Below, one piece after another: positions 1 to 64,000 of a stretch of DNA of 64,000 nucleotides. Every line of letters begins with the position of its first letter. Within the stretch, counting starts at the first letter, position 1. A program made the position numbers and the translations under genes. The stretch is from Chiloscyllium plagiosum (Eukaryota): NCBI RefSeq assembly GCF_004010195.1, contig NC_057757.1:6790142-6854141 (forward strand). The letters run 5' to 3'. The notes below the pieces were generated by a model. That model worked only from the letters and a program-made list of their open reading frames with translations. It had not been told where the DNA came from and made no database searches.

Positions 1-615
1 TTTCTGCAGGGTTGGTAAATGGGAGAGTTGGAGCAGTTCCAGGGTTTCTGCAGGGTTGGTAAATGGGAGAGTTGGAGCAGTTCCAGGGTTTCTGCAGGGT
101 TGGTAAATGGGAGAGTTGGAGCAGTTCCAGGGTTTCTGCAGGGTTGGTAAATGGGAGAGTTGGAGCAGTCCCAGGATTTCTGCAGGGTTGGTAAATGGGA
201 GAGTTGGGGCAGTTCCAGGATTTCTGCAGGGTTGGTAGGGTTGGTAAATGGGAGAGTTGGAGCAGTTCCAGGGTTTCTGCAGGGTTGGTAAATGGGAGAG
301 TTGGAGCAGTTCCAGGGTTTCTGCAGGGTTGGTAAATGGGAGAGTTGGAGCAGTTCCAGGGTTTCTGCAGGGTTGGTAAATGGGAGAGTTGGAGCAGTTC
401 CAGGGTTTCTGCAGGGTTGGTAAATGGGAGAGTTGGAGCAGTTCCAGGAGTTCTGCAGGGTTGGTCAATGGGAGAATTGGTGCAGTCCCAGATTTCTGCA
501 GGATTGGTAAAAAGGAGAGTTGGGAAAGTCCCAGGATTTCTGCAGGGTTGCTAAATGGGAGAGTTGGGGAAGTCCCAGGATTTCTGCAGGGTTGGTAAAT
601 GGGAGAGTCGCTGCA
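1..615. repeat. 44-bp tandem minisatellite, ~14 copies, decaying towards the 3' end
   Basis: Unit tttctgcagggttggtaaatgggagagttggagcagttccaggg recurs at 1, 45, 89 and onward; the similar ORFs at 336 and 380 are offset by 44 nt. Confidence 0.97.
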
Positions 616-2008
616 GGGCAGTGGAGCCTTGAGTAGAGTCATAGAGATGTACAGCACGGAAACAGAGCCTTCATTCCAACTTCTCCGTGCCTACATTTAA
701 GAATCCTGGCAGTGGACTACTAAATTGGGAAATGTTTGGAAGGAACACCTCAATGGGAGAATGTGGCTCGGGCTTCTCGAAATAGGAGCAAGATCAATGC
801 TTCCCACTGGTTGGAGAGTCTAGAATGAGAGGGAGCAGAGTCTGAGAATGAGGGCCCAGAGCGTTCAGGAGAGATGTTAGGAAGCACTTTGACACACAAA
901 GGTTTGGAACTCTTTCAACAGCAGTGGATGATGGATCCGTTATTCAGGTTAAATCCGACACTGTCCCCATCAAACACTCTCAGGGCAGAAACCGTATGGG
1001 GTTACATTCACAGTTAATCTCCCTTCATTGTATTCCCATCTCACAATTCCAGGGAAGGGGTAGCATGGAGTTAGGTACAGAATAAAAACCCATCTGCACT
1101 GTCCCCACCATTCCTTCCCTGGCCAGGTAAAGCATTGAGTTTGATACAGAGTGAAGCTTGTTTGATGTTATCACAATCAAAACAAAAAATTAACGGAAGG
1201 TATAATTAGAGGAGAGATGCTGATTTAACCTCACTCCTTACTCTCCCCATCTGACAGACATACACACACACACGCACGCACACACACACACACAGACATA
1301 CACACACACACAAAATGGTAGAACTCCACAAATTCAACACCAAATTCTTTATTTGATTCTCTCTGTTCTAGTCTGATTGGATTTTAGATTGCTGGCTCTG
1401 AACATTCATATAGACAGTCGTCCTAATCTCATGTACCACGTCCTGCTCCCAAACAACTCGTCTAATTCCAATCCGGAGTGTGATACAGGAGTCTTTCAGT
1501 GTCGGAGAGAGGTGAGTCTTGAACCTGACCCAGGTGTGTGAATGTCCTGTCTTCATCTGACATCTAGGGATTCTTTAATGGAGCTTTAATATTTGGAAAT
1601 CCCAATATATTTGGTCATTCCGTGTCCCTGTGTAACTGTGTGAGCGAGTGTGTGTGTACGTGTGTGTGTGTCTGTGCATGTACCATCAGGGCCCAGCATT
1701 ATTGGGTCAAATATGACTTTACTCCAGGACCTATTAAATATCCAACAATACTTTCCAGATTGCGGAAAGCCAATGTGATGGCGTCAGCAAATTTGAAAAG
1801 CGCTTTTGAGATATGTTCCCCCCTCCTGTGCTGACAGAATTCCAGATCCATAATGCATTAACTTGGAAAAATAAAGACCAGGTTTGGAGGGGCGCAAGAA
1901 AGTATTTTGAGGATTGAAAACCAATAGAAACGCATTATATTTTCCAAATATTTGTCCAAATGAAGTTGCAGAGATACATATATATTGCAATCATCTTGTT
2001 TTATGTCG

Positions 2009-2013
<5 letters not shown>

Positions 2014-2041
<28 letters not shown>
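2014..2041. repeat. (TA)n microsatellite
   Basis: Directly visible. (CA)n near 1262-1312 and (TG)n near 1650-1672 are also present. Confidence 0.95.
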
Positions 2042-2046
<5 letters not shown>

Positions 2047-3381
2047 GCTGGAGAAACTCAGCAAATCTGGCAGTCTCTGTGAGAAAAGAAACAGAGTTAA
2101 TGTTTGGAGTCTGATCTTGTTCTTATTTCGTCACCTTGTTGCATCATTTTCATGTTTGCTAGTGTCCACCTTGACTTTTTCGAGCTTTCTTCAAACAGTT
2201 GGCAGAGATCAGAAAAACAGATCGTCACTGAGACATCCAACCTCTTCCCCCGGGAACTGGTCAATTTTGGGAAGTAACCACAACAAGCAATTGTGTTGAA
2301 ACGGAGAGAATAGGAGCAGGGGAAGGCCATTCGGCCCTTCAAGCCTGCCCCACCATTCATTATGATCATGGCTGATCCTTTAACCCCGTCCCCTGTTCCT
2401 GCTTTCCCCACCATACCCTTTGATCCTTTTAGCTCCAAGACCAATGTCTAACTCCTTCCTGAAGACATTCAATGTTCTGACCTCCGTCACTTTCTGTAGC
2501 AGAGAATTCCGCAGGCCCACTCTCTGGTGAAGACATTTCTCCTCATCCATAGACTGTGACCCCTGGTTCTGGACTCCCAAGACATCAGGAATATTCTTCT
2601 TCCATTTACACTGTCTAGTTGTGTGCACAGCCCAGACCATAATGGAAGCCAACCACCCATCCATGGACACCATCTACCTTCCCTGTGGCTGCAGAAAGGC
2701 TCTCAACATCATCAAAGACCCCTCCCTCCCCAGTAATATTCTCTTCCATTGTCTTGTGCCATGCAGAAGATACATAAGCTTAACACATGTAAAAAAACAA
2801 GTTCATAAACAGCTTCTTCCCCTCTTTTATAAAACTGCTGAATGGACGTCTCTCACTTTAAATCTAATGTCTATCTTGCATTGTTGACCTCTTATATCCT
2901 GTATAGCTCACTCTGTCTAAGCACCCTATGATCTTGTTTGTATGTCCTTGTTTGCTATGATCTGCCTGTACTGCTTACAAAACAAACCTTTCACTGTACT
3001 TAGGTACACGTGACAACAATAAATCAAATCAAAGTCTTGTTCGAATTTGATAGGATTCTCTGGTGTCCCCTCTCATTCTTCTAAAATCCGGCGAGTATAG
3101 ACCTTATCAATCTAGTATCTCTTCATACAACAGCTTTACCATGTGCAAAATGTCCGTATATTAATGGCTGACCCTGGGACTGAGTAAAGCAGCTAAGATC
3201 CCTGAGTCTAGTCATTGTTCAAACTCCATCTATCGACTATCTCTCCTTGAAAAAATGGTTTTTGACAAGTTCAGAAACATGACGAGAAATATTAATTCAC
3301 ATTATCAGAAAGTAGAGCATGATGTAAGCAGAGGAATGCACCGGAGAATGCATGACAACGTTAGACATTGGTGGGTTTTGT

Positions 3382-4203
3382 TCACAGGATTATTTTGGCC
3401 ATTGCAGTGAATGGATATTTTACTCCATTCCAAAACTCCTTTCGAAATGCGTTTGTACAGCAGCTCCCGTGCGAATGTTGGCACAGGAACAGAATATCGC
3501 AAGTAATTCAGTTGTCCCAGTACTGAATAAGGCATGAAGACATCTCATAGTAGAATGAAGTTGGCTGATATAACAAAGAGCAAAATGATGGATTTCCTTC
3601 GATTCTCCACCTCTGGGTCACTGGGATTCTCTCGACTTCTCCAACCTCAGAGTCTACTGTGAGCTCTGCTGGCCAGTACAATATCCTGACTGTTAATGCA
3701 TTAAACAGTAGAATCAAGAGAAATGGAACAAATTATGTCATAATATAATGTGTTAGATTCAACAACAGCCCAAGCCATTTAAAGCGATACGCCGAATGCT
3801 ACACGGCAAAACCAGGTACTGTTTGAAAGCCAGTACTCAGTGGTGTACAGAAAAATCCAAAATATGTTCTTCATAAAGCTCAGCACCGTCACACTTCCCC
3901 AAACCATATCACAATATGTGCAATATTTAGATTTTAATTTCTGGCAACAAGTGGCAATGAAACGATCAAAGGTGAACGTGACCGTGAACCAGACAGAACA
4001 GTCTGTGATGGCGTAAGCAAGACGGCATGGCTGTCACACAAACTGATGTCCCTCAGGAAAATGAATTGCTCCCAGTAGACAATCAGAATCTGCCATAGTA
4101 TCAGATTGATGATGATGATCAGTAGCAACCAGGTAGTGAGAGTCACACATTTGGAGAGACCACACTTTCCCCCGGGACAGGATGGCTATTGTCATCACTT
4201 TAA
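3382..4203 (-). pseudogene. GPR139-like GPCR pseudogene A, exon 2 (frameshifts, stops, deletions)
   Basis: Acceptor ttcctcacag|tt at 4204/4203. Fragments in shifting frames: ILSRGK, TDCSVWFTVTFTFDRFIATCCQKLKSKYCT, KNIFWIFLYTTEYWLSNSTWFCRVA, SDPEVENRRKSIILLFVISANFILL*, SCCTNAF, NGVKYPFTAMAKIIL*. Closely matches gene E (62071-62969). Confidence 0.93.
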
Positions 4204-5511
4204 CTGTGAGGAAATTGAAGAGAGGTAAATTATCCACACTTGTGGAAATAAAACCAGTTTTTTAACGTGTTACTGAAACATAAAGATGGCCATATAAATG
4301 CAGCCATAAACTCTTTGCTAGAACCTGAAATTGATCAAAGATTCACTTTACATCCAGTGCTAGAAACGTATTATTTTACCTGTGACCATCAGTAATATAG
4401 ATATTGTTCATAATTACACCCATTAGCAAAGCATAACCATCTATATAATAAATGGGATAACATTTCAAAGAAAAAGCTTGTATTCTCTTGTGAAAAAATG
4501 TCGAGGTTCATCTATTTGAAATACTTAAAATGATTAGAGGGTTTGTTGAATAGATAGTGATAACTTACTCCCTCTTGTGGAAACTTACAGTCAAAGAGAC
4601 GTAGAGTTTTAATATGCAGTATAGTCCAGGATGACGAGAAATGCACATGAAACTGGGGTTAAACAGTTATTTTACAGAATGACACGGCAGGCTGGAGATG
4701 GCGAGTAGCTTGCTCCTGTTATAGTCATAGAGTCATAGAGATGTACAGCACGGAAACAGACCCTTTGGTCCAACCCGTCCATGTTGACCAGATATCCTAA
4801 CCCAATCTAGTCCCACCTGCCAGTACCCAACCCATATCCCTCCAAACCCTTCCTATTCATATACTCATCCAGATGCCTCTTTAATGTTGCAATTGTACCA
4901 GCCTCTTCCTAGATGTTTTAAATTTGTATCAATTTGAAAATGTGTTTGGTTATTTAGGGGTATTGTCAGTAAGCACTTAGATGCAGTAACGTAAATTGAA
5001 GATCTGCAACTATCTTCAGAGCTATGGGCCCCTGACAAAAGGTAAATCCCAGATGTCAACACTGAGAACTGATTTTATCTTTGCTAACCAAGGCTAGTAA
5101 TAGACATGGGAATAAAAGGGAAATTTAATTTAGACACAGATGAGCCATGAGTTCACAGAATGGGGCATTGTCTTTCACCAGTTGAATTATTTAGACAGAA
5201 GTTTTTTTTTATTCATTCATGAAATGTGGGAGTCTCTGATTGGCCCAGCAGTTTGTGCCCATCCATATTTAGACCGAGAGATAGCCACATTGCTATGGGA
5301 GTGGATTCACACGTAGACCAGCCGTTCCCTTCCTTGGAGGGTGGTAGTAAACCAAAAGCCTCCTTCGCCACGAATCCACAACACTTTCATTAAGTCTCTT
5401 AATTCCAGATTTTTATCAAATTCGGACTCCACCATCTGCCATGACAGGATTTGAACTGCTATCCCCAGAATATCACTTGGGTCTCTGGATTAATAATCTA
5501 GTGGGAACATT

Positions 5512-6148
5512 TGCTATGGACCAGACCAGATCCCCTCAAAATATTTGAAGAAAGTGGTCCAGACCCCAACTTTTTCTTGTTTTAAAGGTAGATGCGAAGT
5601 GCTCTGTTCCAGAATGCAATGTGTGACTGGTCATAATACTCACTTATTTAAGCACTGTTGTTAAAATACAGACAACATAAAGCAATTTAGAATAACTTAA
5701 CTATTGGAAACGTTAACTGAATAATGGATACAGTAGCTATTATTAATTAACTATTACAATATAGTAACATCCCAGAAATACATCCGTTGGCAAAAAGGCA
5801 AATTCAGACACAGTTTCTCACATGCAGTTCTCCAATCCAGGAGGAAAATAAATCAAGAGAAAATTCAGAGAGTAGCGGCTCGGAAACATTCACTGAAGCT
5901 TCCAACTCATCTGAGACCCCAAAGGCTTAAAGCTTAAAGCTAAACCTAAAAATTAAAAAGGTAACTGGAAAGCCTGGTGTCTGAGAGCTGGCCACACCCA
6001 TTCAGGCTGCTTCAATTCTTCCAACTTTATATATTAAAAAACACCAATTGTTTCCTTTCTTAGAGACAGCTCGGAACCGTTGCCATACAACCTCTCTTGA
6101 AAAGCAAACCTGGTACAAAATCACCGCTAAAAGTGACAGCATTGTCAC
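5512..6148 (-). mobile_element. Solo LTR of the Gmr1-like Ty3/gypsy family
   Basis: Similar along its length to the LTR at 36726-37332, which adjoins a polypurine tract (PPT) and pol remnants. Lies in the intron of pseudogene A. Confidence 0.75.
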
Positions 6149-6430
6149 TCACCTCTTGGCCATCGTCGCACAAAATTAATCGTTCTGGCTTCAGCAGCAT
6201 CAGTGAACGAGGGCCAATGGGGAAGGGGCTTTGAACATTTGAACTGCTGGGTTGCTCAGTTGGTGGTTGGGTGAGGCTAATGGATTAAAGCAAGGCAATG
6301 GCATGTCATTAGCGTTGTGAAACCCGTAGCTCTCATTCACACGGAGAAGGAAATGAAAGTGAGAAATGGGTCTTTGAACTCAATGTCCCCCTGGTGTAAT
6401 CTCAGGTACCCACTGCAGTGAGTCACTTAC

Positions 6431-6527
6431 CTGGCACACCGAATGCAGCCAGGATGGGGAAGTACACCATTTGGATGTCGTGCAGCGCCCAGAGAATCTT
6501 GAGCTTGATGAGAAAATCAAGCGCCAT
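6431..6527 (-). pseudogene. GPR139-like GPCR pseudogene A, exon 1
   Basis: Minus strand reads MALDFLIKLKILWALHDIQMVYFPILAAFGVP+G, then donor gtaagt. 97 nt, the same length and phase as gene E exon 1 (MPLSFLIKLRILWALYEIQKIYFPILAAVGVP). Confidence 0.93.
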
Positions 6528-7048
6528 GTCCCTTTTCCTGACGGATTGCTGCTGATGTTGAGGGCGATTCTCCGATTGACAAGGCATGAGGATTCTCCTT
6601 GCTTTTAAAACAGAGATTCCACCCGGGCGGAAATTCCGATCCTACGTTGATCGGGTTTAGTTACAGTCACTGAACAAAGAAATGGCAGAAGAAACTTTCA
6701 TAATACGATTTTCAATTCAAACAATTTAGTCACCGTTCTGATAAAGCACTGAATACAAGGACAACACCTACACCTTCAGAGACTGTGACAAGTTCAGCTG
6801 TTAGCGAGAGAAATTATCTAATTGGGCTCAAGAAATGTACGGTGAAATGATTGTTTCAAACATAATATAGAAAATTGAATCATCTGCAAACAAGCTTTTA
6901 ATTCTGATTTTTATTTAATATTTATTGCTTAGTAAGAGGCTGAAAACTTATGTTCTGGGTGTGATTATTCGTATGTTAAATGAATGTTGGAGTTCAGGCT
7001 TCTAAAACATTGAGGAAGAGCAAATAAATGTTCTTCCCTTTGTCAATA

Positions 7049-8137
7049 TAGATTAGATTAGATTCCCTATGGTGTGGAAACAGGCCATTTGGCCCAACAA
7101 GTCCACACCGATCCTCCGAAGAGTAAACCACCCAGACCCGTTCCCCAACCCTATATTTGCCCCGACTAACGCACCTAACACTATGGGCAATTTAGCAAAG
7201 CCAATTCACCTTAACCGCACATCCTTGGATTGTGGGAGGAAACCAGAGCACCTGTAGGAAACCCACGCAGTCACGGGGAGAACGTCTAAACTCCAGACAG
7301 ACCAGTGCCCGAGATGGGACTCGAACCCAGTGCCGTCCACATGTTCTTTAAACCTACTGCCCCACAGATTAATTCTATGTCCCCGAGCAATGATCACTTC
7401 ACAAGGGGAAATCTATGCCCGCCATAGTTTTACACAACTCAATAATCTGGCGAACCCATCTGGGTATCACCTCACACTTTTCCACAGTAAACTCCATTTG
7501 CCACCTCTCAGCCCAGCTCTACAGCTTATCCATGTCCTCTGTAACCTACAACATCGTTCAGCAATATCCACAACTCCGCTGCCCTTTGTGTCACCCGCAG
7601 ATTTACTAACCCATCCTTCTACGCCCTCATCTCGATCATTTATAAAATTGACAAAGAGCAGATCCCTGTGGTATCCCACTGTTAACTGGGATTCCCAGGA
7701 TGAATATTGCCCATCAACACCACCCTCTGCCTTCTTTCAACAAGCCAATTTCTGATAAATCACCCTCAACCCCATGCCTCCATATTTTGTGCAACAGCCT
7801 ACTGCGGGGAACCTTATCAAATGCCTTACTGAAATTCATATACACCACATCAACTGCTTTACCCTCATCCACCTGTTTGGTTACCTTCTCAAAGAATACA
7901 GTAAGGTTTGTGAGGCACAAAACCGTGTTAACTATCCCTAATCAACTTGTTCCTTTCTCGATGATTATAAATCCTGACTCTCATAACCTTTTCCAACTCT
8001 TTACCTAAGGTTTACTGATCTACAATTACCAGGGTTGTCTCTACTCCCCTTCTTGAACTAGGGGGCAACATTTGTTAGAACCCGGGTCTCTGGCGCTGCG
8101 AGGCAGCAGTGCTAACCACTGAGCCACCGTGCCGCCC
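7049..8137 (-). mobile_element. HE1-like SINE pieces (7049-7335, 8078-8137) around a CR1 LINE reverse transcriptase (RT) fragment (~7400-8075)
   Basis: Reverse complements of the SINE head ggcacggtggctcagtggttagcactgctgcctc and the (ctaat)n tail; CR1 RT peptide CLTNLTVFFEKVTKQVDEGKAVDVVYMNFSKAFDKVP. Confidence 0.85.
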
Positions 8138-10033
8138 ACTAATGCTGCTTCACCTGGAAGGTGTGTTTGGGCCCTTGGATACTGAGGAGGGAGGATGTAC
8201 ACGACATATGTTACACCTTCTGTGGTTGCAGGGGAAGGTACCGTGGGGCTGGGGTGGGGTACGGTGTTGGGAGCGAAGGAGGAATGGGCCAGGGTGTCCT
8301 GGTGAGAATGGTCCCTGTGGAAGGCTGACGAGGGAGGGGAGGGGAATACGTATCTGGTGGCGGCATCTCCCTGGACGTGGTGGAAATGACGGCTAATGAT
8401 CCGCTGGATGGTGATGCTGGTGGGATGGTAGGTAAGGACATGGGGGCCCTAGCACTGTTGTGGGAAGGGAGAGAGACGGCTGAGGGCGGAAGTGTGGGAT
8501 TGGTTCAGTTTCGGAAATCTATTCAGCATGCACAAGTTGGAGCAAAGGGTCTGCTTCTGTCGGTCTGCCTCTGTTCCTCAATGATTGTTTTTGATTGGCA
8601 CAGACTCTGTTGGTTGAGGAGTTCTTCTCTGTGCTGTCAATGTCTTTGATTTGTCTTTAAGACCCAGACAGCAAATGTAATGTGTGCAATCTGATCAGTG
8701 ATATCAGAGGAATGGAGAATTCTGAGTTTGTCAGATGTTATCACATTGATAAACGACCTGGGGAATAAGGGAATGTTAATACCGTGAAAAGTACTGAGAA
8801 AGAATTCCTGTGATGGACGGAATGTGGTCAGTATTGAAGTACCGTGGTGATCCGGCTGCTCGTGAGGGGCTTTGATAGTGTGGGATCAGAAAGTGAGATC
8901 AGAGTCAGCTAATTGTTCAGCTGTACAGAGTGGGACAAGGCGCTATGGGAATGTGGATTGGTTGTTTGATATAAGGGGCAGAAAGACACGGGAATGGGAG
9001 ATTATTTATTCTGAACACAAGAACACCCTGGCAGTGGTTACACTGTGCTCTGTGAGAATGACTGCAAAGTATTCAACTGATTTCCAGAAGTATTCATATT
9101 GTTGAGTTTAAGAAATCAGAATTTGTCCCCACCTATTCCAGACACTAGTCTCGTAAAGCTTATCCGTGTCGATTGCATTTACACCCTCCCTTAAACCTGT
9201 CTGCCAATAATGTACCAATTAATCCAGATGTGGTCTCACCAATGCCCTGTACAATCTGAAACATAACCAACCCACTTCTGTATTCAGTTCTCCTTCACGT
9301 AAGATCTAAGGTGCAGGAGGAGGCCATTCAGCCCCTCGATCCTGCTCTGCCATTCAATACGATCACAGTTGATCTCCTCTCAGCCTCTCTCTACTTTCCT
9401 GCGCATTCTCCCTTACTGTATATCCACTCCTTGAATGTATTCCATATCCCAGCAGCAACACTCTCCGGGGAGTGAATTCCACAGATTCATGATCCTTCGA
9501 AGGGAGTAATTCCGCCTCGTCTGTGTTTTCAATTTGCTACACTTTGGTCTAAACCACTAACGTCTCGTTCTAGATTGTCCCACAGAGGGAAGCAACCTCA
9601 GAACAAGCGAAAACATTCTATAAGCTTTCCTGATTGCTTGCTGTGTCTGCAACATGATTGACTCGACTGTTTCGAAGTGTCCTGCTATTAAGTCTTTTAA
9701 AAATCGCTCCAAATATTTAGCTCTGATGGGTGTTAAACCAACCAGCTTCTAGTTTCCTTTCCTCCTGACTCTGTCTTTTGTGGAATAAAGAATTCCATTT
9801 GCTATGTTCTAAACAAATAGGACTTCCTGGAATCGGAGAGACAGTGGAACAGGAAAAACAACATGCCCAACTATCTCAATAGCTACTTTTTTTACTGCAT
9901 TAAAAGTCTCTAGTGCATCAGGGATCAAGAGCAGCCTGACGCTTGTCAGTTGTAAGATCTAATGATTTGCGCAGCACCACTTGCTCTGTGTCTGGGGAAA
10001 GACACGGTTACTCGATGGTTAGACCAGCAGATA

Positions 10034-12203
10034 AGCCAGCAGATAAAGGGGGTGCAGTGGTAGTTTGGTGCACTGACCTCTACACCGATGAAGCCAGACG
10101 GCAACTTGAAGACAGCTCCTCCTACCACCCCCTCGACCATGACCCCACGCCCCTATGCCAAACCATCATCTCCCAGACCACACAGAACCTCATCACCTCA
10201 GGAGATCTCCCACCCACAGCTTCCAACCTCATAGTCCGGGAACCCTGCACCACCCGATTCTACCTCCTTCCCAAGATCCACAAGCCTGACCACCCTGGCC
10301 AACCCATTATCTCAACATGCTCTTGCCCCACCAAACTCATCTCCACCTACCTTGACACTGTCTTATCCCCCCAGTCCAGGAACTCCCCACACACGTTTGA
10401 GACACCACCCACGCCCTCCACCTCCTTCAAGACTTCCGTTTCCCCGGCCCCCAATGCCTCATCTTCACCATGGATATCCAATTCCTCTACACCTCCATCC
10501 GCCATGACCAGGGCCTCCAACCCTCCGTTTCTTCCTCTCCCGACGTCCCCAACAGTACCCCTCCACCGACACTCGCATTCGTTTGGCTGAACTGGTCCTC
10601 ACCCTTAACAATTTCTCCTTCGAATCCTCCTCCCACTTCCTCCAGACCAAAGGGGTAGCCATGAGCACCCGTATGGGCCCCAGCTATGCCTGTCTCTTTG
10701 TTGGCTACGTGGAACAATCGATCTTCCGTAATTACACCGGCACCACTCTCCACCTCTTCCTCCGCTACATTGATGACTGCATTGGCGCCACCTCGTGCTC
10801 CCACGAGGAGGTTGAACAATTCATCAACTTCACCAGATGAACTAAATTCACCTGAACCATCTCTAACACCTCCCTCCCCTTCCTGGATCTCTCCATCTCC
10901 ATTAATGACAACCGACTTGACACTGACATTTTTTACATACCTACCGGCTCCTATAGCTACCTGGATTATACCTCTTCCCACCCTACCTCCTGCAAAAATG
11001 CCATCAGGAGGACCAGTTCCATCACAGAACACACCAGATGGCCTCCTTCTTTAGAGATTGCAATTTCCCTTCTCACGTGGTTGAAGATGCCCTCCAACGC
11101 ATCTCGTCTGCATCCCGCACCTCCGCCCTCAAACCCCACCCCTCCAACCGTAACAAGGACAGAACCCCTGGTGCTCACTCTCCACCATAACACCCTTTGC
11201 ATAAACCACATCATCTGCCGATATTTCTGTCACCTACAAATGGACCCCACCACCAGGGATATATTTCCCTCCCCACCCTTTTCCGCTTTCCGCAAAGACC
11301 GTTTCCTCTGTGACTACCTGGTCAGGTCCAAGGCCCCCAACAACCCACCCTCCCTCCCATCTTGGCACCTTCCCCTGCCACCACAGGAATTGCAAAACCT
11401 GCGCCCACACCTCCTCCTTCAACTCCATCCAAGGCCCCAAAGGAGCTTTCCACATCATTCAAAGTTTTATCTGCACATCCACCAATATAATTTATTATAT
11501 CTGTTGCTCCCAATGAGGTGTCCTCTACATTGAGGAGACTGGACGCCTCGTAGCAGAGTGCTTTAGGGAACATCTCCGGGACACCCGCACCAATCAACCC
11601 CACCACCCTGTTGTCCAACATTTCAACTCCCCCTCCCACTCTGCCAAGGACATGCAGGTCCTGGGCCTCCTCCATCATCGCGCCCTCACCACCCGACGCC
11701 TGGAGGAAGAACATCTCATCTTCCGCCTCAGAACACATCAACCCCCATGGCATCAATGTGGATTTCACCAGTTTCTTCAATTCCCCTCCTCCCACCTTAC
11801 CTCAATTCCAACCTTCCAGCTCAGTACCGCCCTCATGACCTGTCCTACCTGCCTATCTTCCTTCCCAACTATCCACTCCACCCTCCTCTCTGACCTATCA
11901 CCTTCATCCCCACCCCTATTCACCTATTGTACTCTTTACTACCTTCCCACACCCTCCTCTCTGACCTATCACCTCCATCCCCACCCCCATTCACCTATTG
12001 CACTCTATGCTACTTTCTCCCCACCCCCATCCCCTCTCATTTATCTCTCCACTATGCAGACACCTAGCCTCTATTCCTGATGAAGGGCTTTTGCCCAAAA
12101 TGTCAATTTTCCTGCTCCTCGGATGCTGCCTGACCTGCTGTGCTTTTCCAGCACCACTTTAATCAAGACTCTGGTTTCCAGCATCTGCAGTCCTTGTTTT
12201 TAC
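10034..12203 (+). mobile_element. Penelope-like element (RT + GIY-YIG, Neptune-type), degraded and 5'-truncated
   Basis: PADKGGAVVVW, FYLLPKIHKP, MDIQFLYTSI, GVAMSTRMGPSYACLFVGY, FLRYIDD; Cys linker CHHRNCKTCAH; GIY-YIG-like region; pLTR with a degenerate hammerhead near 12074-12110. Confidence 0.92.
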
Positions 12204-12372
12204 TCAGTGGTTAGCAATGCTGCCTCACAGTGCCAGGGACCCAATTAAATTCCAACTAAATCACCTACTTTTCACTTTAACATTATGCCTCCCCTGCTAT
12301 TGACTAAGGGATACAACTGTTTTGTATCCACTCTGCCCATGCCACTCATAATCTTATACACCTCTATCAGGT

Positions 12373-12957
12373 TGTGATGATGCAGTAACTTTAAAAAGGT
12401 CCTTTGTCCTTGGTTCTTTTGAAGAGAGATTGTAAAGGCAGGGTGGCCAAAGGGTCTCGTTGGTTAAATTCCAGTGTGATGCTGTTGATCAAACCACTCG
12501 GCTTTAAGCAAAACAGAATTTATTTAAAAATTACAGTTGAAATACAAGAAAAAGAAAGCGGAATTTAGAATAATGTAACTATAGGAAATAGCTAACTGTC
12601 CAATACAATAACAATTACAAATTCACTGTTTCAATACAGCAGCATCTCACAAACATACCTTCATCCCCTTGGTAAAAAAGGTAAATTCAAACACAGATTC
12701 TTACAGGTTGGAGGGAACCACACCCAGGAGAGATTTCAGAGAAAGGTAGAGGAATCCTTTACTGAAGCTTGCAACTCCCCTGGACTCTCACATCTTATGA
12801 CTGCTCTAGTTAAAACAAACTAGAAATAACCTGAACTGGGAGAACTGGCCACTCCCCTTCCATTATTGAACTCGATCCTTCGGCCTGTCTGCCTTTATGA
12901 GCTCTCTTCAACAAATGAAGGACAAAATAGCCTTCTTAAAGTGACTGCATCATCACA
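12373..12957. mobile_element. LTR-derived element with ~70-bp terminal inverted repeats
   Basis: Starts tgtgatgatgcagtaactttaaaaagg and ends ccttcttaaagtgactgcatcatcaca. The body resembles the LTRs at 5512 and 36726. Flanks are caggt and cagat. Confidence 0.75.
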
Positions 12958-12959
12958 CA

Positions 12960-13350
12960 GATGACAGAGGAAAGCAGCACCGATGATACCGTTGATATAA
13001 CGGAGGAAGAATTATGGGTAGGGGCCGGAACAGCAACGGAACAAGGAATGTTCCATAGACCCCACAAAGAGACAGAGTAACTGGGGCCATTCATATTCCC
13101 CTGGCAACCCGTCTGACCAGAAGAAAGTGAAAGGAGTCAAAGGAAAATTTGTTCAAGATGAGGATGTGCCCATCACAGGGATAAAACGGAGAGCTTTGCT
13201 GGTTACAGGATGTTCAGCCTCAGAGAGTGGAAGGTCAGGAGGGATAGTGAATAAATGACAGGGAGGTCCAGGTTGGGCTATGGGATGGAGTCAGAGGGAA
13301 GGAGAGGGGAGGACGATTCCGGAAGGCCATGGGATCTCGAAGTTGTTGCA
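12960..13350 (-). mobile_element. Penelope-like RT fragment
   Basis: Reverse complement resembles the RT core of the element at 10034 (LRYING, MEHSL, GPSYSV). Confidence 0.6.
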
Positions 13351-13685
13351 GCCGGTGTTCTTTAAGGTCTAAGAGGAAAAGGAAAGGAAGAAGTGTCTCG
13401 GGAGGTGACAGGTGACACTGCAATGTAAGTCTCTCTCTTCCTCTTTCCCATTGCCATGAGCGCTGTGTTCCAATCGTTTTCCTTATCTTCACCTTCATAC
13501 TGATCGGCTTCTTTGGCTTCACCTTCTTCCTGGAGCCGGGGACTTGGGGAAACAGCTTAGACCATATTGTGGCCACTTTCCGCAGAAACCCTTCTCTCCT
13601 GGACCAGGAATTCAAGCGGAACAGTACCGCACTCGAATATCTTCATGATGACTCTAGTGTGTGAGAGAGTGACAGTGATAGTGTT

Positions 13686-13716
<31 letters not shown>

Positions 13717-14104
13717 AAGGAGTTCACATCCCTACATCCCTGTAAACACCTCCAGTCCCTATACCCCCTCCTTATATCTGTAGCAATGTTATAAGAAAAC
13801 AATGGAATAAGAGGTGGGAGGACAGTTTAAACTAAGCCTCACGGTTCATAGTAAGTAGGTGTTTAGCAGCTGTTGTGGCTGTCCAGTGTTAAATTTACAA
13901 AAAATGTTGTGTGTCTTTTTTTAAAATCCCTGATTGTATTTAATGGGACAAGGGAGGTAAAAGATTGAGATGGAGAGAATCAGAGAGAGAGAGAGAGTGA
14001 GTGAGAGGGATTCCAGGAATCTGGCTTCACCTACTCAATCTAAATCAAACAAAGAAAGGGATAGTCACAATAAAGAGACAAGCGGCCATTCTGCTGTGAC
14101 TGTG

Positions 14105-15140
14105 GGGTTAGGGGCTGGAGGGGGCTACAGAGATACGGAGGGCTGAAGGGGCTGGAGGAGGTTACAGAGATTGGGAGGGAGTGTAGGTTCTGGAGGAGGT
14201 TACAGAGATAGGGATGTGGTGTAGGGACTGGAGGGGTTTATAGAGATAGGGAGAGGTGTAGGGGCCTANNNNNNNNNNNNNNNNNNNNNNNNNNNNNNNN
14301 NNNNNNNNNNNNNNNNNNNNNNNNNNNNNNNNNNNNNNNNNNNNNNNNNNNNNNNNNNNNNNNNNNNNNNNNNNNNNNNNNNNNNNNNNNNNNNNNNNNN
14401 NNNNNNNNNNNNNNNNNNNNNNNNNNNNNNNNNNNNNNNNNNNNNNNNNNNNNNNNNNNNNNNNNNNNNNNNNNNNNNNNNNNNNNNNNNNNNNNNNNNN
14501 NNNNNNNNNNNNNNNNNNNNNNNNNNNNNNNNNNNNNNNNNNNNNNNNNNNNNNNNNNNNNNNNNNNNNNNNNNNNNNNNNNNNNNNNNNNNNNNNNNNN
14601 NNNNNNNNNNNNNNNNNNNNNNNNNNNNNNNNNNNNNNNNNNNNNNNNNNNNNNNNNNNNNNNNNNNNNNNNNNNNNNNNNNNNNNNNNNNNNNNNNNNN
14701 NNNNNNNNNNNNNNNNNNNNNNNNNNNNNNNNNNNNNNNNNNNNNNNNNNNNNNNNNNNNNNNNNNNNNNNNNNNNNNNNNNNNNNNNNNNNNNNNNNNN
14801 NNNNNNNNNNNNNNNNNNNNNNNNNNNNNNNNNNNNNNNNNNNNNNNNNNNNNNNNNNNNNNACGTGAAATAATTAGAACCAGCGATCAGGAGGCCTATG
14901 TCAGAGACAGGCAGGTTATCATGGATAGTTGTAGGGTCTGGAGGAGGTTACAGAGATAGGGAAGGGTGTAGAGGATTGAGGAGGTTACAGAGATGGGGTG
15001 TAGGAATGAGAGGAGGTTATAGCTATAGGGAGGGGTGTAGGGGCTTGAGGAGATTACAGATATAGGGAGGGGTGTAAAGTTAGAGTAGCTGACAGTGATC
15101 GGACGAACTGGGAAATTGTTATAGCGATAGGGAGGTTTAC
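14105..15140. repeat. Degenerate ~37-bp purine-rich tandem repeat flanking the assembly gap at 14269-14862
   Basis: gaggaggttacagagatagggaggggtgtaggggctg-like units on both sides of the N run. Confidence 0.85.
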
Positions 15141-15459
15141 AGAGACTGGAAGTGGCTGCTGAGATGGAGAGTGGTAGGAGAGCTGGTGTAAGTTACTGGC
15201 ACAGGGTGAAAAGAGAAAGGAACCTCTTCCAGAAGGAGTCAAGTATTTCTCCAGATGGTGTAAGTTTAAACCCATTCTCTGAACATTGAACACACTGTTG
15301 TGTGTGGGAGCTTGTTGTGCTCCATGTGCTGCTTCTTTCGACATTACCAGATTGGTGACCCTTCAGCTGTTTGTCATTGAGTGAAAGCACTGACAAACAG
15401 GATAGAATGCAGAAATGACAGAGCAGGGACAATGGAAACAATGCAACACAGTCACAAAG

Positions 15460-16630
15460 TACAAAGAACATTACAGCACAGGAACAGGCTTTTCAGCCCT
15501 TCAAGTGTGCGCCGATCCAGATCCTCTGTCTAAACCTGTCACCTATTTTCTAAGGATCTGTAACGCTCTGCCCCTTGCCCCTTCATATATCTGTCTAGAT
15601 ACAACTTAAATGATTCTGTGGGCAGCACGGTGGCACAGTGGTTAGCACTGCTGCCTCACAGCGCCCTCCCACAGTCCAAAGATATGCAGGTTAGGGTGGA
15701 TTGGCCACGCTAAATTGCCTGTAGTGTTAGGTAAGGGGTAAATGTAGGGGTATGGGTGGTTGCGCTTCGGCGGGTCGGTGTGGACTTGTTGGGCCGAAGG
15801 GCCTGTTTCCACGCTGTAATGTAATCTAATCTAATCTAATTCTATCGTGCCCACCTCTACCTCCTCAACTCGCAATGCGTTCCAGGCAACCACTACCCTC
15901 TGCATAAAGAACTTTCCACGCATATCTCCCCTAAACATTTCCCCTCTCACTTTGAACTTGTGACCCTGAGTAATTGAGTCCCCCACACTGGGAAAAAGCT
16001 TCTTGCTATTCACCCTATCTGCACCTCTCAAGATTTTGTAGCCCTCAATCTCTTCAACCTCCGTTTTTCCAAAGAAAATAATCCTACTCGACTCAACATC
16101 TCTTCATAGCAAATGCCCTGCATGCCAAGGCAACATCCTGGTGAACCTCCTCTGCACCCTCTCCAAAGCATCCACATCCTTTTGGTAATGTGGCGACCAG
16201 AACGGTACACGGTGTTCCAAATGTGACCAAACCAAACTCTTATACAACTGTATAAGAGGCTTATACACCTGTTAGCCCTTGTACACAATACCCCGTCTGA
16301 TGAAGAAAAACTGTCCGAATGCCTTCTTGACCACTCTATTAACCTGTGTTGCCAACTTCAGGGAACAATGGATCTGAACACCCAGGTCTCTCTGGATATC
16401 AATTTTCCCCAGGACATTTCCATTTACTGTATAGTCCACTAATGAATTGGATATTCCAAAATGCATCACCTTGTATTTGCCTGGATTGAATTCCACCTGC
16501 CATTTCTCAGCCCAACTCTCCAATATATCTTTATTCTGCTGCATTCTCTGACAGTTCCATTCACTATCTGCTACTCCACAAACTTGCTAATCAGACCACA
16601 TATACCTTCCTCCAAATCATTTATGTATCA
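15460..16630 (-). mobile_element. CR1 LINE 3' portion with a nested plus-strand HE1-like SINE (~15620-15840)
   Basis: WAEKWQVEFNPGKYKVMHFG, QRDLGVQIH, GHKFKVRGEMF...FFMQRVV; SINE head and (ctaat)n tail. Confidence 0.9.
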
Positions 16631-17154
16631 CCTCTTAGAAGATTTCTCTTACACTCAGCCAGTTCTCTCCATTCCCTCCAACAGAAAGGATGAAGCTTCT
16701 GGTGATGAGCTGATCTTTCTAGCTACAAGCCACTTTGCCAGAGAAGGGATTCAGGGCAGTGGTCATGCATTGGAAGGTTCAGGTTCAAGACCCTTTTGCA
16801 ATGGAGCAGAACATGTCCAAAAAGCATGTTTATTTCTTAAAGACAATAATTAAAATGGAGTTTGATCACCAAGTGTGGCTGGCTTGGTTTGCAGCTTAAA
16901 CACATGAAGGAACACCAAGAGCACAGCTGTAAATCTAAGTTCATTACCTCCGTCATGTGGAAACATTGGTGCTTTTGCTGACTTCAAGTCTTGTCCGTTG
17001 AGATTTTCTGCTAATCTGTTTCTATAGTTACCGTAAGTAAGACAGAAGCAGCTTAATTGCCCGTCGAGGGAGTTCCTGCTGTAATATATATCCAAAGTGG
17101 TGCTGGTGAGTGCACTGAGCTTGGCACAGCCAGACACTGTGACGTTTTGTGAGC

Positions 17155-17224
17155 ATGTATGAATATTTCGTCGACTACATCTATGCTTTTTATTACCCAC
17201 TCCTCGCAGCTGTTGGGGTTCCTG
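17155..17224 (+). CDS. GPR139-like class A GPCR, gene B, exon 1
   Basis: ATG at 17155 gives MYEYFVDYIYAFYYPLLAAVGVP+G (70 nt), then donor gtaagt at 17225. Shares the (Y)YPxLAAxGxP motif and phase with the other four loci. Confidence 0.88.
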
Positions 17225-18423
17225 GTAAGTCTGGGTTGGAATTAGTTTGAGACAGAGTTATTGTTTCGAATCCAAGTCCTGCTGAATCTCTCCGGGAGTT
17301 CTGTTCCTAGCTTCAGCTTTCCAGCAGGGCAGGGGTTCTGCTTTTATTTTGCAGCTCGTTCAATATTGTTTGATAATGATTACATTTGTTGGTTAAAAAC
17401 GTCATGGTTTGTTGAAGCTTTTCACCTTGCGCTCATCAGGACCATTTGCAAGAATACCAATTTAGCGCAAAGCCACCATGTACACTTTACAAGAACATGC
17501 AGTATAAATTTTGGTATTCCCCTTGAATTGGCATTCTTGCCAATGGACTTGATGACAAGACAAGAACCTCGAAGAAGCTGAATTCTTTTTCAGCAAGTCA
17601 TAGATTTGGCATGATCAAATGACAATAAAAATATCAAACATTTAAAATTCTAACAGGATGTGGCAGGGTAAACACAGGAAAGATGTCGTTGATGGCCGGG
17701 CAGCCCAGACCCAGGGCGGTCAGCCTAATAACATAGGGGTTAGACAAAAAGAAATTGATTCACCCAGGGAGTAGTAAGCCCATTCAATTCTCTGCCACAG
17801 AAAGTATTTGAGCCCAAAATATTGGGATGTTTTGAAGAAGGAGTTGTATATTGTTCTTATATGGAGAGGGGTCAAAAGTAGTGGGGAGAAAGCAGGAGCA
17901 GGGTGCTGAGTTGGATGATCAGCCATGATCATACTAAGTAATGGGGCAGACTTGAAGTACTGAATGTCCAACTGCTGTTCCTATTCAAAACAACAAATGT
18001 AACTCATCTCTTCAAGAAAAGAAGGGACAGGAAGCTAGGAATTACAGGCCAGCGGATGGAACACCCGTCAGAGCAGAAATGCTACAACCTATTATTCAGG
18101 AGCTTTGCAAGGTAAGGGAGTAAAATTTTCAATCCACCAGCCAGAGTTAACCTGGTTTTGTGAAAGGGGGAAATATGTTTAAATCATCTATCAGAGTTCT
18201 TTGTCTATGCTGCCCTGTCCTTCTGGATAGTAATGGTTGTGGATCTGGAAGGTACTGTTGAAGAATCTTTGGTGAATTTCTGTAGTGCCCTTTATAATTG
18301 ATACAAACCGCTGTGACTGGGTGTTGGTTCTGGAGGGAGCGAATGCCTGTGGATACTTGCAACAATACAAAGTTCAGCCTAATGGCAATCCAGCAGCTGC
18401 TTGGTCACTTTTCAGTGTCAGTA

Positions 18424-18765
18424 TGGGTAGCACAGTGGCTCAGTGGTTAGCACTGCTGCCTCAGAGCGCCAGGGACCGGGGTTCAATTCCAGCCTTGGGT
18501 AACTGTCTGTGTGGAGTTTGCACGTTCTCCCCGAATCTGAATGGGTTTACTCTGAGTGCTGTGGTTCCCTCTCACAGTCCAAAGATGTGCAGGTTAAGTG
18601 GATTGGCCGTGCTAAATTGCCTCACCGCATCTAGGAATGTGCAGACTAGGTGGATTGGCCATGGTAAATACAGGATAGGGTTGGGTGTGAGTGGGATACT
18701 GTTTGGAGGGTAGGTTTGGACCTGATGAGCTGAATGGCCTGCTTCCATGGTGTTATGATGCTATG
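18424..18765 (+). mobile_element. HE1-like SINE
   Basis: tRNA-derived head (agcacagtggctcagtggttagcactgctgcctc...gggttcaattcc) and core tgtggagtttgcacgttctccc. Confidence 0.88.
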
Positions 18766-19279
18766 CAGATCTTTTTGTTCGAGATTATGTGACTTTTGTC
18801 TGTGAAAGGCAACCCGTGAGATTATTAGGTAACTCTCAATTCATCCAAGCTGAATGTACTTCGAAGCAAATGGAGGAACCGTCCGATTTTGTGTCATAAC
18901 TTTTCTCCTCATTTAAACAAGGACCCTCCAACTTACTGCTGGGATCTTCTACTTCTCATTCTATAACCCTGTGCAAAAATGCCTGCTGAGGGGAATGAGT
19001 GAGCAACAAGAAACCCATTTTCTCACCCAGTTTTCACAACGCTAGATTTATGACTTCTTGTGGCCATCCATAGGTTTTAAAAATAGTCATGCATAACCCC
19101 TCCAGGAAAGTTCTGCTGAGATAGAGTTGGCTTTATCTGATTGGCTGGTTTGAATTGAATGTGCAAAATCAGGAATGAAAGAGAAGTTGAAGTAGGAAAA
19201 GATCCACTAAAAGTCAAAGATGCTATAGATGATGCTGTACTTGCCATTTTGATAACAATCTTTTCTTTGCTCCTTGCAG

Positions 19280-20169
19280 TGAACTTGGTGACGATCTGGA
19301 TTCTATGTCAGGGAAGGTGCGGTCTCTCCAAATGCATCACTCTGTACTTGGTGGCCATGGCAGTGGCAGATCTGTTGGTGGCGATTACTGAAGTGATACT
19401 GAATCGCTCTGTTTCCTTTTATTTCCCAAACAATATCCTGAAAACGACCCCAGGGTGCAGCACTCTCATTGTCCTGATCTGTGCGGTGAGGGATACTTCT
19501 GTCTGGTTAACAGTGGCTTTCACTCTCGATCGATTCATAGCAATTTGTTGCCAGAAACTGAAAGTAAGATATTGTGTCCCGAGGACGGCAGCTGTGGTAA
19601 TTGTGGTTGTGACTCCTCTGTTTTTTCTGAAGAACATCCCCTGGTTTTTCAGTTTTGAACCTGTCTACGTCATTGACGATATACCGTGGCAGTGCCAGTC
19701 CAAACCCATATTTTACACATCGCCTGCCTGGGTGGCATACGATTGGCTCCATCGGATCTTAAACCCATTCTTACCTTTTTTCTTTATTCTGCTATTCAAC
19801 GCTCTGACAGTCAGACACATTTTACAGGCCAACAGAGTACGGAAAGGATTGTTGTCCAAGCAAGGAGGGGATCAGGTGGATCCGGAAACAGAGAACCGAA
19901 GGAAGTCCATGATTTTACTCTTTGCCATATCGGGCAGCTTCATCGCTCTGTGGATGCCCTATGTCATTAATTTCCTTCATTATCGAATCGCAAAGACGTA
20001 TTATTACACTGATGCAAATGCCCCTGGCTACATTCTACAGCAGATGGGTTACCTGTTCCAATTGTCCAGCTGCTGTGTAAACACTTGCATTTATGTTGTA
20101 ACTCAGGCCAAATTCAGAGAGGAACTGAAGAGAATGTTCAGAACTCCGTGTCAGCTCTGTGTTAAGTAA
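19280..20169 (+). CDS. GPR139-like class A GPCR, gene B, exon 2 (spliced CDS 960 nt, 319 aa, intact)
   Basis: Acceptor ttgctccttgcag|tg with matching phase 1. 7TM motifs: GVPVN (TM1), YLVAMAVADL (TM2), SVWLTVAFTLDRFIAICC (TM3), KNIPW, ECL2 Cys, ENRRKS, LWMPY (TM6), SCCVNTCIY (TM7), FREELK (helix 8). Confidence 0.95.
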
Positions 20170-20299
20170 CCTGAGTAAATTACAAGAGCCAGTTGAGAAC
20201 TAACTGGTTTGTGAAAAGTGGTACACAGTCGGAAAACAAATAACATTTTGTAACTAGAGAGTCTATTTATCAGGCATTGACACTGGCGCTGTTAGACCC

Positions 20300-22980
20300 A
20301 TCATCATAGAGACGTAGGCGTCTACAGCACAGAAAAAGACTTCAAATCAGCCCATCCCATAAGCGTCTATACCTTATGCAGTGACTGCGTGGAAATAATG
20401 TTCTCTTGTGTGGAACTGAGTTTCCTTCCCTTGTCCTGAAATCAGGCACTCTGGTTTTCCATTCCTCCGCTGCAGGGGACAATATTTCTCCTAACTCTTC
20501 TCCCTTGTCCCTAAACCCGCTTGAATTCGGAACACCTTGATCAAATCTCCTTTCAGACCTCTCCACTCCCAGGAAAATAGCTCCATCTTCTCCAATCTAT
20601 CCAGGGACCAATTTTCGCCACACACTCTGAAATCACTTTATATTGTTTCCGAGATGTTTCGCCCTGATTGAGACACAATACTGCAGTTAAGGTGGTTTTT
20701 GATACAAGTTCATCGTAAGGTCCTTGCTTTCTGTTCCCTACGCACTTAACGTCAAAGCACATGATGCTGCAAACTTTATTCACTGCTTTCCTAACATGCC
20801 ATGCCACCTTCAAAGATCTGTGCTCAAATCCCCAAAGTTCTCACACTTATCTTGGAATTGGACCCGTTTATTTTTATCGCCTCTCCTCATACCTGCTGCC
20901 AAAATGGATTAATTCACCCTTCTCAGCATTGACGTTTGTGTCCATGCAGTCTGCCTTTGTCCTTTGGGCGGTTAACACTCCCACCATCAACACTTTACAA
21001 TACTCTGAAAGAATCATCTTGTCCACAAAAGTTGAAACTGTGTCTCGTACATTCAGATCTGTGTCACTGATACTCATCAGGAAAGCCACAGGTCTTGGAA
21101 GAGAGCCCTGGCTCTCCCCATTATATACACACATAGGGGAAGGCAGCAGATGGGTTAGGAGCAGGAGTAGGCCATTCATCTCCTTGAGTCTGTTCTGCCA
21201 CTTCATGGGATCATCCAATAGGAACCTTAACACCACATTCCCATCCAATCCCCAATAAACCGAACACCCACCCCTTGTTTATCAAGATCTATTCAACTCT
21301 GCTTAAAAATATTCCAAAACTCTACTTCCAAAACATTGAATGCATTCAAGAAGGTGTTAAATAGAGTGCTTAGAGTATAGGGAAGAAAGTGGGAATAGGG
21401 GACTGAATTGGATGATCAGCCATGATTGTATGGGATAGCAGAGCAGGATCGAAGGGCCGATTAGCCTACTCCTCTTGCTATATTCCAGGTTTCTACGTTT
21501 CGACAACGTTTTGAGGAAGACAGTTTCAAAAGCAAACACTCGCACTGAGAGAAAAACAAACCCCTTATCTCTATGTTCAAGGGTCAACCATTCAGTTTGA
21601 AACACTGACCCCCACCCCACCCCCCACTCCCCAAAGTTCTGAATTCTTCAACAGGAAGAAATACCCTCTCCACATCCACCCTGAATCCACCTGAACTTTA
21701 TGTGTTTCAATCATGTTGCCTCGGATTGTTCTGAACCTCAGTAGACACTGACCCTGATTGCCCGACATTTTCTCTGATGACATCAGGGTCAGAAGGTTTC
21801 AAGGGGATGTGAGCAAAACATGAGGGTGGCGGGAATCTCAAAATCGCTGCCTGTGAGACACAGAGAGGCAGAAACCCCCATCAGTATTGAGGGGTGCACT
21901 TGTGATGCCAAACCATACAAGGCTATCGGCCAGGTATTGGGAACGGGATGAGAATAGGAATTAGAATGGTGGTTGTCTTTCACTGGCAGGGATGTGAGGG
22001 GCCAAAGGGCCTCTTTCTGAGCTGTAGATCTCTATGACTCTACTCCAGTCTCCTGTATAACTGAAGTGTAACCTCCCTACTTTTGTATTGAGTTCCCTAA
22101 ACAATAATATTCCATGATTCTCCATGACTACTTGTGGAGCTGCAATACTAAGCTTCCGTAATTCATGCACTCGTACACCTAGATCCCTCTGCACCTCAGA
22201 GCTCTGCTTCATCTAACCACAGAAGCACTACGCTGCATTCTCTATGCTTCCTGTCAAAGGGGACAAGTTCACATTTCTTCCCTTTTGCTTGTTTACATTT
22301 ACAGCCTCCCCAAGTCCTCGTCAACCGACCTTCCTGCCTGTCTTTATATTTTCAGCAAATCTAGTCACTAAACCTTCCGCCTTTCCATCTGAGTCATTTG
22401 TATAAATGAGGAAGTTGTCCTGCCAGCAGCATACCACTTGTTATATCTTTTCAATCAAACAAAGACCCATTCCTACTGTTTCTGTTGGCCAGCCAACCAT
22501 CTATCCTTGCTCATATGTTATACCTGCACCATGAGTCTTTACTTCCTTTAGTAAACCTCGATTGTGGCAGATTATTGAAACATATTCTTGAGATTGCAGG
22601 ACCGTACAACTAACAATTCCCCAACATCGACAGCACACATTCGTTCTTCAAAAGAAATTCAGTCATTTGACTATATATGCTTTCCTATTCCACAAACCAT
22701 GTTCACTCTGCCTGACTACCTGGGATGTTTCAGAATGCTTTGCTGTTGCATTTTTCATGGTAGCTTTCACCGGTTTTTGGATGACAGGTGATTATCTCCT
22801 TTAGCTTTCTGCTTTCCATCTCTCTCTCCCTTCTTGAATAAAGGAAACCGGAGCACCCAGAGGAAACCCACACAGACACGGAGAGGATGTGCAAACTCCA
22901 CACAGATTGGTAACTGTTGCAGGCAGAATGAAACCCGGGTCCCTGACACTGTGAGGTGCCAATGGTGACCAGGAGTACAA
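20300..22980. mobile_element. Stack of old CR1 LINE fragments plus a minus-strand HE1-like SINE piece (~22845-22975)
   Basis: Degraded CR1 peptides (QRDLGVRVHE, ELIHFG); SINE core cacacagacacggagaggatgtgcaaactccacacaga. Confidence 0.7.
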
Positions 22981-24366
22981 TGAGAATTCTACAGTGTGAA
23001 ATGTCCCTGTAGAAATATGGGAAAATGCAAGGGAATGCATTTTGGCAGGAAAGTAGAGTTGTGGTTCAAATCAGATCAGCCACGATCTCACTGAAAGGTA
23101 GAGTAGGCTTGTTCCTTGTGTGAATGTTGGGATAAATAGACCTCTGATCCCATTCATTACCTAATAACAGCTCGACATTCAACCGGAATGACTCTCCATT
23201 CCTTCAGGAAACTTCAAACCAATGGAATCGCATAGAGTCCAACGTGGCCATGACATTGTTGAACTTTACTGATGAATAACATCCACTAAAAGATGGATAG
23301 GTAATTAAACACAGGCTGGAATTTGCTTTTGGAAATGGACAGGAGGGATATGGAGAATGAACGTTATGAAAGATTGTTGGCAGAAAATGTACAAGTTGAG
23401 AGTGCTTCATTTCTTGCTTGTTTGACAGACTGAGCAATCTGCAAGAGGAAGGAGTTATTTTGGCTGAACCATGCAGTTCTTCTTCACCTGTGCACAGTGA
23501 ACTCAAGTAGACGGTTCGAGATGCTGAAGGAGCAGCCATTTACAGTACTACACGGGTCGCAACTGGATAACCGTTTGGAATTTGCTTTTTCTTGTCAGTT
23601 CCCAAATTTTAAACAAGAAAAACTTGAAAGGAATTACATTTGCCATCTCTATGTAATCATGAATTCACCTTAAACTTTTACAATACTGAATAGCATCTTT
23701 CCGATTCCAACTTTCAGAGATGGCCCTCAGTGAGCTCCTCCACCATTCCCTCCATTTCACTGGTGCCTTGCTACCCTCATTCCCCAATCAAATGACTTGA
23801 ACTCAGACATGCGGATCTTTAACAGCGATAAAGCACAGTTAGAAAGTTTATTTCATTTCTGTCTCTGAGTACAGCCTTCATTCAGTGCTACACAGTCAGG
23901 GCTTCAAGGCTCCAACATGAGACATAACCTGTTTCTGGTGAGTGTCTTCATTCAGTGAGAAGGAGCAGTGTGGGCCAGTGGGACCTCATCATTGTATTTG
24001 GGATTTTCTGCTCAGTCTGCAGCATTCCAGCCCATGGTGGCAGTGCAATGGGAAAGTCTCCTCTTGTGGATTACAATAGTCCTTTCAACACACAGTTCCA
24101 GGCCAGTTACAGAACTCCGAGAATTCGGAGTTAGACCCTGATAATTCATTGATTAAAGGAGGAGGAACAAGAAAACAGTTTCAAGCTGATGAGGTCATCA
24201 ACGTCTCTGTGCCTCACTCTGCAGCACGTTTTATTTTCTGTTTCATAAAACCACAAACTGCAGCTCAACCCAGTCCTCCTGCCCCACCATACAAACTGGA
24301 GATTTGGACACCTTTCTCAATAGTACAGGCGTACATTCCAGAGACTACAGGCAGGTCAGGTTAACA

Positions 24367-25555
24367 TTGATGACTGCATTGGCGCCACTCGTGCTCCCGC
24401 GAGGAGGTTGAGCAATTCATCAACTTCACCAACACATTCCACCCTGACCTTAAATTTACCTGGACCATCTCTGATACCTCCCTCCCCTTCCTGGACCTCT
24501 CCATCTCCATTAATGACGACCGAGTGGACACTGACATTTTTTACAAACCCACCGACTCCCACAGCTACCTGGATTACACCTCTTCCCACCCTACCTCCTG
24601 CAAAAATGCCACCCCATATTCCCAATTCCTCCGCCTTCACTGTATCTGCTCCCAGGAGGACCAGTTCCACACAGAAAACACCAGATGGCCTCCTTCTTTA
24701 GAGACCACAATTTCCCTTCCCACGTGGTTAAAGATGCCCTCCAACGCATCCCATCCACATCCCCCACCTCCACATTCAGACCCAACCCCTCCAACCGCAA
24801 CAAGGACAGAACACCCCTGGTGCTCACCTTCCACCCTACCAACCTTCGCACAAACCAAATCATCCGCCGACATTTCCACCACCTCCAAACAGACCCCACC
24901 ACCAGGGATATATTTCCCTCCCCACCCCTCTCAGCCTTCCGCAAAGAGCGTTCCCTCCGTGACTACCTGGTCAGGTCCACGCCCCCCCTACGACCCACCC
25001 TCCCATCCTGGAACTTTCCCCTGCTATCGCAGGAACTGTAAAACCTGTGCCCACACCTCCATCCAAGGCCCTAAAGGAGCCTTCCACATCCATCAAAGTT
25101 TTACCTGCAAATCCACTAATATCATTTATTGTATCCGTTGCTCCCGATGCGGCCTCCTCTACATTGGGGAAATTGGGCGCCGCCTAGCAGAGCGCTTTAG
25201 GGAACATCTCCGAGACACCCGCACCAACCAACCAAACCGCCCNNNNNNNNNNNNNNNNNNNNNNNNNNNNNNNNNNNNNNNNNNNNNNNNNNNNNNNNNN
25301 NNNNNNNNNNNNNNNNNNNNNNNNNNNNNNNNNNNNNNNNNNNNNNNNNNNNNNNNNNNNNNNNNNNNCACCCCCACCCTCCCCTAGTTTATCTCTCCAC
25401 GTTTCAGGCTCTCTGCCTTTATTCCTGATGAAGGGCTTTTGCCCGAAACGTCGATTTTGCTGAAGCTCCTCGGATGCTGCCTGAACTGCTGTGCTCTTCC
25501 AGCACCATTGATCCAGAATCTGGTTTCCAGCATCTGCAGTCATTGTTTTTACCTC
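24367..25555 (+). mobile_element. Young 5'-truncated Penelope-like element with a 13-bp TSD
   Basis: TSD ggtcaggttaaca at 24354-24366 and 25556-25568; GIY-YIG NIIYCIRCSRCGLLYIGEIGRRLAERFREHL; contains the gap at 25243-25368. Confidence 0.93.
25421..25456 (+). ncRNA. Minimal type I hammerhead ribozyme motif in a Penelope-like pLTR
   Basis: attc-CUGAUGA-a-GGGC uuuu GCCC-GAAA-CGUC-gauu: conserved core boxes, 4-bp stem II, palindromic ACGU in place of stem III, GUC cleavage triplet. Confidence 0.75.
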
Positions 25556-25959
25556 GGTCAGGTTAACACCAGGGCTGTGTACACTTGGAATAACCTGGAG
25601 CAGATCAACACAAATCCAATTGGGAACGGTGGGTCTGTTTAAGGAGAGTCAGTGTGGATTTCAAACTAACCAAATGTCACTGTGCCTGATGAAATAAAAT
25701 GAAATATTGATGAAGGGATGGTTGTCCCCATTGTTTTACAAATTATTACCTGAGAGGGTGGTTAAAAACTGAAGTTATTGTAATAAATGGCAGAAGGTCA
25801 CCATGCATGTATTCGGACAGAAACGTGTTGTGATCATACATCACTGCAACTGGTGAACAGCAGAGTGAAGCCATGTTGTTTTTATTGCAATGTTCAGTGT
25901 TGTATTCTTGTATTTTTTCTATGTACAAATGAGATAGACGTTCAAATATCCAGAAAAAA

Positions 25960-27420
25960 ACCCACCATTGCACTATACACACACACACAGACGTTCCTAC
26001 CATCAATATACAAAAATGGCTTCATTTCAAAATCTCTTAGCTTTACCCAGTTTGTACACTACAATACGTAAACGCTAACTATAACCATGCAAACATGCAT
26101 TACTACATTCTATTTCAGTCTGTCTACTCTTATTACCACAAATCTCCGTTTCTCAGCCAAGTCACGGCAATGCGTCTGCAAACACATTTTCTCACCCTAC
26201 ACATGCATATTTTTTAAAATTGAATGGTTGCAATAATTAGCTCCACCTAAACAGTCTGGAATGTTTGTACTTAAATTTCTCCAGATACTGGTATCGGTTA
26301 TGATCAGGAGATATGATTATTCAGAAAAATTATTGGCAAAATAAACATTGAAATGCTGTAAGGGCAACACCAAGCTCAAGGTCTCCTTCCCAATTGTTGA
26401 ATATTTCTGCTAATGAATGTTCAATTTCCTGGAGAAATATCCAATAGGTCTTTCTATCTTCCTGTCATCTTCCTCTAAAGGTAAAGGAGCAACACCCATA
26501 TCGCTCTCATCAATAGCCATCTTGAATGACTTTGCGTAATTCAGTGTGGCGAACACTGGGGCAGTGGTTATCACAGCCTTCAGGCTGTCTCATGCCTTTT
26601 GACAGTCCGTCATCCACTGAGACCTCTTGCTTTTTTCCAGTAATTCAGTGAGTGGAGCAGCTACACTGCTAAGATTTGGTACGAATTTCCAATACAAACC
26701 ACTCAATCCCAGGAATCATAGTACTGCTCTATTAGTCAAAAGTATGGGAACCACCCCAATAACCTTTGTTTTCACATTCGGTGCAGCCATCCAAGTTCGA
26801 TAACAAGGCCCAGGAACGTGAATTGGACTTTGGCAAGTTCAGTCTTAGCCAGGTTTATCATCAAGCCTGCCTATCGAAGTCGATTGAATAATTCTGATAA
26901 ATGCTGCAAAAGTTCCTTCCACATGTGACTAAAACTCACTAAGTTATCAATATATACCACGCAAGCGCATGGTGGCTCAGTGGTTAGCAGTGCTGCCTCA
27001 CAGCACCAGAGCCCTAGGTTCGCATCTGCCCTTGGGGGACTGTCTGTGTGGAGTTTGCACGTTCTCCTTGTGTCTGTGTGGGTTTTTTCAGGAATCCTGA
27101 AGAAGGGCTTATGCCCGAAATGTCGATTTTTCCTGCTCCTCGGATGCTGCCTGGCCTGCTGTGTTTTTCCAGCACCACATTTTTCAACATAAGTTGCTTG
27201 TCCCACCTTTTCAATACAGTCCTCCAAATGTGGAATTGGATATGAATCAGACTTTGTAACTGCATTGACTTTGCCAAAATGTTCACATAACCTCTGGCTA
27301 CCATATGGTTTGCGCACCATTACTATGGGTGAGCTCCAGTCACTGCAACTCACTCTGATTACGTCATCTTGGCGTTCAACCTGCTTTTGAGCATATCCAC
27401 ATGACACACTTGTGAAATTT
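25960..27420 (-). mobile_element. Ty3/gypsy (Gmr1-like) RT/RNase H remnant interrupted by SINE and pLTR inserts
   Basis: SDWSSPIVMVRKPYGSQRLC..FGKVNAVTKSDSYPIPHLEDCIEKVGQA; VYIDNLV; RNase H-like region similar to 37550-37900. Confidence 0.85.
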
Positions 27421-27444
27421 CTTTCTATCTGGCATTCCTATCAA

Positions 27445-28232
27445 ATGTTGTGGTTCTGTTCGCCGAGCTGGAAATTTTTGTTGCAAACGTTTCGTCCCCT
27501 GTCTAGGTTAAATCCTCAGTGCTTGGGAGCCTCCTGTGAAGCGCTTCTGTGTTGTGTCCTCCGGCATTTATAGTGGCCTGTCCCTGCCGCTTCCGGTTGT
27601 CAGTTTCAGCTGTCCGCTGCAGTGGCCGGTATATTGGGTCCAGGTCGATGTGTTTGTTGATGGAGTTTGTGGATGAGTGACATGCTTCTAGGAATTCCCT
27701 GGCTGTTCTTTGTTTGGCTTGCCCTATAATGGTAGTGTTGTCCCAGTCGAATTCATGTTGCTTGTCGTCTGCGTGTGTGGCTACTAAGGATAGCTGGTCG
27801 TGGCGTTTCGTGGCTAGTTGATGTTCATGGATGCGGATCGTTAGCTGTCTTCCTGTTTGTCCTATATAGTGTTTGATGCAGTCCTTGCGTGGGTTTTTGT
27901 ACACTACATTAGTTTTGCTCATACTGTGTATTGTGTCCTTCGTTCTGGTGAGTTGTTGTCTGAGTGTGGCTGTTGGTTTGTGTGCTGTTATGAGTCCTAG
28001 TGGTCGCAGTAGTCTGGCTGTCAGTTCGAAACTGCTCTTGATGTATGGTAGTGTGGCTAGTCCTTTGGGTTGCGGCATGTCCTCGTTCCGTTGTCTTTCT
28101 CTTAGGCATCTGTTGATGAAATTGCGCGGGTATCCGTTTTTGGCGAATACCTTGTATAGGTGTTCCTCTTCCTCTTTTTGCAGTTCTGGTGTACTGCAGT
28201 GTGTTGTGGCCCTTTTGAATAGTGTCTTGATT
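27445..28232 (-). mobile_element. Penelope/Poseidon-type element, 3' part with GIY-YIG endonuclease and pLTR
   Basis: TLPYIK..LLRPLGLITAHKPTATLRQQL..NVVYK..KDCIKHYIGQTGRQL..RIHEH..REFLEA; hammerhead-like gcaCUGAGGA...GAAACGUUugc at 27482-27523 with a weakened stem II. Confidence 0.9.
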
Positions 28233-28359
28233 AGATTGTCCTCTCTCCATGGATGCTACCTGACCCGCTGTGATTTCCCGAATTTTTTATTTTCAGTGCA
28301 GATTCCAGCATCTTCAGTAATTATCCCCAGAAAGCATCTATCTCTCTCAGTCTTAAATA

Positions 28360-28928
28360 TAAGAGCATAAGACCTAGGAATAGAAATTCGGCCATTCAGC
28401 CCATCAAGTCTACTCCGCCATTCAATCATGGTGATACATTTCTCTATCCCATTCTCTTGCTTTCTCCCCGTAACCCTTTATCCCCTTGATACGCACAAAC
28501 CTATTTATCTTAGTCTTAAATAAAATCAATGACCTGGCCTCCACAGCCTTCTGTGGCAGTGAATTCTGTAGATTCACCACTCTGGCTAAAGAGGTTTCTT
28601 CTGATTTCCATTCTAAAATCTCTTCCCTTTTCTCTAAGGCTGTGCCCTTGTGTCCTAGTCTCTCCTATTAATGGAAACATCTTCCTAACATCCACTGTGT
28701 CCAGTCCATTCGGTATCCTGTATATTTCAATTGGATTCCCTCTAATCCTTTTAAGCTCGATATAACCAGAGTCCTCAAATGTTCCTCATATGTTAAGCTT
28801 TTCCTTCCTGGAACCATTCTCGTGAACCTCCTCTGAACACACTCCAAGGCCATTACATCCTTCCTGAGATATAGGGCTCAAACTGTACACAATACCCCAA
28901 ATGTAGTCTGACCAGAGCCTTATACACA
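28360..28928 (-). mobile_element. CR1 LINE 3' end, inserted after the segmental duplication
   Basis: ALECVQRRFTRMVPG; absent from the paralogous inverted copy near 54490. Confidence 0.85.
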
Positions 28929-29359
28929 AGGACTCTGCTCCCTTGGCTCTCACTGTCACTGTGTGATCATGGTCATCTCCCGTAAAACAACTCTTAATTT
29001 CTCATGTATTGCCTCAGCTGCGTGTGTACTACCAACATTTGCAAGTTTGGGCCATAATCAGCCCTTACCTTATTACCATTACCCAATTTTTAAAACGACC
29101 TATATTTTACATCAGCTACCAGTCCATCATCATTGCCTTTTTTTACCCTCTTATTTACCTTATGTTCAATTTCTGTTTGACTTTTAAAAATAATGTTTCT
29201 TAATCTAAATTGTCCTGTCCCCCTCAGTTATTTTTATTTTGTAAGTGGGATGCAGGGATCTCTGACTAAAACACCACTCATGTCCCATCCCTGATATCCC
29301 CAGTGAAGATGGTGGTGTGCTGATCAGATTCACTGCTGTTTCTGCATTTATCTGCATGT

Positions 29360-30495
29360 ACTTTGTGTTATTCACCCGTGGGTCATGGGCATCACTGGCT
29401 CGGTGTTTATTGTATATTCCCAGTTGCTCCTTCAGAAAGCCTGGTGAGCTGCCTTCTGGAACCGCTGCAGTCCGTGCGGTGCAGGTAAATCCACAATGCT
29501 GTTAGGGAGGGAGTTCCAGGATTTTGACCCAGCGACACTGAAGAAACGGTGATATACTTCCAAGTCAGGATGGTGAATGGCTTTGAGGTGAATGTGCAGG
29601 GGTTGGTGTTCTCATGTGTCTGTTGCCCTTGTCCTTCTGGATGGTAGAGGCTGTAGGCTTGGATGGGTGCTGTCTAAGGATCGTTGGTGACTTTTTACTG
29701 TGCATCTTGTACACACTGCTGCTACTGAGCAGCAGTAGTGGAGGGAGTGGATGTTTGTGGATGTGATGCCAATTAAGCGGGCTGCTTTGTGCTGGGTGGT
29801 ATCAAGCTTCTTGAGTGTTGTTAGAGCTGCAGTCATCCACACAAGTGGGGAGTATTCTGTCATACTCTTGACTTGTGCTTTGTAGATGGTGGACAGGCTT
29901 TGGGGAGTCAGGAGATGAGTTACTTGTAGCAACATTCTAAGCCTCTAACAGGCTTTTGTAAACGTATTTATTTGGCAAGTCCAGTTCAGTTTCTGGTCGG
30001 TGGTAACCCCAAGGATGTTAATAGTGTCTGGATTCAGTGAGAGTAACATCAGTGAAAGTTAAGTCACGTTGATTAGATTAAATCACCTGGCATTTGGATG
30101 GTGTGAATGTTAATTGCCACTTGTCAGCCCAAGCCTAGATATTGTCCAGATCTTGTTATATTTGAACATGGACTGCTTCAGCATCTGAGGAATCGCGAAT
30201 AGTACTGAATATTATGCAATCATCAGTCAACATCCCCACTTCTGGCATTATGATGGAGGGAAGATTGAGCAGCAGAAGATGGTTGGCCCTGAGGAACTCT
30301 TGCTGAAATGTCTGAGATGACTGACCTCCAACAACCACAACCTTTTCCTTTGTACCAGGTATGATTGTAACCAGGGGAGAGTGTTCCCCCGATTCCCCTT
30401 GACTCCAGGTTTGCTGGGGCTGCTTAATTCTACATCCTGTCAAATGTGGCCTTGATGTTAAAGGCAGTCAGTCTCACCTCATCTCTGGAATTCAC
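29360..30495 (-). mobile_element. Old CR1/L2-type LINE fragment, duplicated at 40485-41065 (direct) and 53345-54040 (inverted)
   Basis: HLLTPQSLSTIYKAQVKSMTEYSPLVWM...KLDTTQHKAARLIG; SIIMPEVGMLTDDCIIFSTI. Confidence 0.8.
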
Positions 30496-30997
30496 TCAAT
30501 CATAATATTACAGACTTTCGCTTTTTTCTAACAAGTATTTTTTTTAACTACTTACTTTCTGTCCCTCCTGTGTCTAAATGGACCTCCATGCACAATCACA
30601 GCAGTACCATCCAACAGACGCACTGCAGTAACTCATCGAATCTGCTTTGACAAATAACTCAGTATTATACTCGACTCAAAACACTAACTCTATCCGCAAT
30701 GCGGCCAGACCTGCTGAGCTTCTCCAACATTCTCTGTGTTTTCTGTAAGTAATGATTCCATTCTGCTGTTTCTAAACTTCTTTTCTGAGCATATGTGATT
30801 GGGGTCAGACAGGGGTCTTCCGTGATTCACCTTTGGTGCATATGATGTCAAGTCATAGACATTTCAAAACAATGTCTTTTCTCATGTTGCAATTTTGCAA
30901 TTAATTTCCAAACTCAGAACACCGAATTGCTCTTGGGAGGCTCACATCAGGTGTAAATGTCTCACCCACTTAATGTGGAGTAGTGAATCTTAACAAT

Positions 30998-31067
30998 ATG
31001 CAAGGTATACCTAAAGGTCGGCTGTTTGCAATTTATTATCCCATCCTTGCAGCTATTGGGTTGCCAG
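30998..31067 (+). pseudogene. GPR139-like GPCR pseudogene C, exon 1
   Basis: MQGIPKGRLFAIYYPILAAIGLP+G (70 nt), donor gtactg; close paralog of gene D exon 1. Confidence 0.92.
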
Positions 31068-31342
31068 GTACTGGACTGGAATTTGTCACATACTTTGAAA
31101 GTCATTTTGATTATGGCTGCCTGAAAACAAAATTGGTGTAATCACTACTCTGTTTTGTGTAATTTCTCCCCCTTCAGCGTTATAATGTTTTTTCCGAAAG
31201 CTATTGGTTTTGAACATATTAATGCATCTCCTTAGCTGCAATTCTACCTTTGAATTTATCGTTGCTTTGGTGTTTCTGGTGTGCAGTGAAGTTCACTTGA
31301 CACGCAAAGATCTCTGGCGGTCTTGCTAAGCTGTGAGTGATA

Positions 31343-31414
31343 CATTCTTTGGTGTAATGGTGAGTACTCTGTACTCCGAATCCAATAATTTTGATCCAAA
31401 TTGTGGTGGAACCC
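31343..31414 (+). pseudogene. Degenerate tRNA-Gln(CTG)-derived pseudogene
   Basis: Aligns without gaps to vertebrate tRNA-Gln (TGGTGTAATGGT.AG.ACTCTG.ACTC.GAATCCA...CAAAT...GGTGGAACC), recalled from memory. Anticodon now reads CCG; B box and stems are damaged. Confidence 0.75.
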
Positions 31415-31544
31415 TATTTATTCCTAACGTGGTGATTGAGGCAAAGGGCCATCAATTAATTGTGTCCTACGGGTGTGGGTTGTTCTGCCACCCTCACCAC
31501 TATACCAAAGGATCGTGTTATACAGTGTCTCAAATTATGGATTG

Positions 31545-32915
31545 GGGTAGGTGGCTGAGAGATAAATGGGAGGGAGGTGGGGCTGGGGGGGAGGCAGCTG
31601 GGAACGCAATAGGTAGATGAAGGTTGGGGAGAAGGTGATTGGTCAGAGAGGAGGGTAGAGCAGATAGATGGGAAAGACGATTGACAGATCAAGACAGCAG
31701 TGCCGTGTTGAAGGCTGGGATAAGGTAGGGGGAGGGGAAATGAGGAAACTGGTGAAATCCACATTAATCCCGTTTGGTTGCAGGATCCCAAGGCTGAAGA
31801 TGAGGCATTCTTTCACCAGGCATCGGGTGGTTAGGTTAGGGTTTGGGGATGGAGGAGGCCCAGGACCTGCATGTCCTTGGTGAAGTGAGAGGGGGAGTTG
31901 AAGTGTTCGGCCACGGGGCGGTGGAGTTGTTTGGTGTGGGTGTCCCAGAGATGTTCTCTGAAATGATCCACAAGTTGGCGTCCTGTCTCCTTGACGTAGA
32001 GGAGACCACATCGGGTGCAACAGATCCGGTAAATGACATTGGTGGAGGTACAGGTAAATTTCTGTCGGATTTTGGGGCCTTGAACAGAGGCAAGGAGGGT
32101 GGTGTGGGCGCAGGTTTTGCACTTCCTGCAGTGGCAGAGGAAAGTGTCGGGAGTGGGGTGAGGGCTGGTGGAGGAGCGTGGATCTGACAAGCGAGTCACG
32201 GAGGGCATGGTCTCTCTGGAATGCTGATAGGGATGGAGAGGAAAAATATATCCCCAGTGGAGTGGTCTGTTTGTAGGTGGTGGAAGTGGTGGAGGATGAT
32301 GCAATGTATGCAGAGGTTTGTAGGTTGGAAGCTGCGGATGGGGAGGGTTCTGTCCTTTTAGCGTTGGGAGGTGTGGAGTTCAAGGGTGGAAATGCGGGAA
32401 GTGGAGGTGATCATCGACCACGTGGGAGGGAAAATTGCAATCTTTATAGAAGGAGGCCATCTGGGATGGTCTATGGCAGAATTGGTCATCCTGGGAACAG
32501 CTGTGGTGGAGGCGGAGGAATTGTGAATAAGGGATGGCCTTTTTCAGGAGACAGGGTGGGAGGAGGTGTAGTCTAGATAGCTGTGGGAGTCAATGGATTT
32601 GTAGTAGATTTCAATGGTTAGTTGTCGCCAGAAATGGAGACAGAGATGTCCACGAAGGGGAGGGAGGTGTCTGATATAGTCTATTTGAGGACAGAGTGAA
32701 AGGTGTTAGTGAAGTTGGATGAATGACCACGGAGATCCACCAAAAAACCCCTTACCTTCCCATAGCCCCACCTCCTCCCATTCATCTCTCAGCCCCCACC
32801 CCACTCCGGTCTACAAAGCTCATTGCTGACGAAGGGCTTATGCCTGAAATGTCAATTCGCCTGCTCCTCGGATGTATTCCTGACTTGCTGTGCTTTTCCA
32901 GCAACACACTCTCGA
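31545..32915 (-). mobile_element. Penelope-like element fragment with an inverted plus-strand pLTR at ~32740-32915
   Basis: CHCRKCKTCAH, NVIYRICCTRCGLLYVKETGRQLVDHFREHL..VAEHFNSPSH; degenerate hammerhead near 32825-32856. Confidence 0.88.
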
Positions 32916-33887
32916 AACTTCTCCCTTTTTGTGATAGGTTTACCTGCTTGGTTGGACTGAAAAGATATTGAATTTAATAATCAAATGGATGATCGGTTTG
33001 CTGCATGTGAGAGGAAGCTGTTTTTCAATGTTATGATCACTATTTCTTGCTCTACCTAATATTATATTCTTCATGTGATGTAACAATATTTAGGGGAATA
33101 AATTTTCTCAGCTGAATGTAACAAATGACTGCAATGAAATTATGTTGTTTTGAAACAAATTGTTTAAAAAAGGCGTGTGGTGTGGTGAAAATGTGATGCA
33201 TCTGGCCACTTTATGCATTATTTTCTTTTTCTGTCTCCATGCTACAACATGTGCGTTTCCATTCTCAATTTCTGACTCCATTAATGGTTCAGTGTCAGCT
33301 TGATCTTCAAACTGAGCTGTGACTGATGGTTGTTGAGAGTGTGGTGCTGGAAAAGCACAGCAGGTCAGGTCAGGCACATATGTGGAGCAGGAGAATTGAC
33401 TTTTCGGACATCAGCCTTTCATCAGGAATGTGACTGTTGCTCAGTAAGCATTGCAAAGGCCATATTGAAGCAGTGTTGTGATTTGATCCAACTCTCAATC
33501 TTAGACTTTAACTGCTGTTAACTACATTTCAGCTTCTAACTTAAAGTTATTTTAACAATGTTATTTTCTTAAATTAATCCTGCAATGCCTTTATTCTTTT
33601 ATTCATAATCTTCACATTTAATATGATTATTATTATATTATTTGACATTTTGATATCTATACTCTATCCTCTGTTTGTCTGGTTGATTGTTTTAAGCAAA
33701 AACATTCTGTTGACCAAACAGAGAATTGATTGGTTTCATTACCGAGGACCAGATCTGACTAGTTCACACAAAATTCTGAAAATAAAACTTTATTTGGGGA
33801 ATCAAGTCTTATGGTTCTGATCACACTGTCTTTCTCACTTTTCCATTTCCTGCATCCTCTGGATTGTGCCTCTTTTTCATAATTCAA

Positions 33888-35137
33888 CTAACTTGGCAGT
33901 GATTGAGATTCTATCCAGAGGAAAGTGCAGTCTCACCCGATGCATCACTTACTACTTTGTATCTATGTTGACAGCACGGTGGCACAGTGGTTAGCACTGT
34001 TGCCTCACAGCGCCAGAGACCCGGGTTTAATTCCCGCCTCACGCAACTCTTTGTGTGGAGTTTGCACATTCTCTGTGTGGGGTTTGCACATTGTCTGCGT
34101 GGGTTTCCTCCGGGTGCTCTGGTTTTCTCCCCCAATCCAAAAATGTGCAGGTTAGGTGAATTGGCCATGCTAATTTGTCCGTAGTGTTAGGTGAAGGGGT
34201 AAATGTAGGGGAATGGGTCTGGGTGAGTTGCGCTTCGGCGGATCATTGTGGACTTGTTGGGCCGAAGGGCCTGTTTCCATGCTGTAAGCAATCTAATCTA
34301 ATCGTGGTGGTGACAGACCTGCCAGTTAGTATTACCGCTATAATATTGAACTGCATTGTCAGCATTTGCTTCCTGTTCAGTGTCCTGTATGTCACCCTAG
34401 TCTGTAGTGATAACTGTGTCCTAATGGCCAGAAGCCATGATTGTTCTGTCTGGGCGACTGTGGTATTTTCTATTGATCAGTTTGTAGCCATTTCTTGCCC
34501 AAAATTGAAGACAAGATATTGCACAGAGAAGATAGTAGCTGTGGTTACAGGGGCAGTTTGTGGTATGAGCTGTATCAAAAATACATTCTGGTATTTCATG
34601 TTTCAACCATTATATACAATCGGTAATGTACCATGGCATCGCAAAATTAATTCTATATTTTATACCTCACCTGCATGGACTGCATTCGATTGGATTGATC
34701 GCACTTCACCCCCTTGTCTCCCATTTGTCTTGATCTTACTGCTCATTGCTGTGCCTGTCAGACAAATTCTAAAGGTCGTTCAAACTCACAAAAGCCTCCG
34801 TTTCAGCAAACAGGCAGAAAATCTGAATGATATGGAGGTGAGGAATCGGAGAAAGTCCGTCGTCCTGCTGTTCTGTATCTCGGGTAGTTTCATCCTATTA
34901 TGGCTGCTGTTTATATTATCAATTCTCTACATCCGAATTGCACATGTGCTATATTTCTCAGGTTACACGTAGAATGAGTTCACTAACATTCTGGAAGAAA
35001 GCGGGTATATGCTTCAGATGTTCAGTTCCTGCATAAACCCATTTATTCATGTAGGGACCCAGAGTAAATTCAGAAATGAGTTAAGGAGTGGCATAAAAAT
35101 TTCTGTAAATTTCATTGTGAAGTCTTTAAAACTTTGA
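33888..35137 (+). pseudogene. GPR139-like GPCR pseudogene C, exon 2
   Basis: Colinear with gene D exon 2. Lesions: acceptor cag>caa, SINE inserted in TM2, DRF>DQF, ECL2 Cys>Arg, TAT>TAG at 34970-34972. The frame continues to the ancestral TGA at 35135-35137. Confidence 0.95.
33968..34303 (+). mobile_element. HE1-like SINE inserted in the coding exon of pseudogene C
   Basis: Full head, core and (ctaat)n tail between codons YFVSM and VVVTDL. Confidence 0.93.
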
Positions 35138-35859
35138 CATATAATAATCATTTCATGGATTAAACTTCATCCTTTAATCTTTATAGCTGGTGCTATAAAG
35201 AGATTGTGTTTTACAAGGGGTCCCAATTTACCTGTGTCCAATTTAAAAAGGCTCATACTTATGTACACAATTACTTATGCATTCAGGCGTAAAATTTCAA
35301 AGTCATAACAATCAGAATCAGCTGTTTGGTATTGTCCTGCAGTGTTTTCTGATTTGCAAACTACAGGCCTGGGACTGACACACATACTTTATCTTCACCT
35401 TCCTCTTCTGGTTGATGCAATAACATCTATCATACACATACAATCTCACTTTCATCTCCCAGTGGGAACTGTAATATCCGCACCACCCACACAGTCTCAT
35501 TTGCATCTCCCTCAGGTGGCTGTTGTAATAATCTCTATCACGAGTACACACCTAATCCCACTTATATCTCCATCAGCTGGATATGGTAATAATCTCCATC
35601 AGACACACATAATCTTACTTTCACCTTTCTCAGCTGGGATCAACCTTTCTACCTGGTGCTTTGTGACCTCTTTACCACACAGTCATAAAAACTCCCAGCA
35701 TATTCTTGGCCGTGCTAAATTGCCCATAGTGTTAGGTGAAGAGGTAAATGCAGGGGAAAGGGTCTGGGTGGGTTGCGCTTCGGCGGGGCGGTGTGGACTT
35801 GTTGGGCTAAAGGGCCTGTTTCTACACTGTAAGTAATCGAATCGAATCTAATCTAAACC

Positions 35860-36480
35860 ACCCACACTGTGACTTCATGTGGCCTACTTCATTGCAGTGA
35901 GCTTTTTTACATCTCTTTCTCCCTCATGGGTTTCCTTTTTACCCTGTGGTAAACTATCTCTATTCAATGAGATCACCTTTTCCGTTACCACCTGAGGATT
36001 TATCTTTTCCCCATGTTCTATCCTTCACAGACTGAAATTGATGTCACAATCCAAACTGAGATTCATGAGCCAATTTCATAATCACCTGCCATTTCTGTTG
36101 CTAACCTTGCAACCTTAACTCTCTGCTCTTACATGAGTTCTCATTACATCAGGAAGTGAATTTATGAACTCCTCCAAAATAATAATCTCTCCAAAAGGGT
36201 CATTTGTTTAATCTACTTTCAAGGCCGCATATACCAATAATAACTAATTTGTTAGATCCTTTCAAACGCTATTTAAACTGGCTCCCCCCTGAGATTCCTA
36301 AAACATTGGCTGAAGGTTTCTGGTCCTATCTCATATACATTGAAATGACATGTTGCACCTCGTGATCCTCCCCAAGTACCTCCTCTGATAGTGATGCAAA
36401 TACTTCACCAGCTTTATCTACCAAATTTGTTTCAATCAACAATACCTGAATGGCCACTCACCATGTCCATCCCCCTCAAA
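35860..36480 (-). mobile_element. Gmr1-like gag remnant, paralog of 47950-48535
   Basis: Nucleotide similarity to the gag region that carries the zinc knuckle at 47781-48116. Confidence 0.65.
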
Positions 36481-36725
36481 ATTGGATAGACCTCACTCAT
36501 GTCTCCCCTTAGTCTTCCCTGCTCTGAAGAATATGGGCCAAGCCTATCTAATCAGACCGGAATTATCCTAGACATCCAAAATTCGTTGAACTTATTGGTC
36601 CCATATTTCCCCCTGAAGGGTTCATGTTGGACCTGTACTCTCCCCAGCTCATTTTTGTGTGCCCCCCATTACTCCACTGTAGGTTTACCCCAAGGAGCTG
36701 TTCCCAGTCTACTGTCGCCAGATCC

Positions 36726-39700
36726 TGTGTTACAGACTAAACCAAACCCCCTTAAAATATATGACCCTAACATTTTCTTATTTTAAAGTTAAGTGTAAGG
36801 CATTGTGTTCGAGATGCAATTCAATTGATCAAACTATTTGACTTTAAGCAAAACACACTTCATGTTTGTATTACAGTTAAGATTCAGACAAAATAAAAAG
36901 AAAAGAATTGGTTCAAGTGTAACTCTATCAAAATGCTTAAAAAAACTAACATATAAATTAACTACTAATCAAATGTTCCCATATTGCAGCATCCCATACA
37001 CACACCCTTGGTAAAGGCAACTTCAGTAAGATAGGTTGTCACACATGCAAATGTAGTAAAAGGAAGGAAACCCCAGCTTTTAGCTGTAACAGAGAGAGGA
37101 ATAAGAGTTTCCTCATCCAGCTTCAAGACCCCAGCAAAAACTAAAAAATCCTGTATTAGTGGAAGCTTGACTCCACCCATCCAGGCTGCTACTATTGTTC
37201 CAACTTAAAGAAATACCAAAGGCCTCATAAGTTTGTTTTATTGGTGATGAAGCAGACAGTGCATCTCCTCCGTCTCAACCTTTTTTTACAAAGAAAAGGC
37301 AAAGTACACCTGTTGAACCCATAATATTATCACCTTCCGCCCTTAAAAACAAACAAACCGTCAATATACAAAGAAGGCCTCATTTTCAAAAGCCCGTTAG
37401 TCTTACACTATTAGACCACTACAATATGCTAACATTGCATTGAATCTAAGCATGCAAAGAAAAATCGCTAATACACGGCAAAACAGTCAGTTCTTTCCTG
37501 ATACTGAATACCTCAGTCTTTCTTCATCGAATTAATAATAACATATTGGCAATTCCCATCCTGCCACAGGTATAATTTTTAATGGAATGGCTGCAGTAAT
37601 AAGCTCCATTTGAACAGTCTGGAATTTTTATCCATAGATTTTCCAATACTTTTAATAGGTTATAATCAGTATACACATGTATTTCAGACATATTAGTGGC
37701 AATATAAATGTTGAAAACAAATTGCAGGTCATTGTGGAATATTTCTGTTGGTGATTATTCGATTGTCTGGAAAAAGCCCCGTAGGTTCTATCTTCTCATC
37801 ATCTTCTTGTAAGTGTGCAGCACCGGACACCCACAGCATTCACCTCCACATCCACCTTGCAAGGCTTTGAGTAATTAAGTGGATTAGCGGTTAACAGCTT
37901 TCAGGCTATAAAATACCTTCTGACAGTCCTCCATTCATTGACATTTTCTGCACTTTTTCTATAAGTCAGTCAGTGTCTCAACCACTCTTCTCAAATTCGG
38001 TACAAACTACAGCTAAAACCCACTCGATCCCAGGAATTGCAATATTGCCGTTTTCATTGATGGTGTGGGAAACTCCACAATGACCTTTGTTTTCAAATCC
38101 CATTATAGCATCTGTCCATGTCCAATAACATGGACCAGGAATGTGACTTAGGTTTTTGTGAACTCACCCTTAGCCAGGCTTATCACCAAGTCTGCTTCCT
38201 GAAGTTCATCAACAATTCTGATCGATGCTGTTCCTCCCATATGTGTCTACAACTCACCAGCTCACCACACAATTGGGTGATCCAGAAAGGACTTTATTGG
38301 TTAGTCTTGAAGTGTGGCTAGCACATTCTTCATACCAAATGGCATGACATGAAACTGGTCCAGTCCATTCGGTGTCACGAAAGCTGAAATTGTCTTTGAT
38401 CCTTCAGATAAAGGTGCCTGCCAGAATCCACCGACTAAGTCCAAATTAGAAAGATCAGTTGCTTGTCTCACCTTCTCAATATAATCTTCCAAACATAGAA
38501 TAGGGTATGAATCAGACATTTTAAATGCTTTGACTTTGTGATAGTCCAAACATAATCGACAGGTGCCATCTGACTTTGGCACCATTACCATGGGTGAGCT
38601 CCAGTCACTGAAACCCATTTTAATTATATGGTTTTTCATGATGTGTTCAGTCTCTTTTTGAACCTTCTCCAAATTTAAAGGGTTAATTCCAAAAGGATGG
38701 TGCTTAATTTGGACAGCATTTCCTATATCTACATTATGTGCAATGTAGTACTTCCCAGTAATTTCTACATATCTCTGCATGCGATTGTAAGAAGTCTTTC
38801 AGGTCGTTTTGATTTTCTTCTGGAAGGTAACTCTATTATTTATCTCAAGTCTTGAAAACTTTCTCATTGTCGAATTTAATGTAAGCAATTTCCAATTCAG
38901 AATCCTCTGAAATTTGTTCCTCACTCTGTGTTGGAAACCAATAGCAAATTCTACTTTTGTTTTCCTTCCCTATTGAAACATCTTTTGAGTATATTCACGT
39001 GACACGTTCGGTGAGATTTCTTTCTCTCTGGCATTCTTATCAAATAATTCACCTCAATTCAATTTCCTTTTGAGTTGATAATTTCATTAAACCTTGCTTA
39101 CAAACGTTCACCTTTCAATGGAAGTTGCACTAACACTTTATTTCCAGTAGAAAAATTGAAAATTGTTGATATCTTGTTTGTTTCCTAAAATATAACATGC
39201 TGTGCTACTTTCAATGATGTCTAACAAACTTACCCACTCTATTTAATCTTTCCTTAAAATTTGACACATAATCCAAATATGTGGTCTCTGAAATCTGACT
39301 CAACAATTTCTCCTTAATTAATTCCTCTCACCTCATGCCCAAAAACTAATATAAATGGACTGAACTTGGTAAATTTATTTTGTGTATCCCACTTGCAAAA
39401 GCACCAATGGTATTCCTTTATCCCAATCCTCTGGATAGTCTCAAATCTGAGTACTCAACAAAGTCATTAAAGTTTGATGATACCGTTCTAAAGCTCCCTG
39501 CAAATCTGGATTTGAACTGTATTATTCCTAAGCTATCCATAACTTTCTGGAATAATTTTGATAATCATTTGACACTTTATCCAGTTATATTTCGAGTATA
39601 GTCCGTATCTAGTAAGACTCTTCAATAATCCTTTTAGCCATGATACAACACAATAGAAGGGCCTCGCGAAATCTAGTGGACAATTCATTATGCTCCACAA

Positions 39701-39805
39701 ATACAGATTCCTACTTTTTGTTTTAAGTCAGGGTCCTCCACAATCAATTAAGACCCTTGCAAAACCTTCCTAAAATACAGGAATGAGTATTGAAGGTGCT
39801 GTTTT
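36726..39805 (-). mobile_element. Gmr1-like Ty3/gypsy LTR retrotransposon remnant: integrase, RT, RNase H, PPT, 3' LTR
   Basis: On the minus strand the integrase core (FARVLIDCGGP..KTKSRNLYL..TRFREA, ~39800-39300) precedes RT (SDWSSPMVMVPKSDGTCRLCLDY..LDLVGGFWQ..FHVMPFGMKN, 38780-38301) and RNase H. PPT aagggcggaagg abuts the TG of the LTR at 37332-36726. Confidence 0.88.
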
Positions 39806-39809
39806 GTCA

Positions 39810-40482
39810 GCGCTTCATGGAAGTCGCCCAGCATTATGTAACCCAGCATGGTAACAAAATGTCTACACGGTAACCCTACAGCTCAGCCAGCTAACTAACT
39901 ACCTCATGGCACTTATATGGCAAGCCCAGTTCAATTCCTGGTCAATGCGAACACCAAGGATGTTAATAGTTGGTCCGACATGTTTTGGATATTTGTCCTG
40001 GTAAGTAGTTGGCAAAGTGTGGCTGTTCGTGTGCTACCATAATACCTAGTGGCCATAACAGCCTGGTCGTTAATCCTGATATGTGTTTCAAATAGGGTAG
40101 GATGGCCAGTGTGTTGGTAGGTACAGTGTCTTATTAGCATTGTCTGTTGGACAAGCATTGGTGGACGAAGCTGATGGGTCTCCTTTGTTAGCAATGACTT
40201 TGTGTAAGTGTTCTTGCTCTTCCTTCCTCTCCCTCATCTCCATACACACAGACCAAGAGGCCCATCAATTTGACTATGACAATGTAACCATTCTAGCTCA
40301 ATCCAATTCCAGACCCAGTGCACAAACCGTTGCAGACAAGACCTGGAAGTGACACTCACCCCATCAGACTGGACCCGCATAAAAGCCAAGTGGGACAGAA
40401 AACAGCACTTCATGGAAGTCACTCAGCATGGTAACAAAATGTCTACAAGGTAACCCTACAGTTCGGCCAGCTAACTAACTAC
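39810..40482. mobile_element. Rearranged Penelope/Poseidon fragments in both orientations, with a ~150-bp direct duplication
   Basis: 39810-39974 repeats at 40405-40554; GIY-YIG remnants (HQFDYDNVTILAQ). Confidence 0.7.
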
Positions 40483-41485
40483 CTCATGGCACTTATATGG
40501 CAAGTCCAGTTCAATTCCTGGTCAATGCGAACCCCAACGATGTTAATAGTTGGTGAGTCCATGATGGTCACGGAATTGAATGTTATGGGGCAATTGTTAG
40601 ATTGTGTCCAAATGGTGATGGTCATTGCTTGTGATTTGTGTGCCCTGAAAGTGATTTGCCGCTTGGCAGCCCAAACCTGGATAGTGTCCAGATGTTGTTG
40701 CATTTGAAAACGGATTACCTCAGTATCTGAGGACTTGCAACTGGTGTTTACTATTGTGCAATTATTGGCGAATCTCCCCACTTTCGATCTTATGATAGAA
40801 GTAAGGTCATTGATAAACAGCTGAAGATGGTTCAACCAAGGATACTCCCCTGAGGACCTCCTGCAGAGATGTCCTGTAGCTGAGATGACTGATCTCCAAC
40901 AACCACAACATTTTCCTGTGTAACAGGTATGACTGTAACCATTGGAGAATCCCCCCACCCCCGACACTTGACTCCTCTTCACTCCAAGTTTGCTGGGGTT
41001 TCTTGGGGCCACACTCGGTCACATGTGGCCTTAGTAGTCAGAATCACCTCACCTCTGGAATTCACTTAAGCTTGACATTGCAGTCTTTAAGTCTTTCAGG
41101 ACCATTAATTATCTTCTAACTAAATACTTTCAGTCTCTCTGCCGCCTAACTAGACTCCGTACAGAGTGACAGCAGTGTGTACCATCCAACAGATGCACTG
41201 CAGTAACTCATCGAAGTTGTTTTGACAACTAACTCATTTCTGAAAAAGTGTCACACCAGACTCAAAACACAATCTCTCTCTCCAAATGCTAGCAGACTTG
41301 CTGAGTTTCTCCAGCATTATCTGTGTTTGCTGTAAGTAATAACTCAATTTCTTTTATTACCAAATACGTTTTCTCAGGATACATGATTGTTAACAGAAAG
41401 GGGTCTTTCGCATTTCTCCTTTCGTTCAGATGACATCAAGCCACAGACATTTCAAAACAACTTCTTCTCTGTTGTTGCAATTTCA

Positions 41486-41534
41486 CCATTAATTTCCAAA
41501 CTCAAACCCATGGGAGCCTCACGTCAGGTATAAA
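41486..41534 (+). promoter_or_regulatory. Candidate proximal promoter of gene D: homeodomain site, O/E(EBF)-like site, CRE half-site, TATA box
   Basis: ccattaat 41486-41493, cccatgggag 41507-41516, acgtca 41521-41526, tataaa 41529-41534 (46 nt before the ATG). The region aligns with the upstream region of pseudogene C. Confidence 0.5.
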
Positions 41535-41574
41535 TGTCTCGCCCACTTCGTGTGGAGTAGTGAATCTTACCGAA

Positions 41575-41644
41575 ATGCATAGTGCACCGAAAGGTCTGCT
41601 CTTTGCCATTTATTATCCCATCCTTGCAGCTATCGGGGTGCCAG
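41575..41644 (+). CDS. GPR139-like class A GPCR, gene D, exon 1
   Basis: MHSAPKGLLFAIYYPILAAIGVP+G (70 nt); donor gtactg at 41645. Confidence 0.92.
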
Positions 41645-42156
41645 GTACTGGATTGGAATTTGTTGTATGTTTTGGAAGTCATTTTGATTTTAGCTGCCAC
41701 AAAACAAAGTTGCTGTGATCATTCGTTTGTTTTGTGTAACTTCTTCCTTTTCAGTGTTCATTATAATGTCGTTACTGGAAAGATATTTGCTTTGGACACG
41801 TTAATGTATCTCTTTAGCGATAATTCTACTTTTTGACAATATTATTGCTTTGGCTATTCTATCATTCCTCGCCTTTAACTGAATATTTTATTGGCTCATG
41901 CATAACAATTTGCCGCCTTTAACAGTGTTTCCTTTAAAATATCATGTAATATAATATTTCTAACAGTGAATTATGTAAGTTCTATTCAATTTTGCAATTT
42001 GTTTGAATTTATGCATGAAGTCATTCCTTCAAATGTTTCCTTTATCGTCCTTGAGAGTCATACTGCGGATATTGTTCCAGGGTTTGAGCCATCAATTTGA
42101 GTGAATGATAGCGACCAGCTACAAGAAAATGTGTATTTGTGTCACCTGTAATGTAG

Positions 42157-43036
42157 TGAGATGATGCTGTCACTTTAAGAGGTAATGTTGTCCTTTTTTT
42201 TGAAGAGGAATTGTAATGCAAAAGACGCAAACTTGCTACAGACAAGACTTAAATAAAGAACTTGTGAGGCCTTGGTTTTTTTTAAAAGTTGGAACAATAG
42301 AAGCAGCCTGAATTGGGTGTGACCCGCTCTCACAGACCAGGCTTCCTAGCAGCTTTAAGCAGCAGAAGTTATTGGGGTGTAAAAGGATTTGGGAGCTTCA
42401 GTGAATGTCTCCTCACTGCTATTCTCTCTGAACTTTTTGGTAATTTTGTTTTTCTTCCTGGATTTGAGAACTGCATTAAAGACTGTCTGAATTTGCCTTT
42501 TTGCCAAGGGGCGTGTTTATGGGATGTCACTACATTGGAATTGTTCATTAGGAATAAGTACTGTAGTTTTTGTTCAGTTAGGTTTACCAATGCAGCTAAA
42601 GTACTCAAAATTCCACTTTCTTCTGTTTGTATTTTAACTATTCATTTTAAACGAATAATCTTTTGCTTAATGTCGAGTAGTTTAACCAGTCAAATTGCAT
42701 CTATGATGTGGAGGTGCCGTTGTTGAACTGGGATGGACAAAGTCAAAATTCACACGACACCAGGTTATAGTCCAACAGCAACACAGGGTTTATAGGCAGA
42801 GATCAAAGGCTGAGACATCAAAATCCTGTACTCCACTCACACCAATGTATTAGGTAAGTCTCCTCAGATGACCAAGAGTGATAGATGATGTTTATAAAGT
42901 CAATGTCAGTGCTGTGCTGTCATGACAATCAGGCAGAGCGATAGGAATATACACTTCATATCTACCTTTAAACTAAGAGTTGGGGTCCAGGCTATCTTCT
43001 ACAAGTAATTTAGGGGGTCATTTCTGATGCATAACA
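42157..43036 (+). mobile_element. Solo LTR of the Gmr1-like family, interrupted by a ~240-bp insert, in the gene D intron
   Basis: TG...CA ends; reverse-complement similarity to 5512-6148; flanks gtag and atag. Confidence 0.7.
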
Positions 43037-44258
43037 ATAGACTGACAAGTCATCAAATAGATTGTTGAACACTTTCATGGGAAAGAAAAACTGGTCAATT
43101 GATAATTGAGTTCGCAAGTAGTGTCTTCAATGCAGAGAGACTGTAGGAGAACGGCTGGCCTTATACGACTCCCAACAGTTAGCACCCAGTCAGCTGAAGA
43201 CACCCCGACCAGGATTTGGAGGGTGGGGCTGAGGGGGATGAGGGGTAAGGTGGGCAGAGCATGTCAGAGATGCACATGAGAAACTCCAAAGACAATTCTG
43301 AGGAAAACTAGCGAGAGACAATATAAGCTGGTCCAACCAGTGATACCTACATTCCACCAATGTATAGGAAAAGTGTGGTAAAATGTAAGTTTCTCAAATG
43401 CACGTGTTGATTTTATAATATAACTCTACTGTAGAAGAGGTCTGCACCAATAAAGGTTATTCTAAATCTACATTCATCTCACTTTCAAGCCCATAGCCTT
43501 GAACGTTATACCATCATAAGGCTCATCCACATCGTTTGTTTGAATGGTGTGAGGTTTGCCATCTCGGCGATGCTCACAGGCAGAACATTCCAGACCTTAC
43601 TACCCTCTGGTGAAAGAAAATTGTCCTCAGAACCTCTAGAAATCTTCTGCCTTTTGTGACAGGCTTACGTGCTGGATTAGACTGGAAAGGTATTGAATGT
43701 ATTGATTGTATTGTTATTAGTTTGCTGCAATGAAAGGGTAGCTGTATCTTGATGTTACGATCAGTATTATCCATGCAATATCAAATGCCTCAGATGAAGT
43801 CACAATATTCAGTGGTTAAAATTTCTCGGCTGTATCTAACAAATGACTCCAGCAAACTGATGTTGTTTTGTAACAATTTTTTAAAAGTAAGTGCGTGCAT
43901 ATGGTGAAAATGCATTGTGTCTGATCACTTTCTTCATAGGTATTTTGCTCTCTCCATGCCACAAACTGCTGGGTTTCCATTCTCAGTCTCTAACTCCATT
44001 TGTGATTCAGTGTCAGCTTGATCTTCAAAATGACCTGTGACTGGTAGTTGCTCAGTGAAGATGCTGAGGTCACATTGAGGCAATGCTCTGGATTTTCCTG
44101 CCTCAATCTTTTCTGAAGAAGCTATAGTAATGTGGCATCTTTCCTTCATGTATTCAAAGGTAGTTGTTCAATTTGCATGATTGACTGAGGAAATATCTTA
44201 GCTGGAAATGTGTTGCTGGAAAAGCGCAGCAGGTCAGGCAGCATCCAGGGAACAGGAG

Positions 44259-44294
44259 AATCGACGTTTCGGGCATTAGCCCTTCTTCAGGAAT
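44259..44294 (-). ncRNA. Minimal hammerhead ribozyme motif in a pLTR
   Basis: Reverse complement reads attc-CUGAAGA-a-GGGC uaau GCCC-GAAA-CGUC-gauu. Confidence 0.72.
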
Positions 44295-44747
44295 GAGGAA
44301 AGTTTGTCCAGCAGGCTAAGATAAAAGATAGGGAGGAGGGACTTGGGGGAGGGGCGTCAGAAATGTGTCCCAGAGGTGTTCTCTGAAACGCTCCGCAAGT
44401 AGGCAGCCTGTCTCCCCAATATAGATGTGGCCTCCTCTATATTGGGGAGACAGGCCGNNNNNNNNNNNNNNNNNNNNNNNNNNNNNNNNNNNNNNNNNNN
44501 NNNNNNNNNNNNNNNNNNNNNNNNNNNNNNNNNNNNNNNNNNNNNNNNNNNNNNNNNNNNNNNNNNNNNNNNNNNNNNNNNNNNNNNNNNNNNNNNNNNN
44601 NNNNNNNNNNNNNNNNNNNNNNNNNNNNNNNNNNNNNNNNNCTATCACCCTCACCTTGACCTTTTTCCACCTATCACATTTCCGACGCCCCTCCCCCAAG
44701 TCCCTCCTCCCTATCTTTTATCTTAAGCCTGCTGGCACACTTTCCTC

Positions 44748-44783
44748 ATTCCTGAAGAAGGGCTAATGCCCGAAACGTCGATT
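44748..44783 (+). ncRNA. Minimal hammerhead ribozyme motif in a pLTR
   Basis: attc-CUGAAGA-a-GGGC uaau GCCC-GAAA-CGUC-gauu, on the sense strand of the gene D intron. Confidence 0.72.
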
Positions 44784-45788
44784 CTCCTGTTCCCTGGATG
44801 CTGCCTGACCTGCTGCGCTTTTCCAGCAACACATTTCCAGCTCTGATCTCCAGCATCTGCAGACCTCACTTTCTCCTTGAGGAAATATCTTATCCTGATT
44901 CTGCTGTGCAACTCCAGTGGGAGTGCTGCTTACATGGTATGTCTTTATCTGAGTGAATTAACACTAAAGTTGCCATTTCCCACCTAGATCATAATGCTGC
45001 TCCCTCATTACAGAGAAATGATTGGTGGTTGTTTATCCTGGGGGCCATCATACTTCAGGGAAGGGGAGATGTTGATAAGGAGCGACCTCCATGGTAACCT
45101 CAGCCAGTGCAGCATTGAACCCACACTATTACCATTAAATGGCACTGCATCCCAGTCAACCAACCAACTGAGTGAACCAACCCCTATCTGAACAAAACCT
45201 CATAACCTGCATGTTACTGCATCTAACTGAACATTACAGCTGGGAATCAAAGGTATTGGTGAAAATTGATCTTCAGTATTCACCAACAGTACCAATGCAA
45301 ACTCAGAAAACCATAATCTTACCCAATTGTGTGATACATTTCTGTTTAACAGACTAAATAATGTGAATAATAATATCGCAATTTAATTGGTGTGAGTGAA
45401 ATTGTCAGATTCAATTTTAAATGATTTTACTACATTTTAAATACTAAGTTAATGTTCTTTTAACGATGATAATTCTGACTTAATTGCTGCAATGCCCTTA
45501 CTTTCTTCTCCATAATCTTCACATACAATATGAATAATATTATATTATTTTACATTTTGATAACTATACAGTATGCTTTTGTGTCTGGTTTAATGTTTTG
45601 ACTGAAAAATTACTGATGACAAAAGAGAAAATTGGTTTCAGCATCAAGTGCCAGATCTGAAAAGTTCACACAAAATTTGAAAACAAAACTTTGTTAAGGC
45701 AGTCAAGTATTCTGGTGCAGTTCGTGCTTTCTGTCTCATTACTCCATTTCCCTCATCTTCTGGATTGTACTTCTTTTCCATATTGCAG

Positions 45789-46699
45789 CTAACGTGGCAG
45801 TGATTGTGATCCTATCAAGAGGAAGATGCGGTCTCACCAGATGTATCACTTACTACCTCGTATTCATGGCAGTAACAGACCTGCTGGTCATTATTACAGC
45901 TGTAATATTGAACCGTATTGTTGGCATTTATTTCCCATTCAGCGTCATGTACATCACCCCAGTCTGTAATGTTAATTTTGTTCTAATGGCTGGAAGCAGA
46001 GATTGTTCTGTCTGGGCAACTGTCGCATTCACTATTGATAGGTTTGTAGCCATTTCTTGCCTGAAATTGAAGACAAGATATTGCACAGAGAAAATAGCAG
46101 CTGTAGTTATAGGGGCAGTTTGTGGAATGAGCTGTATCAAAAATACATTCTGGTATTTCATACATGAACCATTATATACAATTGGTAATATACCATGGCA
46201 TTGCAAAATTAAGTCTATATTTTATACCTCACCTGCATGGGCTGCATTTGATTGGATCTATCGCATTTCAACACCTTGTCTCCCATTTGTTTTGCTTTTA
46301 TTGCTCAATGTTGTGACTGTCAGACAAATTCTAAAGGCCGTGCGAACTCGCAAAAGACTCCTTGTTGGTAAACAGGCGGAAAATCAGAATGACATGGAGG
46401 TCAGGAACCGGAGAAAGTCCATCATCCTGCTCTTCTGTATCTCAGGCAGTTTCCTCCTGTTATGGATGCTCTATGTTTTAACATTTCTCTACGTCCGAAT
46501 TGCAAAAGTGACTTATTTCTCGGGTTTCAATTATAAAGAGTCCAATTTCAATCTGGAAGAAAGTGGCTATATGCTTCAGATTTTAAGTTCCTGCATAAAC
46601 CCATTTATTTATGCAGGCACCCAGAGTAAGTTCAGAAATGAGTTAAGAAGTGGCATTAAATTTTCCATCAACTTTGTTGCGAAGATTTTTAACTTTTGA
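45789..46699 (+). CDS. GPR139-like class A GPCR, gene D, exon 2 (spliced CDS 981 nt, 326 aa, intact)
   Basis: Acceptor tattgcag|ct, phase 1. GVPAN, RGRCGLTRC, YLVFMAVTDL, SVWATVAFTIDRFVAISC, PWHC, RNRRKS, SSCINPFIY (NPxxY), FRNELR. AATAAA motifs follow the stop at 46705 and 46713. Confidence 0.95.
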
Positions 46700-46888
46700 T
46701 GAAAAATAAACTAATAAAGATGAGTCATATAATCTTGTACCTGGCACAATAAAGAGACTGTGTTGTCTAAAGCGGCCTGATTTACATATGTACAACTTAA
46801 GAAGGTTTGTACTTACATACACAATCTCATTCAGGGTTTAACTCTAAAGACACACAGATACACACACAATTTAATCTTCACCTCCCCC

Positions 46889-47300
46889 GCTGAGTGACAA
46901 TAGAACCTCAATCACAGGGATACAATCTCACTCTCCCCTCCTTCAGCTGGGTGACAATACAACCTCAATCACAGGGATACAATCTCACTTTCCTCTCCCC
47001 CGCTGGGTGACAATATAAACTCAATCACAGGGATACAATCTCACTCCCCCCTCCTTCAGCTGGGTGACAATACAACCTCAATCACAGGGATACAATCTCA
47101 CTTTCCCCTCCCTCAGCTGGGTGACAATATAACCTCAATCACAGGGATACAATCTCATTTTCCTCTCCCCCGCTGAGTGACAATATAACCACAATCACAG
47201 GGATACAATCTCACTTTCCTCTCCCCTGCTGGGTGACAAGACAACCTCAATCACAGGGATACAATCTCACTTTCCCCTTCCTCAGGTGGGTGACAATGAC
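46889..47300. repeat. 56-57-bp minisatellite, ~7 copies
   Basis: Units gctgggtgacaatacaacctcaatcacagggatacaatctcactttcc.. start at 46889, 46946, 47002, 47059, 47116, 47172, 47228 and 47285. Confidence 0.95.
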
Positions 47301-47324
47301 AATCATCATGTTTCCACCTGGGCC

Positions 47325-48535
47325 TTTGTGACCTTGTTATAACACAGTCAGGAAAAATCCCAGGGTATACTTCCTGTAACACCTGACCTTGCTCCACGCA
47401 GTCAGGAAAAATCCCAGGATGTTCTTCCTGAAACACCTCAGTTGCCGGATGTTCCACTGGCCTTTCAACCATGGTCGGCACCATTCCCACCTGTGATCCA
47501 ACTATCTCATTCCCAAGGATAAACTGCGTTCCTGAAATGGGGAATGTTTCTATCATTTCGCCACTTAACAAATTTTCACCAGACTCTCCAATCTCAATTG
47601 AAAGAATGGAACAATGCACTTCTCAACATGAACTGCACACATTGCCATCATATTTTGGCCGTACTCCTCATGAACTATATTTCTCCTGTCAATTGATTTA
47701 CTCCTGATATTTCTTAAAATCCAGATTTCTATAAGAACTCCTCCTGGCATACATGAGTAAACCTTGCTCAAGCAAGTCAATTATTTAAGGAGATTTGGCT
47801 CTTTCTTCTCAACCAGCCTCTGACTGTATATCCTTTTGCAGCTTTCCACTGTCCACTGTGCTTTCTTTAGCACTTCAACAAGACTCACTTGCTTACCCTG
47901 TTTGCCCAGAACTGTCTTCCCAGTGCTTAACCACCAGCACTGTGACTTCAGGTGGTAAACTTCATTACAGTGAGAACACTTAAGATTTTTTATTTCTCTT
48001 TCCCTCTCATAAGTTTCCATCTTACCCTGTGGTAAACTATCTTGAAGATCATTAATGAGATCACCTTTTCCCTTACTATTTGAGGATTTCTCTTTTCTCC
48101 AGTTTCTATCCCACACAGATTGGAATTGATGTTAAAAGCCAAACTTTGATTTCTGAACTAACTCATAATCAGCTACCATTTCTGTTGTTAATCCTGCTGT
48201 CTTCACTCTCTGCTCTTTCACGTGAGTTCTCACTACTTCAGGAAATGAATTTTTGAACTCCTCTAAAATAGTTGTTTCTCTAAGAACGTCAGTCATATTT
48301 TGGATTGGTTTTCAATGCCCTTATCCATCTATAGTAACACATTTCTTTGATGCTTTCAAAATCTGTGTACATTTAACCTGGTTCCCACCACAGATTCCTG
48401 AAACATTGCCTGTAGGCTTCTGGTACAGTCCATAAGCACTTAAATGGCATGTTTTACCTTGTGATTCGCCCCAGATAACTCCTCTGATAGTGATGCAAAT
48501 ACCTCACCAGCGTTACCTTGCAACTTTGTTTCAAT
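47325..48535 (-). mobile_element. Gmr1-like gag-protease remnant
   Basis: CCHC zinc knuckle CSHCNEVYHLKSQC; degenerate protease motif ILRNIRS; FILGNEIVG...FPDCVITRSQ. Confidence 0.78.
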
Positions 48536-51500
48536 CAATAACACCTAAAATGGTCACTCCCTATGTCTATCCCCCTCATAATCTTATACACCTCAATCAT
48601 ACCCCCACACACCCACAGCCTTCTCTGTTTTGATGAAAACAATCCAAGCCTATCTAGCCTCTCCTTATAGCGTAATATCTCCATCCCAAACAACATCCTG
48701 GTGAAGCTCCTCTGTAACCTCTCAAGTGCTGTCACATCCTACCCTGTAGTGAGATGACCAGAACTGCACACTGTACTCCAGCTGTGGTGTAACCAAAATT
48801 CTGTAAAGCTCCAACATTACTTCCTTGCTCATATACTCTGTGCCATTACTGATGAAAGCAAGTGTCCCACATTCCTTCTTAACTACCCTATTCATGTGTT
48901 CTGCGGCGGCAGGGATCTGTGAATAATTGCCCCTAGATGCCTCTGTTCCTCTCAGCTATCCAGTACCTACTATTCATTAAATACTCCCTCGCCGTATTTC
49001 TTCTTCCAAGTGCATCACCCTAACTTATCTGGATTTTAATTTGGTATGTAGAGGGATCTGGGTGTGCAATGAAACACAGAGGGATCTGAGTGTGCAGACC
49101 CATAGATCACTGAAGGTGACAGTGCAGTTAGATAAGGTAGTAAAAACGGCCTATGGAATGCTTGCCTTCATTGGAAGGGGTATTGAGTCAAACGATCAAC
49201 AAGTTTTGCTGCACTTCGGAGAACTTGTGTTATGTCACACTTGGAATATTGCATACTGTTCTGGTCACCACATTATGGGAAGGATGTGGATGCTTTGGGG
49301 AGGGTAGAGGAAAGGTTTACCAGGATGTTGCCTGCTCTGGAGGTTTTAGCTTTGAAGAAAGATTGGTCAGACTGGGTTTATTTTTACTGGAATGTAGGAG
49401 ATTGAGGGGCGACCTGATAGAAGTTTCTAAGATTGTGAATGGCTACAGCGGAAAGTATGAGGCATTTGCACAGAAAGGAGGGGACAATTACTCGGGGTCA
49501 CAGGTTCAAGGTGCAAGGAAGAATGTTTGCAAAAAATGTGCAAAGCAAGTTTGTCTCAAAAAGGGTGGTAAGTGCCTGCAACATGCTGCCAGAGGTGGTG
49601 GTGGAAGCAGACATGATAGCACCATTCAAGAAACACTTTCATATGAATAGGAAGGGAATAGAGGGCTACGGATTCTGTGAGTGAACATGGTTTTAGTTTG
49701 GAAGGGCAAAATGTATCAGTGCAGGCTTGGCGGGCTGAAAGGTCTGTTCCTGTGCTGTATTGTTCTTTGTTCTTTGGTAGAGTCACAGCGTCATAGCATC
49801 CTACAGCACGGAGACAGGCCCGTCGGCCCAAACTGGTCCATGCCAAACAAAATGTACATACACGCTAACCCCATTTCCCTGCACTTGGCCCATATGCTTC
49901 TAATCCTTTCCTAGCCATGTATTTGCCAATGTACACATGTCAACCATTGCCACTGGCAGCTCATTGCACATGCGTATCACTCTCTGTGTAAAAAAGTTGC
50001 CCTTCAGGTTCCCTTTTAACCTTTCCTCAATAACATTAAATTGATGTCCTCGATTTCACAGCACTGGGAAAAAGATGGAGTGTGTTCACCTTATCCATGC
50101 CTCTCATAATCTTTTACACCTCTATTAAAGTTTCCCCTTTGTCTACTACTTTGCACAAAAAAATGGCCATAGCTTGTTCAACCTCTCCCTATACATCAGA
50201 CCATTGAGTCCAGCAACATTCTTCTATATTTCTTCCGCATTCTTTGCACTTTAATAACATCCTTTGTGAATGATAACCCATCGCTCCACTGTAGACTTAC
50301 CCATAAACAGCCCTTCCCAGTCTACTATGGGCAGATCCTGTGTTCCAGACCAGACCAAAACCCCTCAAAATATATGAAGAGGATAGCCTGGACACTAACT
50401 TTTTTTTATTTTAGAGATAAATGTGAGGGATTGCATTCCAGATGCCATTCAATTGGTCAAACTCCTCGCTTTTCAGAAAAACATAGTTTATTTTCACAAA
50501 ACAGTTAAAATACAGACAAAATAAAATAAGAAGAAAAGAATTAGCAGTAACTCTATCAGAGCAAGGTGACTAAAACCGAACACAATACTCTAAATGTGGC
50601 CTCACCAATGTCCTGTACAACTGTAACAAAACTTTCTTAATTCGATAGTCATTTCCCTGAGAGTGTGCCAAAAGCCTTCTTCACTGCCCTGTCTACCTGT
50701 GATTCCACTGTCAGAGAACTGTGCACCTGAACTCCAAGGTCCCTCTGTTCCATTTCTTTTCTGAAGGCCCAACCGTTCACCATGAAACTTCTACCTTGAT
50801 TTGACTTGCCAAAATGAAAGACCTCACACTTATCTATATTAAACTCCATTTGCCATTTCTCGGCCCATTTCCCCAGCTGATCGAGGTTGTGCTGCAATTT
50901 CTGAGAACCTTCCTCACTGTCCATGATACTGCTTATTTTAGTGTTAGCCAAACTTATCAATCTTGCCTTGTACATTCTCATTCAAATCATTGACATAGAT
51001 AACAAACAGTAATAGGCCCAGCACCGACTCCCGAGGTACTCCACTCATCCACTTGTTCTTGTTCTAAATACAATCTGACATTTGTCTGCCCATCTGACCA
51101 ACCCAGCCATATCTTCCTATAATCTACAACCATCTTCTTCACTATTAACCATACTACCCCAGTCTTGGTGTTGTCTGCAAATTTGCTCAATGATCCCTCT
51201 ATAGCATTTCTGTTCATAACAAACAGTCAGGGTCTCAGTACTGATACTTGTGGAACACCACTGGACACTGGCCTCCAGTCACTCAACCAGTCATTCTACC
51301 GCAACCTTTGAGTACCATTACTAAGCCATCTCACCAATTTTCTCTCTATTCCATGTGCTTGAACCTTCTCAATCTGTCTCCCATGTGGGACCTTGACAAA
51401 AGCTTTGCTACAGTCGATATAAGCTTCTTCAACTAAACTTTCTTCATCCAAACACTTGATCACATTTCCAAAATATTCTGACAGATTTCTTATGCTGCGC

Positions 51501-51555
51501 TTCCCTCTGAGAAAGCCATGATGACTAAATGGTAAATGTTGGATCTGTATATTCC
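48535..51555. mobile_element. Nested CR1 LINE fragments on both strands
   Basis: LERLQRSFTRM, QRDLSVQTHRSLKV, GHRFKVQG, KWAEKWQMEFNIDKCEVFHFG, SKFADNTK. Confidence 0.85.
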
Positions 51556-51639
51556 CCAGCTCCTTTGTGAATGATAACCCATTGCTCCACTGTAGACTTA
51601 CCCATAAGCAGCCCTTCCCAGTCTACTATGGGCAGATCC

Positions 51640-52778
51640 TGTGTTCCAGACCAAACCAAAACCCCCCAAAATATATGAAGAGGATAGCCTGGACGCTAAC
51701 TTTTTTTATTTTAGAGATAAGTGTAAGGGATCGCATTCCAGATGCCATTCAATTGGTCAAACTACTCGCTTTTCAGGAAAACATAGTTTATTTTCACAAA
51801 ACAGTTAAAATACAGACAAAAAAAGAGAAAAGAATTAGCTCAGCAGTAACTCTATCAAAATGCTTAACAAACAAATATATATATTAACCACTAATTAACT
51901 GTTCCACTATATTAACATTCCATAAACACACCCTCAGTAAAGACAACTTCAGTAAAATAGGTTGTCACACATACAATTCTTGCAGTAGCAGGAAATTCCA
52001 GCTCTTAACTGAGAGAGGAATCAGAGCTTCCACATCCCGCTTCAAGACCCCAGCAATATGCAGAAAGCTAAAACTAAAAATCCTGGTTCTGTGGGAGCTT
52101 GAGCCCACCCAATCCTCAAGCCCTCACAAGCTGTTTATTTTGAGAAGCCCACTAGCTCTGTCTCAAACGTTCTTCATTAAAAAGGGCAAAATATACCTCT
52201 TAAAGCCATTGCATTATTACCCCTGCCTCATAGAAGAAATAAGCCATCAATATACAAAGAAAGCATCATTTTCAAAAGCCCATTAGTCTTACTCTATTAG
52301 ACCACTGCAATAAATATACATTATATTGAATCTAAGCATGCAAATAATCACTAATACACAGCAAAACAGTCAATTCTTTCCTGACACTGAACTCCTCTAT
52401 CTTTCTTCATCGAATTAACAGTAATGCATCAGCAACTCTCGTCCTTCCACAGGTATAAGTTTCAATTGAATGGCTACAGTAATAAGTTCCATCTAAATAG
52501 TCTGGAAGTTTTGTCCTTAAATATTTCCAAAAACTTTAATAAGTTATAATCAGCGTATACAATTATCTCAAAAATATTGATGAAAATATAAATGTTGAAA
52601 GCTGTAATGCCAAAACCAAGCTCCAGGTCATTGTGGAGTATTTCTGCTGGGGAGCATTCAATTGTCCAGAAAAAGATCCAATAGGTTTTATCTTCTCATC
52701 ACCTTCTTGTAGAGCACAGCACTTGACATTTACATCACTTATATTTTTAGCCACCTTGAATGGATTGATGTAATTAGC
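51640..52778 (-). mobile_element. Gmr1-like 3' LTR plus RNase H remnant, paralog of 36726-37890
   Basis: Same LTR and same flanking junction (cagatcc|tgtgtt) as at 36726; LQEGDEKIKPIGSFSGQLNAPQQKYST. Confidence 0.85.
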
Positions 52779-55229
52779 CTGATGTTTCAGCCAAAAAGGC
52801 CATTAACAAGCACATACAGATAGACCCAGTTTACAAGCAGCTACAAAGAAGACCCTGAAGTGACACTCACCCTAACAGAACGGACACATATGCTTTCTTA
52901 ACAACCCTATCAACTTGGGAGGCAACTTTGAGGGATCTATACACTTGCACACCAAGATCCCTCTGCTCTTCATACTGCCAAGAATCCTGTCTTTAATCCT
53001 ATATTCAATTCAGTTTTCGAGTTCAACCTTCCAAAATGCATCACTTTGCATTTATCCAGATTGAACTCCATCTGCCATTTCTCAGCCCAGCTCTGCATCC
53101 TATCTATGTCGCATTGCAGCCTGCAATAGCCCTTGATATTATCAACGGCACCTCCAACCTTTGTGTCATCTGCAAAACGTTAAAACCAAGGGGGACAGAA
53201 CAACAGCACTTCACAGAAGTCGCATTGATGATGTCACCCAGAATGGTAATGAAATGGCTGCTTGGTAACCCGGTAGCTCGGGCAGCTAACCATATGCATC
53301 ACCCTGAGAGACAGAACTTCGCAAAAATCCCCCCCCCCCCCCCCCCAAAAATACTATGGCTACAAAAACATCTTAGAAGCTGAGAATGCTGCTACAACTA
53401 ACTCACCTCCTGACTCCCTAAAGCCTGTCCACCATCTACAAAGCACAAGTCAAGAGAGTGATAGAATGCTTCTCACTTGCCTGAATGCATGCAGCTGTAA
53501 CAACACTCAAGACGTTCCATTCCATCCAGGACAAATCAGCCCATTTCATTGGCACCAAATTCACATATATCCACTGTCTCCACCAGTGTTGCTCAGTTCC
53601 GGCAGTGTGTACCATCTACAAAATGCACTGTACAAAGTCACCAAAGGTCCTTGGTCAGCAGTTTCCAAAGCCACAACCTCGACCATCCAGAAGGATAAGA
53701 GCAACACATATATGAGAACACCAAGCCCTGCATGTTCACCTCAAAGTCATTCACCATCCTGCTGTTCCTTCAGTGTCAGTGGGTTAAGATCCTGAAGAAA
53801 GGCTTATGCCCGAAGCGTCGATTCTCCTGCTCCTTGGATGCTGCCTGACCTGCTGCGCTTTTCCAGCAACACATGTTTCAGCTAAGATCCTGGAAATCCT
53901 TCCATATCAATATTGTGGGGCTACCAATTCCACACGGGCTACAATGTTTCAAGAAGGCAGATTGCCACCACACTTTATGATGAGCAACTGGGAACAGGCA
54001 ATAAATACCGGACCAGTGATGCCCACGTCCCGCGAGTGAATAATACAAAGTGCATGCAGGTAAATGCAGAAACAGCAGTGAATCTGATCAGCACACCACC
54101 GTCTTCACTGGGGATGTGAGGGATGGGCCATGAGTGCTGTTTTTGTCAGAGATCCCTGCATCCCATGTACAAAATAAATTTGACAATTGAACTTAGAATA
54201 AGGAATATTATAAAACAATTCAAACTAAAATTGAACTGTTAAGTTAACAGTTAATGACTTAGGTAAGAGTGTCAAAGAAAATATAACAATAACGGATTGG
54301 CTGCTGACATATAATGTTGATCGTTATACAAATTGAAGAATGGTAATAAGGTAAGTGCTGATTGTGGTCTAAAATTGCAAATGTTGGTAGTACATGCCAA
54401 GCTGAGGTAAAAATTGAGAAACTAAAGTTAGTTTTACACGGAATGAATAGGATGGCACAGCCATAGTGAGAGCTGTGGGAGCAGAGTCCGGATATTTAAG
54501 ACTGAGAGAGATAGATCCTTATCGGAACTAATTACTGCAGATGCTGGACTGAAAACAAAAATGCAGGAAATCACAGCGGGTCAGGCAGAATCCATGGAGA
54601 GAGGGCAGGCTGACATTTTGAGTTTATCTTCATCAGAGATAGATGCTTGATCTGTCAGGGAATCAAGAGTTACAGGGAAATGGCTGGAACGTGGACATGA
54701 GGAATTTCAGATCGCCATGTTCTTCTTGAATGGTCAAACAGGCTGGAGGGGCCAAATGAATGTTAGATCCGAGGGGAGTACTGAGGAACAAAAGGAGCTT
54801 GGTGTACACGCTCCAAGGTCCATGATGTGTCAGCATGGGTAAATCGGATGGTGAAGACACGGTGCCGCCCACGGTGTAGACAGGGTGGATAGCAAGAAGC
54901 TTTTTCCCAGAGTGGGGGACTTAATTACTAGGGGTCACACGTTCAAACTGAAAGGGGAAAGGTTTAGGGGAGATATAAGTGGAAAGTTCTTCACACAGAG
55001 GGTGGTGGGTGCCTGGAATGCATTGCCAGCAGAGGTGGTAGGGGAAGGAATGATAGCATCATTTAAGATGTTTCTAGACAGATACATGAATGGGCAGGGA
55101 GCAAAGGGATACAGACCCTTAGAAAATAGATGACAGGTTCAGATAGAGGATCTGGATTGACCCAGGCTTGGAAGGCCGAAGGGCTTGTTCCTGTCCAATG
55201 AGGTTCTTTGTTCTTTGTTCTCTTTGAGG

Positions 55230-58200
55230 TGTGCCTCACAATTAGGTGGTCAGTACTAGGGTATTGTAGCTCTATCAGAGAGTCGGTACTGAGGGACTGC
55301 CTCATTGTCAGAAGGTCCGTTCTGATGGAGGGCCTCATTATCAGAGGGTCAAGATTTGGGGAGTGCCTTATTGTCAGAGATTCATTCCGAAGTGCGTGTC
55401 ACTTTGTCAGAGAATTCATTCTGAGGTTGTACCTCAATGTCATGCCATCAGGATCGAAGGAGAGCTACATGATTAGAAGGTGAGGATGGAGGTATTATAG
55501 CTCTGTCAGAGGGCCAGATATTTGGGAATGTGTTATTGCTGAAGGGTCAAATTTGAAACACTGCCTTACAATGAGGGCATCAGAATTGAGGGAGTGCCAA
55601 CCATTCAAAAGGTCAGTCCTAAAGTAGTGCTGCACTGTCAGAGGGTCAGTTCTGTGGGAGGGCCTTGTATCAGATGGTCAGTACTGAGGCAGTGCCTCAT
55701 TGTCACAGGGTCCATTCTGAGACAGTGCCTAATTGTAAGGGGTCAGAGTGCCTCATTGTAAGGGTCCTTTTCCACTGTAAACACTGAGGCAAAATACGTG
55801 TTTAGTATCTCCTTCATCTCCTACAGTTCCACACGTAGGCTGCTTTGCTGATCTTTAAGTGGCTCTATTCTCTCCTTAGCTACCTCTTCGAACTTAATGC
55901 ATTTATGGAATCTCTTTGGATTCTCTTTGCTAACCACTGTGCCACCGTGCCACCCACGGTGTAGACATAACCTTCCCTGCACAAAACCATGCTGCCTATC
56001 ATTGATAAGCTCATTTTCTTCCAAACGGATATATATCCTATCCCTTAGTATCTTCTCCAGTAGCTTCCCTACAACTGACGTCAGTCTCACAGGTTTGTAA
56101 TTACTTGGATTATCCCTGCTACCCTTCTTAAACAAGGGGACATCATTAGCAACTCTCAAGTCCTCTGGGATCTCCCCCTTGTTCAAGGATGCTGCAGAGA
56201 TATCTGTTAAAGCTCCAATTATCTCCTCTCTCACTTCCCTCAGTAACCTTGGACAGATCCCATCCGGACACGGGGACCTATCGACCTTAATGCCTTTTCG
56301 AATACCCAACACTTTCTTACTCCTTATGCCAACTTGACGAGAATAATTAAAGATCTATCCCTAACCTCAACATTCACCGTGTCCCTCTCTTCGGTGAATA
56401 CCGATGCAAAGTCCACATTAAGAATCTCACCCATTTTCCCTGATTCCACACATATCGTTGCTCCTTTGTCCTTGAGTGGGCCAATGCTTTCCCTGGTTAC
56501 CCTCTTGCTCCTTATATATGGATAAGAGGCTTTGGGGTTTTCCTTAACCGTGCTCACTAAGGATCCCTTTTAGCCCTCTTAATTCCTCATTTCAATTTCA
56601 ACTTTACATCCCTTCAATGAGGCACTCCATAATGACTGACCCTCTAATAATGAGATCTTCTGTCAGGACTGACTCTCTGATAATAGGGCACTGCCCCAAC
56701 ACTGAGCCTCTAGGTATCAGCTACAGGGTCAGAATTGATCCTCTGACAATGCTTCAATAGCTCAGTACTACTTCTTTAATTGTGTAGCTTTCTTTCACTT
56801 CTGACCCCATTACAGTAAGGTACTGTCTCACAACAGATTCTCTGAAAATGAGGCACTCCCTCAGTATTGAGCGTCTGATCGTGAGGGCTCCCACAGTAGT
56901 GGCTCTCTCACTGTGCTCCACGATCAGTACTGACCCTCTAAGTGTCAACCCACCCTCAGGTCTGATCACCATGCAATGAGGCATTGCCTCAGTATTGACC
57001 CTCTGACAGTGCGGCACCCTCACTACTGACTCTCAAAAAGTACAGCACTCTCACAGTGCTGACTCTCTGACAATGCAGCACTCCCTCAGTACTCAGTCTC
57101 TGAAATGCAGCATCCTCTCAATGCTGCGACTAGCCACTGTCAGAGGAACAGAACTGTAGGAATGCATTATTTTCAGAGGGTAAGTACTACAGAACTGCAG
57201 CATTGTTGAAGGATCAGTTCTGAGGCAGTGCCACGTTGTCACAGGTCAGTTCTGAGGCAGTGCCACGTTGTCACAGCGTCAGTTCTGAGGCAGTGCCTGA
57301 TTGTCACAGGATCAGTTCTGAGGCCATGCCTCTTTGTCAGAGTGTCAGGTCTGAGGGAGTGCGTGAGTCAGAGATGGTCAATACTGAGGCAGTGTCTCAT
57401 TCTAAGAGGGTCAGAATTGAAAGGGTGCTAAATAATTGTAAGGTCAGTACTGAGGTATTGTAGCTATATCAGAGGGTCGGTGCCTTATTCTCCGAGAGTC
57501 ACATTGGAGAGGGTGATAAACAAGTGTAAGTTCAGTACGAACGTATTGCAGCTATATCAGAGGGTCAGTACTGATGGAGTGCCTCATTATCAAAGGGTCC
57601 AAACTGTGAGAGTGCATTATTGTCAGAGGGTGAATACTGAGGCAGTGCATCATTATGCAGCTGTCAGAATTCAGAGTTCTACTTGATTACAGGGTCAGTG
57701 CTGAGGGAGGGCTATCTTGTTATTGGGTCAGCTCGTTGGGATTGCCTCCCACTGCTGCAACGCCAGCGTAATGGTGCTCTGACAGTGCTTCAATGCCTCA
57801 ATGCTCACCCTCTGACAATGAGAAACTCCTTCAGTTATGACCCTCTGATACAACTGCAATGCTGCACCTTAATACTGACTCTCCAGTGTGTGGCACTGCC
57901 TCAATCATGACATTATTACAGAGGCACTGTCACAGTATTGACCATCAGACAATGAGGCTGACCTTATAATTATTTAGCATCCTCTCAATTCGGACCCTCT
58001 GAGAATGAGACACTGCCTCAGTATTGAACATCTCTGACTCATGTGCTCCCTCAGAATTAACACTGATAAAGAGGCACTGCCTCAGAACTGACCCTTAAAC
58101 AATGAAGCACTTTCCCTCCGAAAATAATACACTCCGACAGTTCTGTTTCTCTGACAGTGGCACACTGTCTGGTGTCAGCACTGAGAGGATGCTGCATTTT

Positions 58201-58900
58201 CAGAGACTGAGTACTGAGGGGGTGCTGTACTGCCACAGTATTGACCATCTGACAGTGAGGCAATCCCAATGAGCTGACCCAATAACAAGATATCCCTCCC
58301 TTACCACTGACATTGTAATCAAGTAGAACTCTGAATTCTGACAGCTGCATAATGATGCACTGCCTCAGTATTCACCCTCTGACAATAATGTACTCCCACA
58401 GTTCTGACCCTCTGATAACGAACCACTCCGTCAGTACTGACCCTCTGATATAGCTCAGCAGTGAGCTTACAATTATTTAGCACCCTCTCAATTCTGACCC
58501 TCTTTGAATGAGCCACTACCTCAGCATTTACCATCTCTGAACGCTGCCTTCCCTCAGAACTGACACTCTGACAAATAGGCATTGAATCAGTGACAGATCG
58601 TCAGAATTATGGGAATGCATTCTTATGAGCGGCTTAATACTGACACAGTGTCTTATGATAAAAGGTTAGAACTGAGGGAGTGCCACATGATTTCCGGGTG
58701 AGTACTGAGATATTGTAGAACGGTGAGAGTCTCAGAACTGAAGGACTGGCCCATTGTCAGAGGGTCAGTACTGAGAAGAGTTATTATTGTCAGACGGTCA
58801 ACACTGAGGCAATGTTACATTCTAATAGGGTCAAAACTGAGAGAATGTCACACGATTAAAAGGTCAGTACTGAGAAGAGTGCATCATTGTCAGACACTGT
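55230..58900. repeat. Degenerate ~33-34-bp satellite (gtcagagggtcagtactgagggagtgcctcatt) in blocks of alternating orientation, interrupted by CR1 at ~55760-56610
   Basis: Unit visible on + at about 55230-55760, 57135-57755 and 58590-58900, and on - at about 56610-57130 and 57770-58585. Confidence 0.88.
55760..56610 (-). mobile_element. CR1 LINE ORF2 fragment
   Basis: KENPKASYPYIRSKR; SPCPDGICPRLLRE...ANDVPLFKKGSRDNPSNYKPVRLTSVVGKLLEKILRD...QHGF. Confidence 0.92.
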
Positions 58901-59735
58901 ATTCCCATCAAACATTTCCAGGGAAGGGACAGCATAGGGTTAGGCACAGAATAAAGCTCCCTCCACACTGTCCCCATCATTCCCTCCCTGGTCAGGTAAA
59001 GCATTGAGTTTGATATAGAATAAAGCTCCCTCGCCGCTATCACAATCAAAAACTTTAACGGGAGTTATAATCTGATGAGAGATGCTGATTTAAACTCATT
59101 CCTTATTCTCCCCATCTTACAAATGCACACAGACACAGACAGACACACGCACTCAGACATACACATACACTCAGACACATGCACAGACCCTACGCACACA
59201 CACAGAAACACACACACACATCAAATTTGGATGAACTGCACAAATTCAACACCAAGTTCTCTCTGCTCTGTTCTGATTCCCTGTTAGATTGCTGGCTCTG
59301 AACATCTACATAGACAGTCGTCCTAATCCCATGTGCCATGTCATGTTGCCAAACTCTGATTCCAATCTGGAGTGTGATACAGGAGCAATTAAGGATGCAG
59401 GTAGGGATGGCAAATTTCTTTCTCTTTCGGTCATCAGTGAAGCTGGTGAGATTTTCTGACAATTGGCAATGATTTTGTGATTATTAGACTCATTATTCCA
59501 GATTTCTTTTGACTTATCAGTAATTCCACTGTTCCAGCTTGCACCCTTGGATTGAAAGCTGTTGACTTCACTTGTTTGTTCACTGACTGCAGGTAAACAC
59601 AAGCACCGAGGGACCCGATTTTCTGACCGGTTGAGTTATCACTCCTATAACAACGGCAAATCTTCTCCATGTCTCAAAGAGAATGTCTCTGTTCACCAGG
59701 AATAAACATTACATCATCTCCTCTTCTCCAAAGCA

Positions 59736-59832
59736 ATGCCGCTTAGTTTTCTGATCAAGCTCCGGATTCTGTGGGCGCTTTATGAGATACAAAAGATTTA
59801 CTTTCCCATCTTGGCTGCAGTCGGTGTGCCAG
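59736..59832 (+). CDS. GPR139-like class A GPCR, gene E, exon 1
   Basis: MPLSFLIKLRILWALYEIQKIYFPILAAVGVP+G (97 nt); donor gtatgt at 59833; homologous to pseudogene A exon 1. Confidence 0.85.
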
Positions 59833-59984
59833 GTATGTTTTTACCCAGTGCTGGGGCTTCATTTGGGATTGACAGATGTGACAGTTTCGGTTGTGTACGT
59901 AAGTATTTCGATCATTCTGCTACTATAACACACCAGTGATCACACTAGGAAAACATTTCAATCTATCTCCCTTACTATATCACT

Positions 59985-60001
59985 TTCTTTCTTTCTTTCT
60001 T

Positions 60002-60074
<73 letters not shown>
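59985..60074. repeat. (CTTT)n/(CTAT)n microsatellite
   Basis: Directly visible. Confidence 0.95.
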
Positions 60075-60075
<1 letters not shown>

Positions 60076-61689
60076 GGTGGGGGAGTGAGAAGGGATGAAA
60101 AGCTTGCTCCACACCTCTAACTGTGACCCCACTTACTCTTTCCCACAAGAAAAGTCAAACATAAGCAGACAGATATAGGGTGTATCCCCTTTGTAGTCAG
60201 AAAGAGCTGGAACTGGGCTCAGTGGGACTTCACTCCCTTCCCCCACCCTTTCAATGGAGAACAGACAAAGGAAAGTCCGATGATTTGGACAGGGAGAACT
60301 TCCTGCCTTGGGGAGGGATATAAGGGTGGAGAAGGGCTAAGGCTCAAGGTCCATGTGGGTCAGTAGTTACTGTCCACATGGGGATGCTCCCCAATGGGAA
60401 AAGGGAGAAAATAGTCATTCCAGTGTCAATGTTATAAATAGACAATTGCCCACTCCCATTCTCTCGCCCACATCAATACAAAGAGGAGCTGAACAGGTTA
60501 ATATTGGGGTCGGTTGAGCTTTGAACAACCTCAGTGACACTTACCTGCGGAGTTACACAGTGTCAAGTTTGAACTTGGGGGGTTTGGGGTGGGGGAAGAA
60601 ACGCAGGTGAAGATGGTGACCTCACCCCTCAAATTATATGACGTTCATCCTCATCCCAAACACATCCTCACACCAATGCCACACGAGGCAGTGCTGTTTA
60701 ATATCCAGCCCAATATTTCAGGAGTCAGTCTGACACACACGTACCCTTGGAAGGAGCTAAGATCATCTGATGGAAACACGTTGAATTAAGTCAAAGGGCA
60801 CAGGTCAAAAGCGAGAATAGGGGACTGAGGTAAATGAACATTCAGGATCATATTGAAGGCAGAGCAGGCTCAGAGGGCTGAAGGACACACAGCTATACTC
60901 ATGTTTCTATAAATTTCTTTCCAAAGTAACATGGTGCCATTCATGAATAAAATTAGCAATGTCAAACATGAGAGGAACAATTAGCCAGTGGACCCATAGT
61001 TTTCCATGTTCAGCAGGAGTAACATTCATGCTACATGCAAGGTCCAGGCAGTGCCTGTCTCCAACAGGAAGGGATATGAACATCTCCCCTTGACATTTAA
61101 CAACATTATCTTCACCCAATCCTCTGCTGTCAACATCATGGGAGTTACACGTGAAAACAAAAGTTGATGTTAATGATATAAACTAGTTCAGGACCAGATT
61201 ATGGAGTGGGAATTCTGTGGTGAATAGCTCACCTCCTGACTCCCTGAAGCCTGCCCACAAGGCACAAATCAGTACCTGCTGAGATGAGTATGCCTCCAAC
61301 AACACTAAAGTGGTTTAACTCAATTCAGTAGAAAGTGAATGTGATTGGTCCCCATCTATCAACTTAAATACACATATCTTTCACCACTGAGGCACAGGGG
61401 CAATAGAGAGTACCAGTGTGGAACCTGCAGTGTGGAAACTCATCAATACTCCTTCGAGACCTGTGTCTTTCAGGAACAGATGAGTAAAGGGCAGTCAAAA
61501 CATGGAAAGCACTGCCATTTGCAAGTTGCTCTCCATATCCTTACTTGGAGCTGTATAATTGTACTTTTACTGTCTGGAACCAGAACTCTTAATGAAGAAT
61601 GACTGCTGCAGTTCACAGTAGGTTTCTCACCACCACATTCCTCAGTACAGTTCAGGGTGTTGTACAAAATACTGCCCTTACCACTGCAT

Positions 61690-61935
61690 CGAATAGAATG
61701 AAACCCCGACAGTTTGAAAGCAGGCCATTTGGCCCATTGAGTACATGCCAACCCTCTCAAGAGCATGCCGCCCAGACACACCTTACCATATTGCAACACC
61801 ACCCAAAGCAAACCCATGCAGACACAGGGAGAATGTGCAAACTCCACACAGACAGTTGCCCAAGGCTGGAATCAAAGCCGGGTCCCTGGCGCTGTAAGGC
61901 AGCAGTGCTGACCACTGAGCCACCATGCTGCCCTG
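61690..61935 (-). mobile_element. HE1-like SINE
   Basis: gacacagggagaatgtgcaaactccacacagacag...gcagcagtgctgaccactgagccaccatgctgccc. Confidence 0.85.
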
Positions 61936-62070
61936 AGAGTGTTATATTCTATGATAGAATAAAAATGTCCCTATTATGTAGCTTACACTGGTATTAGACT
62001 GGAAACTTTTAAACATCTGCCGTTTGTCTATGCCTGCGGAATAATTTCTGCACTTCTCTCTTCTTTGCAG

Positions 62071-62969
62071 TTAATGTAGTAACCATCTTGATCCTTACTC
62101 GGGGAAATTGTGGTCTGTCTAAATGTGTAACCCATTACCTGGTGGCCATGGCAACCGCAGATCTATTGGTCATTATCATTGATCTGATATTGCGTCAGAT
62201 ACCTATCGTTTATTGGGAAGGATTCAGCATTTTCCGAATAATTCCCTTGTGCAATATCCATGCCGTTCTGCTTTATGCAGCCACAGACAGTTCTGTCTGG
62301 TTCACTGTAACTTTCACCTTTGATCGATTTGTGGCCATTTCTTGCCAGAAGCTGAAATCTAAATATTGCACTGAAAAGACAGCAACTGTTGTCATAGGAA
62401 CAGTGACAGGGTTGTGCTTTGTGAAAAACATTTTCTGGTATTTTCTGTACACACGTGAATATTAGCTTTCAAACAGTTCTTGGTTTTGCCGTGTGGCTCT
62501 CAGAGTATCCCATTCACTGGTCTGGGCCATCGTTGAATTAATCCATTACATACTAACACCATTCGTTCCATTTATTCTGATTCTTCTCCTCAATGCAATG
62601 ACGGTCAGGCACATATTAATGGCCAGCAGAGCACGCAAGAGACTTCAGTATCGGAGCAACATTGAGAGTCAAAGTGACCCAGAGATGGGCAGTCGAAGGA
62701 AATCCATGGTTCTGCTGTTTGTGATATCGGGGAACTTTGTTCTGCTGTGGGTGGTGTTCATGGTTTGTTCTATACTGAGACGATTAGATTACTTGGAATA
62801 TTCTGTTTCTGTACCAGCGTTCGTTCGAGAAATTGGCATCATGCTCCAGCTTTTGAGCTGCTGCACGAATACTTTTATTTACACTGTAACCCAGAGGAGG
62901 TTTAGAGAGGAGTTGAGAAATGGAGTGAATTATTCCCTTTCATGGATGGTCAAACTATGTCGATGCTGA
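62071..62969 (+). pseudogene. GPR139-like GPCR gene E, exon 2, with one in-frame TAG (young pseudogene, null allele or base error)
   Basis: Acceptor ttctttgcag|tt. ORFs 62088-62465 and 62493-62969 share one frame, separated by TAG at 62463-62465. All 7TM motifs are present (RGNCGLSKC, FDRFVAISC, SRRKS, SCCTNTFIY); 331 codons when spliced. Confidence 0.88.
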
Positions 62970-63129
62970 GAATTCGCGTTTCACAACCATATCTTGTGCT
63001 TTTGTGTCATGCTCTGCTCATTATTTATATTTTGGAAATCGTTCAATCTGAAATACTAATTGATGTTACATCCCTGGGCTGGGTGGTCACTGTTTATGTT
63101 CATTATTATTGCCAGGGACAGGTATTAGC

Positions 63130-63615
63130 TCTCCATAGCTCTGAGTTTGTCACATACTTCCCCAGCAACACCAACCCTTCTACACAGCCCACTTGTCGGC
63201 ATAAGGCTCAAATGAGCTCTCCATGGGGGAATGAGCCCTTGTTGAGATCCTTGCTCAATAAAGAGCCACTGCTGGTGTTCCTGGCCTGGTCAGGTAGGCC
63301 ATAAACAGGGGCTATGGAGGTGTCATTATGGTCAATCGTCTGCCCCACTTCCACGATTACATCTGGGTTCTGGTGTCCCTGGAGAGGGAGCACGCAATGT
63401 CTATGAATATCCTTTGGGTTTTCAGAGAGAGGTAGGCACTGCAGGGTTTGGAGTGCTTTATTTCCCCCTCCAATTCTATTTTGATTTAATCCCTGCCCTC
63501 CCTCTCAATTTTTTTTGATCGCATTAGCATTGCCCTTTGTTGAGAAAGGCACTGCTTGCGACTGGCCATTCGGGTTTTTTCTTATCTTCTTGCTGATAGA
63601 AAATGAATAAAGGTT
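63130..63615 (+). mobile_element. Probable L1/Tx1-type LINE 3' end
   Basis: Degenerate VSLEREHA...FRER*ALQGLEC C-terminal motif, followed by a T-rich UTR and AATAAA. Confidence 0.5.
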
Positions 63616-64000
63616 TCTGCGCTCGTTGCTCTCCATTGTGTCCTACACCTGCACACACACACACACGACATGGGTGCAGAGGAAAAATAAGCTGTTTGGC
63701 GGTAGCGTGGGAGGAAAGAAAAAAAGAGAAAAAAAGGGAAAATTCCCATTGCTTTGCAATGTCCTATTATTTGGCATGTGTTTATCCCAACATTGTTGGC
63801 AACTTTCTTTCATCACTGAGCCATGTCCTTATTGAATGGTGGAGCAGACCTGATGGGTTAGATCATCCGACATAGACCAGGATGGGAACAGGCCCTTCGG
63901 CCCACAATGCTTTCGGAAACGGGTGACATGGGGGGAGCATGGTCGGCGGGGCTAGGGGTGAGTGACGTCAGCGGGGGCAGAGGTGGCACATTCGGTGGCA

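What the first reader, a model, noticed from the sequence alone, without database searches (positions are those of the whole stretch)
3382..62969. Birth-and-death cluster of five GPR139-like GPCRs: candidate expanded chemosensory receptor family in sharks
Seen: five loci share the same two-exon structure with a phase-1 intron after G(V/L)P. They fall into three subtypes (A/E, B, C/D); two are intact, one has a single stop and two are decayed. Intracellular motifs (RGxCGLxxC, DRFxAxxC, NRRKS) are conserved while ECL2/ECL3 diverge between subtypes, and N-termini are very short. Established: GPR139 and GPR142 are single-copy in mammals and respond to aromatic amino acids (L-Trp, L-Phe); cartilaginous fish have few canonical odorant receptor (OR) genes; clustering with high pseudogene load is typical of chemosensory and immune receptor families. 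Inference: a lineage-specific sensory repertoire for amino acids or peptides, distinct from OR, TAAR, V1R and V2R.
Basis: partly seen in the sequence, partly recalled or inferred. Interest (0 to 1): 0.9.

Follow-up and report, generated by a model that had tools for sequence, protein, structure and literature searches.

The report
Giant undescribed shark receptor gene family
The five receptor genes in this window are a small piece of a family of well over a thousand gene copies in this shark genome, only distantly related to GPR139, one branch of which is rapidly changing its ligand-facing surface as a large sensor repertoire would, though whether it serves smell or defence is not yet known.

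Summary
In detail: five two-exon class A GPCR loci (B and D intact, E one stop, A and C decayed). [quoted passage not shown] In this bamboo-shark-type genome one exon-2 motif matches 1,218 times and one exon-1 motif 2,076 times (reversed controls 0). At least 293 distinct loci have an open exon 2. They are not GPR139 copies: GPR139 and GPR142 lie elsewhere as single genes at 18-24% identity, and a joint clade is rejected (AU p=0.007). The sister group is a conserved gene of amphibians and sturgeon. All share one intron position. In 26 open copies of the E/A branch, 17 of 17 positively selected codons (omega about 7) are extracellular (ECL1, ECL2, tops of TM6 and TM7). D's own subfamily shows no such selection. 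GPR139's Trp/Phe-binding arginine is lost (1 of 100 keep it), so amino-acid sensing is unlikely. Peptide-like ligands fit better. Tissue is unknown: chemosensory about 0.45, immune or barrier about 0.3. Ten paper searches found no description. This scan noted the same family earlier in other genomes (e1-7813824, e1-7939187).

The parts
6431..6527 (-). Locus A exon 1 (32 codons, ends AFGVP + G|GT)
3382..4203 (-). Locus A exon 2, decayed (frameshifts, 4 stops); E/A subtype; 3' end approximate
17155..17224 (+). Locus B exon 1 (23 codons, ends AVGVP + G|GT)
19280..20169 (+). Locus B exon 2, open; member of an old lineage shared by sharks and rays; recent 96-98% copies lie elsewhere in the genome
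   Evidence: an RNA-type contig begins matching at this acceptor
30998..31067 (+). Locus C exon 1 (23 codons, ends AIGLP + G|GT)
33888..35137 (+). Locus C exon 2, pseudogene: acceptor AG>AA, 339-bp SINE-like insertion (about 33963-34301), TAG at 34970-34972; tandem duplicate of D
41575..41644 (+). Locus D exon 1 (23 codons, ends AIGVP + G|GT)
45789..46699 (+). Locus D exon 2, open; one of at least 8 open paralogues at 82-100% identity on the same contig
59736..59832 (+). Locus E exon 1 (32 codons, ends AVGVP + G|GT)
62071..62969 (+). Locus E exon 2, one TAG at 62463-62465 in ECL2; same clade as the positively selected C8 copies

Best explanation
The five loci belong to a giant birth-and-death repertoire of class A GPCRs that arose from one gene of the GPR139-related (FMRFamide/MIP-receptor-like) clade. 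That gene stayed a conserved low-copy gene in amphibians and sturgeon and expanded in cartilaginous fishes. Shown: copies multiply by duplication, many die, the intracellular face is under purifying selection, and in the young E/A branch the extracellular vestibule (ECL2 hairpin, ECL1, tops of TM6 and TM7) is driven to diversify while the deep TM3/TM5 positions stay constant. Inferred: each receptor reads a different version of a mid-sized, probably peptide-like external ligand with a common anchor and a variable part, and signals through a shared G protein. Inferred and untested: the most likely setting is chemosensory cells (olfactory microvillous neurons, taste or solitary chemosensory cells), making this a further vertebrate chemoreceptor family.
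For: Size: 1,218 exact matches of an exon-2 motif and 2,076 of an exon-1 motif (up to 1 mismatch), with 0 for the reversed controls. At least 293 distinct loci have an open exon 2 (267 merged, plus 26), 93 of them on one contig. Other sharks and rays carry it too: 1,396 clusters of 2,135 candidates, and 119 of the 120 listed are named elasmobranch proteins. A chimaera member is also present. Selection: omega is 1.0-1.06 in the extracellular half and 0.37-0.38 in the rest. M2a vs M1a gives 2dlnL 514 and omega 7.05 at 7% of codons, with 17 of 17 sites extracellular against 118 of 291 columns (P=1e-7). The signal holds in M8/M8a, two disjoint halves of the set, three segments with their own trees and after dropping gap-adjacent columns; 3 null simulations gave 1.4 or less. 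Fold: 7TM with an ECL2 beta-hairpin and the TM3-ECL2 cysteine pair in 86-87 of 100, as in peptide receptors (established knowledge). Among the nearest Atlas clusters by features is a mollusc 'Chemosensory receptor A' cluster (a lead only). Sharks have very few known olfactory receptors (PMC11979771 section 13; PMC10116579 passages). Weak sign of transcription: a 211-nt contig of run X1 matches B from the predicted acceptor onward and not before it.
Against: No tissue-labelled expression was seen, so the sensory setting rests on analogy. D's subfamily (8 genes) shows no positive selection and equal omega of about 0.4 outside and inside. No GPCR was among the 50 most abundant and specific genes of the catshark 'brain & olfactory epithelium' library (PMC11979771 passage), though sparse receptors would not be expected there. 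An omega of 7-14 at loop sites is more typical of host-pathogen conflict than of odorant receptors (my own knowledge). No O/E-type motif enrichment was found in the window. Only 11 of 33 C8 exon-2 loci had a listed same-strand exon 1 within 70 kb (controls 1-4 of 33), so whole-gene integrity of the selected copies is not shown. The 80 sampled loci came from the first 100 listed, not at random. The site models were my own code with fixed relative branch lengths, and gene conversion among paralogues can inflate them.
Confidence: 0.45

Rival explanations
1. The same diversified repertoire works in defence. Receptors on leukocytes, mast-like cells, barrier epithelia or nociceptors detect microbial, parasite or venom peptides, as FPRs and MRGPRs do in mammals. 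The fast-changing vestibule reflects an arms race, possibly including escape from a pathogen protein that binds it.
For: Very high omega (7; 14 in the youngest 13 copies) confined to surface-exposed positions. Recent burst: the E/A-type motif occurs 558 times and sampled copies are about 90% identical in DNA. The whale shark paper notes that cartilaginous fishes lack MAS1 and related receptors (PMC8455134 passage), leaving that niche open.
Against: 'GPR139' and 'coupled receptor 139' were absent from the 4 supplementary files searched of a bamboo shark immune single-cell atlas (PMC11372145); those tables may use other gene ids. kB-like motifs are not enriched in the window (12 against 9.9 expected). 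Old lineages such as B are kept across sharks and rays, which an arms race alone does not predict.
Confidence: 0.3
2. The receptors read the animal's own variable peptides in reproduction or physiology (gonad, sperm, oviducal gland, neuroendocrine cells), co-evolving with an expanded peptide family.
For: The clade's invertebrate relatives are neuropeptide receptors (MIP/sex peptide, proctolin, FMRFamide; PMC12208981 section 8). The single-copy sister gene is conserved at 66-74% across 20 amphibian clusters, as for an endogenous ligand. Some catshark V2Rs are testis-enriched.
Against: Hundreds of open copies and about 60% broken ones are far more than endogenous signalling systems usually need. 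No ligand family was sought or found.
Confidence: 0.1
3. Most copies are by-products of satellite- and repeat-driven duplication, with only a few functional genes.
For: C8 copies carry 40-bp and 65-bp satellite arrays in the intron. 40 of 66 assessable samples are broken. Exon-1 motifs outnumber exon-2 motifs 88 to 33 in the first 21.6 Mb of C8. Some copies on small contigs may be haplotype duplicates (44 of 267).
Against: Neutral copies would show omega near 1 throughout. Instead 60% of codons have omega about 0.18 and the excess above 1 is strictly extracellular. 223 open loci lie on contigs C2-C49. Old subfamilies are shared between sharks and rays.
Confidence: 0.08
4. They are amino-acid sensors that kept the L-Trp/L-Phe recognition of GPR139/142.
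For: F/Y at 3x33 in 69 of 100, W6x48 in 91 of 100, Asn at GPR139's N271 position in 35 of 100, and H5x43 in B, E and all 26 C8 copies. GPR139 is the best solved-structure match of the family profile (73 bits, next 52).
Against: R6x51, which binds the amino-acid ligand in GPR139 models (PMC5430874 passages), is kept in 1 of 100 and E3x32 in 0 of 100. Identity to the shark's own GPR139 is 21-24%. Twenty amino acids do not need hundreds of receptors. The selected sites lie outside the deep pocket.
Confidence: 0.07

Closest known systems
GPR139 and GPR142 (class A orphans activated by L-Trp/L-Phe; PDB 7vug, 9m42)
   Same: Best solved match by profile and first by Foldseek, narrowly. Same phase-1 acceptor two bases before the Asn1x50 codon in the shark's own GPR139 and GPR142. 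Short N-terminus. Source databases label most family members 'probable GPR139'.
   Different: Single copies here (2 motif hits) against over a thousand. 18-24% identity. They do not form a clade with the family (AU p=0.007). They lack the TM3-ECL2 cysteines and keep R6x51.
'GPR210A/B' orphans of coelacanth, gar and fishes (PMC6504862, passage under GPR139/GPR142)
   Same: Low-copy GPR139-related orphans of bony vertebrates branch next to the family: coelacanth P0225 with shark L001, anchovy P0253 with shark L002, and the amphibian/sturgeon gene P0216/P0307 as sister.
   Different: That study has no sharks (0 occurrences of 'shark') and reports no expansion. I could not match its Ensembl ids to my sequences, so the equation with GPR210 is an inference.
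Vertebrate chemoreceptor families (OR, TAAR, V1R/ORA, V2R/OlfC, T2R)
   Same: Works like them as a gene family: clusters, birth and death, many pseudogenes, short N-terminus, repertoire of OR-like size.
   Different: Different ancestry. No Pfam hit to their models. Two coding exons. Expression and ligands are unknown.
Invertebrate Srw-type expansions (nematode Srw, mollusc 'chemosensory receptor A') and FMRFamide/MIP receptors
   Same: Same wider clade by Atlas features. Invertebrate proteins with Srw hits score 110-120 bits against the family profile, above human GPR139.
   Different: Independent expansion in a vertebrate. The window's proteins do not hit PF10324. The chemosensory role of the mollusc genes is recalled, not checked here.
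Mammalian FPR and MRGPR families (recalled)
   Same: Clustered, fast-evolving peptide-sensing GPCRs used in both sensory neurons and immune cells.
   Different: Unrelated branch of class A, and one to two orders of magnitude fewer genes (recalled).

Membership tests
Class A (rhodopsin-like) GPCR | Seven TM helices plus helix 8; PF00001 | tested here: met
   PF00001 above cutoff for B, D and both halves of E; AlphaFold model of P0001, pLDDT 86
Class A (rhodopsin-like) GPCR | Activation motifs D/E-R-Y, W6x48, P5x50, NPxxY | tested here: met
   R3x50, P5x50, N7x49 and Y7x53 in 100 of 100, W6x48 in 91; variants DRF and NTxxY, P6x50 mostly lost
GPR139/GPR142 orthologues | High identity to GPR139 | tested here: not met
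   21-24% to shark GPR139 L007, which itself scores 525 bits against the human chain
GPR139/GPR142 orthologues | One clade with GPR139/142 | tested here: not met
   Separate branches; AU p=0.0066 against the joint clade
GPR139/GPR142 orthologues | Trp/Phe pocket F3x33, H5x43, W6x48, R6x51, N7x38 | tested here: not met
   F/Y 69, H 19, W 91, R 1, N 35 of 100; residues from PMC5430874
GPR139/GPR142 orthologues | Activation by L-Trp/L-Phe | not testable with these tools
   needs a cell assay
Wider GPR139-related clade | GPR139 is the nearest solved receptor | tested here: met
   73 against 52 bits by profile. The single sequence B was not decisive (GPR21 37.6, GPR139 35.7)
Wider GPR139-related clade | Shared phase-1 intron before Asn1x50 | tested here: met
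   window genes, L001, L007 and L008; donors of L001, L007 and L008 not seen
Wider GPR139-related clade | Monophyly against all other class A receptors | tested here: inconclusive
   The tree had only five similarity-chosen invertebrate proteins as outgroup, and no other vertebrate class A receptors
OR / TAAR / V1R / V2R / T2R | Family-specific domain and ancestry | tested here: not met
   no 7tm_4, V1R, TAS2R or 7tm_3 hit
Chemosensory receptor family (functional class) | Large clustered repertoire with pseudogenes | tested here: met
Chemosensory receptor family (functional class) | Diversification of ligand-facing sites | tested here: met
   E/A branch yes; D subfamily no
Chemosensory receptor family (functional class) | Sparse expression in sensory cells | not testable with these tools
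   runs carried no tissue label; catshark atlas supplement unreadable
Srw (PF10324) | Pfam hit | tested here: not met
   none for window proteins; precomputed hit in 1 of 120 relatives

The most novel reading that the evidence does not exclude
Cartilaginous fishes, thought to get by with a few dozen olfactory receptors, possess a further, overlooked chemoreceptor family of hundreds of working genes, independently derived from the neuropeptide-receptor clade that also gave nematodes and molluscs their Srw-type chemoreceptors. Its youngest branch reads variable peptides (prey, microbial or individual-identity cues) through a hypervariable ECL2/TM6/TM7 surface.
Probability: 0.4. Interest if true: 0.95.

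Novelty: new variant of a known kind. Interest (0 to 1): 0.82.

Why it matters
Shark genomes are described as poor in GPCRs and olfactory receptors (PMC8455134 passage; catshark counts). A family of OR-like size hidden under the automatic label 'probable GPR139' contradicts that picture whatever its tissue. If olfactory, it reopens the question of how sharks smell with so few receptors and adds a new origin of vertebrate chemoreceptors. If immune or barrier, it is one of the largest germline-encoded GPCR sensor sets known. Existing tissue RNA-seq can decide between these at once. The single-copy amphibian sister gene (present in Xenopus and axolotl) gives a tractable route to the ancestral ligand.

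Tried and rejected
Expression: the run search listed no RNA holder of B; this is no evidence either way. In the lay no exon1-exon2 joint was among the 15 joints shown (50 not shown), exon 1 had no depth in any of 4 runs, X9 laid nothing, and X1 and X10 are only guessed to be RNA. Promoter clues: alignment of the five upstream regions was loose, and kB-like and O/E-like motifs were not enriched, so both were dropped. The 26-bp upstream array of note e1-7939187 was not seen among the window's 24 tandem-repeat rows. One 26-bp array set occurs in L011. Exon 1 of C8 copies was not found within 4.6 kb in 20 of 20 loci; motif positions suggest introns of 11-67 kb for 11 of 33. A protein search with amphioxus sequences did not reach GPR139; it was found in the genome by motif instead. 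Foldseek could not separate GPR139 from other peptide receptors well. Rejected: 'expanded GPR139'; chance similarity; family-wide positive selection. I first labelled selected site '67' as TM2 2x63, but the alignment shows it in ECL1. Literature: ten searches found no description of the family. Supplements: PMC11979771 unreadable, 12 of 24 files of PMC8455134 unsearched, and the white shark genome paper not held; any of these, or subscription papers, could mention it.
Full report
Observation. A tblastn of the window's long 7TM frames against the window gives five loci and no more. A scan for G(V/L/I/A/F)P followed by one base and GT gave 7 hits, five of which are the first exons. Acceptors sit two bases before the Asn1x50 codon. 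Coordinates: A (minus) 6527-6431 and 4203 to about 3382; B 17155-17224 and 19280-20169; C 30998-31067 and 33888-35137; D 41575-41644 and 45789-46699; E 59736-59832 and 62071-62969. B and D are open and E has one TAG. C has a broken acceptor, a 339-bp insertion of a repeat found about ten more times in the window and a stop. A has many frameshifts and four stops.

Organism and breadth. B's exon 2 is 97% identical to a Chiloscyllium plagiosum protein, so the source is a bamboo-shark-type genome. The search scored 2,135 candidates, 1,396 passed 1e-10, and 119 of the 120 listed are named shark, skate or ray proteins, mostly labelled 'probable GPR139'. By my count of that table, 44 are from Heterodontus francisci on 11 different contigs and 27 from Heptranchias perlo. 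A Callorhinchus milii protein lies inside the family, so the family predates the shark-chimaera split. Its size in chimaeras was not measured.

Size in this genome. With B as query, 8,099 first-look candidates were found, only the best 133 were scored, and all had 310 bits or more; 129 had no stop. Merging the rows (L001 and L002 left out) gives 294 distinct loci. Of these, 267 are full-length and stop-free in exon 2, 223 of them on contigs C2-C49 and 93 on C44 alone. A 33-base degenerate TM3 motif matches 1,218 times exactly, an E/A-type motif 558 times and an exon-1-plus-donor motif 2,076 times with up to one mismatch. The reversed controls gave 0 each time. Of 80 loci fetched from the first 100 listed (76 on C8; not a random sample), 26 had an open exon 2, 40 were broken and 14 ran into assembly gaps. 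At least 293 open exon-2 loci were therefore seen directly. About 500 is my extrapolation, and some unplaced copies may be haplotypes.

What they are related to. A profile of 103 family sequences ranks human GPR139 first among solved structures (73 bits, next 52). B alone does not separate GPR139 from GPR21/52. A GPR139-type motif finds only two loci in the genome: L007, a true GPR139 (525 bits against the human chain), and L008, GPR142-like by my reading. Both have the same phase-1 acceptor. B, D and E are 18-24% identical to them. The profile search of 1.8 billion representatives and follow-up look-ups found the nearer relatives: a gene conserved at 66-74% in 20 amphibian clusters, one row per species, plus sturgeon; a coelacanth/teleost gene with one shark orthologue (L001); an anchovy gene with one (L002); and amphioxus genes. 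The maximum-likelihood tree of 43 rows (LG+G4) places the 24 chondrichthyan rows with the amphibian/sturgeon gene (100/99), then the L001 group, the L002 group and amphioxus (95/89), with GPR139+GPR142 outside. Support for the family itself as one clade was moderate (87/56). Forcing the family together with GPR139/142 is rejected (p-AU 0.0066). The outgroup was five invertebrate proteins chosen by similarity, and no other vertebrate class A receptors were included. Rinne et al. (PMC6504862, passages) name 'GPR210' orphans near GPR139/142 in coelacanth, gar and fishes; these may be the low-copy relatives, but I could not match ids.

Anatomy. The AlphaFold model of P0001 (pLDDT 86) has seven helices, helix 8 and an ECL2 beta-hairpin at 149-164. 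Cys3x25 and an ECL2 cysteine are present in 87 and 86 of 100 family proteins and absent in GPR139/142. Of the GPR139 residues needed for Trp/Phe (PMC5430874, passages), the aromatic floor is partly kept (F/Y3x33 69, W6x48 91 of 100). The polar anchor is not: R6x51 in 1, E3x32 in 0, and Asn at N271's position in 35. Most members carry R3x36/D3x37 instead. Generic numbers were counted from conserved anchors and are approximate.

Selection. In the 26 open C8 copies (E/A branch, 100/100 with locus E), IQ-TREE codon models give omega 1.0-1.06 for the extracellular half, defined beforehand from the model, and 0.37-0.38 for the rest. My own site models give M2a over M1a 2dlnL 514: 60% of codons at omega 0.18, 7% at 7.05. 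All 17 sites with posterior above 0.95 are extracellular: 2 in ECL1, 9 in ECL2 and the TM5 entry, 6 at the tops of TM6/TM7 and ECL3 (chance 1e-7). They fall at alternate positions of the hairpin and on one face of the helices, as pocket-facing residues would. This is inferred from periodicity; coordinates were not inspected. Controls: M8/M8a 491; the youngest 13 copies 307 (omega 13.9); the other 13, 141; three segments with their own trees 60, 228 and 161; without gap-adjacent columns 492; three null simulations 1.4 or less. Against generality: D and seven paralogues show 2dlnL 0 and omega 0.39/0.41. The family thus mixes old conserved lineages (B), quiet local duplicates (C/D) and an exploding, diversifying branch (A/E).

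Expression. No tissue information could be obtained. In the one lay, a 211-nt contig of run X1 matches 19279-19460 from its 30th base, which is where a spliced message would join. X1 and X10 have low depth over exon 2 and none over the unique intron bins 18776-19177. X8 had a trace in two exon-2 bins. No exon junction was displayed and X1/X10 are only guessed to be RNA. This is a weak sign of transcription.

Mechanism. Shown: duplication and loss, a conserved cytoplasmic face, and a diversifying extracellular vestibule in one branch. Inferred: a repertoire that discriminates many related, probably peptide-like ligands. Guess: chemosensory cells (0.45), immune or barrier cells (0.3), endogenous or reproductive peptides (0.1), mostly by-product (0.08), amino acids as in GPR139 (0.07). 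The chemosensory reading gains from the tiny known shark repertoire (PMC11979771 section 13; PMC10116579 passages). The immune reading gains from the strength of selection.

Novelty. The proteins are in public databases under an automatic name, but ten searches found no paper on the family. The whale shark genome paper speaks of a relative paucity of GPCRs in cartilaginous fishes (PMC8455134, passages). A bamboo shark genome paper has no occurrence of the terms (PMC7677710, term search). The GPR139 review does not mention cartilaginous fishes (PMC12208981, abstract, passages, section 8). Supplement searches of PMC13188829 and PMC11372145 and of 12 of 24 files of PMC8455134 found nothing. The catshark atlas supplement could not be read and may hold the decisive expression values. 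This scan noted the family before on other DNA. I tested its size here, and found that 'only in sharks, rays and chimaeras' holds for the expansion but not for the lineage. Verdict: real, a new variant of a known kind (an expanded GPCR repertoire from an unexpected branch), interest 0.82.

Noticed in passing
G000:C8:1-21,600,000: Exon-1 motifs outnumber exon-2 motifs 88 to 33, and 2,076 to 1,218 genome-wide (different stringency). Causes could be collapsed exon-2 copies, motif bias, orphan first exons, or several alternative first exons per coding exon. Unexplained.
   Followed up: partly
L009-L028 upstream of exon 2: Introns of the C8 copies carry shared 40-bp and 65-bp satellite arrays, and assembly gaps often abut the gene. 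The arrays may promote duplication.
   Followed up: partly
L007, L008, L001, L002: The genome holds single GPR139 and GPR142-like genes and two further single-copy GPR139-related orphans shared with coelacanth and teleosts. These lineages seem absent from the solved and named human set.
   Followed up: partly
P0216 group: A conserved orphan receptor in frogs, salamanders, a caecilian and sturgeon, labelled 'probable GPR139', is the sister of the shark expansion. No amniote or teleost row appeared among the 25 hits.
   Followed up: partly
window 62463-62465: E's single stop falls on an ECL2 codon that is among the positively selected, hypervariable sites of its relatives. It could be a recent loss, an allele or a sequencing error.
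   Followed up: no
G000:C48:6900940 and C98114:2742: B has 96-98% identical open copies, one about 90 kb downstream on the same contig.
   Followed up: no
window about 6600-6700 (-), about 16980-17080 (+), about 59560-59670 (+): A loosely conserved block (TTCA-TGAC ... TAAA ... AT-rich) lies upstream of the start codons of A, B and E; possible core promoter.
   Followed up: partly
window 9940-12080, 24324-25387, 27503-28255, 31643-32410: Decayed retroelement-like frames (reverse transcriptase and GIY-YIG-type, Penelope-like by my recall) between the receptor genes.
   Followed up: no
window 1-608, 46877-47302, 55275-58448: Tandem arrays of 44, 57 and 33 bp; the 57-bp array starts just behind D's stop.
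   Followed up: no
P0165 cluster: A Chiloscyllium punctatum family member clusters with a protein annotated 'RING-type domain-containing'; possible fusion or gene-model artefact.
   Followed up: no
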